Of a stretch of DNA of 64,000 nucleotides, positions 1 to 64,000 are shown piece by piece. A program made the translations under genes and the position numbers. The stretch lies in sequence record PP892525.1. One strand, written 5' to 3'. Source of the DNA: Escherichia phage vB_EcoS_I14. The notes under the pieces were generated by a model. The model was given only the letters and a program-made list of their open reading frames with translations, had not been told where the DNA came from and did not search any database. Position 1 is the first letter of the stretch, and every line of letters begins with the position of its first letter.

Positions 1-34
1 ACCGTAAGACATAACGTTACTAAATTTTAGTGTC

Positions 35-1012
35 TTAATTGTAATCTTTGACATATTTCGCAGCTCTAGCCAAGATTCTATCAATGTCGCCTTGAGACAG
101 CTTCTCGACTTCACGGAAGTAAAGTTCAAGTTCACCTAACATATCAAGATCAACAAGATTTAACTTAGCGTCTTTAGTAACTCGATGGTTAATCTTCTTA
201 TCTAATAAATCAGAGTCTTTGATAGACTTTAATTGAACAACGTCACCAGTAACTTCATAGACTACACGATCATAATCACTAGGTTCCATCTCTTCACCGG
301 CTCCGATTGTTTTACGAATCAGTTGTGGTAAATCACCTAGTTCAATCCATTCTACTTTTAATGTGTCGGTATCGACGATAAAGCAACCATTTGTACCTTT
401 TGTGCGTTCTCTATGGAACGATGTAGTTAATGGAGACCCTGGGTAGAGAAGTCTAGTAGATCCGATAGTCTGGCTATTAGTATAAGAATGTAAATCTCCA
501 GCAATTACAGTATCATAACAGTTGTACTTAGTTAGATCAATTTCTGGTTTTACATGTGGAGGGATTTCACCACGAACATGCGTGAAACATAGTTTTGATT
601 CAGACGGTTTCCACTTAGACTTATGGATCTCATCATACGGAACAATATCAAATTCAGGGGAACGATATGGTTTGGTAATTACTTCCCACTTTCCACTAGT
701 TACTTTATTAATAACCCCCGCATAATGATACAGACATGAAATGGTTTTAGTTAACATTTCATGATTTCCAGTAAAGATTTTGCCTGGATGGTCGAGTCTT
801 GACATGAACTGTTCAAGCAGTTCTATTTCTTCTGACGACGGGTCGGCAACATCAAGTATATCACCACCAGCAATATGAAGATCACAGTTATGATTATGGA
901 ATATATCATTTAACCGTTCTCCTAGCATCAGGAAGCGACGCTTCTGCCATTCCTTTGGAACTTTATCTTGTCCTAGTTTGATATGATGATCAGCACTAAA
1001 TAATATTCTCAT
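35..1012 (-). CDS. SbcD/Mre11-like metallophosphoesterase nuclease (T5 D12-like)
   Basis: 325 aa; N-terminal DHH, GD and GNHE calcineurin-like motifs; sits downstream of the D10-like helicase and D11-like ORF as in T5. Confidence 0.8.
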   Translation of the reverse strand: MRILFSADHHIKLGQDKVPKEWQKRRFLMLGERLNDIFHNHNCDLHIAGGDILDVADPSSEEIELLEQFMSRLDHPGKIFTGNHEMLTKTISCLYHYAGVINKVTSGKWEVITKPYRSPEFDIVPYDEIHKSKWKPSESKLCFTHVRGEIPPHVKPEIDLTKYNCYDTVIAGDLHSYTNSQTIGSTRLLYPGSPLTTSFHRERTKGTNGCFIVDTDTLKVEWIELGDLPQLIRKTIGAGEEMEPSDYDRVVYEVTGDVVQLKSIKDSDLLDKKINHRVTKDAKLNLVDLDMLGELELYFREVEKLSQGDIDRILARAAKYVKDYN

Positions 1013-1017
1013 TGGTT

Positions 1018-1041
1018 AAAAAGAAAGGGGCCGAAGCCCCT
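1018..1041 (-). terminator. intrinsic terminator-like hairpin between D11-like and SbcD-like genes
   Basis: GGGGC-CGAA-GCCCC hairpin followed by a U-run on the minus strand; palindromic; no promoter after it, so likely partial. Confidence 0.55.
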
Positions 1042-1048
1042 CTATTTA

Positions 1049-1822
1049 TTAGTCGTCCAGATCGCTTGCAGCTTCTGTGTCAATACCTTTCTGGGAGCCT
1101 GCATTGCTATTACCAGATTTGGCATCATCATCTTTATTCTCGCGACCCTCCATGAAGGCTAGAATTGCTTCTCTCTGCTCTTCATAAGTAGGAACCGGAT
1201 AGGTTTGTTCCAGAGAAGGAACTTTTTCGAACTTAATGATGTCGCCATCTTCATCACACATAGCTTCACCGATCAGATCGACATCCGCAGCATATTGCTT
1301 AGATTCCGCACTGTTAGGATCTTGCAGCTTAATCTGGAACTGCATAGCAGCAATCTGCTGTACATCATACTCAGTATCGAAACCTTTACCTTTTTTCTCG
1401 ATAGAAATATCAATATCAAACGGAGTTGCCAGGCTCAGCTGCTTCATGATAGACTGGATGCCTTTCAGAATAGTGGCCTTAACTTCCATTACTTTCAGTT
1501 TGTTATCAGAACGGTCAATAACAAAAGCGATATAGTTTTTCTTCGGTTTCAGCGGAACACGATTACCATCTTTATCCAGCTCTTTCTCGAAGAAGCCCAT
1601 CTCATGAACTGGATCAGCTTTACCACGAACAAAACTCTCTTTGTCACGGTTAAAACGGAGACATTCGAAAGGAGCTACGTTACCCTCTTTATTAGTCAGC
1701 CAATAGACATAACGTGGAAGAACACCAGAAACGATACGAACACGAGTGATACCGTTGTTGAACTTCAGGAATTCGATTTTATCGTTAGAACCGCCAGTAG
1801 TTTCGCCCCAAGACTTAGCCAT
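1049..1822 (-). CDS. hypothetical protein with acidic C-terminal tail (T5 D11 position)
   Basis: 257 aa ORF ending in DTEAASDLDD; function not assignable from sequence. Confidence 0.55.
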   Translation of the reverse strand: MAKSWGETTGGSNDKIEFLKFNNGITRVRIVSGVLPRYVYWLTNKEGNVAPFECLRFNRDKESFVRGKADPVHEMGFFEKELDKDGNRVPLKPKKNYIAFVIDRSDNKLKVMEVKATILKGIQSIMKQLSLATPFDIDISIEKKGKGFDTEYDVQQIAAMQFQIKLQDPNSAESKQYAADVDLIGEAMCDEDGDIIKFEKVPSLEQTYPVPTYEEQREAILAFMEGRENKDDDAKSGNSNAGSQKGIDTEAASDLDD

Positions 1823-2099
1823 ATTTTATTTCCTCTTTAAAGATTAATTTTGATTTGTTAATTGCGATTAGTGGGTTAGTGTCGATTACTAAACGTGGTA
1901 TCCATACTGGAACATATTGCATGTCCAAACTAGGATCGTTTGTAAACTTGTATTCGGCATAATTTCGTAGACTTAAAATTCCTAGATATTCTGCCAGTTG
2001 TCTAATAGACAACTTATTTGGATTATCAACTATTGTTGATTCATTCAAAATGAATGAGGAACCGACCAATAATTGGTGAGCATCAGGCTCTGTAAGCAT
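1815..2099 (-). CDS. hypothetical protein
   Basis: 94 aa ORF downstream of promoter-like elements at 2207-2236. Confidence 0.35.
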   Translation of the reverse strand: MLTEPDAHQLLVGSSFILNESTIVDNPNKLSIRQLAEYLGILSLRNYAEYKFTNDPSLDMQYVPVWIPRLVIDTNPLIAINKSKLIFKEEIKYG

Positions 2100-2206
2100 T
2101 CTTTTGAAGAGCTTAATAATTAGGTCGGAATTTCCTCTAGCTAGTAAGTATAGCTTTTCATAATCGAAGAATTTAATTTTTGTTTTCTCCTCGAATTTAT
2201 GTATAT

Positions 2207-2236
2207 ATTATACTAGATTTCAAGAGAATTTAGCAA
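2207..2236 (-). promoter_or_regulatory. sigma70-type promoter (minus strand)
   Basis: Minus strand reads TTGCTA-18bp-TATAAT. Confidence 0.6.
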
Positions 2237-2307
2237 CTAAAATTTTTATTTTTCTGCTTCGGACTTTCTTATCAATCCGAAACTTTCTCTCTCAAATTTA
2301 TGTATAT

Positions 2308-2336
2308 ATTATACATCATTTATGAGCTGTTGCCAA
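2308..2336 (-). promoter_or_regulatory. sigma70-type promoter inside the 3' end of the D10-like helicase gene (minus strand)
   Basis: Minus strand reads TTGGCA-17bp-TATAAT. Confidence 0.55.
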
Positions 2337-3672
2337 ATGCAATTTTAGCTAATTGAACTGCTTTCTCCGGAGTCATGGTAATAGTTTTCCACCCGTTGTT
2401 ACGATATACTGACATACGTCCAGAAGCCTGTCTTAGTCCAGTGCCTCCTTTCATAATTAGATCTACAACAATAGGGTCGAGTTTACCTTCAACAATACGT
2501 TGAACACGACCTGCAAGCTGTTCAATGAGAGACTCATTATTAATAAGACTTCCCATTATTAAACAAGATAGCTCATTAAGGGAGATACCTTCAGAGAAGA
2601 TACTCTGAGCTGCTGCAAGTACACAAGGTCCACCTTTTGCTATATCTTCCTGGATTTTTAATCGGTCATCTAAGTGGGTTGCCCCTATAATTTCATATGT
2701 TGTAACACCACGCTGTGCAAGAGCTTCTAGTACTGTCTGGATTAACTCTGTTCTATCGCTTACAATGAGTACTTTATGCCCCATATTCACGTATAAATGT
2801 GCTAGATTTATAATAGTCTCTCGATATTCAGGATGATTATATACATCGTTAGCACGTAATGCCCATGGTACGTTTTGGTTCCCTGATAACTCAACAGGTA
2901 CGGAGTACCTATGGATTGTAGGTGCAACAGTATTATTAACCGGTGGGCTAAAGATCTTATATCCAAAGAAATCTTTGAACATAACTTGTAGACCATCTTT
3001 TCTTTTTAATGTACCAGATAGTCCAATCTTATAGCGAGCACATGATATTTCTAGGAAGTTAGTGAAAGTTGTAGCCACACAATGGTGAACTTCATCAACT
3101 ATAACAGTACCGAATACTTTAGAAAGATTATTCGCATGTTTATTCACTGTTTGAATATTACTGACCACAATTGGTGGATCAATATTGTATTTTCCAGAAC
3201 CTATGATACCTGGTTCAAACCCAAACCATCTACGAACTTCTGCCGCCCACATTTCACGAATAGATGTATTAGTACAAATTACCAAAGTTTTCTGGCCAAA
3301 TTTATATGCAAGTGCAAGGGCTAGGATAGTTTTACCAAATCCAGGCTTACCATTAATAATACAGGTATCATCGCACTCTTCATATATTGGGAGTTGGTCT
3401 TCTTCACGCAGCGTGAACTTAGGTTTTGGTATATCTACCGGAGCTAATGTACGTTTATCGACTAATTCGTATTTTACTCCTTTAGCATCTAGTAAATCCA
3501 GACGCGTGATAGGAATCCACTTAATCTCTTTGGCAACAACACCACTATTCTTATACATAATAGGGTATTTACTAGTCATTGTCTCTATGTGATAAGTGGT
3601 TTGCTTACTACAATAATCCCAAAGTTCATCATCGGGCTTGAAATAGGCTTTATTAGATATAACAACCTTCAT
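2320..3672 (-). CDS. SF2 DNA helicase (T5 D10-like)
   Basis: 450 aa; Walker A GKPGFGKT and DEVH box (IVDEVHH). Confidence 0.8.
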   Translation of the reverse strand: MKVVISNKAYFKPDDELWDYCSKQTTYHIETMTSKYPIMYKNSGVVAKEIKWIPITRLDLLDAKGVKYELVDKRTLAPVDIPKPKFTLREEDQLPIYEECDDTCIINGKPGFGKTILALALAYKFGQKTLVICTNTSIREMWAAEVRRWFGFEPGIIGSGKYNIDPPIVVSNIQTVNKHANNLSKVFGTVIVDEVHHCVATTFTNFLEISCARYKIGLSGTLKRKDGLQVMFKDFFGYKIFSPPVNNTVAPTIHRYSVPVELSGNQNVPWALRANDVYNHPEYRETIINLAHLYVNMGHKVLIVSDRTELIQTVLEALAQRGVTTYEIIGATHLDDRLKIQEDIAKGGPCVLAAAQSIFSEGISLNELSCLIMGSLINNESLIEQLAGRVQRIVEGKLDPIVVDLIMKGGTGLRQASGRMSVYRNNGWKTITMTPEKAVQLAKIAFGNSS

Positions 3673-4166
3673 AATTTTATTCTAAGTCTAGGAATTTCAG
3701 GCTCCTCTTGATGGACTTGGTAAATAACAGGGCTATTATTTACCAGAATATAGCTTATATAAGCTGGAACATAGGATAATACAAATGGATATGGAACTTT
3801 AGCTACATAGCATTGGTATTTTCCGTTATAAATTCTAGCTGAATGCAAAACTTTAGAGGTGACAACATCATAGAACGTAGTTTTCTTCCAGTTAATAAGA
3901 TTTCCATCAGAATCTATAAATTGGCTACGCTTTGACCCAACTAATTGAGACAACATTGATATTCTGCCTCTAATAGGGTAGAGCTTGTATGGTAATTCTT
4001 TCCGTTTCTCAAATAGAATAAGCCTACGTTGAGAAAACGTGCCAGGCAACTTCCTGTTATCTAGCACATATTTATTATATCTTGTTGTAATTACGGAATA
4101 ATCACCTTCTTGCTCAATTGATACAAACGCCCGTAAAGCATATACGGGCAATTTGAAATCAAGCAC
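3669..4166 (-). CDS. hypothetical protein
   Basis: 165 aa ORF, start overlaps polymerase stop. Confidence 0.5.
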   Translation of the reverse strand: MLDFKLPVYALRAFVSIEQEGDYSVITTRYNKYVLDNRKLPGTFSQRRLILFEKRKELPYKLYPIRGRISMLSQLVGSKRSQFIDSDGNLINWKKTTFYDVVTSKVLHSARIYNGKYQCYVAKVPYPFVLSYVPAYISYILVNNSPVIYQVHQEEPEIPRLRIKL

Positions 4167-6726
4167 CGAGAATCCTTCTCACGTTATCCAGATCTTTACA
4201 TACAGCAATAAACTTATCATCCTTGTATTTGCTGTGATCTGGATGCTCTTTATCCATTGCAGCTAGTTTCTTATACTCGAACTCTGCATCAAGTAATACA
4301 CCCTTGACATAACGAGTATATTCATCATCATCAATACAAGCGATTGATGGGTGCTGCTTCTTCATCTTACCACAAGAGTAGTCACGAGAACCTCCAGCTT
4401 CAGAATCAGAATCAATACCAATCGGACAACCAGGAATACTGATACCACGGTCTTTCTGAATATTACGAATCAGGATTTCATTGTATTGGTCGATCAAATC
4501 CTCACGAACAATAGCAACTACGGAGTCGTGAACCAGCATAACAATCTTCATCTCTTGTTCTAGGCCAAGAGAAATGATCTCATTATCTGCATCTACAGCA
4601 CCTAAAAGGAGGCTATCAGAAGAAGCAGACTGAATGATTGCGTTAAATCCAGAACGGATTTCTTCACCTTGAACACCACGGTCTTCGGAGTGGATATTAT
4701 GCAGACGACGTTTACGACCAAAGTGACTATAGATAAACCCATGATTCTTGATCTGATCATGGCACTTATCAATCCAACGCTTAAGCTGCGGGAACTGACC
4801 GAAGTATGTCTCAATGTACTCTTTAGCATCTGCAACCGTACACTCTACAAACGGTTCGCCTGTCTTAGCAGCCTGTTCCAGAAGAGCTTCGTTAACAGAA
4901 TGAGCTACTTTAGCCGGGCCGGAACCATACAGAATACCAAAGGTGATTGCTTTAGCTGCTTGACGCAGAGCTGGGAATAACTTTTTAACATCACGAGGTT
5001 CGCATTGAAGCTTAAATACCATGTGTGCGATGTTAGAGTGGAAGTCAGGGTATTTATCAGGCTCATTTCTCATGTTGATAAATACTTGTTGCATATTTCT
5101 ATCACCAGATAGAACAGCAGCATAATAAACTTCCGCAGTTGTTAAGTCCCATGCGATTACACGATACCCGGTAGGAGCTACTACACAACCCTTGATAATA
5201 GATTCATCACGAGGTAACTGTTGCAGGTTCAGTTTACCAGAAGAACTCAGACGACCAGAAGTGGTCATGTGTTCGTGGAAGCCAGTACGAATGCAACCAT
5301 CAGCATCAATACTCAGAAGAATCTTCTCAACATAAGTAGAGATCAGCTTAGTCAGCTTACGAATCTCTAGTAGAGTCTTAGCAATTGGATGCTGCGTAGA
5401 CAATTCGTTCAGAGCCTCTGCATCTGTAGAGTCTGCTCCAGTATCCGTCAATTTACCTGTTGGAGTTAACCCAACATAATCAAACAGAAGAACACGTAGC
5501 TGCTTAACAGAGTTTGGGTTAAACGCTTCGTTCTGGTCTTTCTCTAGCTGAACGACTTCTGGATAAGTATACAGCTTCTCACGAGCTTTATTCAGATTAT
5601 GAGTTAACTGGTACTGAGCTTCTTTTAAACGATCAATAGAAATAGGTACACCACGATCCTCAACACGCTGGAGAAATACACAACCAGGCATTAGAACATC
5701 ATAATACAGACTGCAAAGTTTTTCATTCTTCTCAATTTTTGGTAAGAAGAAGTTGTGCAAACGTATGGTGGCATCGGTATCTTTTGCAGCGTAAGGCCAC
5801 ATAATATCAAACGGAATTAAATCATAGGTGAAATCTTCTTTCTTGATTTTATGTGCTTTGCAGTAATCCTCCTTGAACTTATCTAGCTCAAAGTCATAGT
5901 CACCCATATCGGTATACTTCATTGCTAGAGATTTCAAGCCATGAGTACCACGACGCTCATCTAGAACATAATGCTGCAACATTGTATCATGGAGCCTGCG
6001 TTCTTTATGTGCTTTATCAAAAGTAAGTCCCAGATGGTACTTATAAAAGTGCATATCGAACTTCAAGTTGTGAAAAACAATAGTGTGGTTTTCACTATCC
6101 AGAATTTTCTGGAGATAATATACTGCAACCTCTGTGAGACAATCAGAATCGATATATACACCCTGATACTCTTGGTGAGACATAGAAACACCAAGCAGAT
6201 AACCATCTCGACAGTATAGTGCTGAGGTTTCGGAGTCGAATGCGACAGGTCCGATAACCATATTATACACCATCTTGATATATTCTTCCGCCTCGTCAGG
6301 GTCAGTAATAGGACGGTAATCACCAGCTTTTGCAATCTTCTCACGACCATTGATAATATCGTGGATATTCTCTACTGTTGCATCAAAAACTGGTTTCATT
6401 TCAGGCTTAAAGTGTAACTGGGCTGGGCTGATACTCGCAATCCAGTTAGCATATCCATTATACTCTACACGTTTACCAGTATAATCCCCAATGCCTTTCT
6501 TTCCTGCAAAGTATAGGAAAGGTTCAGCACCTACCAGTATAACAAAATCATAATCATTCGGGTCAAATGGGTTTTCTGGTGTTCCAATAGTAATATGCTT
6601 TTTAAGCAAACGACCAGATAACTTCTCGTTACACATATGGAATACATCAACTTCCTCGCCGTATAGCTGGAAATGTTTATCATAACGAGTGTTATTTAGA
6701 GCTTTATCAACTACTGCGATTTTCAA
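4159..6726 (-). CDS. DNA polymerase, family A, with 3'-5' exonuclease domain
   Basis: 855 aa; exo motif FDSETSALY; pol motifs DLTTAEVYYAAVLSGD, RQAAKAITFGILYGSG, LVHDSVV; apparent TTG start 7 nt after AGGAGA. Confidence 0.95.
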   Translation of the reverse strand: MKIAVVDKALNNTRYDKHFQLYGEEVDVFHMCNEKLSGRLLKKHITIGTPENPFDPNDYDFVILVGAEPFLYFAGKKGIGDYTGKRVEYNGYANWIASISPAQLHFKPEMKPVFDATVENIHDIINGREKIAKAGDYRPITDPDEAEEYIKMVYNMVIGPVAFDSETSALYCRDGYLLGVSMSHQEYQGVYIDSDCLTEVAVYYLQKILDSENHTIVFHNLKFDMHFYKYHLGLTFDKAHKERRLHDTMLQHYVLDERRGTHGLKSLAMKYTDMGDYDFELDKFKEDYCKAHKIKKEDFTYDLIPFDIMWPYAAKDTDATIRLHNFFLPKIEKNEKLCSLYYDVLMPGCVFLQRVEDRGVPISIDRLKEAQYQLTHNLNKAREKLYTYPEVVQLEKDQNEAFNPNSVKQLRVLLFDYVGLTPTGKLTDTGADSTDAEALNELSTQHPIAKTLLEIRKLTKLISTYVEKILLSIDADGCIRTGFHEHMTTSGRLSSSGKLNLQQLPRDESIIKGCVVAPTGYRVIAWDLTTAEVYYAAVLSGDRNMQQVFINMRNEPDKYPDFHSNIAHMVFKLQCEPRDVKKLFPALRQAAKAITFGILYGSGPAKVAHSVNEALLEQAAKTGEPFVECTVADAKEYIETYFGQFPQLKRWIDKCHDQIKNHGFIYSHFGRKRRLHNIHSEDRGVQGEEIRSGFNAIIQSASSDSLLLGAVDADNEIISLGLEQEMKIVMLVHDSVVAIVREDLIDQYNEILIRNIQKDRGISIPGCPIGIDSDSEAGGSRDYSCGKMKKQHPSIACIDDDEYTRYVKGVLLDAEFEYKKLAAMDKEHPDHSKYKDDKFIAVCKDLDNVRRILGA

Positions 6727-6787
6727 ATTTAATCTCCTCTTGGTAAGTAAGTATAACTTCAGTGTTTCTTCTCTAACTTACCAATAT

Positions 6788-6816
6788 ATTATATCAAAAT
6801 ATTGGGATAATAGCAA
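6788..6816 (-). promoter_or_regulatory. sigma70-type promoter upstream of DNA polymerase (minus strand)
   Basis: Minus strand reads TTGCTA-17bp-TATAAT. Confidence 0.65.
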
Positions 6817-6819
6817 ATA

Positions 6820-7149
6820 CTATTTATAGGTGTGTAGTAATTTACGCATTTCATTGCGCTGCTTTTCTAGCACTCGAAATTCTTCATCTATACACAGAAA
6901 AGCATCTAGCACTTTCATAGATTGCTCAGTATTTTCTACAACAGCCCAATCATATGTTAGGTACACCTCTTGACCTGTATCTTTTACTTTAAAGTAAATA
7001 TAAGATGCAGGCAATTTAGGATCACCAAATAAATGGAAATTCTTTCGTTTATTAATGGACTCCAGTGTTGTAAACCGCTCTAGTTTAACCTCTTTGTGTG
7101 TTATACTATCGTACACCGGAACATCCGCATAAATATATACATATTCCAT
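6820..7149 (-). CDS. hypothetical protein
   Basis: 109 aa ORF between primase and polymerase. Confidence 0.5.
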   Translation of the reverse strand: MEYVYIYADVPVYDSITHKEVKLERFTTLESINKRKNFHLFGDPKLPASYIYFKVKDTGQEVYLTYDWAVVENTEQSMKVLDAFLCIDEEFRVLEKQRNEMRKLLHTYK

Positions 7150-7175
7150 AGTAGCTCCTCAGTTATTTAGGACTA

Positions 7176-8066
7176 TTATACCAAATCTTTAAGCGACTCA
7201 GCAACTAAAATTTCAATACGTTTTGCTAACATATCAATTTCATCTTTGTTTAAATCACCCGGATCTTTGCCTTCTGGCAGAAGAAAGTTAGCAACTACAG
7301 GTGTTAAACGCGTTTTTGTACGAATTAGCTTGGCCAACGCTTGTGCAGCTTTGTTACCAGAAGCATCATTATCTAGTAAGATAACAACAACTTTTACACC
7401 AGCAATAATATAAGGACTGAACTTATCTGCAATGTTATCCGAAGTAAACTGATGTGTACCAAAGCAGCAAGAAGCATAGTCTATACCATTATCCTCTAGG
7501 TTAAGCATATCAAAGATACCTTCAACTAGAATAAGAACTGGAGTATTATATCGTACAGGGAAAATCGGTGGTGAAACTTGTTTTGGTTTTACTAAGTATT
7601 TAGGAGGGGCAGAACTGTTTATAGAACGACCCAAAAATAGGATATTGCGTCCAACAGCATCTGTGATTGGGAATACAATTCTGCCTTCCCAGTCTGCTTG
7701 GTGTTGGAAAGCAAAATATTTCTTCAAGGTTTTAGAACTTATACCTCGGAAATCACCTTCGAAAAGGTAAGCAGATTCAGGAATTGCAAGATTTGTAGAT
7801 CCATTCCTAATCTCTGAAATCTTTTTACGTACCTGCGATAGTCTTGGAGACTGTCGGTACTGAGTCTCGTTAAAATAATGGTAAATGCTCGGTATACCTT
7901 TACCGAAGCCACAACTCAAGCAGTGCATAATACCTGTTTCAGGATCAATACGCAAACTTGGGTGTTTATCGTCATGATCTGGATTGAGACAACAGATGAG
8001 GATGTCCCCACCTGTGTCTTTATATTCAATGCCTTTCAGATCAAGTAGTTCTGTTATTCTACTCAT
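7176..8066 (-). CDS. DNA primase (zinc finger + Toprim)
   Basis: 296 aa; CHC2-like zinc motif CLNPDHDDKHPS...HCLSCGFG; Toprim-like VVVILLDNDASGNKAA. Confidence 0.8.
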   Translation of the reverse strand: MSRITELLDLKGIEYKDTGGDILICCLNPDHDDKHPSLRIDPETGIMHCLSCGFGKGIPSIYHYFNETQYRQSPRLSQVRKKISEIRNGSTNLAIPESAYLFEGDFRGISSKTLKKYFAFQHQADWEGRIVFPITDAVGRNILFLGRSINSSAPPKYLVKPKQVSPPIFPVRYNTPVLILVEGIFDMLNLEDNGIDYASCCFGTHQFTSDNIADKFSPYIIAGVKVVVILLDNDASGNKAAQALAKLIRTKTRLTPVVANFLLPEGKDPGDLNKDEIDMLAKRIEILVAESLKDLV

Positions 8067-9535
8067 ATATCGCTGGCCTGTTCACCTGTTGAATTTTCAG
8101 TTTTGTCTTTCTTAGCACGTTTAGGTTGAGCCGGCTTATCCTTCTCAATAGGGATAACGAACTCAGCTTCCATTTGAGATATATCTTCCATTGCTAGGTT
8201 GGTAGTGTTATCCATTCGCAGAGTTTCCCAATTCATTTTAGGCATAAACTTCACGCTATCAGAAGAACGAGTCTTAACGAAGTCAAACATAATAGCACCT
8301 TGACCATTATCAGCTTTAGCAGCATTAAGATTAGCAGCCATGTCTGCGGAATCAAGAATCCCCTTTGACATACGTGTTCTACCATCTTGATCGATCTGGT
8401 AGGGAGCTACGCCAGCCACGTTATGTTTCTGGCAGATGGATTTGAAAGACGAGCTAACAACCATCTGTTCCTTCCAGTCATACATATCAATGGTTTTAGA
8501 ATCTGGAAGTCGGGTTTGGTTAATATAGTCCAGTAAAGCTACTGTAACTTTATCACCATATCTAGCAACTAATTTATTTAATTCTACGTCAACTGTTGTA
8601 ATGGACAGTTCAGGGTCATAAACGATAATCATAGGAGTATGTAGTTCATACCCTTCTATTAGCTTACTCTCCATATCGTAGAAATCACTCATCTTAGCCA
8701 TTGTATACTGTTTAACGAAGTTATCGAAAAGCTCTTCACCCCCGTTGAACATTCTAGCTCTAGTTCTGGCTAATCTCAATAGAGCTGCACCTTCTAGAGT
8801 ATTATTACGCATTGCTAGTGCTGATACCCCGGCTAACATGGCTAGATTACGTCTAAATACTTCATGTTCTTTCATCTCAATTGAGAAGTATGGAGCAATA
8901 TCTCCATTCAAATATTGCTGAACCTGTATGTTTGAACAGATAATGGATTTACCAGTACCACGCCAACCACCAAGCAGTAACGTTTCTGTGCGAGCTAAAC
9001 CAATTTGAGCGTCGAACTCATTACAAATACCAAGAGCGATTAAGTTCAGTTTGGTATCTTCTTCTCTCTGGAAAATACGCATGTTATCTGCGTTGAATAC
9101 TTTTCCAGTATTCGTTACTTTCTCTTCTAATTTTAAGTGAAGGGAGGCAACTCGGTTGAGAATTTCTCCCTGATCCAGCATTGTTAAATCTTGAAGCACG
9201 TCTGTTTCTAGAAGCTTCAGGAATAAATCCTGTGTATATTCAGCCTCTAGGACTTCAAGTGCCTGTTCCATGCTCACTTCTGGAATTTGAGTGTTAGCTA
9301 AGACGACTAGAGCTTGAGAAAGGCGGGCGTTCCTATTAGCTTCAAGCATAAGTGCGTCAATGGACGGCATTGTGTTATATTTTTTATAATAATTCTGGAC
9401 GGCTTGGTAAATTGAGGAGAAAGCGTCATTAAAATGATCTTTATGCAGTTTTGAGAATGTTTCCAATGCTATTTGCTTCTGTTCGGAAGCTAGAAGCATC
9501 TTTAACACTACAGCTTGCACGTTAAACAAGGTCAT
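8063..9535 (-). CDS. DnaB-like replicative helicase (RecA-fold ATPase)
   Basis: P-loop GGWRGTGKS; start chosen at ATG 9535 preceded by AAGGAG; the track ORF extends to 9586. Confidence 0.7.
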   Translation of the reverse strand: MTLFNVQAVVLKMLLASEQKQIALETFSKLHKDHFNDAFSSIYQAVQNYYKKYNTMPSIDALMLEANRNARLSQALVVLANTQIPEVSMEQALEVLEAEYTQDLFLKLLETDVLQDLTMLDQGEILNRVASLHLKLEEKVTNTGKVFNADNMRIFQREEDTKLNLIALGICNEFDAQIGLARTETLLLGGWRGTGKSIICSNIQVQQYLNGDIAPYFSIEMKEHEVFRRNLAMLAGVSALAMRNNTLEGAALLRLARTRARMFNGGEELFDNFVKQYTMAKMSDFYDMESKLIEGYELHTPMIIVYDPELSITTVDVELNKLVARYGDKVTVALLDYINQTRLPDSKTIDMYDWKEQMVVSSSFKSICQKHNVAGVAPYQIDQDGRTRMSKGILDSADMAANLNAAKADNGQGAIMFDFVKTRSSDSVKFMPKMNWETLRMDNTTNLAMEDISQMEAEFVIPIEKDKPAQPKRAKKDKTENSTGEQASDI

Positions 9536-9568
9536 TCTCCTTTGCACGCTTTCGTGCCTTCTAAATGC

Positions 9569-9598
9569 AAAAAGGGGAAGGAGCATAGCCCCCTCCCC
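9569..9598 (-). terminator. intrinsic terminator-like hairpin
   Basis: GC-rich hairpin followed by UUUUU on the minus strand, between the 255-aa gene and the helicase. Confidence 0.55.
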
Positions 9599-9617
9599 TT
9601 AGGTTTAATTTACCAGA

Positions 9618-10385
9618 TTATTCAGCAGCCGCAGCTTTTGCATCCAGTTTAGCACGCTTAGCGGCACCATCATAGTCCTTAGCAACCAGACCACGACGAG
9701 ACAGCATAGATTTAACACCGCGCTCAGACTTACCAGTTTTCTCAGCGATCTCAGCAACAGTCATGTTAACCAGATCCAGACCTTCTAACAAATCTTCACG
9801 AGTTTTAGCACTTGAAGTTTCCTGTACCGGCATAGCAGCGATACGACCTTCACGAAGCAGGCTCAGAGCTTTACCACGGATCTGCTTGATATTACGACCG
9901 AAGTGAGCAGCAATAGCTTCAATAGTAGCACCAGCAACAACCTGATTAACAAAATCAGTTTCTTCATCCGGAGTGAAGGAACGAACAGCGGCAGCTTTTT
10001 CAGTTGGTTTAACAGAAGCGGTCATTTCCAGACTCAGGATCTTACCCTGTACCTGCTTAGCACCGAACTGACCACCAGCTACAGCAGCAGCGATTTCAGC
10101 ATAGGTATACTGACCAGCATGAGCGTTCAGGAAATCAACCAGTTCAGCTTCCTGCTCGGGAGTCCACGGGGATTTCTGTACTTCGTTAGCTTTCTGTACT
10201 TCAAAACCTTCTTTACGCAGTTTAGAGCCAACAGAGCGAGCAGTAACATCTTTGCCAGTTTCAGCAGCCAGTTCAGCAGCGATAGCAGCTACTTGTTCTT
10301 GAGAGATTACAGCAACACCCAGAGCAGTGGCTTTTGCTTTCAGAGACTCGGTTACACCTTCTACGTTCCAGTTCAGTTTAGACAT
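9618..10385 (-). CDS. Ala-rich protein with four tandem HTH-like repeats, putative DNA-binding (possibly T5 D5-like)
   Basis: 255 aa; four repeats of the pattern (S/T)xxEIAxxxGxxxxxxxxKxxxLxxxG. Confidence 0.5.
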   Translation of the reverse strand: MSKLNWNVEGVTESLKAKATALGVAVISQEQVAAIAAELAAETGKDVTARSVGSKLRKEGFEVQKANEVQKSPWTPEQEAELVDFLNAHAGQYTYAEIAAAVAGGQFGAKQVQGKILSLEMTASVKPTEKAAAVRSFTPDEETDFVNQVVAGATIEAIAAHFGRNIKQIRGKALSLLREGRIAAMPVQETSSAKTREDLLEGLDLVNMTVAEIAEKTGKSERGVKSMLSRRGLVAKDYDGAAKRAKLDAKAAAAE

Positions 10386-11160
10386 TATTATTTTTCTCCA
10401 ATAGTTCTTTAATCGACAGGATTTCTATCCCATTCGTTTCGGCTTTCTTATAAGATGAGGAAGAACGTTTTGATTCATCCTCACAGATTAGGTATTTGAC
10501 GTCTTTAGTAACGGATTTCTTAACCGTATACCCTAGACTTTCTAAATAGTTTGTTGCATCCGTTCTATTTGCAAAATCTTGCAAAGATCCGGTAATACAT
10601 ACCGCGATTCCATTTGGCTGGGCAACTAATTCATCTGTAATGATGATATTAGCTTTAGTGCCCCTAATACCAGTTGAAAATTTCCACGGTAGTTCGATAA
10701 CATCTTTGCCTTGTGGGGAATTTAGCCAGGCTTTATAATTTTCTCCAGCCTTGCCGTCAGCCTTCACATCGTGGAAGCTAGTGCAATTTTGGGATAATTT
10801 CTTTGCTGCAACCTCTCCAATTAGAGGGATTCCTAAAGAACCGAGAACTGAACCAAAGTCAATGTCTCCGCGAACTTTAGTATTTAATTCGCTAATTAAC
10901 TTAGCGGCAACCTTGCTACCCACGGCTCTAACCAAATCTTCTTCGGTTAGGTAAAATAGTTCTGAAATCTTCGTCAGCTCCAGCTTCTCAATAGTTTTTG
11001 GGCCAAAGCCCTTTAACTTCATTTTTGTACAGAAGTTCTCAATTAACTTACTTGATTGTGCTGGACAGTTGGACTTATTACGACAGAATAATTGTCCGTT
11101 GACAAGATCTAGCTTAGAACCACAAGAGGGACATTGTGTTGGAATTTCGATTTTCATCAA
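10378..11160 (-). CDS. NAD-dependent DNA ligase, C-terminal part (Zn finger, HhH, BRCT)
   Basis: 260 aa; zinc finger CPSCGSKLD...CRNKSNC; BRCT-like C-terminus; own promoter and ATG. Confidence 0.8.
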   Translation of the reverse strand: MMKIEIPTQCPSCGSKLDLVNGQLFCRNKSNCPAQSSKLIENFCTKMKLKGFGPKTIEKLELTKISELFYLTEEDLVRAVGSKVAAKLISELNTKVRGDIDFGSVLGSLGIPLIGEVAAKKLSQNCTSFHDVKADGKAGENYKAWLNSPQGKDVIELPWKFSTGIRGTKANIIITDELVAQPNGIAVCITGSLQDFANRTDATNYLESLGYTVKKSVTKDVKYLICEDESKRSSSSYKKAETNGIEILSIKELLEKNNNV

Positions 11161-11187
11161 ATTTCTTCCTTATCAATTTATATAAAT

Positions 11188-11216
11188 ATTATAGCAAGTA
11201 TTTAAGCATTTAGCAA
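11188..11216 (-). promoter_or_regulatory. sigma70-type promoter upstream of the ligase C-terminal ORF (minus strand)
   Basis: Minus strand reads TTGCTA-17bp-TATAAT, then TATAAATTGATAAGGAAG and ATG at 11160. Confidence 0.7.
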
Positions 11217-11359
11217 CTACAATTTTAACTAACTTTGCTTACCCTCGCCATAACTTTCTATCCCTCAACTGAATGATAATAGTATATACCTAAGCGGCGA
11301 AAATGTCAATAACCACTTTATAATTCCGATATGGTAGATGGGTAGCAAAGGGTTATGTA

Positions 11360-12331
11360 TTAATCGTATACTCGCTCTACTATGCACGGGATTACACCAC
11401 CAGCACGAATCACTCGAATCTGGCAACCGATCTCTAGATCAAGAGAGTTAATATAATCAACGTTATTAAGAGTCGCTTTAACAATTGTAGCGTCATCAAT
11501 AATTACCGGTTCGAAATAACCAACTGGAGTTACTTTACCAGAAGCCCCTACCTGCCATTCAACTTTAGTAAGAGTTGTAATCTCGCCTTCTTCATCCTCT
11601 TTAATAGCGAATGCCCCACGAGGGAATTTATTAGTCCAGCCTTCACGGAAGAATTTGTTGTTGTCATTAATACGAACAACTTTACCGTCCGTCGGAATCC
11701 ATTTAAAGAAGGAACGCACATTAACAACTGTTAAGAAATCTTCATTCTCTAGCCAGAGCATATCTTTTAAATATGATTCTGTAATACCTACAGATTCAGC
11801 AGAACACTGGATACCGTATGCAACAAAGATTAAACCACCTTCCCCGATACGTTGTACGAAATCATCGCTATCTTTGAGGTTAATAGCGCCAGAGGCAAAG
11901 TTACGTTTATTTTCTACTTCTTTTGTAATTAGAACTTCACCAGTAATTTGAGTAGGTACTTTTTGGGAAATCTTTTTAGGGATGTTCAGCAATCTTACGT
12001 TGCTTGTGACATCATTCCCTAGAATGCCATTACCGCGAGTTAGTGCTTGAACAAATTCGCCATTAATATATAACAGAGAAATCGCACAACCATCTAACTT
12101 ATCAGTTTCTACCTGACCTAATGGGTTAAACGGAGGTTTATCCCCACGATTATAATAAACTTTCTGTAAAGAATACATACGATACAGATGTGGAATATCT
12201 CCCTTAGGCCCAATCTCTTCCTCTAGTGGGAATCTTTTAATCAGACGATCATATTCTTCGTCAGAGATTAAAGACATTCCCTGGTAATACGCTTCTTGGC
12301 AACGTTTAATAAAGTCTTTTACATTAGTCAT
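11360..12331 (-). CDS. NAD-dependent DNA ligase, N-terminal part (adenylation + OB domains)
   Basis: 323 aa; KxDG adenylation motif TDKLDGCAIS; OB-like C-terminus. Confidence 0.85.
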   Translation of the reverse strand: MTNVKDFIKRCQEAYYQGMSLISDEEYDRLIKRFPLEEEIGPKGDIPHLYRMYSLQKVYYNRGDKPPFNPLGQVETDKLDGCAISLLYINGEFVQALTRGNGILGNDVTSNVRLLNIPKKISQKVPTQITGEVLITKEVENKRNFASGAINLKDSDDFVQRIGEGGLIFVAYGIQCSAESVGITESYLKDMLWLENEDFLTVVNVRSFFKWIPTDGKVVRINDNNKFFREGWTNKFPRGAFAIKEDEEGEITTLTKVEWQVGASGKVTPVGYFEPVIIDDATIVKATLNNVDYINSLDLEIGCQIRVIRAGGVIPCIVERVYD

Positions 12332-12362
12332 TTATTTGTATCTCTCATTAATTTATATAAAT

Positions 12363-12391
12363 ATTATATAACAAAACTGAGTTGAAAGCAA
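12363..12391 (-). promoter_or_regulatory. sigma70-type promoter upstream of the ligase N-terminal ORF (minus strand)
   Basis: Minus strand reads TTGCTT-17bp-TATAAT, then TATAAATTAATGAGAG. Confidence 0.7.
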
Positions 12392-12401
12392 ATACATTTA
12401 T

Positions 12402-12435
12402 AAAGAAAAAGCCAAGAACTAGGCATTCTTGGCTT
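12402..12435 (-). terminator. intrinsic terminator
   Basis: Hairpin GCCAAGAA...TTCTTGGC followed by a U-run on the minus strand, just upstream of promoter 12363-12391. Confidence 0.6.
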
Positions 12436-12727
12436 TGAGTTCTTCAGCTCGTTTCTGTACTTCATGTAAAACCTCAGATTCGCTAAGAATCTGGGTAAAC
12501 GCATAGAAAAGCTGTGATGTTGTTTCTAGGGTGTAAGGAAAAGAGAAGCCAGATTTCGTTGGAAACCATTCATCATTAATATCAAGAAGCCAGTAACGAA
12601 TACCCATGTATAGATTCCCACGAAATTCAGATACTGTTAATCTTACTTGTTCTCCCTCCTTCTCCCAGAGTATGATGGACTGGTCATCAACGTGTCCTTC
12701 ATAGTTTTGATTTACCTGTTCGCTCAT
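12419..12727 (-). CDS. hypothetical protein
   Basis: 102 aa ORF with upstream promoter and downstream hairpin. Confidence 0.5.
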   Translation of the reverse strand: MSEQVNQNYEGHVDDQSIILWEKEGEQVRLTVSEFRGNLYMGIRYWLLDINDEWFPTKSGFSFPYTLETTSQLFYAFTQILSESEVLHEVQKRAEELKAKNA

Positions 12728-12745
12728 TTACATATCCCAAATACA

Positions 12746-12767
12746 CAAAAAGCCCCATATAGGGGCT
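12746..12767 (-). terminator. intrinsic terminator-like hairpin
   Basis: AGCCCC-ATAT-AGGGGCT hairpin followed by UUUUU on the minus strand. Confidence 0.55.
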
Positions 12768-12777
12768 AATTGGTTTC

Positions 12778-13074
12778 TTATCGGCCTACTGGAGAAGCAC
12801 GATCTAACTCTGATTGGAGGCTAGTCACACGACGGACTTTCTCGACAGGAATAAAACGGAAGCTATCATTAGTACGAGAGAAGACAAGGATCTCATCATC
12901 TTTCGCTTTACGAATACGTTCACGTTTAATACGCTCAGCCAGATATTTATCTTGGGCTGGATCAAATTCCATCGTACCCTGAAGGTACGTGGTTCCTTTC
13001 TGACGAAGTTTCTCGTAATGAAGATAAAACTCACCAAATTTTTCACATTGTGCGATAATTTCAGCTTTGGTCAT
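12778..13074 (-). CDS. hypothetical protein
   Basis: 98 aa ORF. Confidence 0.5.
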   Translation of the reverse strand: MTKAEIIAQCEKFGEFYLHYEKLRQKGTTYLQGTMEFDPAQDKYLAERIKRERIRKAKDDEILVFSRTNDSFRFIPVEKVRRVTSLQSELDRASPVGR

Positions 13075-13110
13075 AACTGTGTTCCTTTTGTTGGTGGATT
13101 TATCTAAAAA

Positions 13111-13521
13111 TTACTTAGTGATAGCTCGGATTGCTTCTGCCAGATGAGCAGCCGCTTTACCGGTCAGTTTGTCGATAATTGCATCATCCAGAAAATCTGG
13201 TGCTAGGCCAGCATCAGAGAATGCTGAACGAAGGTCGGCATGAGCTTGGGCTTTGGAAGTACGAGAACCACCAGAAGCTTTTTCTCCAGTAGATGCGCTA
13301 GATTTAGAAGCAGAGCCAGCAGCTTTCTTGATATACAAACCTGCTTTAGTCAGCTTCATACGAAAACCGTTCGGAGTTACACCATTTTCCTGGGCAATTT
13401 CGCTAACAATTTCCATGCTAACACCTGGACGTTCATCCTCTGGGAATTGCTCCATACGAGCAACGTATTCGGAAGACATTTTTTCGAACAGTTCATCAGT
13501 CCACTGAGTTGGAGTAGTCAT
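13111..13521 (-). CDS. hypothetical protein with HTH-like repeat related to 9618-10385
   Basis: 136 aa; motif EIAQENGVTPNGFRMKLTKAGL resembles the repeats in the 255-aa protein. Confidence 0.5.
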   Translation of the reverse strand: MTTPTQWTDELFEKMSSEYVARMEQFPEDERPGVSMEIVSEIAQENGVTPNGFRMKLTKAGLYIKKAAGSASKSSASTGEKASGGSRTSKAQAHADLRSAFSDAGLAPDFLDDAIIDKLTGKAAAHLAEAIRAITK

Positions 13522-13578
13522 ATTTTATATTTCCTTAATTAAGAATTAAACAGAATAGTTCTTTCAAACTATGAGAAT

Positions 13579-13607
13579 ATTATATCAAGAATTATAGGAT
13601 TAAGCAA
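13579..13607 (-). promoter_or_regulatory. sigma70-type promoter (minus strand)
   Basis: Minus strand reads TTGCTT-17bp-TATAAT. Confidence 0.65.
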
Positions 13608-13627
13608 CTGAAATTTTTCTGTAATTG

Positions 13628-13915
13628 CTACACATCTAGCTCAACGATCTCCCAATCATCCGCCAGAGCTTCTTCTAGGGTTAGGGAGGAGGTTTTCCAT
13701 GTTGCGTCTTTTATATCGAACTTGGTATACCCATCTTCATTGGGCCACCAGGTAAACTCGACAATATCATTATTATCAACATCTACTTTTATAATAGTAG
13801 AGTAATAAGTACGAGAGTCCCAATTACCCCAGCTATCCCGCTGGAGATATTTTACATCTCCATCTTTGAGCAAATCTGTTAGCTTACTCACGGCGTTTTC
13901 CTTTTTCTTTATCAA
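13628..13915 (-). CDS. hypothetical protein
   Basis: 95 aa ORF. Confidence 0.5.
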   Translation of the reverse strand: MIKKKENAVSKLTDLLKDGDVKYLQRDSWGNWDSRTYYSTIIKVDVDNNDIVEFTWWPNEDGYTKFDIKDATWKTSSLTLEEALADDWEIVELDV

Positions 13916-14588
13916 GCTTCAGGGCGGCCTTAACAGCTTCGTTAATCAACGTAATAATTTCTTCACGAGTCCACTTGTACCCTAGAGATTTTACGTCAAC
14001 CCCTAGTTTTTCCAGATGTTTAACAGAAGCCAGCTCGTAATTCATATAATGAACGTTCTGTTGTTTGCCTTCCGATAGAAGCCATACACGGTAACAACCA
14101 ACAGGATTATCCATTGCTTTTTTGATTTCACCGATACACTGGTATCCAGGAACCCAAACAAGCTCACCAACTGCAAATTCTTCTGCTACAGCATCATCAG
14201 GAATAATCGGAGGATTCAATGGATCTACAATATCGTTCAAACGAAGTAGAGCACCATAGCGTTCCAGAACAGATTTAACCATTGCTACAGAGCGGTAATT
14301 ACGATCGGCAATTTCTTCAAAAGAATCACCAGATAAATACTGCTCAATAACGTTAGCTAACTCGATGCCTTCAATAAGTGTGCCACGTTTCTTTTTCTTC
14401 ATTTCGGCAACTTGAATTTGGCGATCTTGCCACTCTTCAATCATCCTTTCCATAGTTGGATTGGATGATACGCCGAGCATTTCACATGCTGCTTTCTTAG
14501 TACCACCGTTCTCCAGATGCTCTATAACCTTTTTAAAGACTTCATCAGGGATTTCATGGATATGTTTCTTTCTACGAGAACCAGCCAT
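13884..14588 (-). CDS. hypothetical protein, possible HTH DNA-binding
   Basis: 234 aa; basic N-terminus and HTH-like segment TKKAACEMLGVSSNPTMERM. Confidence 0.5.
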   Translation of the reverse strand: MAGSRRKKHIHEIPDEVFKKVIEHLENGGTKKAACEMLGVSSNPTMERMIEEWQDRQIQVAEMKKKKRGTLIEGIELANVIEQYLSGDSFEEIADRNYRSVAMVKSVLERYGALLRLNDIVDPLNPPIIPDDAVAEEFAVGELVWVPGYQCIGEIKKAMDNPVGCYRVWLLSEGKQQNVHYMNYELASVKHLEKLGVDVKSLGYKWTREEIITLINEAVKAALKLDKEKGKRRE

Positions 14589-14619
14589 ATTTAAACTCCT
14601 CTCTCAAATTTATAAATCT

Positions 14620-14649
14620 ATTATACAGAAATTTTTTGCACTATGCAAA
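14620..14649 (-). promoter_or_regulatory. sigma70-type early promoter resembling T5 P-N25 (minus strand)
   Basis: Minus strand reads AAAAATTTATTTGCAT...TCTGTATAATAGATTTATAAATTTGAGAGAGGAG, recalled from memory as near-identical to P-N25. Confidence 0.7.
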
Positions 14650-14656
14650 TAAATTT

Positions 14657-14899
14657 TTACGATTCCTTGAGCAAAGAAGCAAGTTCAGCATAGACTTTAT
14701 CTAACTCAAAGCCGATGCGAAGAGACACGTTAGTTTTCCGTTGTTTAAGTAACCACTCGGATATGTTAGGGATGCCAGCTAATCTATGTGGTACCACCCT
14801 ACATAGCTTTTCCGAAGTGTCGTAAACAGGAACTTTACGTTCTTTTACTGGGAACTTCCTTGTTTCCCATTTTTTATTCTTCACTGTCATTTCTAGCAC
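14657..14899 (-). CDS. hypothetical protein
   Basis: 80 aa ORF overlapping the stop of the upstream helicase gene. Confidence 0.4.
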   Translation of the reverse strand: MLEMTVKNKKWETRKFPVKERKVPVYDTSEKLCRVVPHRLAGIPNISEWLLKQRKTNVSLRIGFELDKVYAELASLLKES

Positions 14900-17663
14900 C
14901 TAGCTCTGCCATTGCTTCATCATGCATATGTTTCTCCTCATCAGTCATAAACTTATACGGGATTGGCATACATTCGATTTTACAATAGGTTCTGTACCAG
15001 TCTACAATATTCTCCGTGTTCATATCCTTACCAATACCCATCATACCAAGATACATTCTGGCATATTTTGGGTTAGCACTCTGACCTGTTTTAAGGAAGA
15101 AATCTTTCTTCTTACCTTTCAGAGCTTCTATGAATGGTTTGATAGTGACATTTGAGCACTTCTTAATATCTTCCCAGAACATCTCGTGCATTTTATGGAA
15201 GAATGCCGCTCGATCATTCGGTTTATCCTTGATATACTGCTCAACATGCTCAACTGTTACATCTTTAATAGACTCAAGATGATAATAGCGAACAAGAAGT
15301 AGTTTAGCTTCATACGCATCTGCATGACGTGGAGCACAATAATCAGGAGTTGAATACAAAATAGCTTTGATTCGCTCTTCCGTATATTCTTTTCCTGCAC
15401 CTTCGATAGTTCCCCAGCTTTCACTGAAAATATCAATAGTTGCACCCTGATCAAGCAAGTAATAACGTAAAGTACTAGTATAGTTCCTAGATTCCAGCTC
15501 CCTACGACGTGCGTATAATTGCTGTGCTAACTCCAGCCAACCTTCATCAATGTTATACTGTTCAGAACCTGCGGAGAATCCACTCGTAGATTTATCAATA
15601 AAATAATAAATGTTCTGGGCACCACGGTCGCGCCTGATTGCTTGGAAACGCATGTTTGGCGCTTGGTTGCTAGTTCTAGTAATAACGAATACGTTATCAA
15701 AATAGTTGAAGTCAACACCACTCGTTACGGATGGACTACATAATAAGCAATCAATTTGTTGGTCAATTAACTCATTAGTTGTGTAATCCAGAATACGTCG
15801 AATATCTACATCAGACGTAGAGTTTGAGTGGATTTCCTTAACTAACGCACCCGTATTACGACGCAACGCCATGCCCTTCTCATTCAGTTCATCCGGCCCA
15901 CAGTCAGATACTAGGATAGATTTCTCCCCCATCTCTAGAGATGTCTGAAGCGCAACCCAAATACTGGATTCATCAGGGAACTCATAAGCATGAGCTTTTG
16001 ACAGCATTTTTCGGTGATGATTATAAAATGCAACCGGTTTATCAAACTCAATCAAGGAACCATATGCTTCAATTGTTTCTGCACTAATATCACCATCAGA
16101 TAATATAATGATTTTTGCAGTTGCAAGAATATCCCGAAGAACCTGAATGCATTCACGACGTTGTTTAACAACCGGGGCGAATAGTAGGTCATTCATTACA
16201 GCATCACATTCATCGATAAAGATTGCATCAATTTGACCAATAAAACTCTTGAACTTATGCAAAGAGTGAATAGTTGTGGACATACGGTCAATAGCACCAC
16301 GCTTAAAATTAAGCATATCTACAGACTTATCATATTGTCCTGCACTAAATTTCTTAGCATTTGAAGACACCAGTGCTCTAGTATTGGTAATTGCTAAGAA
16401 ATTACCTTTAATAACTCCCGAATCTAACCAACGCACAACCGCCGTGGTTTTACCTGTACCTAGACTTGCTTTTACAAAAGTCATATAACCTTCTGGTGGC
16501 ACAGTATTTAATTTCAAGAAGTTATCAGTTTCTAGGGAGTTAGTTTCTAGCTTTTTAAGTGGAATACCTTTTAAAACATCAGGTATATCGCGTTTAGAAT
16601 TATTAACAAACGCTTTCAGAGCCTGTTTACGACCGTTATTAAAGTAATCTTGAATATTACGACTATTATCTTTAGTTGCAATATATTCTGATAAGGCTGG
16701 GCGGATTTCTTTTTCTAGCCATGCAAAATCAACACCATCCTCTAAAGCCCTGTGATAGAGTTTAGGAATAATACGTAGATACACTCCATCCTCAGCTTCT
16801 TCTAGTTCGCTGATAGTTTCTTCTACTTTATCAGAGGCAGCTTTTTTACCCTTAATTTGGTCGAGTAAAGAGTAAAACTCCTCCTTAAACTCACCTCTAG
16901 TTGTTTCATAGTCAACCAGATTATTTGGTAAATTTACTTTAGAACCTTTAACAAATACCAGACGTGAAGCACCCTCCGCCTTAAACGGATCTACTATACC
17001 ATCGGTAAATAACGGATCTGCAAAATAATGGAGCTGTACGGAAGAGTAATAAGCTAAGTCGGCAATATCAAAGCCATACTTTTGTCTACTACTTTCGTTG
17101 ATAGATGTAAATAAGAATTTGATTTGACCCTGAGTTACTTTAACATTAGATTCTAGTATTAAGTGCATTCGGATACCTGGTTTTAGCCCAGCCGAAGATG
17201 ATGCATGAGCGATAAACCCTGCATCAAGAGGAAACATATCCTCACTAATACTATTTAACATTCTAATAATATGTCGAGCCATACCAACAAGATCAAACTT
17301 GTTACAACCACCTGTATCTACAATACCATCCACGTCCATTGCAATTATATGACTTGGGTTAGATACATTAAAGTTGCCCTTCTTACGTCGCACATTATTT
17401 TTAGGTGCAAGACATCGACCTCGTACCGCAACGATATGAGGGTCAGACGTTAAACGCCTCATAAGAGGGAGCATTTCTACTAGGGTTTGAGGATCAACTT
17501 CATCAATTACATCAAACTTGAAGGGCATTGAAGCTGGTTTACCTTCAGGATGCTTTGAGGAAAATCTTTTAGCAAAAAGATAGTCTTCTGCTTTAACTTC
17601 TCGCCAAATGCCTGTGGCTAAGTCGCGATGAAATCCTGCATGACCTTGTAGGATTGAGAACAC
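14874..17663 (-). CDS. large replication protein with P-loop helicase domain (origin-binding/initiator helicase-like)
   Basis: Walker A KASLGTGKTT and Walker B IFIDECD; proposed GTG start at 17663 after ACAGGAG; the track ORF runs to 17741. Confidence 0.7.
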   Translation of the reverse strand: MFSILQGHAGFHRDLATGIWREVKAEDYLFAKRFSSKHPEGKPASMPFKFDVIDEVDPQTLVEMLPLMRRLTSDPHIVAVRGRCLAPKNNVRRKKGNFNVSNPSHIIAMDVDGIVDTGGCNKFDLVGMARHIIRMLNSISEDMFPLDAGFIAHASSSAGLKPGIRMHLILESNVKVTQGQIKFLFTSINESSRQKYGFDIADLAYYSSVQLHYFADPLFTDGIVDPFKAEGASRLVFVKGSKVNLPNNLVDYETTRGEFKEEFYSLLDQIKGKKAASDKVEETISELEEAEDGVYLRIIPKLYHRALEDGVDFAWLEKEIRPALSEYIATKDNSRNIQDYFNNGRKQALKAFVNNSKRDIPDVLKGIPLKKLETNSLETDNFLKLNTVPPEGYMTFVKASLGTGKTTAVVRWLDSGVIKGNFLAITNTRALVSSNAKKFSAGQYDKSVDMLNFKRGAIDRMSTTIHSLHKFKSFIGQIDAIFIDECDAVMNDLLFAPVVKQRRECIQVLRDILATAKIIILSDGDISAETIEAYGSLIEFDKPVAFYNHHRKMLSKAHAYEFPDESSIWVALQTSLEMGEKSILVSDCGPDELNEKGMALRRNTGALVKEIHSNSTSDVDIRRILDYTTNELIDQQIDCLLCSPSVTSGVDFNYFDNVFVITRTSNQAPNMRFQAIRRDRGAQNIYYFIDKSTSGFSAGSEQYNIDEGWLELAQQLYARRRELESRNYTSTLRYYLLDQGATIDIFSESWGTIEGAGKEYTEERIKAILYSTPDYCAPRHADAYEAKLLLVRYYHLESIKDVTVEHVEQYIKDKPNDRAAFFHKMHEMFWEDIKKCSNVTIKPFIEALKGKKKDFFLKTGQSANPKYARMYLGMMGIGKDMNTENIVDWYRTYCKIECMPIPYKFMTDEEKHMHDEAMAELGARNDSEE

Positions 17664-18162
17664 AACAATACTCCTGTGTTGGAAATGAAATAAGTTTTCT
17701 TTAGGACTATTCAGAAAGAATAGAACAACTGTTACTGTCAATTTCTCAACAAATTAATTGCAAATACTGAAGTGGGGTGGCAACTTCCACTTTCACGCTA
17801 CACTGCCGCTTCACTATACCGCACAAATCCTTGAGGATGGCCGCTAAGCCAGATTTGCTCACCTAATGCTTCATGTACTAGCTCATACTAGATGTAGTAT
17901 ACCTTACGTCATCACTTCTCAGAGTTTTTCACTCTTCCCGTCTCACTTCACAACCACCTCACACTAGGTTGCTTCGAGGCCTTACCAGGGTTCCTACGGG
18001 ATGTAGATCGCTAAGTATTCTATTAATTATTTGTTTAAAAACTAACACGTAACAGTTAAAACAACCCTTAATGGGGCAGCCTAACTGTTCCGTATCGCGG
18101 ATTGTAAACAAGAAAAATTAGCAAAATCAATTTTTACTAATGTCTCTCAATTCAATATAAAT

Positions 18163-18191
18163 ATTATATCAAGATTTTGGGCATCCTGCAA
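18163..18191 (-). promoter_or_regulatory. sigma70-type promoter preceding a long ORF-free leader (minus strand)
   Basis: Minus strand reads TTGCAG-17bp-TATAAT; about 500 nt without ORFs before the helicase start. Confidence 0.55.
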
Positions 18192-18282
18192 GTAAAATTT
18201 TCCGGACGGTGCTATCATTGGTCTTGAGTACGGATAAAACCGAGCCAAAATGACTCGGTAATCAGAGTTCAGCTAGTAAAAA

Positions 18283-18675
18283 TCATTCATCATTTAGGCC
18301 TGGAACATAGATCCCAACACGGTTTAATTGTTCTTTAGCTTCTTTGAGAATATCTGGAGTGTACTCCCAAATATCATCTTCCACCTGTAAAAGATGGGGC
18401 GAACAACCGTCATCCGGCACACGACATATGGCCAAACCACGTGGATGGAACAAAGAGAAATTTAGGGCAACAATTAAACCCATAGCAGACAATTCATTCC
18501 AATCCAATTCCCATTCCCCCGCGTAGCCGGATAGGAAAACACCAACACAGGGATCATCTATTTGCTGCTCCGGAAAAGTGAGGGAGGCTTGTCTTACCCC
18601 CAACCAACGTTGTAGCAGCTTCTCCGCACGTTTCACCAAACTAGGGTCAATCTGACGCCAATATACTTGTTCCAT
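18283..18675 (-). CDS. hypothetical protein, tandem paralog A
   Basis: 130 aa; shares MGLxxALN(F/Y)xLF and VPGL motifs with the adjacent ORF. Confidence 0.5.
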   Translation of the reverse strand: MEQVYWRQIDPSLVKRAEKLLQRWLGVRQASLTFPEQQIDDPCVGVFLSGYAGEWELDWNELSAMGLIVALNFSLFHPRGLAICRVPDDGCSPHLLQVEDDIWEYTPDILKEAKEQLNRVGIYVPGLNDE

Positions 18676-18684
18676 TCTGCCTCC

Positions 18685-19113
18685 TTAAGCAGTTAAACCT
18701 GGGATCATATACCCGAAACGGCGAAGTTTTTGAATCCCCTCATTTACTTCTTCCGGTGAGTAAGACCAACCATAACGTTCATTAATCTGAAAACCAGGAG
18801 ATTCACTAGTTTTATAGTTAACAACGAGGCGGTGCTTAGCAGGCATAAACAGCTTATAATTTAACGCAAAAACTAAGCCCATTTCGTCTAACTCTTTCCA
18901 GCCCACAATCTCTTCAAGACCATCCTCTACCTGAACAATTAAACCAATACAGGGAGCCTCATCAATATCATCTTTAAAAGCAAAGGAGATTTCGTTATTC
19001 TCACACCATATTTTCAAAGAGTTAATAGCCTCATTATACAGGCTAGCTGGGAGGGTACGCCAAAAGTTAACCAAAATTGGGTTAGCCTCTTTAGAGAAGA
19101 CATTATTAAACAT
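18685..19113 (-). CDS. hypothetical protein, tandem paralog B
   Basis: 142 aa; paralogous to 18283-18675. Confidence 0.5.
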   Translation of the reverse strand: MFNNVFSKEANPILVNFWRTLPASLYNEAINSLKIWCENNEISFAFKDDIDEAPCIGLIVQVEDGLEEIVGWKELDEMGLVFALNYKLFMPAKHRLVVNYKTSESPGFQINERYGWSYSPEEVNEGIQKLRRFGYMIPGLTA

Positions 19114-19115
19114 AT

Positions 19116-19622
19116 TTACACCTTAAATTGTTGTAGGGCTTTACACATTTCAAGATCTGGACTAAATTCTAACATATAGCTAACAGCTTTTAAATCTTGA
19201 AGATTTATTCCAGTCCTACCGTTGACTATAACCGTTGGATACTGATACATCATAGCACCCGCATCATCAAGCACACACCAATGTTTGAGCTTATGCTTTT
19301 CAACGAAGCGAAGAACAGAATTGCCCCTAGATAATCCACCCCCAGTAAAATCCGTTGTACCAAGAAAACGATCGATAAGGCCTAATCCGGTCATAATCTG
19401 AACGTTCTCCATCTCATTTCTGACAGAGAACCAAGATGATACTCCAACAATCATTATCGGAGAAGGACGAATAAAGTCCTGAAAAGCCTTGAGAAGCGGT
19501 TTGAAAACCCAGTCACTTCCAAAGAAAATCTTTTCATTATCAGGTGCATGATGGTGGGAGATGCTCGAATTGAGCACCCCATCAATATCTAGAAAAATAA
19601 TTGGAGTATTACTTATTTCCAT
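19116..19622 (-). CDS. HAD-superfamily phosphatase-like protein (possible nucleotidase)
   Basis: 168 aa; HAD motif I IIFLDIDGVLN near the N-terminus and later VLDD. Confidence 0.6.
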   Translation of the reverse strand: MEISNTPIIFLDIDGVLNSSISHHHAPDNEKIFFGSDWVFKPLLKAFQDFIRPSPIMIVGVSSWFSVRNEMENVQIMTGLGLIDRFLGTTDFTGGGLSRGNSVLRFVEKHKLKHWCVLDDAGAMMYQYPTVIVNGRTGINLQDLKAVSYMLEFSPDLEMCKALQQFKV

Positions 19623-19818
19623 TTTTGTTCCTTTCTAAGAACGTATCATACTCAACCGTATCAACATATATAACACCATAGTCATCGGATTTATAGTCCA
19701 TTTCCCACAGCTCACAGCGATAGCACCAACTACCATCTGCCCATACAAATATATCATCGGGATGTGTATAAACAGATTTAACTATGGACATATCTGTTTC
19801 CCTTGCTTCTCGACACAT
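19609..19818 (-). CDS. hypothetical small protein
   Basis: 69 aa ORF; true start may be the internal Met. Confidence 0.35.
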   Translation of the reverse strand: MCREARETDMSIVKSVYTHPDDIFVWADGSWCYRCELWEMDYKSDDYGVIYVDTVEYDTFLERNKNGNK

Positions 19819-20614
19819 AAGGTCTACCCTCTAAATGAGCTTCTACACGAGCAATAAAATCAGGGTCACTAAAAGCATCTACCGCACCTTTACTCCAGTA
19901 AGGGATACCGCGTTCTTCCAACTGGTACATCTCACTACGAGTCATACCTTGATAGCCCGGTTCTGCTGCGAGGGCACTATCATAGTAGTTAACAACCATA
20001 AGTTTCGCAGCAGTCAAATTAAGAACAGGAAATAATTCCCAGTAGAAGTTAATTACTTGGTTAGAGCAACCAACCACAATGATCATATCTTGACTGGTAA
20101 TACCATCAAAAACATTATACATTTCTGCGTATGCAGGAGCATGTTCTCCAAAGAAGATTACATTAGGTTTAACCCATTTATAATCATCTGGATCAATAGA
20201 ATTATACCCTACATCAATAATCCGTTTATTGCTACTATTGTAGCTATCAGCTACAACAACCTCTTTTAAATATCCGTGAATGTGCAGAATGTCACTATGT
20301 GGAACGCCAGCACGCTCAATAAGGTCATCAACGTTGGTAGTCAAGTTTACTACTTGACCTGGATATTGTTTATACCATTCACCAATACGCAAATGTGCAA
20401 GATTGGGTTCAACAGTTTTTAGCTCTTCACGACGTTTGTTGTAAAACATATGGGTTTTATGGTAAAAATTACCACGAAAGGCATGAATATTACATACTTC
20501 TTCTAGATCATAATCATCCCACAATGCTTTACCACTAGCAGTATCAGTACGAAAAGCTCGTACACCACTTTCAACACTCAAACCTGCACCGCTAATAATA
20601 ATTACCCTACGCAT
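19778..20614 (-). CDS. SIR2-family (sirtuin-like) NAD-binding protein lacking the zinc ribbon
   Basis: 278 aa; sirtuin motifs GAGLSVESGVRAFR, TTNVDDLIERAG, HIHGY, PNVIFFGE, VVGCSN; no CxxC pairs. Confidence 0.65.
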   Translation of the reverse strand: MRRVIIISGAGLSVESGVRAFRTDTASGKALWDDYDLEEVCNIHAFRGNFYHKTHMFYNKRREELKTVEPNLAHLRIGEWYKQYPGQVVNLTTNVDDLIERAGVPHSDILHIHGYLKEVVVADSYNSSNKRIIDVGYNSIDPDDYKWVKPNVIFFGEHAPAYAEMYNVFDGITSQDMIIVVGCSNQVINFYWELFPVLNLTAAKLMVVNYYDSALAAEPGYQGMTRSEMYQLEERGIPYWSKGAVDAFSDPDFIARVEAHLEGRPYVSRSKGNRYVHS

Positions 20615-20828
20615 TTTTCACCTGTTCTCTGAAGTTTTGCCCAATACTGTCTAATAGCTCAGCTAATTCTTTATTGCCTTTCTCCATTAAGGTATTAGCA
20701 ATAACTTCTAGCATAGTAGCACAGGATTCAACACCATCCTTATAGCCAGTTTCCCAGTGCTGCATTAATGCGTTTTCCAAAGCGGAGTTTAAACCCTTAT
20801 CTGGCAGCATCGGCTTCGAGAATGCCAT
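20607..20828 (-). CDS. hypothetical protein
   Basis: 73 aa ORF. Confidence 0.4.
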   Translation of the reverse strand: MAFSKPMLPDKGLNSALENALMQHWETGYKDGVESCATMLEVIANTLMEKGNKELAELLDSIGQNFREQVKNA

Positions 20829-21000
20829 AAAGTTTCTCCTCTAGTTCCATAACACGATTTTCATAAGAGGCACGCAACTTTTCAATTGCTAGCGCACGCA
20901 CTGTAACCTCATTAGAATTAATAGCTAATTGGGCCAGATCTTCTGTTTCCATACGTCCGTTGTAAATTAAGCGATATTTAAGATGTTTTACGTTTTTCAT
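20797..21000 (-). CDS. hypothetical protein
   Basis: 67 aa ORF. Confidence 0.4.
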   Translation of the reverse strand: MKNVKHLKYRLIYNGRMETEDLAQLAINSNEVTVRALAIEKLRASYENRVMELEEKLYGILEADAAR

Positions 21001-21009
21001 TCTTGTTCC

Positions 21010-21291
21010 TTAGTTCTGTACTGTAAATTCATTCTTATCACAGTGAGCATAATAATACCCGTACATACGATAAATTTTCACAGCCTTAGTAGACCCCTTC
21101 GATTCTTCATAATCGATCCAGAGCCACTTGTCTTTACCTACATAGTGTACCCGAAACTTCTTAACCTTCTTATCATTCCATGTTGCAACAACACGACGAT
21201 AATCAAATCCACCCAACCAATCTAGAGCCTTACGTTCTTCACTAGGCTCTCCAAGATGGGAGACATCTACTTTAGGAAGCAACTCGCTCAT
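21010..21291 (-). CDS. hypothetical protein
   Basis: 93 aa ORF downstream of promoter 21320-21348. Confidence 0.45.
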   Translation of the reverse strand: MSELLPKVDVSHLGEPSEERKALDWLGGFDYRRVVATWNDKKVKKFRVHYVGKDKWLWIDYEESKGSTKAVKIYRMYGYYYAHCDKNEFTVQN

Positions 21292-21319
21292 AGCTTTCTC
21301 CTATCAAATTTATAAATCT

Positions 21320-21348
21320 ATTATATATAAATTTTTGGCTGAAAGCAA
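21320..21348 (-). promoter_or_regulatory. sigma70-type early promoter resembling T5 P-N25 (minus strand)
   Basis: Minus strand reads TTTATTTGCTTTCAG...TATAATAGATTTATAAATTTGATAGGAG. Confidence 0.7.
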
Positions 21349-21390
21349 ATAAAATAAAAGCCAGGTCGACTAGCAACCCGGCTGATTAGC

Positions 21391-23265
21391 TTATTTAGCT
21401 CGAATATCCTGATGTTTCACCCTGCCCATAACCTCATGCTGTTTGCCTGGGTTAAATGGACGAGCACCTGGATTTCCAAGATACCCACAAACTCGACGAG
21501 TTACTTCAAGAGTTTCAGGGTCATGATTACCACAGATAGGGCACTTAAACCCATCTTCGGATGCTATTGTTTCACCTAAGAATCCACATTTACCACAAGA
21601 ATCCACTGGAGTATTAATACCGAAGTAATGAACCTTACTAGCAGCATAATTAATAACCCATTCCAGTGCATCTGGGAATCGTTTCATATCCGGTAGTTCT
21701 ACATAGGAAATACACCCACCAGAAGCAATCGGAGTAAAGTTAGATTCATAATCAAATTTGACGTTAGGAGCAACTTTACGTTCCACATCAAGGTGGTGCG
21801 AGTTAGTGTAGTATCCTTTAGACAGAATATCTTCATGCTCTGGGAAATATTCACGGTCTAGACGACAAAAACGATCACATAGGGATTCTGATGGTGTAGC
21901 ATACAGGCTATAACCTAACTTAGTTTCTTCCTTCTTCTGATCGACTCTATCCCGCATGTACTGCAATACACGCTGAACAAACTTGATGCAGGTCTCGGAC
22001 ATTGTGTCTACATCTTTGCCAAACATGAACTGTAGCATTTCATGGCAACCAATATACCCTAGAGATACAGAAGCACGGTTATAGAAATGATCGAATACAT
22101 ATTCATCAGGCTCCAAGCGTAAACCAAAGGCTCCTGACATATAGAGGATAGGTGCAGCTTTAGCTTGGATGTATTTTAAGCGATCAACTCTCCACTCCAA
22201 TGCTTTTAACGCTGTATCCACACGTAGCTCAAGCAAATCAAAGAATAGATCAATATTTCCTTCAGCTTCGATAGCAATTCTAGGCAAGTTTACAGAAACA
22301 ACACCTAAGTTATTACGACCGGCAGTTTCACCATCTTCTGTAGCAGCTAAGAATGAACGACAGCCCATAGAAACTTTATAGTCTCCAGTAACTTCCACAA
22401 CCTTATCATAGCTGATATAATCTGGATACATACGTTCAGCAGTACATTTCATAGCTAACTTCTTGATGTCATAATTAACATCCCCTGGTTTCATATTTAC
22501 GCCATCACGAAGTACAAATACCAGTTTCGGGAAGATAGCTGTACGTTTATTGATACCTAAACCATCCATGCGTACTTTGAGTATTGCTTTCTGTACTAGA
22601 CGTGCTTCCCAAGAAGTTCCCAGACCAAAGCCAAAGGTAATAAATGGACTCTGACCATTAGAGTTGAACATGGTATTGATTTCATATTCTAGACCCTGAC
22701 AGGCATCATAAACTTCTTTTTCAGTCATCTCCGTAGCCATTACTGATGCTTTGGCCTCATCCTTAGTCCAACGTTTTGCAAACGCATGATTTTTGTCATA
22801 GGATTTACGAACATAAGGAGCTAATACTTCATCAAGGCGATCCACGGAAGTACCACCATACTGATGGGAACTAACCTGTGTGATAATCTGAGCTGTAATA
22901 GCCGCCGCAGTAGTGATAGAGTTTGGAGTGCTAATTTCAGCATTACCAACCTTCATACCATTCTTCAACATATCTTCCAGAGCTACCAGACAACAGTTAG
23001 TCATGCCTAATGCAGCATAATCAGCATCATGGAAATGAATATCCCCAATCATATGAGCATTTCGAATCTGAATTGGCATTTCTTCTAGAATCAGATACTT
23101 ACTCAATTCACCTGCAAGCATATCCCTTTGTGTAGGGAAACGTTCTGAGGGTTTATTGGCATTATTAAACAGCAGTTCTTCATCTGCTGACCCTTCGATA
23201 ATCTCTTTGCAGTTTCTAATTAACGCCTGCATTCCTTTATACTTTAGTTCTTCATTGCGATTCAT
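21391..23265 (-). CDS. nrdD: anaerobic ribonucleoside-triphosphate reductase (class III)
   Basis: 624 aa; C-terminal glycyl-radical motif RVCGYLG; zinc ribbon CGKCG...CPICG. Confidence 0.95.
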   Translation of the reverse strand: MNRNEELKYKGMQALIRNCKEIIEGSADEELLFNNANKPSERFPTQRDMLAGELSKYLILEEMPIQIRNAHMIGDIHFHDADYAALGMTNCCLVALEDMLKNGMKVGNAEISTPNSITTAAAITAQIITQVSSHQYGGTSVDRLDEVLAPYVRKSYDKNHAFAKRWTKDEAKASVMATEMTEKEVYDACQGLEYEINTMFNSNGQSPFITFGFGLGTSWEARLVQKAILKVRMDGLGINKRTAIFPKLVFVLRDGVNMKPGDVNYDIKKLAMKCTAERMYPDYISYDKVVEVTGDYKVSMGCRSFLAATEDGETAGRNNLGVVSVNLPRIAIEAEGNIDLFFDLLELRVDTALKALEWRVDRLKYIQAKAAPILYMSGAFGLRLEPDEYVFDHFYNRASVSLGYIGCHEMLQFMFGKDVDTMSETCIKFVQRVLQYMRDRVDQKKEETKLGYSLYATPSESLCDRFCRLDREYFPEHEDILSKGYYTNSHHLDVERKVAPNVKFDYESNFTPIASGGCISYVELPDMKRFPDALEWVINYAASKVHYFGINTPVDSCGKCGFLGETIASEDGFKCPICGNHDPETLEVTRRVCGYLGNPGARPFNPGKQHEVMGRVKHQDIRAK

Positions 23266-23294
23266 TATACCCTCCTTCTCTAACTAAGACTACT

Positions 23295-23323
23295 ATTATA
23301 ACTCATTCGAAGGCGGATGTCAA
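23295..23323 (-). promoter_or_regulatory. consensus sigma70 promoter upstream of nrdD (minus strand)
   Basis: Minus strand reads TTGACA-17bp-TATAAT (perfect consensus hexamers). Confidence 0.7.
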
Positions 23324-23374
23324 CAATATTTTACTATAAAGTTCTATAACATGATCTGAGTCAAAAAATTTTAT

Positions 23375-23403
23375 TTGCCAACCTCTACTAAAAATAGTAT
23401 AAT
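23375..23403 (+). promoter_or_regulatory. sigma70-type promoter (distal, divergent region)
   Basis: TTGCCA-17bp-TATAAT with A/T-rich upstream. Confidence 0.6.
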
Positions 23404-23515
23404 CACGCACCCGTGTACGCGATATAAAATGATTATCTAGTACCATACATCTCCCAATAAAAGCAAGCAAATTTTTTATTTAAATGCAATATCATAGGCT
23501 TATTTAAAATTGTAG

Positions 23516-23544
23516 TTGCTTTCTCCCGTATATATTGGTATAAT
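23516..23544 (+). promoter_or_regulatory. sigma70-type early promoter upstream of phoH
   Basis: TTGCTT-17bp-TATAAT with AAAATT upstream tract. Confidence 0.7.
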
Positions 23545-23617
23545 ATATTTGTAAGTTGATAAACAAGATCTTTTTGTTGATCCTCTGTTAGCGAAGTACA
23601 CTATAGGAGTGTTATTT

Positions 23618-24370
23618 ATGGGAAAAGCACGTCAAAAAAGAGAGAACCGCAATGGTTCAAGAAAGCGTGGCAACAAGTACGAGAGTAACGTAATTCAAGC
23701 AGATTTCTCTGGTGATTACGCCAATCCAGTTGCTAAATCCCTAGTTGGTAAAAACCGTGAGCAAAAATCATATATCAATATGATCAAGAACAACACAGTG
23801 ACTGTGGGTATCGGTGAACCAGGTACTGGTAAAACCTTTATCCCGTCCGTTCTTGCAGCTCAGGAACTCGTAGACATTCACTCAGATATTGAGCAAGTGA
23901 TCCTCGTGCGTCCGAACGAACCTCTAGGTAAATCTCTTGGTATGCTCCCAGGTGATCTAGCAGAAAAGCTAGAGCCTTGGTTGGAACCAATAGCCGATGG
24001 CATGAAATGGGCAATCGGTGATCACGCCTATAAAGGATATGTCGAACGTCAGAAAATCAAATTCCTGGCTATCGAACATGCCCGTGGCCGAACTTTCAAC
24101 AACTCCTATGTAATTGTCGATGAAGCTCAGAATATTTCCGTTGAGGCAATGATTTGTCTTCTAACTCGTGTAGGGCAAGACTGCCGTTTAATTATCTGCG
24201 GAGATATAGCTCAGAAAGACATTAAAGGTGACTCAGGTCTAGCACTCCTTATGGAAGTCTATGAGAAATACGAAAATGCCCCATTCTCAATGATCGAATT
24301 GATTGATAACGTTCGTTCTGTTGAGTCTAAAGCATTCTATGACATCTTTAAAGACATGGGGAAGGTGTAA
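23618..24370 (+). CDS. phoH: PhoH-like ATPase
   Basis: Walker A GEPGTGKTF; HARGRT; DEAQN; ATG 23618 after AGGAG. Confidence 0.85.
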   Translation: MGKARQKRENRNGSRKRGNKYESNVIQADFSGDYANPVAKSLVGKNREQKSYINMIKNNTVTVGIGEPGTGKTFIPSVLAAQELVDIHSDIEQVILVRPNEPLGKSLGMLPGDLAEKLEPWLEPIADGMKWAIGDHAYKGYVERQKIKFLAIEHARGRTFNNSYVIVDEAQNISVEAMICLLTRVGQDCRLIICGDIAQKDIKGDSGLALLMEVYEKYENAPFSMIELIDNVRSVESKAFYDIFKDMGKV

Positions 24371-24371
24371 T

Positions 24372-24593
24372 ATGGGAAACGTCGTTCATCTGAGCCGTAA
24401 AACTAAAATACATCGTACTTCACTGAGTGCTGCTAATATAATTACACGTAAGGAAGGGGAAGAAAGTCCTAAGACAACCCTAGCGTGGAAAATTGTAACC
24501 TCAAATCCAAATAAACCATTCAATTATAATGAGCTGAGCACCTCCATAGATATTCTATTAAAAGAAGTGGCTAGAGCTAAAATAATTGAATAA
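24372..24593 (+). CDS. hypothetical protein
   Basis: 73 aa from ATG 24372; the track ORF starts at 24303 in overlap with phoH. Confidence 0.4.
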   Translation: MGNVVHLSRKTKIHRTSLSAANIITRKEGEESPKTTLAWKIVTSNPNKPFNYNELSTSIDILLKEVARAKIIE

Positions 24594-24735
24594 ACTAAAA
24601 AGCTAGACTGGTAATATACAGGGCCTGGGTATGAAAATACTCGGGCCTTTTCTATCAGAAAATTTTATTTGCCTAATGACCGATAATAAAGTAGAATATT
24701 CCTTAAATCCTGATAACTATAAAAAGGAAAGCCAA

Positions 24736-27066
24736 ATGAGCCATCGCATTGAAAAAGTAATTAAACGTGACGGTACTGTAGAAGACTTTGCTCCTGAAAA
24801 AATCAATGGTTGGGCAGAGTATGGGTGCAAAACAGTTGATGTAAGTTGGTCAGCCATTACTATGGCTGCTCAAAAAACTCTGCCTAAAGGGGTTGTAGAT
24901 TCCGACACTCTGATGGATGCATTAATTAAAGCTGCTGAAAGTCTTATTAAAGATAATCCAGCATATGATGTGCCAGCAAAGGAATTACGTCTTGCGCAAA
25001 TGCGTAAACGCCTTTATGACTCTTTCGAACCACCTTCTCTACGCTTCTTCCATGACCATATGGTTAGCGTAGGTGCATGGGAAGACATGAGTGCATGGAT
25101 TACCGATGAGCAATTTGAAGCTCTGAATCAGGTTATCGACCATGACCGTGACCGTCTTTTTACTAGTGGTGGGCTGAAGCAGTTCTTTGATAAGTATTCC
25201 CGTCGTAACATAGCCACTGGTGAAATTTACGAAACCCCGCAGTTTGCCTACATGGGTATGGCAATGGCGATGCTTTCTCAACCTAACTGGACAATTCTAG
25301 ATGCAATCGACCTCTACAACGCAATGTCACTCCACAAAATCAACGTTCCTACGCCGCCACTGGTTGGTCTGCGCTCTAGTGACCGTGGATTTGCTAGTTG
25401 CTGCCTCGTGGATTCCACTGACACGTTGGATTCAATCGACACCGCCGAGCACATCGTCTTCAAAATGGTCGCAGCCAGAGCGGGAATCGGGTATCATCTT
25501 GAAAGCCGATCAATTGCTGATCCGGTGCGAAATGGGGCATTCCCGCATTCCGGAAAACTGCCATATTATCGACACATTGACCGCTCAGTAAAGGCCAATA
25601 CTCAGCAAACTCGTGGTGGTTCTGCTACAGTGTCTTATCCGTACTTCGACCCTGAAATCATTCAATTGATGCAGGTTAAGCAACAACGTGCTACAGATGA
25701 GAATAAAATTGATAAGATGGATTATTCTCTAAGCTTTAACAATCTTTTGTTAAAACGTTATCTTAAAAACGAAGATATTACGCTAATGTCATACTTCTAT
25801 GCTCCAGAAGTTCATGAAGCGTTTTATAGTGATGACGAGGCTAAATTTGAAGAAATCTACGTGGCAGCGGAGAAACGTGTGGCATCTCTTACAAAGATCG
25901 ACCACGAAGGAAAAACAGTTCCAGCAGCTCCTAAAGTCTCTGCAAAAGAAATCCTAGATACTTGGCTACGTATCCGAATGGAAACAGGACGTATGTATGC
26001 TCATCACATTGGGGAATCTAATCGTCACGGTAACTTCCTTGATCCGATCCGTATGACAAACCTTTGTGTTGAAATTACTCAGCCTACACGCCCGTTCCAT
26101 CACATTACAGAGCTGTACAAGACAAAAGAGCAGCTTAATCAGATGAAGCCGGAGGATATTGGTGAAGTATCCCTGTGTAACTTAGGTGGTGTTGTACTTG
26201 GACGCATGGAATCTCTGGCTGAGTGGGAAAAAACTTGCTACATCCTTCTGAAGTTTGTTGATACAATTATTGAAATTCAGGATTACCCGTTCCCAACTAT
26301 GGAATATACGGCTAAGAAACGTCGTAATGTTGGTATTGGCCTGATGAACGCAGCAGGTGCAATGGCAGCAGAAGGTCTGGCTTACGAAGGTATTGAAGCT
26401 CGTAACTGGATCCACCGTGAGGCTGAAAAACTGTCTTACTTCCTGCATAAAGCCTCTGTACGCCTGGCTAAGGAACAGGGTGCATGTGAGTGGTTTGATC
26501 GTACTAAACCATCTAAAGGAATTCTGGTAATCGACACGTACAAGAAAACTGTTGATGAGTTGGTATCCGTAGGTCTAGAAATGGACTGGGAGTCTCTGCG
26601 TGCAGATATTCTGAAATACGGTATGCGTAACTCTGTTCTGACTGCTCAGATGCCAGGAGAAAGTTCTTCTGTTCTGTTAGGTGTTACTAACTCTATTGAA
26701 CCGCCTCGTAAGATTGTATCTATCAAGGGTAGTGCAGTGAATAAAGTAATTGCAATTGCCCCGGGTGCAACCGATTGGGAAACGTTAATGAGCTATAAAC
26801 TGGCTTATGATGTAGATCGTATAGAGTGGATCAAATGGGTAGCAACTATGCAGAAATTCTTCAGTCAGTCTATCAGTACGAATATGTACTATGACTACAC
26901 CAAGTTTGAGAATGAAATCATTCCTGGCCCAGTAGTAGTTCGTGATTTCATGACTGCTGTTAAATACGGGTGGAAAACTTGGTATTATGCTAACTTCAAC
27001 ACCGCAAATGGTGGTGGTGCTGGAGAAGAAGCAGCCGGTTGTGCATCAGGCGGTTGTACTATTTAA
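24736..27066 (+). CDS. nrdA: ribonucleotide reductase class Ia large subunit
   Basis: ATP-cone N-terminus then RNR catalytic core; start at ATG 24736 after AGGAAA; the track ORF starts at 24631. Confidence 0.95.
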   Translation: MSHRIEKVIKRDGTVEDFAPEKINGWAEYGCKTVDVSWSAITMAAQKTLPKGVVDSDTLMDALIKAAESLIKDNPAYDVPAKELRLAQMRKRLYDSFEPPSLRFFHDHMVSVGAWEDMSAWITDEQFEALNQVIDHDRDRLFTSGGLKQFFDKYSRRNIATGEIYETPQFAYMGMAMAMLSQPNWTILDAIDLYNAMSLHKINVPTPPLVGLRSSDRGFASCCLVDSTDTLDSIDTAEHIVFKMVAARAGIGYHLESRSIADPVRNGAFPHSGKLPYYRHIDRSVKANTQQTRGGSATVSYPYFDPEIIQLMQVKQQRATDENKIDKMDYSLSFNNLLLKRYLKNEDITLMSYFYAPEVHEAFYSDDEAKFEEIYVAAEKRVASLTKIDHEGKTVPAAPKVSAKEILDTWLRIRMETGRMYAHHIGESNRHGNFLDPIRMTNLCVEITQPTRPFHHITELYKTKEQLNQMKPEDIGEVSLCNLGGVVLGRMESLAEWEKTCYILLKFVDTIIEIQDYPFPTMEYTAKKRRNVGIGLMNAAGAMAAEGLAYEGIEARNWIHREAEKLSYFLHKASVRLAKEQGACEWFDRTKPSKGILVIDTYKKTVDELVSVGLEMDWESLRADILKYGMRNSVLTAQMPGESSSVLLGVTNSIEPPRKIVSIKGSAVNKVIAIAPGATDWETLMSYKLAYDVDRIEWIKWVATMQKFFSQSISTNMYYDYTKFENEIIPGPVVVRDFMTAVKYGWKTWYYANFNTANGGGAGEEAAGCASGGCTI

Positions 27067-27074
27067 TAAAAACA

Positions 27075-27100
27075 AGGGGATCTTCGGGTCTCCTTTTTCT
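27075..27100 (+). terminator. terminator-like hairpin after nrdA
   Basis: Imperfect GGGGA...TCTCC hairpin followed by TTTTTCTTT. Confidence 0.45.
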
Positions 27101-27112
27101 TTGAAATTTTAC

Positions 27113-27141
27113 TTGCTAATCGCTACCAGATTTGCTATAAT
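27113..27141 (+). promoter_or_regulatory. sigma70-type early promoter upstream of nrdB
   Basis: TTGCTA-17bp-TATAAT. Confidence 0.7.
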
Positions 27142-27172
27142 ATTCCTGAAATAGTGAGAAAGAGGAAAATCA

Positions 27173-28318
27173 ATGACTACTTTACTAAACCTGAACTGGG
27201 ATCATACTAACGCTGACCTTTTCCTGGGAGATTCTCTCGGTATCGCAGATTATGTACGTGTAGCACATCCAGAACTAGAACGTCTGGCACTACTGCAACG
27301 CTCTCAATTTTGGACTGAAACTGAAATCAGTCTGGAAGCAGATAAGAAACAATGGCCTAATCTCCCACGTGAAATTCAGGAAATTACACTCCTGAACTTA
27401 GCATGGCAAACCCAAACCGACTCCTTTATCAGTCGTGCCCCTGAAGCAGCTATTATGCCGCTTGTAAGTCGTCCAGAATTGGAAGGTATGCTCAAGCAGT
27501 GGAGCTACTTCGAAGATCTGCATAGTCGTGCTTATAGTAATATTATTCGTAATGTGCTGACTGATCCAGCAGAATTTATTGATTCTGTAACCAAAAATCA
27601 AGAAGCATTCGCACGAATCGCTGATTCTGTTGAGCTATTTGATGAGCTATATCAGTTAGGCCAGTATTTCATCGCAGTACGCGATCATCGTGGTGACAAT
27701 ACATATCCAGAAACTGAGTTCCCTGAAGTTAAACGTGAAACTCAGGCTAAACTATTAGACGCTTACTTTGCGATCTATGGTCTGGAAGCAATGCAGTTTT
27801 ACGCATCCTTTGCATGTACTTTTGCATTAGCAGAGAATGATATTCTGCAAGGTATTGCTAAAAATCTGCAATTAATCGCTAAAGATGAAGCTCTGCACAC
27901 TCAGATGTCCAAAGCAATCATCCAGATTATGTTCCAGCAGTTTGACAAAGATCTGGTGGATGAAGCAGTGGCTAAAGCACCAGCACAGCTCCTGAAAACT
28001 CTGAAAACTGAAATTGAATGGGGTCATTTCATTTTCAAAGGTCGTAGTCTGATTGGCTTGAATGCAGAACTTCTAGAAGAATATCTGTACTTTGTGGGGC
28101 GTAATGCATTTATGCACATCGGTGTAGAATGGCCTAGTCATTTACCAGTAATCACCAAGAACCCCATTCCGTGGATCATGAACTGGCTGGATACCACTTC
28201 TTTACAGCCTGCTCCACAAGAAATCCAGATTGGTGCAGCATATCGTGTAGGTCAAGTCACCGAAACCTCTACTGATACTCTGAAAGATCTGGGTAATGAA
28301 TTTGGAGATTTCTTATGA
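27173..28318 (+). CDS. nrdB: ribonucleotide reductase class Ia small subunit
   Basis: 381 aa ferritin-like ORF directly after nrdA with its own promoter. Confidence 0.9.
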   Translation: MTTLLNLNWDHTNADLFLGDSLGIADYVRVAHPELERLALLQRSQFWTETEISLEADKKQWPNLPREIQEITLLNLAWQTQTDSFISRAPEAAIMPLVSRPELEGMLKQWSYFEDLHSRAYSNIIRNVLTDPAEFIDSVTKNQEAFARIADSVELFDELYQLGQYFIAVRDHRGDNTYPETEFPEVKRETQAKLLDAYFAIYGLEAMQFYASFACTFALAENDILQGIAKNLQLIAKDEALHTQMSKAIIQIMFQQFDKDLVDEAVAKAPAQLLKTLKTEIEWGHFIFKGRSLIGLNAELLEEYLYFVGRNAFMHIGVEWPSHLPVITKNPIPWIMNWLDTTSLQPAPQEIQIGAAYRVGQVTETSTDTLKDLGNEFGDFL

Positions 28319-28848
28319 TTACAGCAATGTATGCAGTTGGGCCGAATGGGGAGTTCGGCCTCCACGGTAAACTTCCGTGGGGTTCCTTCAAAGAAGAACT
28401 AGATGCTTTCTATTCTCAACTGGACGTGTTGAATCCAGATAACATCATCATTGGTGCTGGTACTTATTTAGCTCTTCCATACGCCGTTAGGGAACGTATG
28501 ATTGGAGCTTCTGATCTATTTATTCGTGCTGATCGTCCACTGCCAGACGATATTACACATGGTATTTACACCCCAATTTCTAAGATTGGGGATACATTGC
28601 CTACGTTCTTAAAAGATCAACAGACAGTGGTTTTAGGTGGCGCAACATTACTGTACGAAATGTATATTCACGGTCATATTGAAAGTGCTTTCGTATCCAC
28701 AATCTTTAGTGATCAAAAACTAGAGGCAGATGTACATCTGGATAATACGATTCTAGATTACAACTATGAATCTACTCGTTTAGTTTACGCAACTGGCGCA
28801 AACAGTGATAACAGCCTGCGATTTGTACAGGAATTGGTTACTTATTAA
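28315..28848 (+). CDS. dihydrofolate reductase
   Basis: 177 aa; DHFR-like N-terminus; between nrdB and thyA. Confidence 0.7.
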   Translation: MITAMYAVGPNGEFGLHGKLPWGSFKEELDAFYSQLDVLNPDNIIIGAGTYLALPYAVRERMIGASDLFIRADRPLPDDITHGIYTPISKIGDTLPTFLKDQQTVVLGGATLLYEMYIHGHIESAFVSTIFSDQKLEADVHLDNTILDYNYESTRLVYATGANSDNSLRFVQELVTY

Positions 28849-29687
28849 TGCAACAATATTTAAAAATTCTAACAGATGTAATTTTACTGGGTGAACCACG
28901 TAACGATCGTACAGGAACAGGCACAGTTTCAATTTTCGATTCCTATGCTAAGTTCGACCTACGTGAAGGATTCCCTGCCGTAACTACTAAACGTCTAGCT
29001 TGGAAATCGGTAGTTGGGGAACTCTTATGGTTCCTATCTGGATCTACAAATCTCCATGATCTGCGTGTATTCACGTTTGGGCGTGACCAAGGACAGTGGA
29101 CTATCTGGACCCCAAATTATGAAGACCAAGCTATAAGCATGGGTTATGACAATGGTAATCTAGGACCAGTATACGGTAAACAATGGCGCAACTTTGGCGG
29201 ACGAGATCAGATTTTAGAACTCATTGAGGGACTCAATAATAATCCACATAGTCGTAGACACCTAGTATCTGCATGGAACGTTGCTGAACTGGATAAGATG
29301 GCACTACCACCATGTCATTATGGTTTTCAGTGTTACGTAAGTAATGATGGATACCTAGATCTTAAATGGACACAACGTTCTGTAGACTGTTTTCTAGGCC
29401 TACCTTTCAATATTGCTAGTTATGCTTTATTAACACATATACTAGCAAAACTGACTGGACTAAAACCTCGTTATCTCATCTTTAGTGGTGGAGATACACA
29501 TATTTACAGTGATCATATAGAGCAAGTAGAGGAGCAAATGAAACGTAAACCACGTCCTCTGCCAACTCTAGTAATGCCAGAATTTGTAGATCTCTATGAT
29601 TTATTAGAGAATAATACTGCGGCTTGGTCCTTCCAGCTTGAAGGATATGATCCGCATCCAGCTCTTAAAGCTAAAATGTCTTCTTAA
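28848..29687 (+). CDS. thyA: thymidylate synthase
   Basis: 279 aa; catalytic LPPCHYGFQCYV motif. Confidence 0.95.
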   Translation: MQQYLKILTDVILLGEPRNDRTGTGTVSIFDSYAKFDLREGFPAVTTKRLAWKSVVGELLWFLSGSTNLHDLRVFTFGRDQGQWTIWTPNYEDQAISMGYDNGNLGPVYGKQWRNFGGRDQILELIEGLNNNPHSRRHLVSAWNVAELDKMALPPCHYGFQCYVSNDGYLDLKWTQRSVDCFLGLPFNIASYALLTHILAKLTGLKPRYLIFSGGDTHIYSDHIEQVEEQMKRKPRPLPTLVMPEFVDLYDLLENNTAAWSFQLEGYDPHPALKAKMSS

Positions 29688-29692
29688 TTTAA

Positions 29693-29717
29693 ATAGCCCT
29701 TCGGGGCTATTATATTT
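29693..29717 (+). terminator. intrinsic terminator after thyA
   Basis: ATAGCCC-TTCG-GGGCTAT hairpin followed by a T-rich tract. Confidence 0.7.
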
Positions 29718-29726
29718 AAATTTCAT

Positions 29727-29755
29727 TTGCTTATTTAGTGAAATTTAAATATAAT
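29727..29755 (+). promoter_or_regulatory. sigma70-type early promoter
   Basis: TTGCTT-17bp-TATAAT, then ATAAATTGGAGG box. Confidence 0.7.
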
Positions 29756-29780
29756 ATATTTTATAAATTGGAGGTATATA

Positions 29781-30062
29781 ATGATTTCAGCCAAAGAAGC
29801 TCAAGAACTTGCAGGATTAACAGAAGTACCCGCATTTCTAAAGTTTATAGAAGAAAAGATTGTAGAAGCTGCTAAGTCTGGAAATACAGAAGTAATTATT
29901 CGAGATAATCCTTACGCTAGGTGGCTATATAATCCTAGAGAAATGCCAGGAGCCGCTAAATCGGTACTAAAAACCTTATCGGATAAGGGGTATCATCTCT
30001 CACAATACTACCGAGAAGCCGCCTTTGTAGACATGGGTCTTAAAATTAGTTGGGAGGTATAA
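29781..30062 (+). CDS. hypothetical protein
   Basis: 93 aa ORF with promoter and RBS. Confidence 0.5.
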   Translation: MISAKEAQELAGLTEVPAFLKFIEEKIVEAAKSGNTEVIIRDNPYARWLYNPREMPGAAKSVLKTLSDKGYHLSQYYREAAFVDMGLKISWEV

Positions 30063-30538
30063 TGTCGGTTTTCCACATTTACACAGATGGTGCTTGTAAG
30101 TCTAACCCAGGTCCGGGTGCTTGGGGTTTTATTGTCTATGATGGTAACGACGATCGTTTAGGTTCTAAATCTGGTTATAATCCTAAAACCACAAATAATG
30201 AGATGGAACTCACAGCTATCGTAGAAGCCCTACGTTGGTCTGTTAAAAAAGATAATAGACCAATTGCTATCTATACTGACTCTGCTTATTGCAAAAATGG
30301 CATGGAAAGTTGGATGTTTTCTTGGCAAAGGAAAGGCTGGAAGAAAGCAGATGGTGAAGTCCCTCTTAATCTAGAACTTTGGCAGGAAGCATTTAAATTA
30401 ACACAGCAGTATATCAACTTTCATAATACTAACCCTACCTTTATTAAGGTTAAAGGACATTCTGGTATTAGTGGTAATGAAGCTGTAGATGCATTGTGTA
30501 ACACAGTTATTACTGAAGCTGAAATGGCTGAGATGTGA
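30062..30538 (+). CDS. rnhA: ribonuclease H
   Basis: YTDGA, NEMEL, YTDS and GHSG...NE.VD motifs; ATG 30062. Confidence 0.85.
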   Translation: MSVFHIYTDGACKSNPGPGAWGFIVYDGNDDRLGSKSGYNPKTTNNEMELTAIVEALRWSVKKDNRPIAIYTDSAYCKNGMESWMFSWQRKGWKKADGEVPLNLELWQEAFKLTQQYINFHNTNPTFIKVKGHSGISGNEAVDALCNTVITEAEMAEM

Positions 30539-30558
30539 TAAATAAATTAAAAATTTTC

Positions 30559-30587
30559 TTGCTTAAAGCCCTCTAATTTAGTATAAT
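30559..30587 (+). promoter_or_regulatory. sigma70-type early promoter
   Basis: TTGCTT-17bp-TATAAT. Confidence 0.7.
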
Positions 30588-30614
30588 ATTCTTATTGAAA
30601 GTGAGGAGGGCTTT

Positions 30615-30893
30615 ATGCGAATTTATAACTCAAATTCACTAGGATTTAAACCATTGAGAAAACGTGCACAATCACCTCGTCAAATAAGAAAGGCTAATAT
30701 TGGTGAGCCAGAAACACGTCTTCCACCTCCTCCAGAGCAACGTTTAGTTTATCTGGATGAAGAATTAGCTGAACGCGAAAGAAAAGCTCAGGAAGAGATT
30801 GAGCGTAAGAAAATGTGTACTGCTCCGGCGTATAATAAAGGAGCGTATCAATATGTCTCAGATGCTGAACAAGCTAAGATGGTTGGTAGATAA
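30615..30893 (+). CDS. hypothetical protein
   Basis: 92 aa ORF. Confidence 0.5.
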   Translation: MRIYNSNSLGFKPLRKRAQSPRQIRKANIGEPETRLPPPPEQRLVYLDEELAERERKAQEEIERKKMCTAPAYNKGAYQYVSDAEQAKMVGR

Positions 30894-30911
30894 TTTTTAA
30901 AAAAAATTCAT

Positions 30912-30940
30912 TTGCTAAACGCTTCAAATTCTCGTATAAT
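30912..30940 (+). promoter_or_regulatory. sigma70-type early promoter
   Basis: TTGCTA-17bp-TATAAT, then CATAAATTGATAAAC. Confidence 0.7.
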
Positions 30941-30978
30941 ATACTTCATAAATTGATAAACAAAAAGGAAAATAAATA

Positions 30979-31494
30979 ATGGCTAAGCAGAAAAACGCAA
31001 AAACTCAAGCAGCTCCGGCAGTTAAAACTTTCCCACAGACCGAGGCTAATCGCAAAGCTCGTCTGGAACGCCACCTGCGTAAGCATCCTACCGATGCTCA
31101 GGCTGCGCAAGCACTGAATAGTCCGGCTCCGATTCGTCAGAAGCCTAAAGCTAAAAATGCCACCCGTAAATCCTACAAAATGGTTATGTATGTAGAAAAT
31201 TACGGCCACAAATCTGTCTCAGTTTCCCTGAGCTTTAACGCTGGGGCTGAATTGTTCTCTCGTAATGGTATGTCCATGAAAGACTATGAGAAAGCAGTTA
31301 ACCAGAAGCGTAAACCAACAGCAGATGTATTACGTGATACTCGTGGACAGTTTGGTTCTGTTAAGCCAAATATCTTTGGCGTAGAGTATAGTAAAGATAA
31401 TGTTCGTGCTCTGTGTTACGGTGTAGGCATTAAGTTCACTGGTGATTCTGCTCGTAAATCTGCTAAACCAGCTCGCAAGCGTAAAGCGAAGTAA
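30979..31494 (+). CDS. hypothetical basic protein
   Basis: 171 aa, Lys/Arg-rich. Confidence 0.5.
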   Translation: MAKQKNAKTQAAPAVKTFPQTEANRKARLERHLRKHPTDAQAAQALNSPAPIRQKPKAKNATRKSYKMVMYVENYGHKSVSVSLSFNAGAELFSRNGMSMKDYEKAVNQKRKPTADVLRDTRGQFGSVKPNIFGVEYSKDNVRALCYGVGIKFTGDSARKSAKPARKRKAK

Positions 31495-31558
31495 TAGATA
31501 AATAGGGGCAGAAGCCCCTACAATCTACTAATTCTCTAACTAATCAAGGATATTTTTT

Positions 31559-31774
31559 ATGTTCTCTAAGAAACCACGTTCTGTTACTGAAATCGTTGCT
31601 TCCTTTACCACTATCACTGATGAGCTTCAAGCTCGTATTGAGGCTGATCAAAAAATTGCTGCGGATATTCAGAAACAGCAGGAAGAACTCGCTTTAAAGT
31701 TGGCTGAAACCAACAAGAGTGAAAAATCTGCCCAAACTATTATGGAAAATATCTTTAAACTGCTGGGCAAGTGA
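31559..31774 (+). CDS. hypothetical protein
   Basis: 71 aa ORF flanked by hairpins. Confidence 0.45.
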   Translation: MFSKKPRSVTEIVASFTTITDELQARIEADQKIAADIQKQQEELALKLAETNKSEKSAQTIMENIFKLLGK

Positions 31775-31783
31775 TTTAAATCA

Positions 31784-31808
31784 GGGGGCGAAAGCCCCTC
31801 TTATTTGG
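31784..31808 (+). terminator. intrinsic terminator
   Basis: AGGGGC-GAAA-GCCCCT hairpin followed by CTTATTT. Confidence 0.6.
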
Positions 31809-31815
31809 AGAAACT

Positions 31816-32052
31816 ATGCGTAATTTTGTAGCAAAGAATGATTTTAACCGTGCTAGCACTCATAAGTCCGCTAGAGATTATACACGACTTTCTAGTCATG
31901 AGGTAATGGATACCTGTTATGAAGAGCTGGAAGGTAGCTGGAATGAATGGCCCGGCCTCTCTATGGAAGAGAACTGGGATGTCAGTGAGGATATGCTTCC
32001 TGGTTTTAAAGACCCCAAGAAGTGGGAGTCTATTAAAGAGACAGCTCTTTAA
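31816..32052 (+). CDS. hypothetical protein
   Basis: 78 aa ORF. Confidence 0.4.
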   Translation: MRNFVAKNDFNRASTHKSARDYTRLSSHEVMDTCYEELEGSWNEWPGLSMEENWDVSEDMLPGFKDPKKWESIKETAL

Positions 32053-32080
32053 TAGTTTTCTACACAATAAAGGATAAGTT

Positions 32081-32782
32081 ATGAAAGTAAAACCATTTGG
32101 TATGCTAGATATTGAATCTCTAGGAACTCCAGGAGATTGTGGTACTACTCATATCGCAATGCCTTCTTTCGCTTTTGTGGCTATGCATGGAATTGATAAA
32201 GACCCTGATCTAGTATTTGTTACCTTAGATGTACAAGATCAACTTAATTCTGGTGCCAAAGTTACAGCATCTACTCTAGCATTCTGGATGGATCAGGCTA
32301 AACATAGCCCGTCTGCTATCCACATTATGGAAGCTATGAATGAGCGTAATCCAAAACTGATTGCCTTCCAAAATGGTAAACATCATTGCACTAATAAACT
32401 TGGCTCTAACCATGCTGCCTTCTCTATGGCTCAAAATATTATGGAGTTGGCTCTAGGTGAAAATGCTTTGTACTATGGCAATGGCCCAGAGTTTGATATG
32501 ACTATCTACTCTGCAAACACTTTCCATGCTGGAACCAATGAAGAAATAGTTCCGTGGAAATTCTGGAACTTGGGTAATGTTAGATCTCTTCGTAATCTCT
32601 GGATGCAAACTGGCTATAGTTATAAAGCTCTAGAAACCGAAGGTATTAGCTGGGCAATAGCTAAAATGGAGAAGATGGACACCATTCGTTATGGGATCTA
32701 TCCGGTTAAGCACGACCCAGCATTCGATGCCCTAGTTGAGAGCTATTGTGTTGCAGCTATGATCGAAAAAATGAAAATTTGA
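32081..32782 (+). CDS. DEDDh-type 3'-5' exonuclease (DnaQ/RNase T-like)
   Basis: 233 aa; Exo I MLDIESLG, Exo II YGNGPEFDM, Exo III HDPAFDA. Confidence 0.6.
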   Translation: MKVKPFGMLDIESLGTPGDCGTTHIAMPSFAFVAMHGIDKDPDLVFVTLDVQDQLNSGAKVTASTLAFWMDQAKHSPSAIHIMEAMNERNPKLIAFQNGKHHCTNKLGSNHAAFSMAQNIMELALGENALYYGNGPEFDMTIYSANTFHAGTNEEIVPWKFWNLGNVRSLRNLWMQTGYSYKALETEGISWAIAKMEKMDTIRYGIYPVKHDPAFDALVESYCVAAMIEKMKI

Positions 32783-32783
32783 T

Positions 32784-32812
32784 TTGCTTCCGGCTCCAAA
32801 ATTCTGTATAAT
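32784..32812 (+). promoter_or_regulatory. sigma70-type early promoter
   Basis: TTGCTT-17bp-TATAAT; -35 region overlaps the 3' end of CDS 32081-32782. Confidence 0.7.
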
Positions 32813-32852
32813 ATATTCATAAATTTGAGAAAACAATAAAAGGAAAACAAAT

Positions 32853-33035
32853 ATGCCAGTATCTAAAAATGTTCGTAAAAATGGTAAGAAAGCTACTCGT
32901 AATCTGGGTATCCGTCGTATGGCTGAACGTCAATCAGGTATCCAGAAAATCTTTGATCTGCTAAATCGTGCTAATCCTAAAATTGATAACAGTAACGATA
33001 CTGTTCTGCGCACCCTGCTGGCAATTGGTCTGTAA
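32853..33035 (+). CDS. hypothetical small basic protein
   Basis: 60 aa ORF. Confidence 0.4.
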   Translation: MPVSKNVRKNGKKATRNLGIRRMAERQSGIQKIFDLLNRANPKIDNSNDTVLRTLLAIGL

Positions 33036-33088
33036 TAGACCAAATTTAAACAAATTCAAATCTCAAACTTCATATAAGGAAGCAAATA

Positions 33089-33727
33089 ATGACTACTCGT
33101 ATCTCTAAAACTCGCGCTCTGGCAACTATCAAATCTCTGGAAGCTAAAATCCGTAAAGCTACTGAACAACAGCTTCTGATCGCTGTTGGTGAAGGTAAGG
33201 ATAAAAACCAGGTTGTAGTTGGCGCTGCAATCGAAGTAGATGCCCTGTCTACTCGTATTAAAACTGATTTCCAATCTCTGCTGGATATGATGTCTCAGCG
33301 TGATCGTATTAAATCTGCTCTGATTAAGAGCAATGCAGAAACAATCGTTGAGATTGGTTCTCGTAAGATGACTGTTGCGGAAGCAATTGAAGCTAAGCGT
33401 TCTATGGAGCTTAAAGCTCAGCTGCTGGCTAACATGCGTAAGCAGTTCCATGCCGCTACGGTTAAGTTTAATACGCAGAAAGCACAGTTTGATGCTAAAT
33501 ATGAGCGTTTGCAGGATAGCATGGCTACCCGCGATAAGAAAACTTCCGAAGATGAAGTTAAAATGCAGCTCAATCTGCTGGAACTCAAGAATACTCCATT
33601 CTTGATTGATCCGCTGGAACTGGAGAAGCTGATTAAGCAGCATGACGAGGAATACCAGGACTTTGCAACAAATGTTGACTTTGTTCTATCCGAGTCTAAC
33701 GCCTCTACCTTCATTGAAGTAGAGTAA
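33089..33727 (+). CDS. hypothetical protein, predicted coiled coil
   Basis: 212 aa ORF. Confidence 0.5.
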   Translation: MTTRISKTRALATIKSLEAKIRKATEQQLLIAVGEGKDKNQVVVGAAIEVDALSTRIKTDFQSLLDMMSQRDRIKSALIKSNAETIVEIGSRKMTVAEAIEAKRSMELKAQLLANMRKQFHAATVKFNTQKAQFDAKYERLQDSMATRDKKTSEDEVKMQLNLLELKNTPFLIDPLELEKLIKQHDEEYQDFATNVDFVLSESNASTFIEVE

Positions 33728-34110
33728 TAATTTAAAAGCTAGTAAATCGGTAGACGAAAGCCCAAGCATCTTACCTCGCAGCAGCGGTTGAAATACGAGG
33801 TTAAATAAGACCGCTGACCATACTATAAAGTATAATCTATTGGAGATTATGTTTATTACACCAGCCTTTTAAGCTGACACGTAAGAACAAAGCGTCGTTG
33901 ATATTACCGACACAACTTCAAAGATCAACATTTAAGTATGAAAGCTGAAAAGTTTAAAGAACTCAAACTTCTAAACTTCTAAAGCTAAAAGATGCAAAGT
34001 ATTCGTTGATGATTCAAACCCTAGATCAAAGGTACATGGCTCATAAGATATGGCCTGTGGCGCCTCTAGGCTGTTTATCGGTTTACTAGTTTCACAATTT
34101 AAAAATGTAT

Positions 34111-34139
34111 TTGCTAATTTACTAAGTTATCTGTATAAT
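34111..34139 (+). promoter_or_regulatory. sigma70-type early promoter
   Basis: TTGCTA-17bp-TATAAT, then TTAAATTGATGAAACGAGG. Confidence 0.7.
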
Positions 34140-34169
34140 ATATTTTTAAATTGATGAAACGAGGCTATT

Positions 34170-34487
34170 ATGACTTTTCATATTTTGATTGATGATGTGC
34201 GTAATCTTCACGGAATGGACATTATCATTCGAACCCCAGAAGCCGCTGTAGAGTTTCTGAATAAAACTGATACCACCGGCCATTTCGTTTATATGGATAA
34301 TGACTTGGCTGTAGATGGTATGGAAGGTTATCAAATTCTTCGTTTACTCTTAGAATTTGGGCAGAGACCAAAGAAAGTGGTACTAGTAACCTCGAACCCA
34401 GTAGCTAAGCAAAATATGCGTAATGATTTGCTTGACTTAGGGTATAAAGAAAATCCCAATCGTGTTGAATATGATTGGCAGGAGTAA
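34170..34487 (+). CDS. receiver (REC/CheY-like) domain protein, stand-alone
   Basis: 105 aa; ILIDD, FVYMDNDL, VVLVTSN and PVAK fit the DD-D-T-K receiver pattern. Confidence 0.45.
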   Translation: MTFHILIDDVRNLHGMDIIIRTPEAAVEFLNKTDTTGHFVYMDNDLAVDGMEGYQILRLLLEFGQRPKKVVLVTSNPVAKQNMRNDLLDLGYKENPNRVEYDWQE

Positions 34488-34492
34488 AAAGA

Positions 34493-34942
34493 ATGAAGGC
34501 AGCTTTGCTTTTAGTAGCTGCCCTTACCTTCAGCTTTAGTAGTCAGGCATCGCACGATGCAAAAGAAATAGATTGCATTGCTAAAAATATCTATTTCGAG
34601 AGTCGTGGTGAGGGCATAAAGGGAATGACGGCAATTGCACATGTTACTAAAAACCGTGTAAACTCCGGTAAATTCCCAGATTCCTACTGTAAAGTAGTAT
34701 ATCAGTCTAACCAGTTCTCTTGGGTATCTAAGAGACCAAAAGTTGATAAAACTGATGAGGCTTGGCAAACCGCTAAGAATTTAGCTAGAGTGATATACTA
34801 CGTTGATTTACCACAAGATCCTACACATGGAGCACTATACTTCCATAGTGGTAAAGATAAACCTTACTGGACAAAGAAATTTAAGAAAACAACTAAGATT
34901 AAGGGACATACGTTTTATAAACCTGTTGTCACTAAAACTTAA
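34493..34942 (+). CDS. secreted cell-wall hydrolase (SleB/Hydrolase_2-like)
   Basis: Signal peptide MKAALLLVAALTFSFSSQA; motifs IYFESRGE, AIAHVTKNRV, CKVVYQSNQFSW; the track ORF starts at 34475. Confidence 0.65.
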   Translation: MKAALLLVAALTFSFSSQASHDAKEIDCIAKNIYFESRGEGIKGMTAIAHVTKNRVNSGKFPDSYCKVVYQSNQFSWVSKRPKVDKTDEAWQTAKNLARVIYYVDLPQDPTHGALYFHSGKDKPYWTKKFKKTTKIKGHTFYKPVVTKT

Positions 34943-34950
34943 AAATTTAC

Positions 34951-34979
34951 TTGCTTAAATACTTAAATTTCTGTATAAT
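34951..34979 (+). promoter_or_regulatory. sigma70-type early promoter
   Basis: TTGCTT-17bp-TATAAT, then CATAAATTAATGAGAGG. Confidence 0.7.
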
Positions 34980-35010
34980 ACTTCCATAAATTAATGAGAG
35001 GAAGCGAAAT

Positions 35011-35181
35011 ATGAAATCAGTTGTAATTATTGGTGTTAACACTCGCGGTATTCGTACTACGAAAACTGTTAAAACTTCTAACGTTGCTGAGATCACTACG
35101 AACCCTAAAAAGTTTGATTTCGCCAAAGTCTCAGCAGTTATGACAGAACAATCTTTTAACCAAGCATTGGGGATGAAATAA
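35011..35181 (+). CDS. hypothetical small protein
   Basis: 56 codons from ATG 35011; not in the ORF track. Confidence 0.35.
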   Translation: MKSVVIIGVNTRGIRTTKTVKTSNVAEITTNPKKFDFAKVSAVMTEQSFNQALGMK

Positions 35182-35615
35182 TGGGTACGAATATGATTCG
35201 TGTGCTGCGAGAATTAATTGAAAAAGCTCGCAAACACGGTGATACTGTGTCAGTCAAGCACCTTAGTACGATTTTAGGTGACTTACAACGAATTGATAAA
35301 GATTGCGTATCTAGACTAGAGTTTACTAACTGGATTAAATCACAGTTCAAAGCAATTGAGAGTACAATGACTTCTGCTGCAAAAGCAAATATCGAGTATA
35401 CTCCAGATGCTGAATATCTCGACTTGTTAGCAGGTCTAGAGTATGAATATGCTCTAGAGCAGTTAACTGAAGTTCAGATTCGTGAGTATTTTGCAGAACT
35501 GGTTAAATTAAACCCAGGTATTACCAAAGCTCTATTAATGAAAACTATTAAGGCAGAATTTCCTGGACGTTATGACGGTAAAACAACTGCTTTGATTGCT
35601 AGTGAATTTTTCTAA
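35181..35615 (+). CDS. hypothetical protein
   Basis: 144 aa ORF. Confidence 0.5.
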   Translation: MGTNMIRVLRELIEKARKHGDTVSVKHLSTILGDLQRIDKDCVSRLEFTNWIKSQFKAIESTMTSAAKANIEYTPDAEYLDLLAGLEYEYALEQLTEVQIREYFAELVKLNPGITKALLMKTIKAEFPGRYDGKTTALIASEFF

Positions 35616-35623
35616 AAATTCAC

Positions 35624-35652
35624 TTGCTAAATGCTTATAAATTCTGTATAAT
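35624..35652 (+). promoter_or_regulatory. sigma70-type promoter at the start of the tRNA/ncRNA region
   Basis: TTGCTA-17bp-TATAAT; no ORF follows for about 750 bp. Confidence 0.7.
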
Positions 35653-35718
35653 ATATTCATAAATTAGAGAGTAATTTCTATCTAATTTATAAATAGTGGG
35701 GTGTGGAAATCACTTATG

Positions 35719-35790
35719 TAGTAACACTGCCGTCCTAGTATAATTGGTATTATCAAGCCGTAACTGGTGGAAGATGTAGGTTCGAATCCT
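35719..35790 (+). tRNA. tRNA-like element, anticodon arm not foldable
   Basis: T-arm GTAGG-TTCGAAT-CCTAC and acceptor GCCGTCC/GGTCGGT with one mismatch; no convincing D or anticodon stem; no CCA. Confidence 0.3.
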
Positions 35791-36293
35791 ACGGTCGGTA
35801 AGAACTGGATAACTGATGCTTTTAACGTAAAAGCTTCCGAGGTTAGTTGCGCACTGCCTAAACCACGCGGTAGTTGGTTCCAGACTAACCAACCAGTCTG
35901 CTGAATAGTTTTATTACGATTTAACTATGTCCAGGCTAAAGAAGAACTTTAGAAGGTATTTCTAGGATAGTGAAGTTCTTTCTCCATATCGGAGTAGTTT
36001 TTCAAGCTATCCACAAAGTGGGAAATGCTGACATGAGAGATGTCACTAATGGTGCACAATAGCACAGGTAATTCGCGATAACTCCTGTTGAGTAGCAGCA
36101 AAAGGCGGGAAGTCATGACCCCAAGCCTAACCGAGTCCTCAATATACCGCAGGACATAACCACTAAGTCACCCTGACTTAAACTGGAAAATAATAGACGT
36201 TACTGTATTTTGTCTTGAAATACTTAATGAGTGAGACTTATGATTCTCCCGGTATCGTCTGTATTTTTAAGAGTTTTTACGAGAGTTCTTAAA

Positions 36294-36368
36294 AATACTT
36301 AAACGGGGTGTAGTCTAATGGAGAGGCAGGAGTCTTCTAAATTCCTTTATGCAGGTTCGAATCCTGTC
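36294..36368 (+). tRNA. tRNA-Arg(TCT), tentative
   Basis: Acceptor CGGGGTG/CACCTCG; anticodon stem GGAGT/ATTCC, loop CTTCTAA; T-arm GCAGG-TTCGAAT-CCTGT; CCA encoded; short D-arm. Confidence 0.55.
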
Positions 36369-36412
36369 ACCTCGGCCAATTTTATTAACTGTAACTAAAA
36401 CAAAGGAAACAT

Positions 36413-37360
36413 ATGTTTAATACTAAAAATATGAAAGAATTGACTTCTGAGCAGAAAGTAATTCGTACTATTAAACGTTGGGGTATTGGTGCTATAGTTG
36501 GTTTAGCAGGTTTAATCCTAGCTTTTAATTCGTATACCATTGTTTCTGATGGTACGGTTAAAACCCAAACATTCCTGGGTAAAGTAGACCCTAATCCAGT
36601 ATTACCTGGTTTCCATCTTGTAAACCCGTTTGCATCTTTCGATACTTTTAGTACAAAAGATATTGCTGTAAAATTAGATAAACTTCAGGTTCCTAGCCAG
36701 GATAAGTTTAAATCCACTGTTGACCTGACTGTTATGTTGCAGTTTGATGGTTCTAAGGCACCAATTAACCGTATTAACGCAGGTACTCAGGATCAAGCGT
36801 TAGACAAGTATGTAACTGAAAAATTACTGTCTACTATTCGTGAGTTTGGTAAGTCTGTACCTAAAGCACAAGATTTGTTTGATGCTAAAATTCAGGCTCA
36901 ATTGCAAACCGCAATTCAACAAGAAGTTGAAGAGTATGCACGCCCATATGGTTACACAGTTAAGCAGGTATTCCTTCAGGATATTACTCTACCACCAGTA
37001 ATCATGGAACAGGTACAGAATACCAAAGTTCGTGAAGAGCAAGTTAATGCTGCGAAAGCTGAATTGGCTCGTGTTGAACAGGAAGCACAGCAAAAAGTTA
37101 AACAAGCAGAAGCAGATCGTGAAGCTCGCAACAACCAAGCTATTGCTAATGAACGTGACGCAGATGCTAAACTGTACGCAGCTAAGAAAGAAGCTGAAGC
37201 TAACGCCGCACTGCAACGTACCATTACTCCTGAGATGATTCGTTGGAAACAACTGGAAGTTGAGATGATTCGTGCTCAGAAATATCAAGGTGGTGTACCG
37301 CAGACTGTGGTTGGCACTGGCTATGATGGCCAAATGATTATGGATATGCGTAATAAATAA
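36413..37360 (+). CDS. SPFH/band-7 (prohibitin/HflKC-like) membrane protein
   Basis: 315 aa; N-terminal TM segment, SPFH-like core, Ala/Glu/Gln-rich coiled coil. Confidence 0.7.
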   Translation: MFNTKNMKELTSEQKVIRTIKRWGIGAIVGLAGLILAFNSYTIVSDGTVKTQTFLGKVDPNPVLPGFHLVNPFASFDTFSTKDIAVKLDKLQVPSQDKFKSTVDLTVMLQFDGSKAPINRINAGTQDQALDKYVTEKLLSTIREFGKSVPKAQDLFDAKIQAQLQTAIQQEVEEYARPYGYTVKQVFLQDITLPPVIMEQVQNTKVREEQVNAAKAELARVEQEAQQKVKQAEADREARNNQAIANERDADAKLYAAKKEAEANAALQRTITPEMIRWKQLEVEMIRAQKYQGGVPQTVVGTGYDGQMIMDMRNK

Positions 37361-37383
37361 TACCCGCACGTAACATCTGAAGT

Positions 37384-37419
37384 GAGCCCTGCGTTCCCTG
37401 GAGAGCGCAGGGCTTTTCT
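37384..37419 (+). terminator. intrinsic terminator after the SPFH gene
   Basis: GAGCCCTGCG...CGCAGGGCT hairpin followed by TTTT. Confidence 0.7.
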
Positions 37420-37456
37420 ATATAATGTATTTGTAAATCTAACTAGGAGATCAAAT

Positions 37457-37975
37457 ATGAATGTTGATGAGCTAATACAGCACCTCTTATCTAGGGGATT
37501 TGATACAGATAAATATCATTGCTGGTTAAGTCCGGAAGGATGGCTAACAGTCCCGTTGTATGACTTCTCTGGGATGTTGAGAGGCTATCAGACTTATAAT
37601 CCTTCTGCTCCCAAAAGGCAGGGTAAGTGCCCATTTGAAGCTAAATATTTTACCCATTCTACTACACAGTGTGTATGGGGGCTAGAAACTCTCAATGGAG
37701 ATGAAAAAGTAGTATTGATTGCTGAATCTGTATTTAAGGCAGTTGCGTTACATAACGCTGGTTATCCCGCCCTAGCAATGTTGGGTTCTTCTCCGGGAAA
37801 AGCATTATTAAAGCAACTGAAATTACTACCTTTTAAATTGATAGCTATTGGTGACAATGATCCCGATGGTGAAAAATTTGCTAGAAAATTAAACGGCTTT
37901 GTTTCTCCCGTAGATGTGGATGAGATGTCTACCGAAAACTTGAAAAATTTTCTTGCTATGAAGCTAAATTTCTAA
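37457..37975 (+). CDS. hypothetical protein with Toprim-like motifs
   Basis: ATG 37457 after AGGAGA; VVLIAESVF and IAIGDNDPDGEKFA; the track ORF starts at 37382 inside the terminator. Confidence 0.45.
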   Translation: MNVDELIQHLLSRGFDTDKYHCWLSPEGWLTVPLYDFSGMLRGYQTYNPSAPKRQGKCPFEAKYFTHSTTQCVWGLETLNGDEKVVLIAESVFKAVALHNAGYPALAMLGSSPGKALLKQLKLLPFKLIAIGDNDPDGEKFARKLNGFVSPVDVDEMSTENLKNFLAMKLNF

Positions 37976-37981
37976 TATAAT
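37953..37981 (+). promoter_or_regulatory. sigma70-type promoter upstream of tRNA-Ser
   Basis: TTGCTA-17bp-TATAAT; -35 lies in the 3' end of CDS 37457-37975. Confidence 0.65.
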
Positions 37982-37994
37982 ATATCTTATAAAT

Positions 37995-38085
37995 TCGGAA
38001 GAATAGCATAACGGTATTGCAGCAGATTGCTAATCTGTCGGTTTGAAATATAGCCTTGTGGGTTCGATTCCCACTTCTTCCGCCA
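37995..38085 (+). tRNA. tRNA-Ser(GCT), type II
   Basis: Acceptor GGAAGAA/TTCTTCC; anticodon loop TTGCTAA; long variable arm; T-loop GTTCGATTC; CCA encoded. Confidence 0.7.
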
Positions 38086-38091
38086 GATTTT

Positions 38092-38169
38092 GGTTCTCAA
38101 GCTCATATGGTATGAGCACCCGGCTCATAACCGGAAGGTACGTAGGTTCGAATCCTCGGGGAGCCACCA
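38092..38169 (+). tRNA. tRNA with CAT anticodon (Met or Ile2), tentative
   Basis: Acceptor GGTTCTC/GGGAGCC; D-stem GCTC/GAGC; anticodon loop CTCATAA; T-stem has two mismatches; CCA encoded. Confidence 0.5.
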
Positions 38170-38385
38170 ATTAAATAGAGGTCACAAATGGATCTATATA
38201 TATAGTTTATGTTGTGTTTATCCAAGATAGAGAATACCCGGATGAATATAAAAAAGGATATAGGTTAGCCAGAGCTACTTCTGAAGCCCAAGCTATGGAT
38301 AAAGTGGCAGATTATATGATTACAGTAGAAAACGTACACTATATCGACTACCTTGAAGCCTCAAAAGTAATTGACTAAACTACAT

Positions 38386-38462
38386 GGGGGTGTAATCGAA
38401 TTGGCATAGGTACTGGACTTAAAATTCAGGTTTTGTGGGTTCGAATCCCACCACCCCTACCA
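38386..38462 (+). tRNA. tRNA, anticodon tentatively TAA (Leu)
   Basis: Acceptor GGGGGTG/CACCCCT; T-arm GTGGG-TTCGAAT-CCCAC; CCA encoded; D-arm unclear. Confidence 0.5.
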
Positions 38463-38477
38463 AATTAAGGAAATAAG

Positions 38478-38645
38478 ATGTATAGACATCCACCTCCGCC
38501 AACACGTCGTTCTAGAGAAGTTATCCTCATGGAATTAACTAAAAACTTCAAGGCAACTCTTGAAGATAGAGATCTAGGCACGGATGAAGACATTGATTTT
38601 ATTTGTAGACTACTAAAGATGAAACTGGAGAAACAACATGGCTAA
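38478..38645 (+). CDS. hypothetical small protein
   Basis: 55 codons from ATG 38478; not in the ORF track. Confidence 0.3.
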   Translation: MYRHPPPPTRRSREVILMELTKNFKATLEDRDLGTDEDIDFICRLLKMKLEKQHG

Positions 38646-38844
38646 TCCTGAAATTACCGCACAACGTTTCATGCTTAAAGGCATGATTGCTGAAGCAGGT
38701 ATGACTCAAGAGGTTGCAGACTTTCATAAGCAAATTCTTGATATTATAACTCTAGCTAAAGAGACTGGAGAAAAAGAGCACGCAGCAGCAATTATGGCTA
38801 TATCTCTTATTAGTCTAGACTTGGCTGAAGAATCTGGAGTTTAG
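38638..38844 (+). CDS. hypothetical protein
   Basis: 68 aa ORF. Confidence 0.4.
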   Translation: MANPEITAQRFMLKGMIAEAGMTQEVADFHKQILDIITLAKETGEKEHAAAIMAISLISLDLAEESGV

Positions 38845-38874
38845 CTCCTCCAAACAGAATTTTTAAAAATGTAC

Positions 38875-38904
38875 TTGCCTTTTGCTTTAAATTTCTGATA
38901 TAAT
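38875..38904 (+). promoter_or_regulatory. sigma70-type early promoter
   Basis: TTGCCT-18bp-TATAAT, then TATAAATTGATGAAGGAG. Confidence 0.65.
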
Positions 38905-38934
38905 AGTTATATAAATTGATGAAGGAGTTAACGA

Positions 38935-39210
38935 ATGCAAAATCGTGTTGTAGCAGCTGGTATTGAAAGTGCAATCTGTAAATCCTGGGAAGGCTGGGAA
39001 GGTGAGATTGAATGGCTTTATTTCTACGATGTAGAACTTCTTCCAGAAGTTAAAGCTAAATGTGTTGAAGCTGGCATGGCTCCAGATGCAAAAGCTGATA
39101 TTGATATTTCAATGTCTGAACTTAAAGGTCGTGTAATTACTGTTGGTGATGAGGGCGAAGAAGTTTTCGAACTTCCGTTCTCCTTAACTGTCACTCCTAA
39201 GTTCGACTAA
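38935..39210 (+). CDS. hypothetical protein
   Basis: 91 aa ORF. Confidence 0.5.
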   Translation: MQNRVVAAGIESAICKSWEGWEGEIEWLYFYDVELLPEVKAKCVEAGMAPDAKADIDISMSELKGRVITVGDEGEEVFELPFSLTVTPKFD

Positions 39211-39246
39211 CTAATACAGCACTGAGCAAGTTCTTTAAAATTTGAC

Positions 39247-39275
39247 TTGCTCAGTGCCTTAAAACTTGGTATAAT
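39247..39275 (+). promoter_or_regulatory. sigma70-type promoter upstream of tRNA-Tyr, overlapped by a 12-bp inverted repeat
   Basis: TTGCTC-17bp-TATAAT; perfect inverted repeat GCACTGAGCAAG/CTTGCTCAGTGC (39220-39257) spans the -35. Confidence 0.6.
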
Positions 39276-39338
39276 AGTTATCTAATTTGGAAACATATTT
39301 AAAAGTGTTTAAACTAATATTTGAATACTTTTAAATAT

Positions 39339-39426
39339 GGGCGTTTATTCCGTAAGTGGTAGCGGAGGGGATTGTAAATCCCTGGTCATTGCGACTCGAG
39401 TGGTTCGACTCCATTAACGCCCACCA
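39339..39426 (+). tRNA. tRNA-Tyr(GTA), type II
   Basis: Acceptor GGGCGTT/AACGCCC; anticodon stem GGGGA/TCCCT, loop TTGTAAA; long variable arm; CCA encoded. Confidence 0.7.
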
Positions 39427-39443
39427 AATTAAAGGTAAAGGAT

Positions 39444-39935
39444 ATGTATATTGATAGGATAATTCAAGAAGCTGCAAATAGGGGTATTATACAGTTAGGT
39501 TCACCCGCTGATATAAACAAAGATCTAATATTAGAGAGCCTCACATTTGGTACAGCTAACTTTGGTCGCGATAGTAATCGTCGGTATAGTTTGAAGTTAT
39601 CTGCTCTATCTTTTATCAAGTATAACAAAAGTATTGGAGAAAAATCCAGCTGTGGTTTTATTTATGCAATAACTAACCCAGCTTGGGATAACTATGTAAA
39701 AATTGGTATGTCTTCTGATCCTAAAACAAGATTAGGAAATTACCAGACTTACTCTCCTTTACGTGATTATAAGTTAATACATTGGTCATTTTGGTTTAAT
39801 GCTAGAGAAGCTGAGAAAATGCTTCATAATAGCTTTCCCGAACGGCTTAATGAATGGGTAGTATTAGATAGAAGTGTAGATGAAATACTTTCTGAGTTTA
39901 ATAATCTATCCAATAAACAATTTAAGTCCTGTTAG
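39444..39935 (+). CDS. T5orf172/GIY-YIG-like domain protein (homing-endonuclease-like)
   Basis: 163 aa; motif GFIYAITNPAWDNYVKIGMSSDPKTRLGNYQT; lies between tRNA genes. Confidence 0.55.
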   Translation: MYIDRIIQEAANRGIIQLGSPADINKDLILESLTFGTANFGRDSNRRYSLKLSALSFIKYNKSIGEKSSCGFIYAITNPAWDNYVKIGMSSDPKTRLGNYQTYSPLRDYKLIHWSFWFNAREAEKMLHNSFPERLNEWVVLDRSVDEILSEFNNLSNKQFKSC

Positions 39936-40002
39936 ACAAACTGGTAAAGTCACTACCCTTTCAAGGTAGGGTTTGTGGGTTCGATCCCCGCACAGGACGC
40001 CA
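39926..40002 (+). tRNA. tRNA-Glu(TTC)
   Basis: Acceptor GTCCTGT/ACAGGAC; anticodon stem CTACC/GGTAG, loop CTTTCAA; CCA encoded; 5' end overlaps the stop of CDS 39444-39935. Confidence 0.65.
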
Positions 40003-40010
40003 ATTTCTGC

Positions 40011-40087
40011 ATTCCTAGAGTGTTACTGGACAGCATGTCGGTCTCCAAAACCGTACGGTCTAGGTTCGAGTCCTAGTAGGTTTGCCA
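40011..40087 (+). tRNA. tRNA-Trp(CCA), tentative
   Basis: Anticodon loop CTCCAAA; T-arm CTAGG-TTCGAGT-CCTAG; CCA encoded; acceptor has two U-U mismatches. Confidence 0.45.
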
Positions 40088-40093
40088 AAATTT

Positions 40094-40168
40094 GCACCTT
40101 TAGCTGAGATGGATTAGCGCTTGCCTGAAGAGCTTGAGAGGTTCGTTCGATACGAACAGGGTGCACCA
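40094..40168 (+). tRNA. tRNA-Phe(GAA), tentative
   Basis: Acceptor GCACCTT/AGGGTGC; D-stem GCTG/TAGC; anticodon loop CTGAAGA with weak stem; T-arm GTTCG-TTCGATA-CGAAC; CCA encoded. Confidence 0.55.
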
Positions 40169-40185
40169 AATTGAAGGAGCTGCTG

Positions 40186-40458
40186 ATGCATCCTGAAAAC
40201 TTCTTTATTTACTGCGCTGATAAGTCGCTAAAACGTAGAATTAACAAAGTCTATCATTATCGTGCTAGTCAACAGCCTTATGTATATGCTTTTGACGGTG
40301 ATCACATTCCACTAGAACAATTATCTTGTGATTACATGATATTGAAGAACTTTGACGAGACGAAGATCTCAAGCGTTCACAATCGACAGAATCCATTAAC
40401 GTGGAAATATAAGAAGAAAAAGAAAGGAATCAAATTCTTAAAAAATGTAGTTGCTTAG
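40186..40458 (+). CDS. hypothetical protein
   Basis: ATG 40186 after AAGGAG; the track ORF begins at TTG 40171. Confidence 0.4.
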   Translation: MHPENFFIYCADKSLKRRINKVYHYRASQQPYVYAFDGDHIPLEQLSCDYMILKNFDETKISSVHNRQNPLTWKYKKKKKGIKFLKNVVA

Positions 40459-40479
40459 TTTCCAAAAGTTCTGTATAAT
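40451..40479 (+). promoter_or_regulatory. sigma70-type early promoter
   Basis: TTGCTT-17bp-TATAAT. Confidence 0.7.
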
Positions 40480-40508
40480 AATTACATAAATTGAACTGGA
40501 GAAGCAAC

Positions 40509-40733
40509 ATGACAGAACAAGAATTGAATGAACGTAAGCTGGTAATGCTTCGCTTACTAAATATTTTCTCTGGTATGGACGGTGGAATTGACTTTGTTCA
40601 TCTACGTTCTTTCGTAGAAGAAGCCGAAGGCGAATCTATCACTAAAATCCTTAAACACATGGGATTACTTTTAGATGCTGCTAATGTGGCTACTGAATAT
40701 AAACTAGAAGATCTACCGGAGCGTGTTAAATGA
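40509..40733 (+). CDS. hypothetical protein
   Basis: ATG 40509 after GGAGAAG, downstream of promoter 40451-40479. Confidence 0.45.
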   Translation: MTEQELNERKLVMLRLLNIFSGMDGGIDFVHLRSFVEEAEGESITKILKHMGLLLDAANVATEYKLEDLPERVK

Positions 40734-40921
40734 AACGATTAGTTAGATTTAAGTGTTGTGGTTCTGAACATATTTTCACACATCTTCGTGAATTTAAAAT
40801 GTGTGATTGTGGTAAATCAGGCTATGACTCAGGAGATGGGTTCTACGCCCGTACTCTAGGGAACTTCAATGATCTAGAATTTGAAGATCTCGAAAAGCAA
40901 GATAAATCGACCGTTGGCTGA
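40730..40921 (+). CDS. hypothetical Cys-rich small protein
   Basis: 63 aa; CCGSEH...CDCG; 3' end overlaps tRNA-Cys. Confidence 0.4.
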   Translation: MKRLVRFKCCGSEHIFTHLREFKMCDCGKSGYDSGDGFYARTLGNFNDLEFEDLEKQDKSTVG

Positions 40922-40983
40922 ATGGCTTAGGCGAAGGATTGCAAATCCTTTTTATGTGAGTTCAAATCTCATGCGGTCGTCCA
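40908..40983 (+). tRNA. tRNA-Cys(GCA)
   Basis: Acceptor CGACCGT/GCGGTCG; anticodon stem AAGGA/TCCTT, loop TTGCAAA; T-loop TTCAAAT; CCA encoded; overlaps the 3' end of CDS 40730-40921. Confidence 0.7.
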
Positions 40984-40990
40984 AATTTTA

Positions 40991-41073
40991 GGGTCGTTAG
41001 CCAAGCGGTTTGGCGGCGGATTGTTAATCCGTGTCGAAAGACAACGTAGGTTCGAATCCTACACGGCCCGCCA
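40991..41073 (+). tRNA. tRNA-Asn(GTT) with extended variable region, tentative
   Basis: Acceptor GGGTCGT/ACGGCCC; D-stem GCCA/TGGC; anticodon stem GCGGA/TCCGT, loop TTGTTAA; CCA encoded. Confidence 0.6.
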
Positions 41074-41175
41074 AATTCTGTGTAGAGTTAAGTAAACCGG
41101 TAGCCAACCAGCTATCATTGCTGACATCGAATTCAGCCACAGATACCATTTTCATTAATAACTGAGGAAACAAGC

Positions 41176-41361
41176 ATGTCCAAGAATGTAATTGCACAGT
41201 TAGAAGTTCATCGTGATAACACAGCTAATAACATTAAGTGCCGACAAAAAGATATTGAAGCTCGAAAGGCTGATCTTTTAATGAGTATTCGAGAGCTTAA
41301 TGTACGAAAAGAGTTTCTTAAAGAACTTAATGCAGCTATTGAAAAACTCAAAGCTGAGTAA
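41176..41361 (+). CDS. hypothetical protein
   Basis: 61 aa ORF. Confidence 0.4.
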   Translation: MSKNVIAQLEVHRDNTANNIKCRQKDIEARKADLLMSIRELNVRKEFLKELNAAIEKLKAE

Positions 41362-41370
41362 ATGAATTAT

Positions 41371-41447
41371 GCGACCGGGGCTGGCTTGGTAATGGTACTC
41401 CCCTGTCACGGGAGGGAATGTGGGTTCAAATCCCATCGGTCGCGCCA
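41371..41447 (+). tRNA. tRNA-Asp(GTC)
   Basis: Perfect acceptor GCGACCG/CGGTCGC; anticodon stem CTCCC/GGGAG, loop CTGTCAC; T-loop TTCAAAT; CCA encoded. Confidence 0.75.
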
Positions 41448-41473
41448 AACTAAACTAGCACGAGAAATATGAT

Positions 41474-41821
41474 ATGGTTAATGCTAAAGAAGAATTGTTA
41501 CTTGCCCTAAAGAATACTAATTCTGAAGTTAAGTGTATTAAGATAGAATTCGGTTATTATGGGGACAAAGAAGTTTGGGTATTACCCATAGGTTATACAG
41601 AAAAAGATATTGAAGATTTTCTAAATAATCTAGACTTTAAATATGATTCTGGTTTCGGTGGACAATTGCTTTATGGTAACGTATGGTTTACTGATGGAAC
41701 TTGGTTAGAACGTGGTGAATACGACGGTTCTGAATGGTGGGAATATAAGGCTACACCAGCAATCCCAGAAGAATGCCGAACAATTAATGGTGAAGTAGAT
41801 CGTACTTTACTATTAAATTAA
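41474..41821 (+). CDS. hypothetical protein
   Basis: 115 aa ORF. Confidence 0.5.
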   Translation: MVNAKEELLLALKNTNSEVKCIKIEFGYYGDKEVWVLPIGYTEKDIEDFLNNLDFKYDSGFGGQLLYGNVWFTDGTWLERGEYDGSEWWEYKATPAIPEECRTINGEVDRTLLLN

Positions 41822-42213
41822 CAAAATTTCAGTGCAGAACACGGAGCTAGCAATTCGGAAGTGCTGACTCATGATAAGCTGCCTATGTACTTGCGAAGCG
41901 GTCGTGTCCAAGACTCGGACTCTTGCACTGAAAACAATCAAACATTCTAGCGTGGTTGATGGGGAAACCAGCTTGGCTAGGGCAGAAGCTCGTTCGATTC
42001 GAGTGAAAGAATGGTTCTCGTAAGTCCGCACAAGTGATAGCAGGTTCGAGTCCTGTCTAGAATGACACTATAAAGTTTACTTATTATGTAGGTTCCGATA
42101 GATCGGCGGGTCTATTCTGGCATTTAAGAGAAGTCTCGCAAACTTTTTTGTCAGCCGTGGGGTTGGTAGCCTCCAGGTGGCCTACACAATAAGTAAATTT
42201 ATTAAAAATTCAT

Positions 42214-42242
42214 TTGCTATTCTGCTTTATTATCTGTATAAT
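42214..42242 (+). promoter_or_regulatory. sigma70-type early promoter
   Basis: TTGCTA-17bp-TATAAT, then TATAAAGTGAAGAGAAGG. Confidence 0.7.
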
Positions 42243-42274
42243 ATATTTTATAAAGTGAAGAGAAGGAAAGCAAA

Positions 42275-42433
42275 ATGAAACACAAGATAGCTCAAGTCTT
42301 TATGGCATTATGGTGTATGCCAATAGCTATAACAGCATTTAATCTAGATACTTTTACTATAGAAGAAAAATATATCGGATTAGTTAGCGGCTTTAGTATG
42401 CTGGGCTTATCTTTGCTGTGGTTAAAGAAATAA
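42275..42433 (+). CDS. hypothetical small membrane protein
   Basis: 52 codons after promoter 42214-42242; hydrophobic; not in the ORF track. Confidence 0.35.
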   Translation: MKHKIAQVFMALWCMPIAITAFNLDTFTIEEKYIGLVSGFSMLGLSLLWLKK

Positions 42434-42437
42434 TATT

Positions 42438-42515
42438 CTCCGTGTAGCTCAGTTTGGCCAGAGCGTTTCGTCTGGAGCGATAGGGTCGGGGGTTCAAATC
42501 CTCCCACGGAGACCA
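42438..42515 (+). tRNA. tRNA-Pro(TGG), tentative
   Basis: Acceptor CTCCGTG/CACGGAG; D-stem GCTC/GAGC; anticodon loop TCTGGAG; T-arm GGGGG-TTCAAAT-CCTCC; CCA encoded. Confidence 0.55.
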
Positions 42516-42521
42516 AATAAT

Positions 42522-42599
42522 TGCGGGTTAGATCTCTGGTAGAGATCGCTAGTCTCATAAGCTAGAAAGAGGTAGGTTCGATTCCTGCACCCGCTTCCA
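42522..42599 (+). tRNA. tRNA with CAT anticodon and unpaired 1-72 (initiator-like Met), tentative
   Basis: Acceptor TGCGGGT/ACCCGCT with U-U at position 1-72; D-stem GATC/GATC; anticodon stem CTAGT/GCTAG, loop CTCATAA; CCA encoded. Confidence 0.55.
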
Positions 42600-42619
42600 T
42601 TTTAATAGAGGATTTCGAA

Positions 42620-42787
42620 ATGAAAGTATTTCGATTAGTAGTAAGTGACAAACGCTTAGGTAAGAATACATCAAAATCCTTACTTGCTCATTATGGTAGA
42701 AATTGGGATGAAGTAATGGCAGAGTTTAGTACTAATCACCCTTACTTGAAAGTTCACTCTATTAAAGAAGTATACAATGGTTACTAA
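42620..42787 (+). CDS. hypothetical small protein
   Basis: 55 codons between tRNA genes; not in the ORF track. Confidence 0.3.
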   Translation: MKVFRLVVSDKRLGKNTSKSLLAHYGRNWDEVMAEFSTNHPYLKVHSIKEVYNGY

Positions 42788-42788
42788 T

Positions 42789-42867
42789 AGATCGCTAGCT
42801 CAATAGGTTTAGTAGCATCCGACTTTTAATCGGAAGGTTCTGGGTTCGAGTCCCAGGCGATCTACCA
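42789..42867 (+). tRNA. tRNA-Lys(TTT)
   Basis: Perfect acceptor AGATCGC/GCGATCT; anticodon stem TCCGA/TCGGA, loop CTTTTAA; T-arm CTGGG-TTCGAGT-CCCAG; CCA encoded. Confidence 0.75.
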
Positions 42868-42871
42868 AATT

Positions 42872-42945
42872 GCTCGGTTAGTTTAATGGGAGAACCCCGT
42901 CTTTACACGGCGGTTGCGATAGTTCGATTCTATCACCGAGTACCA
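42872..42945 (+). tRNA. tRNA-Val(TAC)
   Basis: Acceptor GCTCGGT/ACCGAGT; anticodon stem CCGTC/GGCGG, loop TTTACAC; T-arm GATAG-TTCGATT-CTATC; CCA encoded. Confidence 0.7.
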
Positions 42946-42964
42946 ATTAACTCAAAATAAGGAA

Positions 42965-43324
42965 TTGCAAATGCAATTATCAAGCAAGGTTCAAGGCTAT
43001 TTCGGTCATGTAACAATGGAGTTCGCTATCTCTAAAGGTTGGGACTTCGAACAAGATTTAGCTGAGTTCTACAAAGATATTGATCTGAACGTACCATATA
43101 TGGGACTTTCTACTGGTCAGGAGATCACAGAAGCCGATGTATTCAAGGCAAGTCAAGGTGAGGTAACACCTAGTTTTGCCGAGTTCTGGTTAGGCATTAC
43201 GTTAAAAGAAGATGCACCAGATAGTGGTGTACTAATGTCTAGTTTGCACTCTGGAAGTTCCGATTACCTTTTCATTAGCGATGTTAAGGAAATACAAGAA
43301 GTCTGCAAAAATGTACTTGCTTGA
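42965..43324 (+). CDS. hypothetical protein
   Basis: 119 aa ORF. Confidence 0.5.
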   Translation: MQMQLSSKVQGYFGHVTMEFAISKGWDFEQDLAEFYKDIDLNVPYMGLSTGQEITEADVFKASQGEVTPSFAEFWLGITLKEDAPDSGVLMSSLHSGSSDYLFISDVKEIQEVCKNVLA

Positions 43325-43345
43325 TGCTTAATTTCTTGTTATAAT
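43317..43345 (+). promoter_or_regulatory. sigma70-type promoter preceding an ORF-free segment and tRNA-Ala
   Basis: TTGCTT-17bp-TATAAT; -35 overlaps the end of CDS 42965-43324. Confidence 0.7.
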
Positions 43346-43583
43346 ATTTATATAAATTGATGAGGATTTCTCCTCATCATAGTTCACTAAGGTATTAGCT
43401 CGACCTAGGACTGGCTGCCAAAAAGCACGATCCCTACGATTCGGGAGAAGTTCTAGATTAGTCCACTAGATTCAGCGGCAACTGAATAGTGTATTGGGTT
43501 TGCGAGATGACGCGGTTCCTTCCGCTCGAAGCGAAGGTGCTGTAGTTACGCCGAGCTAATAGCCTTAGTAAACTAAAGAATTT

Positions 43584-43657
43584 GGGGATATAGTTTAATG
43601 GTAGAACATCTGCTTTGCACGCAGAAGACGAGGGTTCAACTCCCTCTTTCTCCACCA
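43584..43657 (+). tRNA. tRNA-Ala(TGC)
   Basis: Acceptor GGGGATA/TTTCTCC with G3-U70; anticodon stem TCTGC/GCAGA, loop TTTGCAC; T-arm GAGGG-TTCAACT-CCCTC; CCA encoded. Confidence 0.7.
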
Positions 43658-43663
43658 AAATTC

Positions 43664-43748
43664 GGGGCTATGCTGGAACTGGTAGACAATACGGCCTTAG
43701 ATTCCGTAGCTTAAATGCGTGGGAGTTCGAGTCTCCCTAGCCCCACCA
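43664..43748 (+). tRNA. tRNA-Leu(TAG), type II
   Basis: Perfect acceptor GGGGCTA/TAGCCCC; anticodon loop CTTAGAT; long variable arm; T-loop GTTCGAGTC; CCA encoded. Confidence 0.7.
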
Positions 43749-43764
43749 ACTTATAGGGTAATGT

Positions 43765-44349
43765 ATGCAGTTTGTACCAATAAAAGATGCACCAGGGTAT
43801 TTAGTAAATGAAACAGGGGATGTGTTATCTACATTTACTAATAAAATTTTATCAAGATATATAGTTGATGGATACCCTGCTGTAAAATTACAGATAAATG
43901 GTAAGCAAACTTCGGTACTTATACACCGAATTATTTCTCATGTATTTGGGGACTTATATAATCTATTTGACCCTGAATTAGAAGTAGATCACAAGGATAG
44001 AGATAGGCTGAATCTATCTAAAGATAATCTTCAAGTTTTATCAAAAATAGAACATCAGAAGAAAACTAATAAAGATAATGGATGGTCTGATAGTAGAGTA
44101 CCTTGCCCCTTATGTGGAAATCTAATGCTTCAGAGATCAGTAACATGTACAAATTGTAAGCCAAAACCTACAGGAAAGTTAATAAAACCAGAGTTGTCCT
44201 TAGAAGACATAACTGAAAAGGTTTTATTAATGGGGTGGGTTAAGGCAGCTAAAGATCTAGAAGTATCAGAGTCCACTTTACGTAGACGATATACTAAACT
44301 AACCGGATTAAGCCCAAAAGTATTAACAGAACAACGGAAAAGCAAATAG
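43765..44349 (+). CDS. HNH homing endonuclease
   Basis: 194 aa; HNH motif VDHKDRDRLNLSKDNLQVL; C-terminal HTH-like tail; within tRNA cluster. Confidence 0.75.
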   Translation: MQFVPIKDAPGYLVNETGDVLSTFTNKILSRYIVDGYPAVKLQINGKQTSVLIHRIISHVFGDLYNLFDPELEVDHKDRDRLNLSKDNLQVLSKIEHQKKTNKDNGWSDSRVPCPLCGNLMLQRSVTCTNCKPKPTGKLIKPELSLEDITEKVLLMGWVKAAKDLEVSESTLRRRYTKLTGLSPKVLTEQRKSK

Positions 44350-44429
44350 ACTGGTGACTAAACCCGATTGGAAATCGGTTGAGTGGTAGCAATACCGCCT
44401 TATGGGTTCAACTCCCATCTTTTCCGCCA
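44336..44429 (+). tRNA. tRNA-Ser(GGA), type II
   Basis: Perfect acceptor GGAAAAG/CTTTTCC; anticodon loop TTGGAAA; long variable arm; CCA encoded; 5' end overlaps the stop of the HNH gene. Confidence 0.65.
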
Positions 44430-44441
44430 AACAATTTATAT

Positions 44442-44536
44442 GGTAGGTCAATCCAACGGCTGGCGCTGGACTCCGACTTGAAATCGGTTGATCGTAGTGA
44501 TACGGTGTAAGGGTTCGATCCCCTTACCTACCTCCA
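44442..44536 (+). tRNA. tRNA-Ser(TGA), type II
   Basis: Perfect acceptor GGTAGGT/ACCTACC; anticodon loop CTTGAAA; T-arm AAGGG-TTCGATC-CCCTT; CCA encoded; unusually long (95 nt). Confidence 0.6.
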
Positions 44537-44902
44537 AATCTTGAAGTATGCCGGAATCGGTAGACGGGGCTGCCTAAAAGGTTTATAGGGAACATCCACT
44601 CCCTGCAACATACCTCATAAAGCGGCTGAGATAAATGGTCTATCTCGTGAAGGTTCAAGTCCTTCTGCTTCTTGATACATCTATGGCTCAAAGTGTAACG
44701 GTGCTATTTGATGCTCTTGGTAAGACTTCCCCGACATGCGTTCGGGAGTAAGCTGCTAAGGCTAGGGTAGAAGAGTTTCTGAGAGCCGCCACAATTGAAA
44801 ATTCGTACTCGTCTTGAGCTGCGTGCAATAGGAGATAACTTGATTAGTATTCTAGAACATGCTAATTGAGGAAGGTTTCGCTAACCCTGCGAGTTTTCAA
44901 TT

Positions 44903-44979
44903 GTGGCTATATCATAATTGGTTAATGATCCTGATTGTGAATCAGGCCTATGTGGATTCGAATTCCACTAGCCACCCCA
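44903..44979 (+). tRNA. tRNA-His(GTG)
   Basis: Perfect acceptor GTGGCTA/TAGCCAC; anticodon stem CCTGA/TCAGG, loop TTGTGAA; T-arm GTGGA-TTCGAAT-TCCAC; CCA encoded. Confidence 0.75.
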
Positions 44980-45003
44980 AATTAACTTAAATAGGAAATA
45001 AAT

Positions 45004-45198
45004 ATGGCTGATTTCTGCAAACAATGCTCCATTGATATGTGGGGCAGAGATACTGGTGATCTTTCTGGTTTGATTACAGAAGCTGAAGTTAAAGAAGGCT
45101 ACGGTGCTGTTGTGGTTTGCGAAGGATGCGGAGTTATTCGAGTAGATCATGAAGGCAAACGTTTGGAAGAATCTGAGCCAACAACGATTTTTCCGTAG
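45004..45198 (+). CDS. hypothetical zinc-ribbon-like small protein
   Basis: 64 aa; CKQC...CEGCG. Confidence 0.45.
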   Translation: MADFCKQCSIDMWGRDTGDLSGLITEAEVKEGYGAVVVCEGCGVIRVDHEGKRLEESEPTTIFP

Positions 45199-45214
45199 AA
45201 TAAGATGAAATTAT

Positions 45215-45290
45215 TGGGATGTAGATCAATTGGCAGATCGTCGGTTTCTGACATCGAAGGTTCCACGTTCGATCCGTGGCATCCCAGCCA
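45215..45290 (+). tRNA. tRNA-Gln(CTG)
   Basis: Acceptor TGGGATG/CATCCCA (U1-A72); D-stem GATC/GATC; anticodon loop TTCTGAC; T-arm CCACG-TTCGATC-CGTGG; CCA encoded. Confidence 0.75.
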
Positions 45291-45296
45291 AACAAT

Positions 45297-45371
45297 TGGA
45301 AAGTAGTGTAATGGTTAGCACTGGAGATTTTGAATCTCTTAGTTAGGGTTCGAATCCCTACTTTCCTGCCA
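45297..45371 (+). tRNA. tRNA-Gln(TTG), tentative
   Basis: Acceptor TGGAAAG/CTTTCCT with 1-72 mismatch; anticodon stem GGAGA/TCTCT, loop TTTTGAA; T-arm TAGGG-TTCGAAT-CCCTA; CCA encoded. Confidence 0.6.
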
Positions 45372-45377
45372 ATTTAC

Positions 45378-45452
45378 GCGTGATTAGTTCAGTGGCTAGA
45401 ATAACTGGCTTCCAACCAGTAGACACGAGTTCGACTCTCGTATCCCGCACCA
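45378..45452 (+). tRNA. tRNA-Gly(TCC)
   Basis: Acceptor GCGTGAT/ATCCCGC (one mismatch); anticodon stem ACTGG/CCAGT, loop CTTCCAA; T-arm ACGAG-TTCGACT-CTCGT; CCA encoded. Confidence 0.65.
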
Positions 45453-45469
45453 ATTTTTAAGGAAACGTT

Positions 45470-45691
45470 ATGCACGTTTTTGAATTTCGTAATAAAAGTA
45501 CCGATAAACGAGTTATTGTTATTGGAGAAACATACCGAGCATACGAACAAACTGACGGCTCTGTTATCTTGAATGACGAGAAAGGAGGTTTTAGCTTTTA
45601 TCCCAAAGAAACTTACGAAGAATTTCGTACAAAGTTTCTTCTACCAGACTGGCTAGAAGTAGCGCAGCAACGAGAACCCGAAGATGGCTGA
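45470..45691 (+). CDS. hypothetical protein
   Basis: 73 aa ORF. Confidence 0.45.
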   Translation: MHVFEFRNKSTDKRVIVIGETYRAYEQTDGSVILNDEKGGFSFYPKETYEEFRTKFLLPDWLEVAQQREPEDG

Positions 45692-45848
45692 TAACCTAAA
45701 AGTCAAGATCGATAAACAAAAGAAACGTGTAGAAGTAGAGATTGGTGAAGAACGTGTAGCCTTCACCTTTGAATTTCTACAACAAATGGCAATGACAGTT
45801 ATGACTGATAAGTCTCCTGTTATTGAAAAAGAAATCCCGTTAAAATAA
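45684..45848 (+). CDS. hypothetical small protein
   Basis: 54 codons; ATGGCTGA overlap with upstream stop; not in the ORF track. Confidence 0.3.
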   Translation: MADNLKVKIDKQKKRVEVEIGEERVAFTFEFLQQMAMTVMTDKSPVIEKEIPLK

Positions 45849-45856
45849 CGGGATCT

Positions 45857-45943
45857 GCTGGGTTGGCAGAATGGTTGAATGCACCTGATTTGTAATCAGG
45901 AGGAGTAATCCCGTTGCAGGTTCGAATCCTGTGCCCAGCACCA
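45857..45943 (+). tRNA. tRNA with TGT anticodon (Thr) and long variable region, tentative
   Basis: Acceptor GCTGGGT/GCCCAGC; anticodon stem CCTGA/TCAGG, loop TTTGTAA; T-arm GCAGG-TTCGAAT-CCTGT; CCA encoded; 87 nt. Confidence 0.55.
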
Positions 45944-45957
45944 ACTTAAGGACTAGT

Positions 45958-46125
45958 ATGTTTAAACTGTTAGTAGTTATCTGGTATAGTCAATCAAATA
46001 GAGCGAATACCTCCCACGTTATAGACTTTAATACTAAAAATGAAGCTGAAAAAGCATACGCTAATTTAATAGAACGTAATAAAGAATCTCGTAGTATAGT
46101 TTATGAAGTGACTAAACTTTATTAA
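45958..46125 (+). CDS. hypothetical small protein
   Basis: ATG 45958 after AAGGA; the track ORF starts at 45931 inside a tRNA. Confidence 0.35.
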   Translation: MFKLLVVIWYSQSNRANTSHVIDFNTKNEAEKAYANLIERNKESRSIVYEVTKLY

Positions 46126-46133
46126 AAATTCAT

Positions 46134-46162
46134 TTGCCTTCTCTCTTATTTCTTGTTATAAT
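46134..46162 (+). promoter_or_regulatory. sigma70-type early promoter
   Basis: TTGCCT-17bp-TATAAT, then TATAAATTAATGAGAGGG. Confidence 0.7.
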
Positions 46163-46192
46163 ATTTATATAAATTAATGAGAGGGAAACCAA

Positions 46193-46486
46193 ATGAAACG
46201 TTATATTTCTGTTATGTTCCAAACTGGTGGTCAACGCTATACATATGAATTTCCATCTTCTTGGAAAATCAAAGAAGGTGATCAAGTAGTTGTACTAACA
46301 CCTCGTGATGGGTACAAGGTAGTAACGGTTAAGCAAGTCTTCCCAAAAGATTATACGCCATCTAAGTCTATTAATTATAAAATGATTCATGGTGTAGTTC
46401 GTCAAGTACCACGAGCGGAAGTCGAAATCAAAGTAGATAAAGATGGTAAACTTAAATATACCTCTTGCTTAGAAGAGTTGCTATAA
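46193..46486 (+). CDS. hypothetical protein
   Basis: 97 aa ORF after promoter 46134-46162. Confidence 0.5.
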   Translation: MKRYISVMFQTGGQRYTYEFPSSWKIKEGDQVVVLTPRDGYKVVTVKQVFPKDYTPSKSINYKMIHGVVRQVPRAEVEIKVDKDGKLKYTSCLEELL

Positions 46487-46692
46487 TGAGGATTACTTTT
46501 ACAGAAAAGATCATGAGTAATGGTGTTATGATCATTACTGCATGGGATGGTAATCAGTGGTGTAGTGTCTCAGGTATTAAGCCTGAAGAACAAACACTAG
46601 ATAATATCTCAAAGATTAAGCGAAGAATGACAGAACGTGCACGACTTCCAGGTGCACCTAGAAATGGCAAACGTTCTGCTGCAAAATGTTAA
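46486..46692 (+). CDS. hypothetical protein
   Basis: ATG 46486; the track ORF starts at TTG 46465. Confidence 0.4.
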   Translation: MRITFTEKIMSNGVMIITAWDGNQWCSVSGIKPEEQTLDNISKIKRRMTERARLPGAPRNGKRSAAKC

Positions 46693-46693
46693 T

Positions 46694-46770
46694 GCTTCGG
46701 TAGCTTAGCGATCTAAAGCACTCGGCTGATAACCGAGAGATCGGGGGTTTAAATCCCTCCCGGAGTACCA
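46694..46770 (+). tRNA. tRNA-Ile(GAT)
   Basis: Acceptor GCTTCGG/CCGGAGT; D-stem GCTT/AAGC; anticodon stem CTCGG/CCGAG, loop CTGATAA; CCA encoded. Confidence 0.7.
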
Positions 46771-46866
46771 AATTTAGGAATTAAGACTATGCGTCCAGGA
46801 AAGTTTAAAAAAGCTAATTGGTCTAAAGAGTATAAAGAATACTTACTTAGTCTAGTAAAACATAAT

Positions 46867-46942
46867 AGTTAGTTGGCAGAGTGGTTATGCACCTCCTTCA
46901 TACGGAGCGACTACAGTGGTTCAAATCCACTACTAACTACCA
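46867..46942 (+). tRNA. tRNA with CAT anticodon (Met or Ile2), tentative
   Basis: Perfect acceptor AGTTAGT/ACTAACT; anticodon loop TTCATAC; T-arm AGTGG-TTCAAAT-CCACT; CCA encoded. Confidence 0.6.
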
Positions 46943-46979
46943 TTAAAAGAGCTAGAGATAGCTAACTTTAGGAGCAGCT

Positions 46980-47174
46980 ATGTTAACAATTAAAATAATG
47001 TCAGCCAAGAATGGGGAACAGATTCATACAGGCAAAAGTGTAAGCTTTAATCCTAGAAATAAAAGACTGGCTATAGTTGGAGTAGACCAAGCCATCTTTT
47101 TAAAAGAAGATGAAGTAGCATATGTCATGAACCAAACTGGTAAGACAGTTTCCGTATACTATGGAAAAGTATAA
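46980..47174 (+). CDS. hypothetical protein
   Basis: 64 aa ORF. Confidence 0.4.
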   Translation: MLTIKIMSAKNGEQIHTGKSVSFNPRNKRLAIVGVDQAIFLKEDEVAYVMNQTGKTVSVYYGKV

Positions 47175-47216
47175 AGAATAAATAGCTGAGCCAAATTCTA
47201 ACATCGGGGAGATCTA

Positions 47217-47585
47217 ATGAAAGCATATCAAAACCTTAAATCTGGCGTAATTAATATTGTTCATAATAATCAGATCATTCAGCTATACTCCGACAACGGT
47301 GAACTTAAACAGAAAGTTCTAGTTGAAGATCTAGAAGGTATCACACCACAATTCGATCCTGAAGCCTTCCGTGAAGTTAAGGTGGAAGTCGCCCCTCAAA
47401 TCGAAGGTGGTCAGCACCTAAATGTCAATGTGTTAAGCCGTGATCAGCTTTTGGATGCGCAGAAACACCCTGAAAAATATCCTCAGTTGACCATCCGTGT
47501 CTCTGGCTACGCTGTTCGATTTAATGCACTGACTCGTGAACAACAGAACGACGTTATTAGTCGTACATTTACTCAGGCGATGTAA
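47217..47585 (+). CDS. hypothetical protein
   Basis: 122 aa ORF. Confidence 0.5.
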
Positions 47586-47666
47586 TGGGGTTTGGATACG
47601 ATTTCTCCCAGCTACGCAAGGTAGTCGAGCAAACTCCGTTTATCTCCCAAGTTTTAGGAGAAATGT

Positions 47667-47972
47667 GTGGATCGAGCATTAAGACGTCATCACAGGCAAC
47701 GTGTAAAGAACAACCGCAAGAAGTACTGGACAGTCTTTCCACATGAAGAAAGCCCTAAGCGGTTAGGTATTATCACTACTACTCCTTGCATCTGTTCTTG
47801 TTGGATGTGTGGGAACCCTCGCAAGTACTATAAGAATAGTAAAGCAGGCATGAAAACCTCGGAGATCAGGAAAATGGAAGCGATGATTGCGGGCATCACC
47901 TATACTGGTGGTATTTCAAATGATGAATTTGATGGCTTTGTGTCGTTCGAAGATGAACGCCCCGATCTGTAA
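47667..47972 (+). CDS. hypothetical basic Cys-containing protein
   Basis: 101 aa ORF followed by a terminator hairpin. Confidence 0.45.
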   Translation: MDRALRRHHRQRVKNNRKKYWTVFPHEESPKRLGIITTTPCICSCWMCGNPRKYYKNSKAGMKTSEIRKMEAMIAGITYTGGISNDEFDGFVSFEDERPDL

Positions 47973-47980
47973 TTAATAAC

Positions 47981-48018
47981 AAACCCCAGCTATTGAATAA
48001 GTAGTCTGGGGTTTTTCT
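47981..48018 (+). terminator. intrinsic terminator
   Basis: AAACCCCAG...CTGGGGTTT hairpin followed by TTTT. Confidence 0.6.
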
Positions 48019-48093
48019 GTATAAAGGTACATAATATATGTATAATAAAATTCATCCACATTAGGTTAATTTAAAAGACTTAATGGAGGTAAT

Positions 48094-48441
48094 ATGAGCC
48101 GTACTTATCGTAAACAATCTGGTGATCAGTGGTGGAAGTCTAAAGAACACTTCTCTCAAGAATATTCTTTCTTCAAAGAAAATGGCTACTGGATTCGTGT
48201 TATTTATCCCAAATCCTGGGACGACATCAAAAAAGAAATGAAGGAAGCAACCATTCGTAATGAGAAAAAGGATGGTTATAACTGGAATTCCATTAGTAAG
48301 AATGTTAAGTGGCACTCTAATAAAATGGTTCGTCAAGGGAATCGTCAAGAACTTCACCGCGTGATGAAAGATCCAGAAAATTACGACTATAATCGCGATC
48401 ATGACATGCGTAAGCGTGGGTTATGGTGGTGCTATGACTAA
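48094..48441 (+). CDS. hypothetical protein
   Basis: 115 aa Trp-rich ORF. Confidence 0.5.
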   Translation: MSRTYRKQSGDQWWKSKEHFSQEYSFFKENGYWIRVIYPKSWDDIKKEMKEATIRNEKKDGYNWNSISKNVKWHSNKMVRQGNRQELHRVMKDPENYDYNRDHDMRKRGLWWCYD

Positions 48442-48458
48442 ATTCTGAAATAATTCAT

Positions 48459-48487
48459 TTGCTAAACCTCTCTTTTCTTGCTATAAT
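48459..48487 (+). promoter_or_regulatory. sigma70-type early promoter
   Basis: TTGCTA-17bp-TATAAT, then TATAAATTGATGAGAGAGG. Confidence 0.7.
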
Positions 48488-48517
48488 ATGTTTATAAATT
48501 GATGAGAGAGGTTTGAA

Positions 48518-48799
48518 ATGAAAACTCGTCTAGACTGTGCTGTTCATGTTCTTGAGCATGATGTTGCTGGAACCTGTATGTCTTACCACGAAGCAGGTCG
48601 TTTAATTAAAGAACGTGTGGCAGATGTGTGTGGATTGAAGATTACTGCTGAGGAAGCTGATGATCTTTTAGGTCAAGCACTGGAGAAAACTGAAATGTTC
48701 CTCTGCGATTCTTGTTCTTGGTGGGGTGAAGCTCACGAACGTTCTTTCAACGATTATGATGTATGTCGTGATTGTAGTGGGGAGGATGAAGATGAATAA
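48518..48799 (+). CDS. hypothetical Cys-rich acidic protein
   Basis: 93 aa ORF after promoter 48459-48487. Confidence 0.5.
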   Translation: MKTRLDCAVHVLEHDVAGTCMSYHEAGRLIKERVADVCGLKITAEEADDLLGQALEKTEMFLCDSCSWWGEAHERSFNDYDVCRDCSGEDEDE

Positions 48800-49091
48800 G
48801 TTTATTATTGCACTGATGATCTCCGCAGTTAGTTTCGGTTCTCTGGCGTCTACCAAAGTTTCTATGAAAAATGGTAATGTTAAAGTTCAACAGAACGGCA
48901 TTATTACCGAGTATGGTAAAGTTCGTGATGTTAAGGAACGTAATGGTAAAGTAGAAATATATACTAATAAAAACTTCTCTACTCCAGCCGTTACTATTAG
49001 CAAACGCGGTGAAATAACCACTCAACGTACTAATAGCTCCAGTTCTTTTACTTGTCGTTATGATTGCGACTTTGAAGGTGAAGATGAATAA
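48792..49091 (+). CDS. hypothetical secreted protein
   Basis: Signal-peptide-like MNKFIIALMISAVSFGSLAS from ATG 48792; the track ORF starts at 48726. Confidence 0.5.
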   Translation: MNKFIIALMISAVSFGSLASTKVSMKNGNVKVQQNGIITEYGKVRDVKERNGKVEIYTNKNFSTPAVTISKRGEITTQRTNSSSSFTCRYDCDFEGEDE

Positions 49092-49479
49092 TTTAGACCC
49101 TAGAATTAAATTTGCAATTACAGAAATCCAAGATCAAATTGATGAGGACTTCACCGTTTGGTCAAGGTCTGGTAATGGAGAATATTGCCAGCTTTATAGC
49201 ATGAAAATGGGTATCTCAATTGAGCTTAATATCAACTCTGAAGGTAGAGTAGAAGCCCAACCCATGTTCAGTGTTCCAGGCTTCTCTGGATTTGTTGCAG
49301 GTATAAAATTGTGTCTACCAAATAACCATCTTCATCGAGTTATTTGTCAGCTAGAGACTATTAAGCATTTCTTGCCAGAAGATAACATTAATGACTACTA
49401 CCACGAAGTTGTAGCAGCTCATATGATGAAAGAATCTAAACGTCGGAGAGAAGAACGTGAAAAGACTAAACATCAATAG
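49084..49479 (+). CDS. hypothetical protein
   Basis: ATG 49084 in the same GAAGATGAATAA junction as the previous gene; the track ORF starts at 49060. Confidence 0.45.
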   Translation: MNNLDPRIKFAITEIQDQIDEDFTVWSRSGNGEYCQLYSMKMGISIELNINSEGRVEAQPMFSVPGFSGFVAGIKLCLPNNHLHRVICQLETIKHFLPEDNINDYYHEVVAAHMMKESKRRREEREKTKHQ

Positions 49480-49753
49480 CACGGTGCAGATTCCAGCAAC
49501 TAAGGATGTTTTAACATTCCTACGAAGTGAAAACGCTCAGTTTTGGCATGATCATGTTGTAAAGAACGGTAGTACTCCAGATGTAGTTGCCTTTGCCAAA
49601 AAACGTATCGAGGAGTATAAAGATCCAGAGATTAAAGATGGTACGATAACTATGCAGTTATGGGTAGCCATGCAAACCTTTGGCCCCACAATGCGTTTAG
49701 GAAATATCCCATTATTTACAAATATTTTAATTAATGAAAAGGATCTGAAATGA
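49457..49753 (+). CDS. hypothetical protein
   Basis: 98 aa ORF. Confidence 0.45.
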   Translation: MKRLNINSTVQIPATKDVLTFLRSENAQFWHDHVVKNGSTPDVVAFAKKRIEEYKDPEIKDGTITMQLWVAMQTFGPTMRLGNIPLFTNILINEKDLK

Positions 49754-50034
49754 TTATCTCTCCATTTGCTCTTTGGTTCGTCATTGGATCTATAGTAGCT
49801 ATTTACAGCTTGGTTGATGATCTGTATATTTCTAAGAATAAAGATGTAATATTATACGTTATACATAAAACTCGACCGTTAGATCTGCCTCCTCTTGATG
49901 ATAAAACATTACTCAGATGTGCTAGATCTATGATATTTATTGTAGATATTCTTCTAGGCCCAACATCTGTGTTTTTCTTTTATAGAAAGACTCGTAATAT
50001 GAAAAAATTTAAAGCTGAAATGCAGAATACCTAA
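49750..50034 (+). CDS. hypothetical membrane protein
   Basis: 94 aa with hydrophobic segments. Confidence 0.45.
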   Translation: MIISPFALWFVIGSIVAIYSLVDDLYISKNKDVILYVIHKTRPLDLPPLDDKTLLRCARSMIFIVDILLGPTSVFFFYRKTRNMKKFKAEMQNT

Positions 50035-50143
50035 AGAACTCGCGTAGGACCGAGTTGCGTCACCTGCAACTGTTACGGATAAGGGAGTCGTGCCCCTTAG
50101 TGCGGTAAGTGGTGAGGTGGCTGCTAGCCCTAACTGGAGATAA

Positions 50144-50489
50144 TATGACTACATTACTAATTCTTGTTACAACTTGGTTTTTAATCGGTGCTGGATATGC
50201 GATAGCTATTATTAGACATCTGGACGAATATTCTGCTGAATGGTTTGTTAAGTATCTACGTATTGATGATCAAGAACAGAAGTTTAAAGATGAAAAGCAG
50301 AAAAAAGCAGTAAATAATATGACAGCCAAAGAATGCTTGTTCTACATGCGTATTGTAGGGTTCTTTGGACTATTAGTTGCTGGCCCAATTGGTTCTACCA
50401 TTGCCCCATATAAAGAAACAGTTGCTGACATCAAATTGTGGAGAAATGCAGGGGTACTACGCAAAGCTAGAGAAACTAATATTACATAA
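50144..50489 (+). CDS. hypothetical membrane protein
   Basis: ATG 50144 after GGAGATAAT; the track ORF starts at 50109. Confidence 0.45.
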
Positions 50490-50533
50490 GATTGATACTA
50501 AATCAACTTACTAGCAAAAGCAAATAATGACAA

Positions 50534-50570
50534 AGCCCAGCCTGCACTTTTGCGACTGGGCTATTTTTAT
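50534..50570 (+). terminator. terminator-like hairpin
   Basis: AGCCCAG...CTGGGCT stem with a long loop, followed by ATTTTTAT. Confidence 0.5.
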
Positions 50571-50583
50571 AATAAAATTTTAG

Positions 50584-50612
50584 TTGCTTAGATGCCCAAA
50601 TTTTTGTATAAT
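50584..50612 (+). promoter_or_regulatory. sigma70-type early promoter
   Basis: TTGCTT-17bp-TATAAT. Confidence 0.7.
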
Positions 50613-50643
50613 ATGTTTATAGATTGAGGCAAGAGGATTAAAT

Positions 50644-51342
50644 ATGAGGATCATTTCTAAATTCGCCGATGTATATGATTTGCAGAACAGTTTATTTGAT
50701 GCAGATCGTGTTTGGGAGCGTAAAACTGAAGAGCTACTGGTTAAAGTAACCGATGATGCAGAAAAGAACATTGTGCATACTCGCCAGGTATTTCGTGATG
50801 GCTCACTATCCTTTCGTGGTGATTTCGAATATTTTGTAAACCCACTATTTGTTGCAGGTGAAGTTTACTGGTTGCACGAGCTGTACTGCTGGCATCCAGC
50901 ATTTAGCTTCAAAACGTTTAATCTCGACACTATGTTCGATAAAATGGAAGAGATGGGATTACATGCTCGCTCTTACTTAATGGATAAGAGTCGCGGAGAT
51001 GTTCGTGAAACAATGCGTGATTTGCTCGCTGAAGCAAAACCTAAAGCAGAACGTATCTTATCCGAACTGCGTGTACCGATTGCATATGTGAAAGGTATTA
51101 AGAAGAACGATAACGATGATGTTCGTAACTTCGTGATTCAGACTAATATTCGTTTCCATCAGTCAGGTATTCCGTGGCAGGAAATTGAAAGTAACTTATA
51201 CCGTTTACACCAAGTTCTCGAACAGTATATCTTCGGTGTACTAGGAACTGGTGAGCCTGATATGATTAAAGTATCAGATAAAGACAGGTTAGCAGCGCAT
51301 GGATTTGATACAAAAACTTCTTTCAGGAATATGGCACGGTAA
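50644..51342 (+). CDS. hypothetical protein
   Basis: 232 aa ORF after promoter 50584-50612. Confidence 0.5.
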   Translation: MRIISKFADVYDLQNSLFDADRVWERKTEELLVKVTDDAEKNIVHTRQVFRDGSLSFRGDFEYFVNPLFVAGEVYWLHELYCWHPAFSFKTFNLDTMFDKMEEMGLHARSYLMDKSRGDVRETMRDLLAEAKPKAERILSELRVPIAYVKGIKKNDNDDVRNFVIQTNIRFHQSGIPWQEIESNLYRLHQVLEQYIFGVLGTGEPDMIKVSDKDRLAAHGFDTKTSFRNMAR

Positions 51343-51748
51343 GTGGTATATCCTGGGAGCAGGTCTAGCGATAGGCATCGGGTTCGGTGCGTATCACTTA
51401 GTAAATAAAGTGGAGACTTTAGCGGGAGATCTTGCGGTAGCTACTAAAAAGATTTCCTCTCTAGAGACTTCCCTTAATAAGGTGAAAGCTGAAAGTGAAC
51501 TTCGTGAGACTAGAATGAATCAGTATTTCACAGTGAATAATATTTCGCAAGCAGATCTAGACAAAAAGATTAAGCAGTTAGATAAAGCTCTTAGTCGACA
51601 AGATATTATAGCTGCAAAGCCTGGATTGGTAACATTAATTGCTAAAAAGCAGAGTAAAGAGTTCGAGGAAAGATTAGCGTGTTTAACTGGAAACTTGGAA
51701 TACTGCTCGCAGCCGCAATCACAATCACAGGCTGTGCAGAAGAAATAA
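51299..51748 (+). CDS. membrane-anchored coiled-coil protein (candidate i-spanin-like)
   Basis: 149 aa; N-terminal TM WYILGAGLAIGIGFGAYHLV then coiled coil; 3' end overlaps the lipoprotein ORF. Confidence 0.4.
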   Translation: MDLIQKLLSGIWHGKWYILGAGLAIGIGFGAYHLVNKVETLAGDLAVATKKISSLETSLNKVKAESELRETRMNQYFTVNNISQADLDKKIKQLDKALSRQDIIAAKPGLVTLIAKKQSKEFEERLACLTGNLEYCSQPQSQSQAVQKK

Positions 51749-52032
51749 AACCAGAGCCATCTCATGAGTTAAAGCAAGCTCATGTAGACTGGCCTAAAGG
51801 ACTTCAACCTTGTAGCTTTGACTTTAAGTTTGAAAAGAAATTAGCTACAAATGGAGAAGATGGCGTAGTAGTTGTTGTACCATACAAAGATTGGAATGCA
51901 AAAGCAAAATGTGAGGAAGCAGTTTACTCTTACATTTCACGACTGACTGGTATGGTTTGCTTCTATCGCCAAGATTTACAAGAAAAACGTTGCTTAGTTT
52001 ACTATCCACCAATTAACAATAGGAAAGATTAA
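51679..52032 (+). CDS. lipoprotein (candidate o-spanin-like)
   Basis: 117 aa; signal peptide with lipobox ITGC; start embedded in the 3' end of 51299-51748. Confidence 0.45.
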   Translation: MFNWKLGILLAAAITITGCAEEIKPEPSHELKQAHVDWPKGLQPCSFDFKFEKKLATNGEDGVVVVVPYKDWNAKAKCEEAVYSYISRLTGMVCFYRQDLQEKRCLVYYPPINNRKD

Positions 52033-52784
52033 TGTCAGTATTAGTCGGTTTACATGGTGAAGCTGGTTCGGGAAAAGATACCGTTGCAAAATTAATTATC
52101 GATTGGTGTAATGACACGTATCCAACATGTTTATCACGTCGTTATAGTTTTGCTAAGCCCGTTTATGAACTTGCATCCGTAATCCTCGGTGTAACTCCGG
52201 AGTTTCTAGGAGAGCGCAGGGGAAAAGAGATTGACCAATGGTTTACTGTCACACAATCTCAATTGGAGCGAGCCAGAGATGTGTGGTTTAAGTACGGTAT
52301 CGATAAGTTTGAAGACTTCTCGTACATTTGGCCTATTTTTGAGGAAAAGTATCTTAATCCTCAACAACTTATCTCAGAGAATAAAGAAGACGGACTTTAT
52401 AGTTTATTTATTTCTCCGAGAAAAATGTTACAGCTCGTAGGGACAGAGCTAGGAAGGCAGCTGGTGCATGAACGCATTTGGCTCATAATTCTGGAGCAAT
52501 CCATCGCTAAAGACGACCCAGATGTCGCCGTAATAACAGATGTTAGATTCCCCAATGAAGGAGAGTTACTCAGAGAAACAAACCATTTAGATATGGATTC
52601 TTTGATAGTAAATGTAGTACCCGCTGAGCAGAAGTTCACTATTAAATCAGATCATCCATCTGAAAGTGGTATTCCTGCAAAATATATTACGCACGAATTA
52701 GTTAATAAATTCGATGGTATCAATAACCTTAAACTAGAAGTTTATAACTTCTGTGACTTAGAGCTAGAACCACTAGTTGGATAA
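52032..52784 (+). CDS. dnk: deoxynucleoside monophosphate kinase
   Basis: 250 aa; P-loop GEAGSGKDT; size matches T5 dNMP kinase. Confidence 0.75.
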   Translation: MSVLVGLHGEAGSGKDTVAKLIIDWCNDTYPTCLSRRYSFAKPVYELASVILGVTPEFLGERRGKEIDQWFTVTQSQLERARDVWFKYGIDKFEDFSYIWPIFEEKYLNPQQLISENKEDGLYSLFISPRKMLQLVGTELGRQLVHERIWLIILEQSIAKDDPDVAVITDVRFPNEGELLRETNHLDMDSLIVNVVPAEQKFTIKSDHPSESGIPAKYITHELVNKFDGINNLKLEVYNFCDLELEPLVG

Positions 52785-52796
52785 TCAAGGATCGCT

Positions 52797-53396
52797 ATGA
52801 CTAATAAAAAAGAAGAAAAGACTAACCTGTTTCACTCCATTCGCCAATCTAATGAGTATACCTTTTTCTTTGATGAAGAATTAGGTCCACCTGATGAATA
52901 CCGTGATTTATCAATGGTACTTATGCAGGCAAATGAGGACGACGAAATTAATCTGATGATTAATGGCCCGGGTGGTTATGTTGATACTGCTGCACAGTTA
53001 TCTAACTTAATTGCTAATTGCCGTGGAACAGTTATAGGACATCTGGTTGGTCCTAGTGCTTCTGCTTACTGCACAATTTTTCTATCCTGTCATGGATGGG
53101 TAGTACACCCACATGCTACGCTAATGGGCCACACGTTCTCTGGTGGGTTCTGTGAGAAAGGTCAGGAAATCAAGAAAGCCTATGAATCTTACAACAAGTT
53201 TGTAGAAGATATGATGCTAGATGTCTACTATCCCTTTTTCTCAATAGATGAAATCGACGAGATGGTAAAAGACAACAAAAATATCTATCTAGATAGCAAG
53301 GAAATCCATAAGCGTATTGAAATCTTGGCGAAATATCGATCTGAGCAATATAATAAAGCCCAGTTACCTCAATCCGAGGAGCACAACGAAGAGTAA
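52797..53396 (+). CDS. ClpP-like serine peptidase family protein
   Basis: 199 aa; INGPGGYVDTAAQL resembles the ClpP INSPGG motif; candidate Ser in GPSASAY. Confidence 0.5.
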   Translation: MTNKKEEKTNLFHSIRQSNEYTFFFDEELGPPDEYRDLSMVLMQANEDDEINLMINGPGGYVDTAAQLSNLIANCRGTVIGHLVGPSASAYCTIFLSCHGWVVHPHATLMGHTFSGGFCEKGQEIKKAYESYNKFVEDMMLDVYYPFFSIDEIDEMVKDNKNIYLDSKEIHKRIEILAKYRSEQYNKAQLPQSEEHNEE

Positions 53397-53405
53397 GTAA
53401 TTTTA

Positions 53406-53437
53406 AGCCAGGGTTTAACGACCCTGGCTTTTCTTTT
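53406..53437 (+). terminator. intrinsic terminator after the ClpP-like gene
   Basis: AGCCAGGG-TTTAACGA-CCCTGGCT hairpin followed by TTTTCTTTT. Confidence 0.75.
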
Positions 53438-53499
53438 ATCTAAAATTCTTCTTGACAACGACAAAATTTTGTGCTCCAAAGAAAATCTTTAAAAACACA

Positions 53500-53528
53500 T
53501 TGTAATTTTCCTCCAAAATTAGTATAAT
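53500..53528 (+). promoter_or_regulatory. sigma70-type promoter upstream of holin
   Basis: TTGTAA-17bp-TATAAT; a TTGACA hexamer also lies at 53452-53457. Confidence 0.55.
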
Positions 53529-53552
53529 GGTACTGGTTAGAGGAGGTTACAA

Positions 53553-54209
53553 TTGGAAAAGTTCTTACAATTATTAACGGTACTGCTCCAAGAAGCGAAA
53601 GATCCAGCATCGCTTCTTAAACGTCTGCTAACTATCTTAGTTGCTGTCATTATTTTCTTATTTGTTAGTAATACTAGCGAGGTGATGTCATTCTTAAAGA
53701 CTTTCTCCACGTCTGCGGTTCTACAGGATGTTCAAACTCAAAGGATAGATAACTTTCCTAATGTAGCTAGAGAAAAGAGCATGGTACTCTTTTCTCAAAC
53801 GGGTGCGGATGCTGTTTTTGTAGTCAAGTATAAACCCGATGCCATTAATGATTATTCTAACATTATTGCATGGGAAAGCAATGCGCAATTAGATAGGGCT
53901 GACTTGGCCGATAAAGCAGTAAATAAAACGTCTGAGCTATACAGACGTCACTTAGAGGGCTTTAACTACGCATCGGATTTAAGTGTAAGAGTAAATAAAT
54001 ATACGGGGTTAAATATACCTGCGTTTAAGAACGTTACTTTTAATTACATATACACTTGTCCATATTTCAATCTAAACAATATCTATGCTGGATATATTGG
54101 TATTGCTTGGAAAGATAATCCTGTAGATGCAGCCGATTCTGAGAAATTTAAGGAATATTTAACAAAGCTCTGTTCTCCACAACAGAGATCTTTAGGTAGA
54201 TCAATATGA
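53553..54209 (+). CDS. holin-like membrane protein
   Basis: 218 aa; TM segment LLTILVAVIIFLFV; immediately upstream of endolysin; apparent TTG start after AGGAGG. Confidence 0.6.
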   Translation: MEKFLQLLTVLLQEAKDPASLLKRLLTILVAVIIFLFVSNTSEVMSFLKTFSTSAVLQDVQTQRIDNFPNVAREKSMVLFSQTGADAVFVVKYKPDAINDYSNIIAWESNAQLDRADLADKAVNKTSELYRRHLEGFNYASDLSVRVNKYTGLNIPAFKNVTFNYIYTCPYFNLNNIYAGYIGIAWKDNPVDAADSEKFKEYLTKLCSPQQRSLGRSI

Positions 54210-54619
54210 GTTTTAAATTTGGTAAAAATAGCGAAAAACAATTAGCTACCGTTAAGCCAGAGCTACAAAAAGTAGCTCGTAGAGCTTTAGAATTATCTCC
54301 ATATGATTTCACGATCGTACAGGGTATTCGTACAGTAGCACAAAGTGCCCAGAATATTGCTAATGGTACTTCATTTTTAAAAGATCCTAGTAAAAGCAAG
54401 CATATTACTGGGGATGCTCTTGATTTTGCTCCATACATTAATGGCAAGATTGATTGGAATGACTTAGAAGCATTTTGGGCAGTTAAAAAGGCTTTTGAAC
54501 AAGCAGGTAAAGAACTAGGCATTAAACTTCGTTTTGGTGCTGATTGGAATGCTTCGGGAGATTATCACGATGAAATAAAACGTGGTACCTATGATGGCGG
54601 TCATGTCGAACTAGTTTAA
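54206..54619 (+). CDS. endolysin, L-alanyl-D-glutamate peptidase type
   Basis: 137 aa, the size of T5 endolysin; His/Asp-rich C-terminus; followed by a strong terminator. Confidence 0.8.
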   Translation: MSFKFGKNSEKQLATVKPELQKVARRALELSPYDFTIVQGIRTVAQSAQNIANGTSFLKDPSKSKHITGDALDFAPYINGKIDWNDLEAFWAVKKAFEQAGKELGIKLRFGADWNASGDYHDEIKRGTYDGGHVELV

Positions 54620-54628
54620 TTAATAACT

Positions 54629-54653
54629 GAGGCGGGAATATTCCCGCCTTTTT
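54629..54653 (+). terminator. intrinsic terminator after endolysin
   Basis: GGCGGGA-ATAT-TCCCGCC hairpin followed by TTTTT. Confidence 0.8.
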
Positions 54654-54696
54654 AGGCAAAGGGGGCTTTAATAATTTTTGAAGATAGGAGAAAGCC

Positions 54697-55113
54697 ATGT
54701 TTGCAGAACTATTCACTATGATGCTGCTAGGTATCTGGAAAATAAGTCTAGTAGTATTCGTTTTAATGATAGTCTTTACTATCCTTGCATTAACTACCCG
54801 AAATAGCTTGTTAATAAAGGTTATTCACGGACTAGAGTATATAATTATGGGTTCATTCGGCGTTTGTAAATGCAATTGCCATAGAGATACGAAATATTGT
54901 TGGTTATGGATGGAACTAGAGAATCCTATATCCATAGCTTTGGCTGTTTCATTCGGCATGATTCTTATGGCCCTTACTCTAGCATTAATACCTTTGATGT
55001 TAGCTGGGGGAGTTACAGCGTATTTCACCCTTTTCTCCCCGATACTTATGTACTCAATTTACCCAATAACTATGTATCTAGTTAGGAAAAGATTTATACA
55101 CGCAGAAGATTAA
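54697..55113 (+). CDS. hypothetical multi-pass membrane protein
   Basis: 138 aa with several hydrophobic segments. Confidence 0.5.
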   Translation: MFAELFTMMLLGIWKISLVVFVLMIVFTILALTTRNSLLIKVIHGLEYIIMGSFGVCKCNCHRDTKYCWLWMELENPISIALAVSFGMILMALTLALIPLMLAGGVTAYFTLFSPILMYSIYPITMYLVRKRFIHAED

Positions 55114-55126
55114 GATAAAAAAGTAT

Positions 55127-55155
55127 TTGACTTTTAGCCCTAGTTATTATATAAT
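55127..55155 (+). promoter_or_regulatory. sigma70-type early promoter
   Basis: TTGACT-17bp-TATAAT, then CATAAATTAGTTAAGAGAGG. Confidence 0.7.
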
Positions 55156-55188
55156 ATATACATAAATTAGTTAAGAGAGGTATATATT

Positions 55189-55620
55189 ATGTCTGATCGT
55201 TTCTATACTCAAATGGCGGAACATTTTCGTATACCACATTACGAGCTAAACATTGCACTCCGTGATCATGACTCTCCTGAGTACAAAAAGCTCGAAAAGA
55301 AAGCGGAAAAATCTATTGATACAAAGGTAGGTGCATCTATGTCTAAGGGCAAAAAGTTAACTCGTCTTGATCTTAATAAAATTTTAACTGAACTTTTGGG
55401 TACTGATATTGAAGGTGCTAAATTACCACTTCTTGTACTAGAGACTATGATTAAAAAGGTCAAAAATAAAGAGTATAAAAAGGTAGAAGTCCCAGAAGGC
55501 AGATTAAAGGCTCCTTATCAGGAAGCATTAACCGAGTGTTTGGGTGTAAATCTTGATCTGAGCACCGCAACCGTAAAAACTATGAAAAACTTCTTAGAGG
55601 CCATTAATAACTATGAGTAA
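55189..55620 (+). CDS. hypothetical protein
   Basis: 143 aa ORF after promoter 55127-55155. Confidence 0.5.
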   Translation: MSDRFYTQMAEHFRIPHYELNIALRDHDSPEYKKLEKKAEKSIDTKVGASMSKGKKLTRLDLNKILTELLGTDIEGAKLPLLVLETMIKKVKNKEYKKVEVPEGRLKAPYQEALTECLGVNLDLSTATVKTMKNFLEAINNYE

Positions 55621-55903
55621 ATTAGTATATTTATTAAAAGGTTCCACTTGCAATCCTTGCAAACTTTTCGAGCCAGTGTTTGATAAAGTAGTCAGTGACT
55701 ATAATTTGGAAATCCATAAAGAGACTGATAATACAGAATTAATGCAGAAATTTGGTGTGCGCCAAGTTCCTGTAGTAGTTCTGGCGGATCGTTTACCTAA
55801 TGGTCGAGTAGAAGCTAATCATATTTTGATTGGACGTCAGCTTCGTAAAGAAACTATGCACGAAGCTATTAAAAATTTCCTGGAGGATAATCCAGAGGAC
55901 TAA
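55613..55903 (+). CDS. thioredoxin/glutaredoxin-like protein
   Basis: 96 aa; CNPC redox motif near the N-terminus. Confidence 0.6.
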   Translation: MSKLVYLLKGSTCNPCKLFEPVFDKVVSDYNLEIHKETDNTELMQKFGVRQVPVVVLADRLPNGRVEANHILIGRQLRKETMHEAIKNFLEDNPED

Positions 55904-55909
55904 TAAACA

Positions 55910-55940
55910 AAGCCTGATCTTAGCTGATCAGGCTTTTATT
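55910..55940 (+). terminator. intrinsic terminator after the thioredoxin-like gene
   Basis: AAGCCTGATC-TTAGC-TGATCAGGCTT hairpin followed by TTTATTTT. Confidence 0.75.
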
Positions 55941-55944
55941 TTAC

Positions 55945-55973
55945 TTGCTTTTTGCTAAAAATCTTGGTATAAT
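55945..55973 (+). promoter_or_regulatory. sigma70-type early promoter
   Basis: TTGCTT-17bp-TATAAT, then TATAAATTGATAGGAG. Confidence 0.7.
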
Positions 55974-56001
55974 ACTTATATAAATTGATAGGAGTATTAC
56001 G

Positions 56002-56379
56002 ATGAACTATGCATATCTAATTATTAATAACAATGTAGTTTGTGGTACTCGCGCCGTTGAGATGGGTATTACAGAAGAAAAGTATAAGTCACTCCCAGGA
56101 AAGGAACAACAATATTATGTTGAAGAAGCTGCTTGGGAATATGCTGATGTTTATCCCGAACAACGTGAAGATCGCGTTACTATTGTTGTTTCTTTGGGGC
56201 TGGTTGGCTGTGATACCGAAATTGATACAGACCTAGAGACTTTAGAAGAGTGGGAAGAATTAGACATTTCAGCTAAAAACTCTTTAATCCGTGAGGCTTT
56301 TTGGGAAGCAGTTGACTGCCATGTTGTCTTTGAACCTAACGATGAGGAAGCTGAGAAGCATACTAACCAATGGAGATAA
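56002..56379 (+). CDS. hypothetical acidic protein
   Basis: 125 aa ORF. Confidence 0.5.
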   Translation: MNYAYLIINNNVVCGTRAVEMGITEEKYKSLPGKEQQYYVEEAAWEYADVYPEQREDRVTIVVSLGLVGCDTEIDTDLETLEEWEELDISAKNSLIREAFWEAVDCHVVFEPNDEEAEKHTNQWR

Positions 56380-56383
56380 TTAA

Positions 56384-56629
56384 ATGTTAGCGGAACAAGC
56401 AAAACGTTTAGCCAGGATAAATAGAGCTGTACTCCTTAAGAGCAAGAAGAAAACGTATAAGTATGTTAAAAAGAGAATAGTTTCTTCCGTAGGTATTGGA
56501 GGTTCTTTTGTACAGTTTAATCGTGATGAAATTAGTTATGAAGCTATAAAAGCCCTCTATAAAGAGGGGTATACTCTCCAACTATCTAATGATTATGGCA
56601 CAACTATTTTAACTGTTATTTGGGAATAA
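56384..56629 (+). CDS. hypothetical protein
   Basis: 81 aa ORF. Confidence 0.45.
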   Translation: MLAEQAKRLARINRAVLLKSKKKTYKYVKKRIVSSVGIGGSFVQFNRDEISYEAIKALYKEGYTLQLSNDYGTTILTVIWE

Positions 56630-57495
56630 TTATGAAAAAAGAATTTAATGTACATAAAACTCTAGTAGTGCCGGATGATGCCAACTTGTTTTTCGTTGGT
56701 GATATTCATGGATGCAATGATTTGCTAGAAGATGCGTTGAAATTAGCTGGGTATAATAGCAAAAAAGATTGCGTAGTATGTGTTGGTGACTTAATTGACC
56801 GAGGCACACAAAACTTACAAGTTTTAGCCAAATTCTTGTATAATCCACGTTTTATCAGTGTCCGTGGTAATCATGACCAATTTATGATTGCAGGAGATTG
56901 GGCTAATTGGATGTATAATGGTGGTATGTGGGCTATGAATGAGCTGGATGCAGATACAATTAAAAATATTGCCGAAGATATGGCTGAAAAAATGCCAGTA
57001 TTCCTAACTGTCAGACATCGTGGTAATAAATTTGGTGTTGTTCACGGTGGTGTACCTTTTACGTACAAAGAATGTGGTAATGAGGTAGAAACCCCAGTAT
57101 GGAATAATCTTATTGCACAAGTAGAAGCAGCTAAAGAAGACCCGCATGACCATCCTGAATACCATATTGAGCCATATTTATGGGACCGAGATGTAATCCA
57201 AGAAATAGGCTTCCACTTGTCCAAAAAGGGTGAGGAACACCCATATTTCCAGCGTTATGCAGGATTTAAGGAAAAATACATGGTAGAAGTGCCAGAGGTT
57301 AAAGGGGTAGATTTCGTATTTCACGGACATACTGGGGTTCCTTACCCACTTCTTTATAAAAACCGTGTTTATCTTGATACTGGCGGTGTTTTCAACGGGC
57401 AGTTGACGGTTGCGCAAGTTAACGATGAAACAGGTAAAATCACCACATTTACCACAGACAAAAATAATAGCTGCGGTGTACAGAGGGTTCTTTAA
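56620..57495 (+). CDS. Ser/Thr protein phosphatase (PPP family)
   Basis: GDIHG, GDLIDRG and RGNHD motifs; start may be ATG 56632. Confidence 0.85.
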   Translation: MGIIMKKEFNVHKTLVVPDDANLFFVGDIHGCNDLLEDALKLAGYNSKKDCVVCVGDLIDRGTQNLQVLAKFLYNPRFISVRGNHDQFMIAGDWANWMYNGGMWAMNELDADTIKNIAEDMAEKMPVFLTVRHRGNKFGVVHGGVPFTYKECGNEVETPVWNNLIAQVEAAKEDPHDHPEYHIEPYLWDRDVIQEIGFHLSKKGEEHPYFQRYAGFKEKYMVEVPEVKGVDFVFHGHTGVPYPLLYKNRVYLDTGGVFNGQLTVAQVNDETGKITTFTTDKNNSCGVQRVL

Positions 57496-57794
57496 TGAAT
57501 GATAGCACAAAAGATACACAAGAACAGCTAGAATCAATGCATATTGATGCCCTTCGTTGGAGGGCATTAGTTAATGCTTTCGTCAAAGGAGATACCGGAG
57601 TAATATATTCTGGAATAGCAGTCAATTTTTGTTTTAATTCTCCTGCTGAAATAGAGATAGAAACAAGGCTTACTACCTACCTTAATGAGGTAGATCTTAA
57701 GGAAGGAGAGACTCCCGAGGAGTTTAAAACCAAAGTGTTAACCTCTTGGGCTAATAGTTTAATACGGAATAAGGAAAAGAATAATGAAAGTTAA
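57495..57794 (+). CDS. hypothetical protein
   Basis: 99 aa ORF. Confidence 0.45.
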   Translation: MNDSTKDTQEQLESMHIDALRWRALVNAFVKGDTGVIYSGIAVNFCFNSPAEIEIETRLTTYLNEVDLKEGETPEEFKTKVLTSWANSLIRNKEKNNES

Positions 57795-58374
57795 ATTCTG
57801 GTCAGACTTGCACCTAGACCACCCTGGAGCGTTACGTTTCCGTCCGTGGTTTAAGAACATGAAAGAGCACGATGAGTATATTCTAGATACTTTGTCCAAG
57901 CATATTGGTAAACGAACAAAACTTATTTTGCTAGGAGATATTGCAGTAGGTCGTGAAGGTCTAGCTAAATTAAAGTCGGTTATCCACAATGTTCCTAATC
58001 AACTGATTATGGGTAATCATGATGCGGAGCGTCAAGGACTGAGTATTAGGGACTTAGCGGAAGTTTATGATGATATTCAGGCTCTAGGTAAACAGACTGG
58101 AGGTGGCAAAAAGTTTTGGTTATCTCACTGCCCTTTGCACCCCAATGAACTTCGTGGCAAACTAAATATTCATGGACACGTACATACTACTTCTCTACGT
58201 GATCCACGTTATATCAATGTTTCATTTGAAATGAGTAAAACTCCAATTTCATTAGAGGATATTGTGTCTGGTAAGTTTACTAGTTACGATAGAATAGTTA
58301 ACTGTACTACCGGCGAGGTATTACAAATAGGGGAAGACGTAGCTGCTGTATTGCGTGGTGATATAAATGTATAA
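57784..58374 (+). CDS. calcineurin-like metallophosphoesterase
   Basis: 196 aa; SDLHLDH, LLGDIA, GNHD and GHVH motifs. Confidence 0.65.
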   Translation: MKVKFWSDLHLDHPGALRFRPWFKNMKEHDEYILDTLSKHIGKRTKLILLGDIAVGREGLAKLKSVIHNVPNQLIMGNHDAERQGLSIRDLAEVYDDIQALGKQTGGGKKFWLSHCPLHPNELRGKLNIHGHVHTTSLRDPRYINVSFEMSKTPISLEDIVSGKFTSYDRIVNCTTGEVLQIGEDVAAVLRGDINV

Positions 58375-58482
58375 GTATATAGCTGAGGCTATTATTAAAC
58401 GAATCATACAAGCGATAGCAATACTTATAATCATTTGTATTGCTATTGGCACAGGACTAGGCATTTTAATTAAAAGTTTTAT

Positions 58483-58511
58483 TTGCTAAAATGCTTAAGT
58501 TTCTGTATAAT
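58483..58511 (+). promoter_or_regulatory. sigma70-type early promoter
   Basis: TTGCTA-17bp-TATAAT, then TATAAATTGATGAGAAGG. Confidence 0.7.
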
Positions 58512-58541
58512 TACTTTATAAATTGATGAGAAGGAATCAAA

Positions 58542-58973
58542 ATGAACAAAGTTGATAAAGCTCTAGTTTTCGCAGCAGCAGATAAGTTTGAACAAGTTAA
58601 GGCAACTTTCCGAACCTTGTTCCAGTCTTACGTTCAGGATAAGTCTAATCCTATCTCTGAACGTTTGATGGTCTGGGAATGTCATGCTTGCAATGCCCTA
58701 TTAATTGCGGATTATCGTAGCGATATGGATAAAGATCTGTGCGAAATTCTTATCGCTGAGGAGGCAGAACGTTATCAGTTAATCTCTTTCCAAGATTTGG
58801 CGGAGCATATCATTCCTGATGATCTTTGGGATAAATACTACGGTGATCCTGAAGATGAGGGAATGACTCCAGAAGCCTGTATTGAGCTGATCTGCAAAGA
58901 TCATCCTGAAATTGCAGAGAAATTTGAAAAAGTTTTTGCTTCTGAGTTCTCCGGCGTTGTTAACGATTGGTAA
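58542..58973 (+). CDS. hypothetical protein
   Basis: 143 aa ORF. Confidence 0.5.
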   Translation: MNKVDKALVFAAADKFEQVKATFRTLFQSYVQDKSNPISERLMVWECHACNALLIADYRSDMDKDLCEILIAEEAERYQLISFQDLAEHIIPDDLWDKYYGDPEDEGMTPEACIELICKDHPEIAEKFEKVFASEFSGVVNDW

Positions 58974-58990
58974 GTAATTAAAAAATTCAG

Positions 58991-59019
58991 TTGCTTTAAG
59001 CCTTAAAATTCTGTATAAT
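58991..59019 (+). promoter_or_regulatory. sigma70-type early promoter
   Basis: TTGCTT-17bp-TATAAT, then TATAAATTAATGAGAGAGG. Confidence 0.7.
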
Positions 59020-59051
59020 AAGTTTATAAATTAATGAGAGAGGAAATTCTA

Positions 59052-59303
59052 ATGGAAAACATGACTAAAAATGAAATGGCTAACGTTCTGGCAATTCTCC
59101 TCGACATGCAGGGTTTTGAAGGCCAGCTCATGAAGATGTCTATTCCGGCAATGAAAAAGATGTATGATTCCCTGAATAAGAATGCTATGGCGTTCAACCT
59201 TGCAAAACAGGAAGCACGTTTTGCGAAAGAACATCAGGCAACTGCCGAACGTCGTGCAGCATCTTTTGAGCGTGAAGTTAAGCAACTGAAAGGTAAGAAA
59301 TAA
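59052..59303 (+). CDS. hypothetical protein
   Basis: ATG 59052 after GAGAGAGGA; the track start 59034 lies in the promoter-proximal box. Confidence 0.45.
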   Translation: MENMTKNEMANVLAILLDMQGFEGQLMKMSIPAMKKMYDSLNKNAMAFNLAKQEARFAKEHQATAERRAASFEREVKQLKGKK

Positions 59304-59464
59304 TGGAGAATAAACTAGCATTAGTAGCAATAATGGTAGTTTTCCAAGCGATATTTTTGGGACTTATCCACAATAAAGTTTCTAAACTAGAAAACTCAGC
59401 AAAAGAACTGAAAGTAGAAATGTGTAAATTAGTCCCGGATAACGAAAAATGTAGGGGTATTTAA
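59303..59464 (+). CDS. hypothetical small membrane protein
   Basis: 53 codons, hydrophobic N-terminus; not in the ORF track. Confidence 0.3.
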   Translation: MENKLALVAIMVVFQAIFLGLIHNKVSKLENSAKELKVEMCKLVPDNEKCRGI

Positions 59465-59745
59465 TGTTAATTGAAATTCTCATTGGATTGCTAGTGCTTA
59501 TGACACTAGTAGCTATAGGTGGGATTATTGGTATTGTAAGCATGCGAAAAAATATAGAGAGTATGCTTACTACTAATAGTGGACTTCACTGCCGCTTAAT
59601 AGAACAAGAACAAGATATTGAACTAGCACAGAGACGCTCAGATATTCTAAAAGAAAAACTAAACAATATTGAAACAATTGCTGGGAATACAAAACTACCT
59701 AATAAAGTAATGCGTGCTCAGATAATTACGGAGATTAAAAAATGA
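59464..59745 (+). CDS. hypothetical membrane protein
   Basis: 93 aa with N-terminal TM. Confidence 0.45.
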   Translation: MLIEILIGLLVLMTLVAIGGIIGIVSMRKNIESMLTTNSGLHCRLIEQEQDIELAQRRSDILKEKLNNIETIAGNTKLPNKVMRAQIITEIKK

Positions 59746-59987
59746 TGATGTTTATTCTAGCGTTTTATCTAATTGTGGTTGGTGTACTGGTTACTAAGTA
59801 TCACACATGGACACCAAAGAATGTAGCTAAGGTAGCTTTATTTGTTATTCCAGTCCCACTTATTATCTTTTCTATGCTAATGGTGATGTTAGTTGGTAAA
59901 GTAACAAAAACAGATATTAAACGAATTGCGGAGGAATTGCAACAGTCTTGCGATATGGTAGAGGATATTCTTAAAGATGAAGCTTAA
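59742..59987 (+). CDS. hypothetical membrane protein
   Basis: 81 aa with two hydrophobic segments. Confidence 0.45.
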   Translation: MMMFILAFYLIVVGVLVTKYHTWTPKNVAKVALFVIPVPLIIFSMLMVMLVGKVTKTDIKRIAEELQQSCDMVEDILKDEA

Positions 59988-60303
59988 TTTTAATGAATTA
60001 AATACCTTACATGAGATATTACAGTTTGTGAATAACAATATTAGTATTCCAGATGATACACTAGAAGTTCTCATGTTAATAGAGAAAAAGGTAGGAATTG
60101 AAATTGAGGACTCTTGGAAACCACTTTCTGTATTAACACCACTTAATATGAAAGTGATAGTTAAAAATATTGATACTGGTGAAGAGTGTGAAATGATTCG
60201 TAAAGAACTAGCTGATAGCTATTCACCAAAGTCTGTAGTAATGTACCATGATGATACCGCTAAGACTCTACAGACAGCTAATTACGTATGGCGTCTCCCA
60301 TGA
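59977..60303 (+). CDS. hypothetical protein
   Basis: 108 aa ORF. Confidence 0.45.
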   Translation: MKLNFNELNTLHEILQFVNNNISIPDDTLEVLMLIEKKVGIEIEDSWKPLSVLTPLNMKVIVKNIDTGEECEMIRKELADSYSPKSVVMYHDDTAKTLQTANYVWRLP

Positions 60304-60402
60304 TTGATTTAGTACCAATTACTGCGGGGCTAATAGCGCTATTAGTGCTTGCAGTTTTTATTATTGTGGAGCAGGCCAAAGTAATAAGGAGACTTAAAAA
60401 CA

Positions 60403-60603
60403 ATGATAAAACGTCTTGTTTATCAGGCACCAAAGATTGTAACTGAGTATTTTGTATTACTGCCTCAGATTGTATTTCTAACAGCATTATTTAATATACT
60501 TTTTCGACATCTAGGAATAACGGAAAATATCTTCTACACTTCTGAACTACTTCCTTTTATGTACGAAGGCATCATCGTGGCAATTAATGGAGTTCGTAAA
60601 TGA
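60403..60603 (+). CDS. hypothetical protein
   Basis: 66 aa ORF. Confidence 0.4.
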   Translation: MIKRLVYQAPKIVTEYFVLLPQIVFLTALFNILFRHLGITENIFYTSELLPFMYEGIIVAINGVRK

Positions 60604-61061
60604 CAGCACTACAACAACTACAGAATTACTGGTTTGATAACCAATTTAACGATCTCTTCATCCAGTTGTTTGTCGAAACGAACGGACGCTTCAACTACCG
60701 ATTCTTTAATAAGTTTCACGAAACAAAATTCTCTCATACAGAAATTAATGCAGCGATCCAAGACCTAACCGGTTCTAAAGTAATTCAGTATCGTGAAGTA
60801 GACTTTACACCTGATTGTTTTGGGTTTGAGCTGTTTAAGAAAGCGTATAAATTTGGTAAGTTTGAGGATGCTCGTCAATGGGTTCATGATTTCTGGTACA
60901 ACACTGATATTGTTCCTAGTCGTGTACTGATTCTTAACTGGATTGCTAAACAACATCCACCTAAAGCTCAATCGTCCTTCTTACCAACTGACACAGGAAA
61001 CCTTTACCATGACAGAAAAGAAAAATCCATTGCTGGAGCAGATGAAGGAATGGGAGAGTAA
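60600..61061 (+). CDS. hypothetical protein
   Basis: 153 aa ORF. Confidence 0.5.
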   Translation: MTALQQLQNYWFDNQFNDLFIQLFVETNGRFNYRFFNKFHETKFSHTEINAAIQDLTGSKVIQYREVDFTPDCFGFELFKKAYKFGKFEDARQWVHDFWYNTDIVPSRVLILNWIAKQHPPKAQSSFLPTDTGNLYHDRKEKSIAGADEGMGE

Positions 61062-61380
61062 TATTGAATCTGGTCTAGTAGACGGAGAAGATATTGTTAA
61101 CTCTATGCTAGAAGTAACAATAGATAATATTAACCCTATTTTGGCCAGTGAAACCTCAGATCTTATAGGACTTTCTAGTACTTTCGATTCTTTAGCTAAA
61201 TTAGCTTTAGATAATGAAGAGATAACCAAAGAAGATCTCGCCTCAGCTATGAATATGGCTATTAACGCTTACATTGGCAAACGTACCGATGAACTCGACA
61301 AACAAATCAAAAAGCGGGATACAACGTTAAATCTTATGGAAACGGCCACTATTTTAAGAAGTGGTAAACAACTTCATTAA
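61009..61380 (+). CDS. hypothetical protein
   Basis: Internal Met of track ORF 60943-61380; overlaps the upstream gene. Confidence 0.4.
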   Translation: MTEKKNPLLEQMKEWESNIESGLVDGEDIVNSMLEVTIDNINPILASETSDLIGLSSTFDSLAKLALDNEEITKEDLASAMNMAINAYIGKRTDELDKQIKKRDTTLNLMETATILRSGKQLH

Positions 61381-61387
61381 TTCTAGA

Positions 61388-61416
61388 GGCCAGGACTTAA
61401 TTGTTCTGGCCTTTTG
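61388..61416 (+). terminator. intrinsic terminator
   Basis: GGCCAG...CTGGCC hairpin followed by TTTT. Confidence 0.65.
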
Positions 61417-61434
61417 TGTTTCAAGGAACTTAGT

Positions 61435-61632
61435 ATGAAAACATTAGATAACTACCTAAAGGCTAGATATAGCCCTACGGAAGATCAATCTGCTGTAACC
61501 TGTGAAATAAGCAAAAATAAAACAGTACGATTAGCTCAAAAAGGTGGAGGAACATCCCCCAATATTATTTGGCTATCCGAAGAACAAGCAAAAGACTTAT
61601 ACTGTAAACTAAATAAGTTATTTAATAAGTAA
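61435..61632 (+). CDS. hypothetical protein
   Basis: ATG 61435; the track ORF starts at 61414. Confidence 0.4.
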   Translation: MKTLDNYLKARYSPTEDQSAVTCEISKNKTVRLAQKGGGTSPNIIWLSEEQAKDLYCKLNKLFNK

Positions 61633-61633
61633 C

Positions 61634-62080
61634 ATGCGTGATAAAATAAATGAATTATTAATCGAGGAAGCGAACAACTTCCCAATAAATAGGTTTACCA
61701 AATCAGATGGGTCTATTAATAGAACTAAGATTAAGCAGCTACATCCCGACTTTCAACAGGAAGCGCTAAACCTTATCTTTATCAAGAAAGCTGTTGCAGT
61801 TCATGGAGCTTTCTTTGGATATGAACGTGTAAATTATAAAACAATGCAACAGCAAGTCGAGATCTATTGTCCAGATCATGATGGTTATTACTGGCAAACT
61901 GCTAGATCTCATTTAGAAGGGCATGGTTGTAGACTGTGTGCACACAAGGTTGTGCAGCGTGTCACGGATTATGGAACTTATACCGTACCAGCATGTTATC
62001 ATAAATTTGTAGTTGACGATAATCATATAGTTTGGTATAATAAGTTTTCAAAGTTAAGAATGGAGATAAATAGTGAGTAG
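61634..62080 (+). CDS. hypothetical Cys/His-rich protein
   Basis: 148 aa; CPDHDGYYW...GHGCRLCAHK. Confidence 0.5.
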   Translation: MRDKINELLIEEANNFPINRFTKSDGSINRTKIKQLHPDFQQEALNLIFIKKAVAVHGAFFGYERVNYKTMQQQVEIYCPDHDGYYWQTARSHLEGHGCRLCAHKVVQRVTDYGTYTVPACYHKFVVDDNHIVWYNKFSKLRMEINSE

Positions 62081-62363
62081 CTATATTATATGGTCAAATC
62101 CATTAGCAGCACTTAGTAACAAACTATTTAAAACAACGTGGGGCTATAATGAAATAGACTTAAGCAGTCGCCCAATATCAAATACATGCTCTCTAGTCCC
62201 AGATCTGTATAAAGTAGTAATAAATAACGTAGAATATTTGGTTGACGAATTTGACAGAAAGTATATACTAGAGTGCGTTTATGATAACAACACATCAATG
62301 AATGAACTGATAGATCATGCCCAAATGTGTGATAAAAGCTGGATGTTAATATGGAAATCATAG
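62073..62363 (+). CDS. hypothetical protein
   Basis: 96 aa ORF. Confidence 0.45.
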   Translation: MSSYIIWSNPLAALSNKLFKTTWGYNEIDLSSRPISNTCSLVPDLYKVVINNVEYLVDEFDRKYILECVYDNNTSMNELIDHAQMCDKSWMLIWKS

Positions 62364-62584
62364 CAATTATTTTAGTAGTTATGTTATTCATCGTAGTACT
62401 TGTATCTTTTGCTATTATGCGTAGAGCTAGAGAACTAGCAGAAGATCTGGTAAAATTACGGGGTGAGTTGGCTGCTCTTAAGTTACAACGTGAAGCTCTC
62501 AAGCTATTCGTAGCTCAAGGTAGCGTAGAGCATACAGCAGAAGACTTCATCGTATATCTTAAACGTTACATGGGAATCAAATAA
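62351..62584 (+). CDS. hypothetical membrane protein
   Basis: 77 aa, N-terminal TM then coiled coil. Confidence 0.4.
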   Translation: MEIIAIILVVMLFIVVLVSFAIMRRARELAEDLVKLRGELAALKLQREALKLFVAQGSVEHTAEDFIVYLKRYMGIK

Positions 62585-62769
62585 TGGAAACTCTTTTTCT
62601 TTTAATGCTCGTAGGTTCTCTGTTACTAATACTAGCACTTCTACTAATCTGCAACATTCTTAATAATAAGAATTTAGAGTTAAAGTGTGAGAACCAAATC
62701 CTTAATCGTGAACTTAAACAATATAACCTAGCAGCCCATAAACTGTTAGACAAACTGGAGAATAAATAA
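62584..62769 (+). CDS. hypothetical membrane protein
   Basis: 61 aa, N-terminal TM. Confidence 0.4.
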   Translation: METLFLLMLVGSLLLILALLLICNILNNKNLELKCENQILNRELKQYNLAAHKLLDKLENK

Positions 62770-63389
62770 TGACATTTAATGCACAACAACCTATTCAAGT
62801 AGTACCAGACCATGAACTGAATACGTGGGATTATAGCTTTAAAGATTTAACTGCTACTGTACAATTCAAATCTATGAAGCTAACATTTGCACACAATGAC
62901 CTTAGAGCATGTAAAGATCTTGAGGGTAAGCTCGAAGATGCTCGTAAGATTTTTGGTAAGGCTCGCATCCCAGCTGATAATCTAATTAACGCATTAATCG
63001 ATGCATGGTATAAACTTGTGAAGACTGAGGTAAATCGGCCCAGTACTCCAGTGACTATTAGAGATCCGTGGCAGTTAGGGACAATCTCAATGCTGAATAA
63101 CTCCGATAAAAGATTAATGTCGGATATGCACAATGTTCCTTGTGGGGGTGTGGGAAGTAGTACGCAGTCATATAAGTTAGGAGAAGATTACGGCCCTTCT
63201 GTACAGTTGAAACATACTCAAGAAGCTTTTGAATCTGATATGCGAAGCGTAGCACCTGCGGATGCTGGAGTTTCTAGGAGTTCTGTTTGTACTATTCATT
63301 TTAATAATCCTAGTAAACATGGAAGCTTAGAAGATGCTATTATGGGGGCGCTGGGAGCCTCTATTAATGAAGATAAAAGAGGTAATTAA
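62769..63389 (+). CDS. hypothetical protein
   Basis: 206 aa ORF. Confidence 0.5.
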   Translation: MTFNAQQPIQVVPDHELNTWDYSFKDLTATVQFKSMKLTFAHNDLRACKDLEGKLEDARKIFGKARIPADNLINALIDAWYKLVKTEVNRPSTPVTIRDPWQLGTISMLNNSDKRLMSDMHNVPCGGVGSSTQSYKLGEDYGPSVQLKHTQEAFESDMRSVAPADAGVSRSSVCTIHFNNPSKHGSLEDAIMGALGASINEDKRGN

Positions 63390-63877
63390 TGAAAGAAGCA
63401 CTTAAGTTTGCTAATATACTATTTGAACCGACGGAGGACTCGTCGGTTTACTTTCTACAAATAACTGATGGTGCAAATGTACGACGTTATCTAACTGTAT
63501 TAACTTTTGAAGCTATTACGCTTATTGAAGCTATTAGAAAAGTCTCTTATGACTCAGAAGATGTCCAAACTATTGGATTCCTGAATTTCTTGAAGGAACA
63601 GAAATGTGCAGTGATTCCTATGAAAGAACATATTCCTGTTGATAGTACGGGAATACTAGAGTCTTTCCCACTTACTAAATATACTCAATTACATTTGAAA
63701 GAGTATACTATATGTCTGGGAGAGGAAGAGTTTGAGGTTCCTAATCCTAGAGTCTTATTTGACCTAATAAAGAGAACAGCCAAAAATAAATCTGATGCAA
63801 AAGATATTATTAATGGTATCTTGAAACGTGAAAGAAGATTAGCAGCAACAGCTAGTGGACAGGCGGATGATATATGA
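63389..63877 (+). CDS. hypothetical protein
   Basis: 162 aa ORF. Confidence 0.5.
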   Translation: MKEALKFANILFEPTEDSSVYFLQITDGANVRRYLTVLTFEAITLIEAIRKVSYDSEDVQTIGFLNFLKEQKCAVIPMKEHIPVDSTGILESFPLTKYTQLHLKEYTICLGEEEFEVPNPRVLFDLIKRTAKNKSDAKDIINGILKRERRLAATASGQADDI

Positions 63878-64000
63878 GTATTAAAAAGAATTTAGCAGAG
63901 ATTATTAAATTAGCTAGAGCTTGTAATGGAAAATGTGTTTCTCAGCTTAATGAACTAGAGGCACATGCAGTAGCATTTTGTGCAGAGTTTTATCCTGCAT
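63874..64000 (+). CDS. hypothetical protein, 3'-truncated by window end
   Basis: ATG 63874 overlapping the previous stop; ORF runs off the window. Confidence 0.35.
   Translation, partial: MSIKKNLAEIIKLARACNGKCVSQLNELEAHAVAFCAEFYPA

What the first reader, a model, noticed from the sequence alone, without database searches (positions are those of the whole stretch)
35624..47000. Large tRNA cluster with three CAT-anticodon tRNAs, non-canonical arms and tRNAs overlapping ORF ends
About 26 tRNA genes were hand-called covering most amino acids, including three with CAT anticodons (38092, 42522, 46867; consistent with elongator Met, initiator Met and Ile2). Several show short D-arms (3-bp stem, 5-nt loop) or mismatched anticodon or T stems. 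At least three begin inside the last codons of protein genes (39926, 40908, 44336), which implies coupling between mRNA 3' ends and tRNA processing.
Basis: seen in the sequence. Interest (0 to 1): 0.45.

Follow-up and report, generated by a model that had tools for sequence, protein, structure and literature searches.

The report
T5-type phage tRNA gene cluster

Summary
ARAGORN and Rfam together tRNA-type genes on the + strand between 35.7 and 47.0 kb. A 27th, Ser-UGA at 44442, is sub-threshold but is the slot counterpart of a T5 tRNA recorded as an effective suppressor. That makes 26 decoding tRNAs with encoded CCA, covering all 20 amino acids and an initiator, plus one anticodon-less tRNA-like element.

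The three CAT tRNAs are real. They match T5's annotated tRNA-Ile2 (38092), tRNA-fMet (42522) and tRNA-Met (46867).

The three ORF/tRNA overlaps are exact (10, 14 and 14 nt), and all three ORFs evolve as coding sequence. Two are homing-endonuclease genes, one T5orf172/GIY-YIG-like and one the HNH F-TflI orthologue, inserted into tiny inter-tRNA spacers. They borrow a stop codon from inside the tRNA.

The window is about 96% identical to annotated Tequintavirus genomes and collinear with T5. T5's record already carries these tRNAs and overlaps. The idea that tRNA maturation cuts the endonuclease mRNA was already published for T4 SegB and T5 F-Tfl.

Verdict: already known, low interest.

[quoted passage not shown] I found no description of these in two keyword searches of the held library.

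The parts
35624..35652 (+). sigma-70 promoter (TTGCTA-17-TATAAT) heading the cluster; homologue of T5 promoter P16-17
   Evidence: promoter scan; BLAST to T5 annotated promoters
35729..35800 (+). tRNA-like element with no CCA, A33 and no canonical anticodon arm; lies inside the homologue of T5 stable 'RNAX'
   Evidence: Rfam 35.5 bits with the anticodon arm skipped; ARAGORN only at 95% threshold; compensatory changes in acceptor and T stems across 7 phages; labelled tRNA-Undet in the IME178 record
36304..36378 (+). tRNA-Arg(UCU)
37384..37415 (+). 13-bp intrinsic terminator; homologue of T5's 'efficient bidirectional terminator'
37953..37981 (+). promoter (TTGCTA-17-TATAAT); homologue of T5 P15b
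37997..38085 (+). tRNA-Ser(GCU), class II
38092..38169 (+). tRNA(CAU) of the Ile2 (lysidine) type, with a weak 3-bp T stem
   Evidence: Rfam 40.3 bits; ARAGORN at 95% threshold; 97% identical to T5 tRNAI2(CAU); has C29-G41, U12-A23 and A73; compensatory G30-C40 here versus A-U in T5
38386..38462 (+). tRNA-Leu(UAA), 77 nt with only a 5-nt variable loop (class-I-like); absent from T5
   Evidence: 100% identical in about 290 phage records
38875..38904 (+). promoter (TTGCCT-18-TATAAT, with TG); homologue of T5 P15c
39247..39275 (+). extended -10 promoter (TTGCTC-17-TGGTATAAT) upstream of tRNA-Tyr; homologue of T5 P14a
   Evidence: read from the sequence; BLAST
39339..39426 (+). tRNA-Tyr(GUA), class II
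   Evidence: below the Rfam tRNA threshold
39444..39935 (+). 163-aa T5orf172/MUG113 (GIY-YIG-type) homing-endonuclease-like ORF inserted in the 7-nt Tyr-Glu spacer; its stop TAG is tRNA-Glu nt 8-10
   Evidence: Pfam; present in slur09, absent from T5, IME178, 26175IV and TrudiRoth; 18 synonymous versus 1 non-synonymous codon change
39926..40002 (+). tRNA-Glu(UUC)
40011..40087 (+). tRNA-Trp(CCA) with U2.U71 and U3.U70 in the acceptor stem; weakest decoding candidate
   Evidence: 36.3 bits; MFE fold is not a cloverleaf
40094..40168 (+). tRNA-Phe(GAA) with U28.U42 and U29.U41 in the anticodon stem
40730..40921 (+). 63-aa Cys-rich ORF (CC..C.C); its stop TGA is tRNA-Cys nt 12-14
   Evidence: conserved with third-position bias in 4 genomes; annotated in TrudiRoth; weak DUF7695 match
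40908..40983 (+). tRNA-Cys(GCA)
40991..41073 (+). tRNA-Asn(GUU), 83 nt, with an extra-arm hairpin GUC-GAAA-GAC
   Evidence: covariation in the extra arm
41371..41447 (+). tRNA-Asp(GUC)
42214..42242 (+). promoter (TTGCTA-17-TATAAT); homologue of T5 P13a
42438..42515 (+). tRNA-Pro(UGG)
42522..42599 (+). initiator-type tRNA(CAU): U1.U72 mismatch, G2-C71, C3-G70, A11-U24
   Evidence: 100% identical to T5 tRNAfM
42789..42867 (+). tRNA-Lys(UUU); an allele different from T5's
42872..42945 (+). tRNA-Val(UAC)
43584..43657 (+). tRNA-Ala(UGC)
43664..43748 (+). tRNA-Leu(UAG), class II
43765..44349 (+). 194-aa HNH endonuclease, orthologue of T5 hegC (F-TflI); its stop TAG is tRNA-Ser nt 12-14
   Evidence: Pfam HNH_3; 96% amino-acid identity to T5 hegC; the same 14-nt overlap is annotated in T5
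44336..44429 (+). tRNA-Ser(GGA), class II
   Evidence: tRNA-Sec model 43.9 bits
44442..44536 (+). tRNA-Ser(UGA), class II, discriminator U; missed by both default runs
44903..44979 (+). tRNA-His(GUG); U rather than G at position -1
45215..45290 (+). tRNA-Gln(CUG)
45297..45371 (+). tRNA-Gln(UUG)
45378..45452 (+). tRNA-Gly(UCC)
45857..45943 (+). tRNA-Thr(UGU), 87 nt, with an extra-arm hairpin GGA-GUAA-UCC; not homologous to T5's 75-nt allele
46134..46162 (+). promoter (TTGCCT-17-TATAAT, with TG); homologue of T5 P11
46694..46770 (+). tRNA-Ile(GAU)
46867..46942 (+). elongator-type tRNA-Met(CAU): U4-A69, A5-U68, C11-G24
   Evidence: 100% identical to T5 tRNAM

Best explanation
The region is the tRNA-rich early region of a Tequintavirus (T5-like siphophage).

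Layout. About 11 kb is read rightward from several strong sigma-70 promoters as mixed tRNA/mRNA transcripts. It holds 26 tRNA genes, all with CCA encoded. Many sit in pairs or triplets 4-12 nt apart. Between them lie small ORFs, a tRNA-like element and homologues of T5's stable RNAs.

Processing (inferred). Host RNase P and 3' processing enzymes cut out the tRNAs. The same cuts set the ends of the neighbouring mRNAs.

What the set does. First, it supplies decoders for codons the AT-rich phage uses much more than E. coli does (AGA, CUA, AUA, GUA, ACA, CCA, UUA). Second, as shown experimentally for T5, it provides replacement tRNAs when host defence nucleases destroy host tRNAs: Lys, Thr and Asn against PARIS AriB, and Tyr against retron Eco7.

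The overlaps. They arise mainly because free-standing homing-endonuclease genes (HNH or T5orf172/GIY-YIG type) have inserted into the few-nucleotide spacers between tRNA genes. They carry no stop codon of their own, read on into the next tRNA and stop there, often at the conserved U8-A9-G10 = TAG. RNase P cleavage at the tRNA 5' end would then remove the stop codon from the endonuclease mRNA, which should limit endonuclease synthesis.

Shown here: the tRNA inventory, synteny, ORF identities, insertion junctions, and coding and structural conservation. Shown by others for T5: defence evasion and suppressor activity. Inferred: co-transcription, RNase P coupling and aminoacylation identities.
For: Family and synteny: 94-96% identity over 81-86% of the region to annotated Tequintavirus genomes. 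The region is collinear with T5, and every tRNA allele is at least 95% identical to one in a public phage record.

tRNAs. All 26 decoding tRNAs encode CCA.

Promoters and terminator: these coincide with T5-annotated ones.

Functional evidence in T5: the record notes amber-suppressor tests for each tRNA. T5 tRNA-Lys, Thr and Asn neutralise PARIS (PMC11464382 and PMC12409363). T5-type tRNA-Tyr counters retron Eco7 (PMC11555353).

Codon use: across 51 window ORFs, AGA is 3.8x, CUA 4.6x, AUA 2.1x, GUA 2.2x, ACA 1.9x, CCA 1.8x and UUA 1.6x the E. coli values as I remember them.

Endonuclease genes:
- Pfam HNH_3, NUMOD4 or T5orf172/MUG113 on every ORF of at least 150 aa that runs into a tRNA.
- Presence/absence differs among near-identical genomes, and the old spacer 'aatttaa' survives at the 3' end of the insert.
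- 12 of 13 endonuclease-like ORFs next to a tRNA overlap it, against 8 of 53 other ORFs.
- Stops fall at tRNA nt 8-10 or 12-14.
- Substitutions in the overlapping ORFs are mostly at third codon positions.

Literature precedent for cleavage at the stop codon: PMC2330249.
Against: - No RNA data were available, so co-transcription, RNase P cleavage inside the ORFs and any effect on endonuclease levels are inferences.
- The count of promoter-like sites in the region is no higher than in shuffled sequence (32 versus 33.7). Only the best sites, which match T5's annotated promoters, carry weight.
- The third overlapping ORF (63 aa, next to tRNA-Cys) is not endonuclease-like, so insertion of mobile genes does not explain every overlap.
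- Roughly half of the tRNAs read codons the phage does not over-use (AGC, GAC, CAC, UGC, UGG), so codon supply alone is not enough.
- The tRNAs shown to protect T5 (Lys, Thr, Asn, Tyr) are different alleles from those in this window. Their defence-evasion role here is extrapolated.
- tRNA-Trp has two U.U pairs and does not fold as a cloverleaf on its own. T5's record says several tRNAs gave no suppressor activity, so some genes may be poorly functional.
Confidence: 0.9

Rival explanations
1. The ORF/tRNA overlaps are only a passive by-product of gene packing and of where mobile endonuclease genes landed. The extra C-terminal codons and the stop inside the tRNA have no regulatory meaning, and tRNA processing does not control expression of these genes.
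For: The whole region is tightly packed. Non-endonuclease ORFs end 0-21 nt before the next tRNA. TAG at tRNA positions 8-10 is a conserved tRNA feature, so any ORF entering in that frame stops there by default. The insert sits exactly in the old 7-nt spacer, which alone explains the geometry.
Against: Twelve of 13 endonuclease-like ORFs, at 8 different junction types, lack a stop of their own, against 8 of 53 other ORFs. That looks like more than packing. For T4 segB the cleavage between the last and the stop codon during tRNA-Arg maturation is reported, with lowered expression proposed (PMC2330249).
Confidence: 0.35
2. The cluster exists only to match the tRNA pool to phage codon usage (translation efficiency). 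The unusual arms are neutral drift in genes under weak constraint.
For: Codons read by Arg-UCU, Leu-UAG, Ile2, Val-UAC, Thr-UGU, Pro-UGG and Leu-UAA are 1.6-4.6x over-used relative to remembered E. coli values. T5's record lists several tRNAs that gave no suppressor activity.
Against: The set covers all 20 amino acids, including codons the phage under-uses. Experiments show that T5 tRNAs rescue infection from PARIS and retron Eco7. Stems keep pairing through compensatory changes. Several alleles are 100% conserved across genera. Neither pattern is what drift would give.
Confidence: 0.2
3. The weakest candidates are decayed or non-decoding genes: the 35729 element, tRNA-Trp 40011, and possibly the 38092 tRNA with its 3-bp T stem.
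For: 35729 has no CCA, has A33, and has an anticodon arm that Rfam cannot align. Trp has two U.U pairs, 36.3 bits and a non-cloverleaf MFE fold with z = +0.3. T5's Trp gave no suppressor activity. The IME178 record labels Tyr as pseudo and 35729 as undetermined.
Against: The acceptor and T stems of 35729 covary across phages, so it is a selected structure, just not a decoder. 38092 keeps its anticodon stem by a compensatory G-C to A-U change, and T5's copy is recorded as active when converted to a suppressor. Trp is 100% identical in four genomes from two genera.
Confidence: 0.5

Closest known systems
Bacteriophage T5 tRNA gene region (AY543070 / NC_005859, about 28.0-41.6 kb)
   Same: Same gene order, orientation and promoters. 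It has the same three CAU tRNAs (tRNAI2, tRNAfM, tRNAM). The same HNH gene (hegC / F-TflI) overlaps tRNA-Ser(GGA) by 14 nt. It also has the same tRNA-like element inside RNAX and the same stable-RNA region before tRNA-His.
   Different: The window has tRNA-Leu(UAA), a T5orf172-type gene between Tyr and Glu, and ORF 42965-43324. It lacks hegA, hegD, T5.069 and T5.077-079. It carries non-homologous alleles of Thr, Asn, Lys, Pro, Ser-UGA, Trp, Gln-UUG and Gly, at 49-72% best match.
Closest sequenced relatives: Escherichia phages IME178, slur09, Es2, AKFV33, HMD-P3
   Same: 94-96% nucleotide identity over 85-86% of the region (IME178, slur09, Es2, AKFV33). Their annotations already list the same tRNAs, including the 87-nt Thr, the 83-nt Asn, the 77-nt Leu(UAA) and an 'undetermined' tRNA at the 35729 position.
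   Different: They differ mainly in which endonuclease genes and which tRNA alleles occupy each slot. For example, IME178 has no gene between Tyr and Glu and carries a different tRNA-Glu.
Phage T4 tRNA cluster with the homing endonuclease SegB
   Same: A GIY-YIG-type free-standing endonuclease gene lies inside a tRNA cluster, with its stop codon at the 5' end of the next tRNA. tRNA maturation is reported to cut between the last and the stop codon (PMC2330249).
   Different: T4 has 8 tRNAs and a single such gene. Here there are 26 tRNAs, and across the family there are at least 8 different endonuclease/tRNA junctions from two nuclease families.
Defence-evading phage tRNAs (T5 tRNA-Lys/Thr/Asn versus PARIS AriB; T5/SP15 tRNA-Tyr versus retron Eco7)
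   Same: Same family of phages and the same tRNA slots. Sequence changes in the anticodon stem-loop distinguish phage tRNAs from host tRNAs.
   Different: This window's Thr and Asn keep the host-like U36-A-A-U-C motif next to the AriB cut site, and instead carry an extra-arm hairpin. Its Lys allele is UAAUCG, not T5's UAAACC. Whether these alleles resist AriB is untested.

Membership tests
T5-like (Tequintavirus, Demerecviridae) tRNA-rich region | High nucleotide identity and collinearity with the T5 tRNA region, including flanking genes | tested here: met
   94-96% identity to Tequintavirus records. Collinear BLAST blocks to T5 at 75-100% identity. The flanking T5.081/082 homologues and the GrcA-like gene are present.
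T5-like (Tequintavirus, Demerecviridae) tRNA-rich region | All tRNA slots annotated in T5 are present in the same order | tested here: met
   All 25 T5 slots (T5t01-T5t25) have a window counterpart, plus one extra, Leu-UAA.
Canonical bacterial-type tRNA genes | Cloverleaf recognised by a covariance model or ARAGORN, 7-nt anticodon loop with U33, 3' CCA | tested here: met
   Met for 26 genes. Three of them (Tyr, Ser-GGA, Ser-UGA) fall below the Rfam tRNA gathering score, and two (38092, Ser-UGA) need a lowered ARAGORN threshold.
Canonical bacterial-type tRNA genes | The same criteria applied to the candidate at 35729-35800 | tested here: not met
   No CCA, A at position 33, and the anticodon arm is not alignable. 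It is a tRNA-like element.
Bacterial initiator tRNA (for 42522) | Unpaired 1:72 position with G2-C71 and C3-G70 (formylation determinants) | tested here: met
   U1.U72 mismatch (E. coli has C1xA72), G2-C71, C3-G70. The determinants are taken from established knowledge.
Bacterial initiator tRNA (for 42522) | A11-U24 instead of the pyrimidine11-purine24 of elongators | tested here: met
   The D stem GAUC/GAUC gives A11-U24. The other two CAU tRNAs have C11-G24.
Bacterial initiator tRNA (for 42522) | Three consecutive G-C pairs 29-41, 30-40 and 31-39 in the anticodon stem | tested here: not met
   A29-U41, G30-C40, U31.G39, so only the middle pair is kept. It is therefore an initiator-type variant. 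T5's record nevertheless names the identical gene 'initiator tRNA fMet'.
tRNA-Ile2 (CAU, lysidine-modified; for 38092) | Isoleucine identity pairs C29-G41 and U12-A23, with A37, A38 and A73 | tested here: met
   All are present in 38092 and in T5's copy. They are absent from 46867 (U29-A41) and 42522 (A29-U41). C29-G41 is listed as an Ile determinant in PMC9976931.
tRNA-Ile2 (CAU, lysidine-modified; for 38092) | C4-G69 and C5-G68 in the acceptor stem (TilS discrimination against tRNA-Met; from memory) | tested here: inconclusive
   38092 has U4-A69 and C5-G68. 46867 has U4-A69 and A5-U68, as in E. coli tRNA-Met.
tRNA-Ile2 (CAU, lysidine-modified; for 38092) | Lysidine at C34 and charging with isoleucine | not testable with these tools
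   Needs mass spectrometry or aminoacylation assays. Indirect support: AUA is 9.0 per thousand codons and there is no UAU-anticodon tRNA.
Free-standing homing endonuclease genes (for 39444-39935 and 43765-44349) | Nuclease domain of a homing-endonuclease family | tested here: met
   T5orf172/MUG113 at 34.9 and 34.6 bits; HNH_3 at 26.0 bits. All are above the Pfam cut-offs.
Free-standing homing endonuclease genes (for 39444-39935 and 43765-44349) | Presence/absence polymorphism at a precise intergenic site between conserved genes in close relatives | tested here: met
   The Tyr-Glu gap is 499 nt in the window and slur09, but 6-7 nt in T5, IME178, 26175IV and TrudiRoth. The spacer sequence is retained at the insert end. 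The HNH gene is present upstream of Ser-GGA in the window and T5 but not in TrudiRoth.
Free-standing homing endonuclease genes (for 39444-39935 and 43765-44349) | Site-specific cleavage of the endonuclease-free allele and preferential inheritance | not testable with these tools
   Activity is reported for T5 F-TflI, II and IV (Akulenko et al. 2004, cited in PMC2330249). It has not been tested for this window's proteins.
Class II (long-variable-arm) tRNA (considered for Thr 45857 and Asn 40991) | Base-paired extra arm in a variable region of more than about 10 nt | tested here: met
   Thr has a 15-nt variable region with GGA-GUAA-UCC. Asn has a 12-13-nt region with GUC-GAAA-GAC. For Asn, the stem covaries in 3 of 4 pairs.
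Class II (long-variable-arm) tRNA (considered for Thr 45857 and Asn 40991) | In bacteria the class is limited to Leu, Ser and Tyr isoacceptors | tested here: not met
   The anticodons are UGU and GUU. Thr has G1-C72 and C2-G71, as tRNA-Thr does, and the Asn anticodon arm equals the E. coli tRNA-Asn arm as I remember it. I therefore do not file them as class II tRNAs. They are class I isoacceptors with an inserted mini-hairpin.

The most novel reading that the evidence does not exclude
[quoted passage not shown] This type keeps a host-like anticodon stem-loop but has a 2-4-bp hairpin, GNRA-capped in most variants, inserted in the variable region. The hairpin may block nucleases that cut the 3' strand of the anticodon stem, such as PARIS AriB, whose reported targets are Lys-UUU, Thr-UGU and Asn-GUU. 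That would be a second route of escape, alongside the point substitutions seen in T5's own alleles. The 77-nt tRNA-Leu(UAA) without a long arm could be the mirror case. That the hairpin is real and under selection is well supported. Its role in defence is speculation.
Probability: 0.2. Interest if true: 0.5.

Novelty: already known. Interest (0 to 1): 0.15.

Why it matters
As a finding it matters little. It re-describes the T5-family tRNA region. That region's tRNAs were catalogued and tested in the T5 genome record. Its embedded endonucleases F-TflI, II and IV were characterised, and its role in escaping tRNA-cleaving defences has been shown recently.

The check does put numbers on two things.

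First, in this phage family, running into the next tRNA goes almost entirely with mobile endonuclease genes. They insert into spacers of a few nucleotides and borrow a stop codon from the tRNA. This gives a clean natural system for asking whether RNase P processing throttles selfish-gene expression.

Second, the same genomic slot holds unrelated alleles of the same isoacceptor in different phages. These include Thr and Asn tRNAs with an added hairpin arm. That pattern is what an arms race with tRNA-targeting defences would produce. It could guide which phage tRNAs to test against which nucleases.

Tried and rejected
1. BLAST of the 38092 CAU tRNA against 5,426 E. coli genomes, to assign its isotype by nearest host gene. 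The best hits were tRNA-Arg at 73-75% identity with E-values of 0.2-7, so the result was uninformative. I used identity elements and T5's annotation instead.

2. Unconstrained MFE folding as a test of tRNA-hood. It works for Asn, Ser-UGA, 38092 and the 35729 element, but Thr, Leu-UAA and Trp do not give cloverleaves, and z-scores run from +0.3 to -3.1. It is not decisive either way for tRNAs.

3. A consensus promoter count for the region. It is not above the shuffled expectation (32 versus 33.7). Only the sites that coincide with T5-annotated promoters were used.

4. Rfam at a permissive threshold, to find homologues of T5's stable RNAs (RNA1, RNA2, RNA3, RNAI, RNAIII, RNAIV, RNA2H). No family matched. 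They are recognisable only by BLAST to T5.

5. The idea that the overlapping ORFs are spurious. I rejected it because substitutions between relatives are concentrated at third codon positions and two of the ORFs have Pfam nuclease domains.

6. The idea that the 87-nt Thr is a re-coded Ser, Leu or Tyr tRNA. I considered it unlikely because it has G1-C72, C2-G71, G35 and U36, as tRNA-Thr does, and only a 3-bp extra arm. It cannot be excluded without charging assays.

7. A scan of 185,579 species genomes for long-variable-region tRNA-Asn. There were 85 matches in assorted, mostly uncultured lineages and none in Enterobacterales. Only 8 fold as 83-88-nt tRNA-Asn, and the rest were not resolved.

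8. Literature searches for a description of long-arm phage tRNA-Thr or tRNA-Asn found none. This is not proof of absence.

Full report
WHAT THE WINDOW IS. The stretch 35000-47500 matches 544 phage records. The best matches are Escherichia phages IME178, slur09, Es2 and AKFV33, at 94-96% identity over 85-86% of the query. All four are T5-like phages; the records I opened (IME178, slur09) are classified as Tequintavirus, Demerecviridae. BLAST against phage T5 gives a collinear series of blocks at 75-100% identity. The finding therefore lies in the T5-family tRNA region. T5's own record annotates this region in unusual detail: 25 tRNAs with notes on in vivo suppressor tests, eight stable RNAs, about a dozen promoters and several HNH endonuclease genes.

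CHECK OF THE OBSERVATION: THE tRNA COUNT. ARAGORN at default settings tRNAs, all on the + strand between 36304 and 46942. Rfam's tRNA model at gathering score. The two sets differ by two each way. Rfam adds 35729-35800 (35.5 bits) and 38092-38166 (40.3 bits, anticodon CAT). ARAGORN adds Tyr 39339 and Ser-GGA 44336, which Rfam places under the related tRNA-Sec model below its threshold.

A further class II gene, Ser-UGA at 44442-44536, is seen only below threshold, at 38.3 bits with the tRNA-Sec model and by ARAGORN at 95% threshold. Read directly, it has a perfect acceptor stem GGUAGGU/ACCUACC, a CUUGAAA anticodon loop, a 6-bp extra arm and CCA. Its MFE fold is a class II cloverleaf. It sits in the slot of T5 tRNA-Ser1(UGA), which T5's record calls an effective suppressor.

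The total is 26 decoding tRNAs plus one tRNA-like element. They cover all 20 amino acids and an initiator. All 26 encode CCA. Ten neighbouring pairs are only 4-12 nt apart.

THE FOUR CANDIDATES NAMED AS POSSIBLE REFUTATIONS. 38386 (Leu-UAA) passes both tools at 57.4 bits. 40011 (Trp) passes both, weakly, at 36.3 bits. It has U2.U71 and U3.U70 and does not form a cloverleaf as its MFE fold. It is nevertheless identical in four genomes from two genera. 38092 passes Rfam, and passes ARAGORN only at a lowered threshold, because its T stem has just three pairs. Its anticodon stem differs from T5's by a compensatory change, G30-C40 here versus A-U in T5. T5's record says the T5 copy works as a suppressor after anticodon replacement.

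The candidate given as 35719 starts at 35728/35729. Rfam matches only its acceptor, D and T arms and skips 18 nt where the anticodon arm should be. The loop reads UAACUGG, with A at position 33, and no CCA follows. Its acceptor and T stems keep pairing through compensatory changes in T5, DT57C, TrudiRoth and 26175IV. It lies about 70 nt downstream of the promoter at 35624-35652, inside the homologue of T5's stable 'RNAX'. The IME178 record labels it a tRNA of undetermined type. It is a conserved tRNA-like structure, not a decoder.

THE THREE CAT tRNAs. All three are real, and they can be told apart from their sequences.
- 42522 has an unpaired 1:72 position (U.U), G2-C71, C3-G70 and A11-U24. 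These are hallmarks of bacterial initiators (established knowledge). It keeps only G30-C40 of the three G-C pairs. It is 100% identical to the gene T5's record calls 'initiator tRNA fMet'.
- 38092 has C29-G41, U12-A23, A37, A38 and A73, which is the isoleucine identity set. C29-G41 is listed as an Ile determinant in PMC9976931. It is 97% identical to T5 tRNAI2(CAU).
- 46867 has U4-A69 and A5-U68, as E. coli elongator tRNA-Met does (from memory). It is identical to T5 tRNAM.
AUA makes up 9.0 per thousand codons in 51 window ORFs, and no UAU-anticodon tRNA is present. One CAU tRNA is therefore expected to be the AUA reader. Read in coordinate order, the first and third are swapped.

NON-CANONICAL ARMS. 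These are confirmed in general. About eleven tRNAs have D stems of three pairs or fewer. Phe has U28.U42 and U29.U41. Pro, Leu-UAG, Ser-GGA and Met have a mismatch in the anticodon stem. Ala and Gly have one in the acceptor stem, and Gln-UUG has U1.U72. The particular '3-bp stem with 5-nt loop' was not reproduced, because ARAGORN's D loops are 7-11 nt. T5 tRNA-Phe is already noted in the literature for unusual, Mg-dependent recognition by PheRS (PMC9976931).

THE OVERLAPS. The coordinates are exact.
- ORF 39444-39935 ends ...CAA TTT AA|G TCC TGT TAG. Its stop is nt 8-10 of tRNA-Glu.
- ORF 40730-40921 ends with TGA at nt 12-14 of tRNA-Cys.
- ORF 43765-44349 ends with TAG at nt 12-14 of tRNA-Ser-GGA.
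All three evolve as coding sequence. Against slur09, the 163-aa ORF shows 17 of 19 differences at third positions, with 18 synonymous and 1 non-synonymous codon change. The 194-aa ORF against T5 hegC shows 24 of 33 differences at third positions. The 63-aa ORF against Epseptimavirus copies shows 21 of 38.

WHAT THE OVERLAPPING GENES ARE. The 163-aa protein carries a T5orf172/MUG113 domain, which belongs to the GIY-YIG superfamily (clan membership from memory). The 194-aa protein carries HNH_3 and is 96% identical to T5 hegC, named F-TflI in AY543070. T5's record annotates the same 14-nt overlap with tRNA-Ser2(GGA). The 63-aa protein is Cys-rich, with only a weak DUF7695 match. TrudiRoth's record annotates it with the same overlap.

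Looking wider, every ORF of at least 150 aa that runs into a tRNA in seven genomes is HNH (with or without NUMOD4) or T5orf172-type. The junctions are:
- slur09, 26175IV and TrudiRoth: a 157-aa ORF into Lys-UUU.
- T5: T5.069 into Asn, and hegD (F-TflII) into Gln-CUG.
- 26175IV: a 184-aa ORF into Lys-CUU.
- TrudiRoth: a 193-aa ORF into Asp, and a 171-aa ORF into Ser-UGA.
Counted over all seven genomes, 12 of 13 endonuclease-like ORFs next to a tRNA overlap it, and the thirteenth abuts it. Only 8 of 53 other ORFs of at least 50 aa overlap, and four of those are the same 63-aa gene. The genomes are related, so these counts are not independent. They still represent eight distinct junctions.

The Tyr-Glu junction shows how the overlap arises. 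T5, 26175IV and TrudiRoth have a 6-7-nt spacer, 'a(a)tttaa'. IME178 also has a 7-nt spacer, but with a different tRNA-Glu. The window and slur09 have 499 nt that begin 'aatta', carry a ribosome-binding site and ATG, and end '...caatttaa' directly before tRNA-Glu. The gene sits inside the old spacer, has no stop codon of its own, and reads into the tRNA until the conserved U8-A9-G10.

HOW THE REGION MOST LIKELY WORKS. Transcription runs rightward from promoters that match T5's annotated ones, at 35624, 37953, 38875, 39247, 42214 and 46134. A strong terminator lies at 37384-37415. ORFs start 16-18 nt after a tRNA's CCA and end 0-21 nt before the next tRNA. tRNAs and mRNAs must therefore come from the same precursors, and RNase P and 3' processing must set the mRNA ends. 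That step is inference. For the endonuclease genes, RNase P would cut inside codon 161 of 163 (Glu junction) and codon 191 of 194 (Ser junction). That would leave mRNAs with no stop codon. This is exactly what the SegB paper describes for T4 segB and tRNA-Arg. That paper also says the same lowering of expression was proposed for T5 F-TflI and F-TflII (PMC2330249).

WHAT THE tRNAs ARE FOR. Two explanations fit, and they are not exclusive.
- Codon supply. Relative to E. coli frequencies as I remember them, the window's ORFs over-use AGA (3.8x), CUA (4.6x), GUA (2.2x), AUA (2.1x), ACA (1.9x), CCA (1.8x), UUA and GGA (1.6x) and AAA (1.5x). Each of these has a matching phage tRNA.
- Defence evasion. 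In T5, tRNA-Lys(UUU), Thr(UGU) and Asn(GUU) together neutralise the PARIS nuclease AriB (PMC11464382 and PMC12409363). The tRNA-Tyr of T5 and SP15, driven by a very strong promoter, counters retron Eco7 (PMC11555353).
About half of the tRNAs here read codons the phage does not over-use. That fits a complete back-up set better than codon matching alone.

MOSAIC ALLELES. Each window tRNA is at least 95% identical to a copy in some public phage genome. The partner genome changes from slot to slot, however. Several slots hold unrelated alleles in different phages: Lys-UUU has three types, and Thr, Asn, Pro, Tyr, Ser-UGA, Glu and Gly also vary. Together with the mobile endonuclease genes, this suggests frequent allele replacement by recombination.

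A SIDE OBSERVATION WORTH KEEPING. The window's tRNA-Thr(UGU) is 87 nt and its tRNA-Asn(GUU) is 83 nt. Each has a small hairpin in the variable region: GGA-GUAA-UCC in Thr and GUC-GAAA-GAC in Asn. T5's own Thr and Asn are ordinary in length (75 and 78 nt) and unrelated in sequence.

The 87-nt Thr occurs in about 100 T5-like records. An 85-nt homologue occurs in T4-like Aeromonas phages, where the hairpin is CC-GAAA-GG and the acceptor, anticodon and T stems carry compensatory changes. The long Asn occurs in more than 500 phage records, including T4-like Klebsiella, Pectobacterium and Erwinia phages and a Proteus phage. Its stem varies as GUC/GAC, AUCC/GGAU, GUUC/GAAC and GUCA/UGAC, under a GNRA loop in most. 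Three of its four pairs change on both sides.

Both tRNAs keep the U36-A-A-U-C sequence next to the AriB cut site, whereas T5's alleles have G at position 39. An inserted arm next to the 3' strand of the anticodon stem could be another way to keep such nucleases off. Against this, the authors of the AriB study found that Bas34's own tRNA-Asn did not suffice against PARIS, and they could not exclude that it is cleaved. I did not check which Asn allele Bas34 carries.

I found no description of these arms in the papers searched. A scan of 185,579 species genomes found 85 pattern matches, none in Enterobacterales and only eight folding as long tRNA-Asn. The 77-nt tRNA-Leu(UAA), which lacks the long arm that bacterial tRNA-Leu normally has, is identical in about 290 phage records and is the opposite oddity. 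Public records already annotate all of these as tRNA-Thr, tRNA-Asn and tRNA-Leu. Only the reading of their structure would be new.

COMPARISON WITH WHAT IS KNOWN, AND VERDICT. The cluster is a member of the T5-family tRNA region by identity, order and content. The CAU trio, the F-TflI/tRNA-Ser overlap and the tRNA-like RNAX element are in T5's record. The processing-coupling idea and the defence role are published. It is a correct hand annotation of a known system. Interest is 0.15 and novelty is 'already known'. The most novel reading left open is the extra-arm Thr and Asn tRNAs acting as a nuclease-evasion device. I put that at about 0.2 probability, with moderate interest if true.

Noticed in passing
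window 45857-45943 and 40991-41073; L008:1501-1585, L006:9541-9626, L010-L013: [quoted passage not shown] The hairpin covaries across T5-like and T4-like phages, while the anticodon stem-loop stays host-like, including the UAAUC motif next to the PARIS AriB cut site. T5's own alleles are short and have G39 instead.
   Followed up: partly
window 38386-38462: tRNA-Leu(UAA) is 77 nt with a 5-nt variable loop and A73. It lacks the long arm that bacterial tRNA-Leu normally has. It is absent from T5, 100% identical in about 290 phage records, and about 81% identical to a Pseudomonas phage ZC03 gene annotated as tRNA-Leu.
   Followed up: partly
window 35729-35800: A conserved tRNA-like element with acceptor, D and T arms but a non-canonical anticodon arm and no CCA. 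It sits about 70 nt after a strong promoter, inside the homologue of T5 'RNAX'. Its stems covary across seven phages, and in 26175IV the anticodon arm is replaced and ARAGORN calls it tRNA-SeC(tca).
   Followed up: partly
window 39427-39935; L001, L003, L006, L007 junctions: Homing-endonuclease genes in this phage family have no stop codon of their own and end inside the next tRNA, often at U8-A9-G10 = TAG/TAA. Twelve of 13 such ORFs overlap a tRNA, against 8 of 53 other ORFs. The old 7-nt spacer is still readable at the end of the Tyr-Glu insert.
   Followed up: yes
window 42789-42867, 42438-42515, 44442-44536, 45297-45452 versus L003, L001, L006: The same genomic slot holds unrelated alleles of the same isoacceptor in different T5-like phages. 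Lys-UUU has three types, and Pro, Tyr, Ser-UGA, Glu, Gly and Gln-UUG also vary. This makes a mosaic consistent with frequent allele replacement.
   Followed up: partly
window 44902-44903: tRNA-His has U, not G, at position -1, while keeping C73. G-1 is the main HisRS identity element in E. coli (from memory). The T5 and DT57C records annotate this tRNA one nucleotide longer than ARAGORN does (78 versus 77 nt).
   Followed up: no
window 44537-44902, 41076-41150, 41940-42070, 43390-43565: These are homologues (BLAST only) of T5's stable RNAs of unknown function (RNA1/RNAI/RNAIII, RNA3, RNA2/RNAIV, RNA2H). 44649-44665 is a T-arm-like hairpin, GAAGGUUCAAGUCCUUC. No Rfam family matches. In relatives the corresponding slots hold extra tRNAs (Lys-CUU, Gly-GCC, Arg-ACG), so some of these RNAs may be decayed tRNA genes.
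   Followed up: no
window 40730-40921: A 63-aa Cys-rich (CC...C.C) ORF overlaps tRNA-Cys by 14 nt. It is conserved in two genera with third-position bias and is not endonuclease-like. It is the one clearly conserved overlap that mobile-gene insertion does not explain; the few other non-endonuclease overlaps are short ORFs that may be spurious.
   Followed up: partly
window 40094-40168: The tRNA-Phe anticodon stem has two adjacent U.U mismatches, which are conserved in T5. T5 tRNA-Phe is reported to show Mg-dependent recognition by E. coli PheRS (PMC9976931).
   Followed up: no
window 36413-37360, 37382-37975, 47217-47585: Non-tRNA cargo of the region: an SPFH/Band-7 membrane protein, a Toprim-domain protein (T5.076 homologue) and a GrcA-like glycyl-radical protein. 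The window lacks T5.077-079, which in T5 lie on the opposite strand beside the bidirectional terminator.
   Followed up: no

What the first reader, a model, noticed from the sequence alone, without database searches (positions are those of the whole stretch)
35653..36293. Promoter-driven ORF-free segment of about 640 nt containing a tRNA-like element with no anticodon arm
A strong promoter (35624-35652) is followed by no ORF until 36413. The segment holds a T-arm/acceptor element (35719-35790) that cannot form a canonical anticodon stem, then about 500 nt with local hairpins (for example CAGACT-AACCAACC-AGTCTG near 35870), then a tRNA-Arg-like gene. This pattern suggests one or more stable non-coding RNAs co-transcribed with tRNAs; my recollection, unverified here, is that T5 encodes small stable RNAs in its tRNA region.
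Basis: partly seen in the sequence, partly recalled or inferred. Interest (0 to 1): 0.65.

Follow-up and report, generated by a model that had tools for sequence, protein, structure and literature searches.

The report
T5 "RNAX": large structured phage RNA
The ORF-free stretch is the counterpart of "RNAX", a roughly 650-base non-coding RNA already annotated in phage T5 with no known function; comparison with relatives shows a conserved fold with a clamped tRNA look-alike and a short hairpin motif that also recurs in unrelated RNA viruses.

Summary
A sigma-70/T5-type promoter (35624-35652) is followed by about 650 nt with no conserved ORF, then tRNA-Arg(TCT) at 36304-36378. The tRNA-like element is real but lies at 35729-35800, not 35719-35790.

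The window is a T5-like phage (Tequintavirus). The homologous interval in the T5 RefSeq record is already annotated as misc_RNA "rnaX / RNAX, stable RNA with unknown functions".

New here:
- The RNA is conserved across Markadamsvirinae, Sugarlandvirus and a Pectobacterium phage. It runs from about 650 to about 1,300 nt and is mosaic in its middle and 5' parts.
- Compensatory base changes strongly support a fold in which a 12-bp helix clamps a cloverleaf. That cloverleaf has normal acceptor, D and T arms but a non-decoding "anticodon" arm.
- Further covarying hairpins and a nearly invariant 3' hairpin follow. There is no coding signal and no Rfam family other than tRNA.
- A 21-nt hairpin-plus-tail motif (36166-36186) recurs in at least 18 unrelated virus contig families. 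Those checked are (+)RNA viruses, and all copies are sense-strand and intergenic. Its layout resembles the "coremin" exonuclease-resistant motif, but it fails that motif's loop rule.

Function remains inferred: most likely a stable tRNA-mimicking RNA released from a co-transcript with tRNA-Arg.

The parts
35624..35652 (+). Early sigma-70/T5-type promoter (TTGCTA-17-TATAAT). The transcription start is inferred near 35659.
   Evidence: Consensus scan, 10 of 12 matches. Aligned to annotated promoters in AKFV33 and T5 'P 16-17'.
35659..35690 (+). 5' hairpin (AUAAAUUAGA...UCUAAUUUAU). It is the closing stem of a 5' domain that is deleted in this phage. Most relatives carry 147-370 extra nt in its loop.
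   Evidence: MFE fold. Alignment with phiP4. The stretch between promoter and leader comes in classes of 49, 196, 211, 228 and 411-417 nt.
35695..35704 (+). Invariant G-rich leader AGUGGGGUGU, a candidate long-range pairing partner for either 36247-36251 or 36154-36163.
   Evidence: Invariant in all homologues. Two alternative RNAalifold partners, neither resolved by covariation.
35709..35722 (+). 5' strand of clamp helix H1.
   Evidence: 12 bp, 100% paired in 25 sequences, 5 pairs with compensatory change. 13 of 14 pairs are kept in DU_PP_V, with 4 further compensatory changes.
35729..35800 (+). tRNA-like cloverleaf. Acceptor stem 35729-35/35793-99, with conserved U5:U68 and G1:U/A72 mismatches. 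D stem 35738-41/35750-53. Short 3-4 bp stem 35757-59/35766-68 with a 6-nt loop GUAACU in place of an anticodon arm. T arm 35776-80/35788-92.
   Evidence: Rfam tRNA 35.5 bits with the anticodon arm skipped. Covariation in every arm. In relatives the anticodon arm is replaced by a long rod or by a 5-bp stem with a 3-nt loop.
35804..35817 (+). 3' strand of clamp helix H1.
35818..35834 (+). Hairpin H2 (GCUUUU-AACGU-AAAAGC).
   Evidence: 100% paired, 2 covarying pairs: GCUUC/GAAGC, GCUUAU/AUAAGC, GGUUC/GAACC.
35835..36103 (+). Central mosaic domain. It contains the conserved CUAAACCACG (35858-35867) and the hairpin 36029-36034/36040-36045.
   Evidence: Blocks are present or absent by lineage. Group alifold model. 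The hairpin at 36029-36045 changes G-C to C-G and A-U to G-C in T5.
36104..36127 (+). Helix 36104-06/36125-27 enclosing the invariant GRAGUCAUGACC.
   Evidence: 2 of 3 outer pairs covary. The motif is conserved even in DU_PP_V.
36135..36155 (+). Hairpin GUCCU...AGGAC.
   Evidence: 2 covarying pairs, 98.8% paired.
36166..36186 (+). Motif AGUCA-CCC-UGACU-UAAACUGG, a hairpin plus conserved tail with a coremin-like layout.
   Evidence: Single exact match in the window, 0 expected by chance. Invariant in the T5-like homologues aligned in A4 and variant in DU_PP_V. Recurs in 18 unrelated viral contig families, always intergenic and sense-strand. A reversed-sequence control gives 3 hits against 45.
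36187..36260 (+). Variable 3' spacer, found in three lineage-specific versions. It contains a promoter-like site at 36215-36244.
   Evidence: Alignments. Promoter scan.
36261..36298 (+). 17-bp 3' hairpin, nearly invariant in sequence. It lies 5 nt upstream of tRNA-Arg, or upstream of an inserted ORF in relatives.
   Evidence: Alignment A5 of 17 variants including DU_PP_V. One covarying pair, U-A to C-G. BLAST conservation to Sugarland and Pectobacterium phages.
36304..36378 (+). tRNA-Arg(TCT), inferred to be co-transcribed. Its RNase P site would define the RNAX 3' end.
   Evidence: ARAGORN. Rfam 52.3 bits.

Best explanation
The interval encodes the orthologue of phage T5 RNAX, a large (about 645 nt here), structured, non-coding RNA.

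It is made from an early host-RNA-polymerase promoter as one transcript with tRNA-Arg, and probably also with the downstream SPFH-protein gene. Inferred maturation: RNase P cutting at the 5' end of tRNA-Arg frees RNAX. The nearly invariant 17-bp hairpin is then left 5 nt from the new 3' end, where it would block 3' exonucleases.

The conserved core has four parts:
- a G-rich leader;
- a tRNA-shaped module, with normal acceptor, D and T arms (the tRNA 'elbow') and no decoding anticodon loop, held at the tip of a 12-bp clamp helix formed by its own flanks;
- several covarying hairpins separated by invariant single-stranded motifs;
- a hairpin-plus-tail motif laid out like the coremin roadblock of RNA viruses.

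Most likely mode of action (inferred): the stable RNA acts in trans as a tRNA mimic that docks to and titrates a tRNA-binding host or phage factor. Candidates are processing or modification enzymes, or tRNA-targeting defence nucleases. The other modules would give stability and further binding sites.

Shown here: homology to annotated rnaX, non-coding nature, and the conserved fold. Not shown: expression, processing sites, the partner, and the phenotype.
For: Identity:
- 92-99% DNA identity to Tequintavirus genomes. The T5 record annotates the same interval as rnaX.

Non-coding:
- No conserved ORF and no codon periodicity.

Structure:
- 5' domain: 94% of 857 pair cells are paired. 14 pairs carry compensatory changes, against 0-2 when the partners are slid by 1-3 columns. 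0 of 500 shuffles reach the observed values.
- G-U pairs in H1 fit the + strand only, because they would be A-C on the other strand.
- A covariance model built without DU_PP_V finds its homologue at 86.5 bits, E 1e-18. There the clamp helix keeps 13 of 14 pairs with 4 new compensatory changes.
- 3' domain: 4 covarying pairs, 99.7% paired.

Non-decoding tRNA mimic:
- The anticodon arm is a 3-4 bp stem with a 6-nt loop, or a long rod, or a 5-bp stem with a 3-nt loop, depending on lineage. Acceptor, D and T arms stay under selection.

Transcription unit:
- Promoter at 35624-35652, and the first terminator-like site on the + strand only at 37384-37415.

The 3' hairpin stays attached to the RNA when ORFs are inserted between it and tRNA-Arg.
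Against: - No expression, stability or processing data were available. 'Stable RNA' is only a GenBank annotation, and no paper on RNAX was found.
- In Eps7-like phages the whole tRNA-like module is replaced by an unrelated hairpin, while the clamp and H2 remain. tRNA mimicry is therefore dispensable in some lineages.
- The clamp helix pairs the 5' leader with the 3' trailer of the cloverleaf, which argues against release of a free tRNA-sized species and may hinder RNase P.
- The 5' domain is absent here but is 147-370 nt longer in most relatives, so a large part of the family's structure is not needed in this phage.
- No partner protein is identifiable from the sequence.
Confidence: 0.6

Rival explanations
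1. RNAX is mainly a precursor. RNase P, RNase E and RNase III cut it at the tRNA-like module and the hairpins into several small stable RNAs, like T5 RNAI/RNAIII or T4 species 1 and 2 RNAs. Any function would reside in those pieces, with the tRNA-like module serving as a processing signal (tRNA punctuation, as at the MALAT1/mascRNA junction).
For: T5 annotates many small stable and tRNA-like RNAs in the same region. The RNA is modular and mosaic, with blocks swapped independently between lineages. The tRNA elbow is the feature RNase P recognises (established knowledge).
Against: The 12-bp clamp H1 pairs leader with trailer, so fragments would stay base-paired. Candidate long-range helices link the 5' leader to the 3' domain. 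T5 annotators describe one 719-nt species.
Confidence: 0.2
2. RNAX belongs functionally with the giant ornate phage RNAs (GOLLD, ROOL): a self-assembling RNA-only scaffold or cage that displays or encloses tRNA(-like) elements.
For: It is large (650-1,300 nt), phage-encoded and ORF-free, lies at the edge of a tRNA island, and carries an embedded tRNA-like unit. It has invariant anchor motifs separated by variable, mosaic stretches, loosely like GOLLD's conserved 3' and variable 5' regions. These are the properties reported for GOLLD and ROOL (PMC12286853, PMC5737381).
Against: No Rfam match to GOLLD or ROOL even at E <= 10. No evidence of oligomerisation. Much of the RNA is dispensable or mosaic between close relatives.
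Confidence: 0.1
3. The segment is a cis-acting leader that controls the level, processing or stability of the downstream tRNA-Arg and SPFH-protein mRNA. The hairpin-plus-tail motif would act as a roadblock to 5'-end-dependent decay.
For: It lies in the same transcription unit, with no terminator before 37384. In other virus contigs the motif sits just upstream of coat-protein ORFs or ribosome-binding sites.
Against: The downstream neighbour varies. ORFs are inserted between RNAX and tRNA-Arg in Epseptimavirus, and T5.080 is absent from some loci. A 650-1,300 nt covarying multi-domain RNA with a tRNA mimic is far more than a leader needs.
Confidence: 0.07
4. The segment is non-functional debris: a decayed tRNA gene plus intergenic filler or a degraded protein gene.
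For: ARAGORN fails to call the tRNA-like element in the window. Several genome records annotate it as tRNA-OTHER or pseudo-tRNA, or place small hypothetical ORFs over it.
Against: Compensatory changes across three viral subfamilies or genera, invariant motifs, no codon periodicity, and stop codons in the ORFs.
Confidence: 0.03

Closest known systems
Phage T5 RNAX (rnaX, T5s08; NC_005859 40848-41566). Also annotated in BF23, Salmonella phage 5 and DT571/2.
   Same: Orthologous locus with the same promoter, leader, tRNA-like module, motifs, 3' hairpin and downstream tRNA-Arg and T5.080. About 92% identity over the alignable part.
   Different: T5 carries an 87-nt insertion that duplicates the hairpin-plus-tail motif. 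T5's acceptor stem has A5-U68 where the window has U5:U68. Most other Tequintaviruses have an extra 147-162 nt 5' domain that both the window and T5 lack.
GOLLD and ROOL large ornate RNAs of phages and prophages.
   Same: Size class, phage origin, position next to tRNA islands, a tRNA(-like) unit embedded in the RNA, and unknown function (PMC12286853, PMC5737381).
   Different: No sequence or structure match in Rfam. Different hosts (T5-like phages of Enterobacteria). Assembly state unknown.
Coremin exoribonuclease-resistant motif of plant and fungal RNA viruses (GUCCGAAGACGUUAAACUAC plus hp2; PMC10520033).
   Same: A GUC...GAC hairpin followed by a conserved U-U-A-A-A-C-U tail and then another hairpin. 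About 20 nt with sequence-level conservation. Occurs in intergenic regions and 3' UTRs of RNA viruses, sometimes in tandem copies.
   Different: The loop is (A)CCY(U), or UACGCAU in DU_PP_V, not YGAD or YGNNAD. Pentaloops were inactive in the coremin context. The tail ends in CUGG, not CUAC. Resistance was never tested. E. coli has no Xrn1-type enzyme (established knowledge).
tRNA-like modules of bacterial Y RNAs (YrlA) and viral or cellular tRNA-like structures such as mascRNA (from my own knowledge, not checked in papers here).
   Same: A tRNA elbow (acceptor, T and D arms) with a defective anticodon arm, mounted on a longer helix within a larger RNA.
   Different: No Rfam hit to any such family. 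No Ro/Rsr gene nearby. Partner unknown.
Small stable RNAs co-transcribed with phage tRNAs: T5 RNAI, RNAIII, RNA1-3, and T4 species 1 and 2 RNAs (from my own knowledge).
   Same: Located in the phage tRNA region, driven by early promoters, function unknown.
   Different: RNAX is 5-7 times longer and multi-domain. The covariance-model search found no paralogue of its 5' domain elsewhere in the window.

Membership tests
T5 RNAX (rnaX) family | Lies between the T5.081 homologue with its promoter and tRNA-Arg/T5.080. | tested here: met
   ORF map. Annotations of AKFV33, phiP4, SA001 and T5.
T5 RNAX (rnaX) family | Sequence homology to the annotated rnaX. | tested here: met
   91.7% identity over 590 nt plus 97.6% over 255 nt to T5. 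BLAST hits fall on features annotated 'rnaX: RNAX'.
T5 RNAX (rnaX) family | Accumulates as a stable RNA in infected cells. | not testable with these tools
   Only the GenBank note 'stable RNA with unknown functions'. No paper found.
tRNA (RF00005) | Acceptor, D and T arms of a cloverleaf. | tested here: met
   35.5 bits against a gathering threshold of 29. Covariation in all three arms.
tRNA (RF00005) | 5-bp anticodon stem with a 7-nt anticodon loop. | tested here: not met
   The Rfam alignment skips the arm. The comparative model gives 3-4 bp plus a 6-nt loop. Other lineages have a long rod or a 3-nt loop. ARAGORN makes no call in the window.
GOLLD / ROOL | Match to the family covariance model. 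| tested here: not met
   No hit at E <= 10 in the window. None in phiP4 at E <= 10, nor in the Sugarland, Stitch and 26175III versions at E <= 1.
GOLLD / ROOL | Large (>500 nt) phage RNA next to a tRNA island. | tested here: met
   645 nt here and up to about 1,300 nt in relatives. 24 tRNA genes called by ARAGORN from 36304 to 46942, the first directly abutting the RNA.
GOLLD / ROOL | Homo-oligomeric RNA-only assembly. | not testable with these tools
   Requires biophysics or cryo-EM.
Coremin xrRNA | hp1 loop of consensus YGAD, or YGNNAD for hexaloops. | tested here: not met
   The loop is CCC, or ACCCU if the A-U pair is open. The rule is taken from PMC10520033.
Coremin xrRNA | Conserved spacer (GUUAAACUAC) after hp1, then hp2. 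| tested here: inconclusive
   The spacer UUAAACUGG shares UUAAACU. A following hairpin is present in many but not all instances, and its register varies.
Coremin xrRNA | Stalls a 5'-3' exoribonuclease. | not testable with these tools
   Needs an in-vitro Xrn1 or RNase J assay.
YrlA (bacterial Y RNA) | Match to the Rfam model, and linkage to a Ro/Rsr gene. | tested here: not met
   No Rfam hit. Neighbouring genes are the T5.081-084 and T5.080 homologues.

The most novel reading that the evidence does not exclude
RNAX may found a third class of giant ornate phage RNAs alongside GOLLD and ROOL. Its conserved core would combine a clamped, non-decoding tRNA-elbow mimic with a coremin-like hairpin-plus-tail module. 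That module, AGUCA-CCY-UGACU-WWAACUGG, would be a mobile, self-contained RNA device (a mechanical roadblock to nucleases or ribosomes, or a docking site) shared between a DNA phage of enterobacteria and many (+)RNA viruses. If so, it would be the first xrRNA-like element seen in a bacteriophage.
Probability: 0.2. Interest if true: 0.85.

Novelty: already known. Interest (0 to 1): 0.5.

Why it matters
As a feature it is not new: T5 annotators flagged it as rnaX two decades ago. But it has no Rfam family and no function, I found no published structure in the literature searched, and many genome records annotate it wrongly as pseudo-tRNA or small ORFs.

The comparative fold derived here makes it experimentally tractable in the best-studied T5 system. 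It consists of a clamped tRNA mimic, invariant motifs and a 3' cap hairpin.

It matters for two current questions. The first is what phage tRNA islands and their companion RNAs do in the arms race with tRNA-targeting defence systems. The second is whether large ornate phage RNAs are a wider phenomenon than GOLLD and ROOL.

The 21-nt motif shared with RNA viruses, if functional, would link bacterial and eukaryotic virus RNA biology.

Tried and rejected
- Known RNA family: Rfam was run at gathering and at permissive E-values on the window, on relatives and on motif-bearing contigs. Only tRNA hits appeared.
- Protein-coding or pseudogene: rejected.
- tmRNA: ARAGORN finds none.
- Canonical tRNA with an odd anticodon: rejected, because three different non-decoding arms occur across lineages.
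- Small leader hairpin (35701-35713): it needs two different registers in different lineages and conflicts with H1, which covaries. Dropped in favour of H1.
- Class-3 (tombus/polerovirus) xrRNA as the identity of the motif: the published ST9a sequence is unrelated.
- Hammerhead-like CUGAUG at 35813: not conserved.
- Chance as the explanation for the motif recurrences: rejected by a reversed-sequence control (3 hits against 45), by chance-level, in-ORF hits in 596 Gbp of cellular genomes, and by the clean split of 18 intergenic CCY/WW clusters from 13 others, 11 of which lie in ORFs.
- tRNA linkage of the motif outside T5-like phages: none found.
- Paralogues of the 5' domain in the window: none.
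- Literature on RNAX: nothing in the searchable library.
- The central domain (35835-36103) and the long-range partner of the G-rich leader could not be resolved, because the alignment is mosaic there.
Full report
**What the window is.** The 1-kb region around the finding matches 438 phage genomes by megablast, nearly all T5-like phages of Escherichia and Salmonella. The best match is Salmonella phage SA001 at 99%. ARAGORN finds 24 tRNA genes between 36304 and 46942, which is the T5 tRNA island. The finding lies at its upstream edge, between a T5.081 homologue (35181-35615) and tRNA-Arg(TCT) (36304-36378). A T5.080 SPFH/"lipoprotein" homologue follows at 36413-37360.

**Checking the observation.**
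- The promoter-like site TTGCTA-17-TATAAT at 35624-35652 is the best in the region, with 10 of 12 consensus matches. It aligns with promoters annotated in AKFV33 and T5.
- No ORF longer than 45 aa (+ strand) or 60 aa (- strand) lies between 35615 and 36413.
- The Rfam tRNA model hits 35729-35800 at 35.5 bits, above its threshold of 29, but its alignment jumps over the anticodon arm. ARAGORN makes no call there in the window.
The segment ends at 36303, not 36293.
- The quoted CAGACT/AGTCTG repeat is present at 35881-35900.

**It is already annotated.** In the T5 RefSeq record the homologous interval (40848-41566, minus strand) is a misc_RNA named rnaX/RNAX, "stable RNA with unknown functions". 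It lies between "promoter P 16-17" and tRNA-Arg. Seven other stable RNAs are annotated across the T5 tRNA region. The same rnaX feature appears in the BF23, Salmonella phage 5 and DT571/2 records. I found no paper describing RNAX in the searchable library, so the claim of stability rests on the database note alone. Many other records annotate the interval as tRNA-OTHER, tRNA-Ser, tRNA-Sec, tRNA-Pro or small hypothetical proteins.

**Not coding.** Across 45 distinct homologues, variable columns are spread evenly over the three codon phases (130/131/129). The only plus-strand ORF of note (35767-35904, annotated as orf078 in AKFV33) has stop codons in Stitch, FZ41, SE3 and the Sugarland group.

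**Distribution and anatomy.**
- Homologues occur in 525 GenBank phage records. The records examined belong to Tequintavirus, Epseptimavirus and Sugarlandvirus.
- A diverged copy occurs in Pectobacterium phage DU_PP_V (Mccorquodalevirinae), with the same gene order.
- The locus is mosaic. From the G-rich leader to the 3' hairpin the RNA is 570-890 nt.
- The stretch between promoter and leader is 49 nt here and in T5. It is 196-211 nt in most Tequintaviruses, 228 nt in Stitch and 411-417 nt in Sugarlandviruses. In some Epseptimaviruses a homing-endonuclease ORF replaces it.
- The window therefore carries a minimal version of about 645 nt, from an RNA family that reaches about 1,300 nt.
- Invariant anchors recur in all lineages: AGUGGGGUG, GAUAACU, CUAAACCACG, GRAGUCAUGACC, AACCAC, AGUCACCYUGACUWWAACUGG and the 3' hairpin.

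**The 5' domain fold.**
- RNAalifold on 18 gap-free sequences predicted that the leader (35709-35722) pairs with the sequence just after the cloverleaf (35804-35817). This forms a 12-bp clamp helix H1 with the tRNA-like module at its tip, followed by hairpin H2 at 35818-35834.
- Counting on 25 sequences gave 94% of 857 pair cells paired. 14 pairs carry compensatory changes, against 0-2 when partners are slid by 1-3 columns, and 0 of 500 shuffles reach the observed values. H1 and H2 are 100% paired.
- The D stem covaries (U-A to G-C, A-U to U-A), as do the T stem (2 pairs) and the acceptor stem.
- The acceptor keeps a U5:U68 mismatch in most sequences. It becomes A-U in T5 and U-A in L023. The 1:72 pair is G:U or G:A.
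- G-U pairs in H1 indicate that the + strand is the one under selection.
- DU_PP_V was not used to build the model. It keeps 13 of 14 H1 pairs with four new compensatory changes and keeps both acceptor mismatches. The covariance model finds it at 86.5 bits, E 1e-18, and finds no second copy in the window.

**The "anticodon arm".**
- In the window it is a 3-4 bp stem (35757-59/35766-68) with a 6-nt loop, one nucleotide out of the tRNA register. It has a C-G to G-C covariation.
- In Sugarland-type phages and one Tequintavirus-like metagenome contig it is a long rod with an inner hairpin that itself covaries (GGGG/CCCC against GGAGAU/AUCUCC).
- In DU_PP_V it is a 5-bp stem with a 3-nt loop.
- In Eps7-like phages the whole cloverleaf is replaced by another hairpin, while H1 and H2 stay.
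- The module is thus a selected tRNA-elbow mimic that does not decode, and it is dispensable in some lineages.

**The rest of the RNA.**
- The full 645-nt transcript has an MFE z-score of -3.5.
- In the 3' domain, helix 36104-06/36125-27 encloses GRAGUCAUGACC, and it covaries together with hairpin 36135-39/36151-55. There are 4 pairs with compensatory changes, 99.7% of cells paired, and 0 of 500 shuffles as high.
- The hairpin at 36029-36045 shows two compensatory changes in T5.
- The 17-bp 3' hairpin (36261-36298) is almost invariant in sequence across 17 variants, including DU_PP_V, with one U-A/C-G covariation. It stays with the RNA when ORFs are inserted before tRNA-Arg.
- The central domain and the long-range partner of the G-rich leader could not be settled, because the alignment is mosaic there.
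- No Rfam family other than tRNA matches any version.

**A recurrent motif.**
- The 21-nt AGUCA-CCC-UGACU-UAAACUGG (36166-36186) is invariant in the T5-like group. T5 carries two copies.
- Exact-pattern scans with three free positions found it in IMG/VR and metagenome contigs well beyond T5-like phages.
- A reversed-sequence control gave 3 IMG/VR hits against 45.
- A scan of 596 Gbp of cellular genomes gave 10 hits, 9 of them inside ORFs and with random letters at the free positions.
- The non-T5 hits fall into 31 clusters. Eighteen have a CCY loop and a WW spacer. All of these are intergenic, on the strand carrying most of the long open frames in nearly every case. One (L052) lies in a short overlapping frame between the polymerase and coat genes.
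- Of the other 13 clusters, 11 lie inside ORFs and look like chance hits.
- The contigs tested are (+)RNA viruses: RdRP_4 with a protease and an S-domain coat, RdRP_3 with a coat, and an RdRP_2-like polyprotein with a coat. The motif sits just upstream of the coat ORF or in the 3' UTR.
- A few other contigs have it directly upstream of a ribosome-binding site.
- The layout is a GUC...GAC hairpin, a UUAAACU tail and then another hairpin. This recalls the coremin Xrn1-resistant motif GUCCGAAGACGUUAAACUAC plus hp2. Coremin is also found in intergenic regions and 3' UTRs and can stall scanning ribosomes (PMC10520033).
- The loop does not fit the YGAD/YGNNAD rule, so it is not a coremin member by that definition.
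- It is unrelated to the class-3 xrRNA of ST9a.
- DU_PP_V has AGUC-UACGCAU-GACU-UUAAAAACUGAG at the same place.

**How it most likely works.**
- Shown: a conserved, non-coding, multi-domain RNA gene on the + strand, orthologous to T5 rnaX.
- Inferred: transcription from the early promoter through tRNA-Arg, with the first terminator-like site on the + strand at 37384-37415. RNase P then releases the RNA at 36303/36304, leaving the invariant hairpin as a 3' cap.
- Inferred: the clamped tRNA elbow docks to a tRNA-binding factor and acts as a mimic or sponge. The hairpin-plus-tail motif and other modules would add stability or further contacts.
- Rivals: a precursor for several small RNAs, a GOLLD/ROOL-like assembling scaffold, a cis-acting leader, and debris. 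These are weighed in the Rival explanations section.
- GOLLD and ROOL are the nearest functional analogues. They are large phage RNAs near tRNA islands, and tRNAs are sometimes embedded in GOLLD (PMC12286853, PMC5737381). The membership test by covariance model failed.

**Verdict.** As a feature it is already known, being annotated as rnaX in T5. Its fold, family range and shared motif are, as far as I could find, undescribed, and its function is open. Interest is moderate (0.5). The most novel reading not excluded is a third class of giant ornate phage RNA carrying an xrRNA-like module shared with RNA viruses. I put that at about 0.2 probability.

Noticed in passing
window 36166-36186; loci L047, L049, L050, L052, L054, L055, L061-L063, L067, L068, L083, L084, L088, L091, L099, L102-L105, L110, L111: The 21-nt motif AGUCACCYUGACUWWAACUGG recurs in at least 18 unrelated contig families outside T5-like phages. 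All copies are intergenic or in a 3' UTR, nearly all on the main coding strand. Those checked are (+)RNA viruses. The layout is coremin-like, but the loop rule is not met.
   Followed up: yes
L068, L084, L103 (1.4-1.6 kb metagenome contigs); L067: These motif-bearing contigs have essentially no open frame of 120 aa or more on either strand. Three of them are related to each other. They could be large non-coding RNAs or UTR fragments of RNA replicons.
   Followed up: no
L004 (T5) about 12986-13051; L089: T5 and one metagenome relative carry an 87-nt insertion that duplicates the hairpin-plus-tail motif, as GUCACCUUGACAUAAACUGG.
   Followed up: partly
L002 1672-1828 (phiP4) and most Tequintaviruses; L008, L010, L015: A G+C-richer 5' domain of 147-370 nt begins GAACAGCGAGCCGAUUACGCUGA. 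It sits in the loop of the window's 5' hairpin (35659-35690) and is deleted in the window, T5, AKFV33, SA001 and Gostya9. It has no Rfam match.
   Followed up: partly
L013 717-1199, L014 717-1199; L006, L007, L013, L014 (ORF of about 510 nt before tRNA-Arg); L012 1444-1986: A homing-endonuclease ORF replaces the 5' domain in some Epseptimaviruses. A 169-aa ORF is inserted between the RNAX 3' hairpin and tRNA-Arg. The RNA gene appears to be a hotspot for mobile insertions.
   Followed up: partly
L001 1769-1906 (AKFV33 orf078); L014 1285-1781 (IrmaTschudi bas28_0081/82); L015 1338-2069; L016 1356-1958: Hypothetical-protein CDSs in several GenBank records lie on top of the conserved RNA and are probably mis-annotations.
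   Followed up: partly
window 38092-38166: Rfam calls a tRNA here at 40.3 bits that ARAGORN misses. By position it corresponds to T5 tRNA-Ile2(CAU), next to tRNA-Ser(GCU).
   Followed up: no
window 36215-36244: A promoter-like site (TTGAAA-18-TATGAT, 10 of 12 matches) lies inside the lineage-specific 3' spacer of RNAX. It could give tRNA-Arg its own start.
   Followed up: no
window 37384-37415: A strong terminator-like hairpin (13 bp, 8 G-C, T-run) follows the T5.080 homologue. It probably marks the end of the RNAX-tRNA-Arg-T5.080 transcription unit.
   Followed up: no
L119 2008-2153: The 5'-domain covariance model also scores 40.8 bits on DU_PP_V tRNA-Arg together with the flanking 3' hairpin. 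This is probably the tRNA core plus A/U-rich flanks, not a second copy.
   Followed up: no
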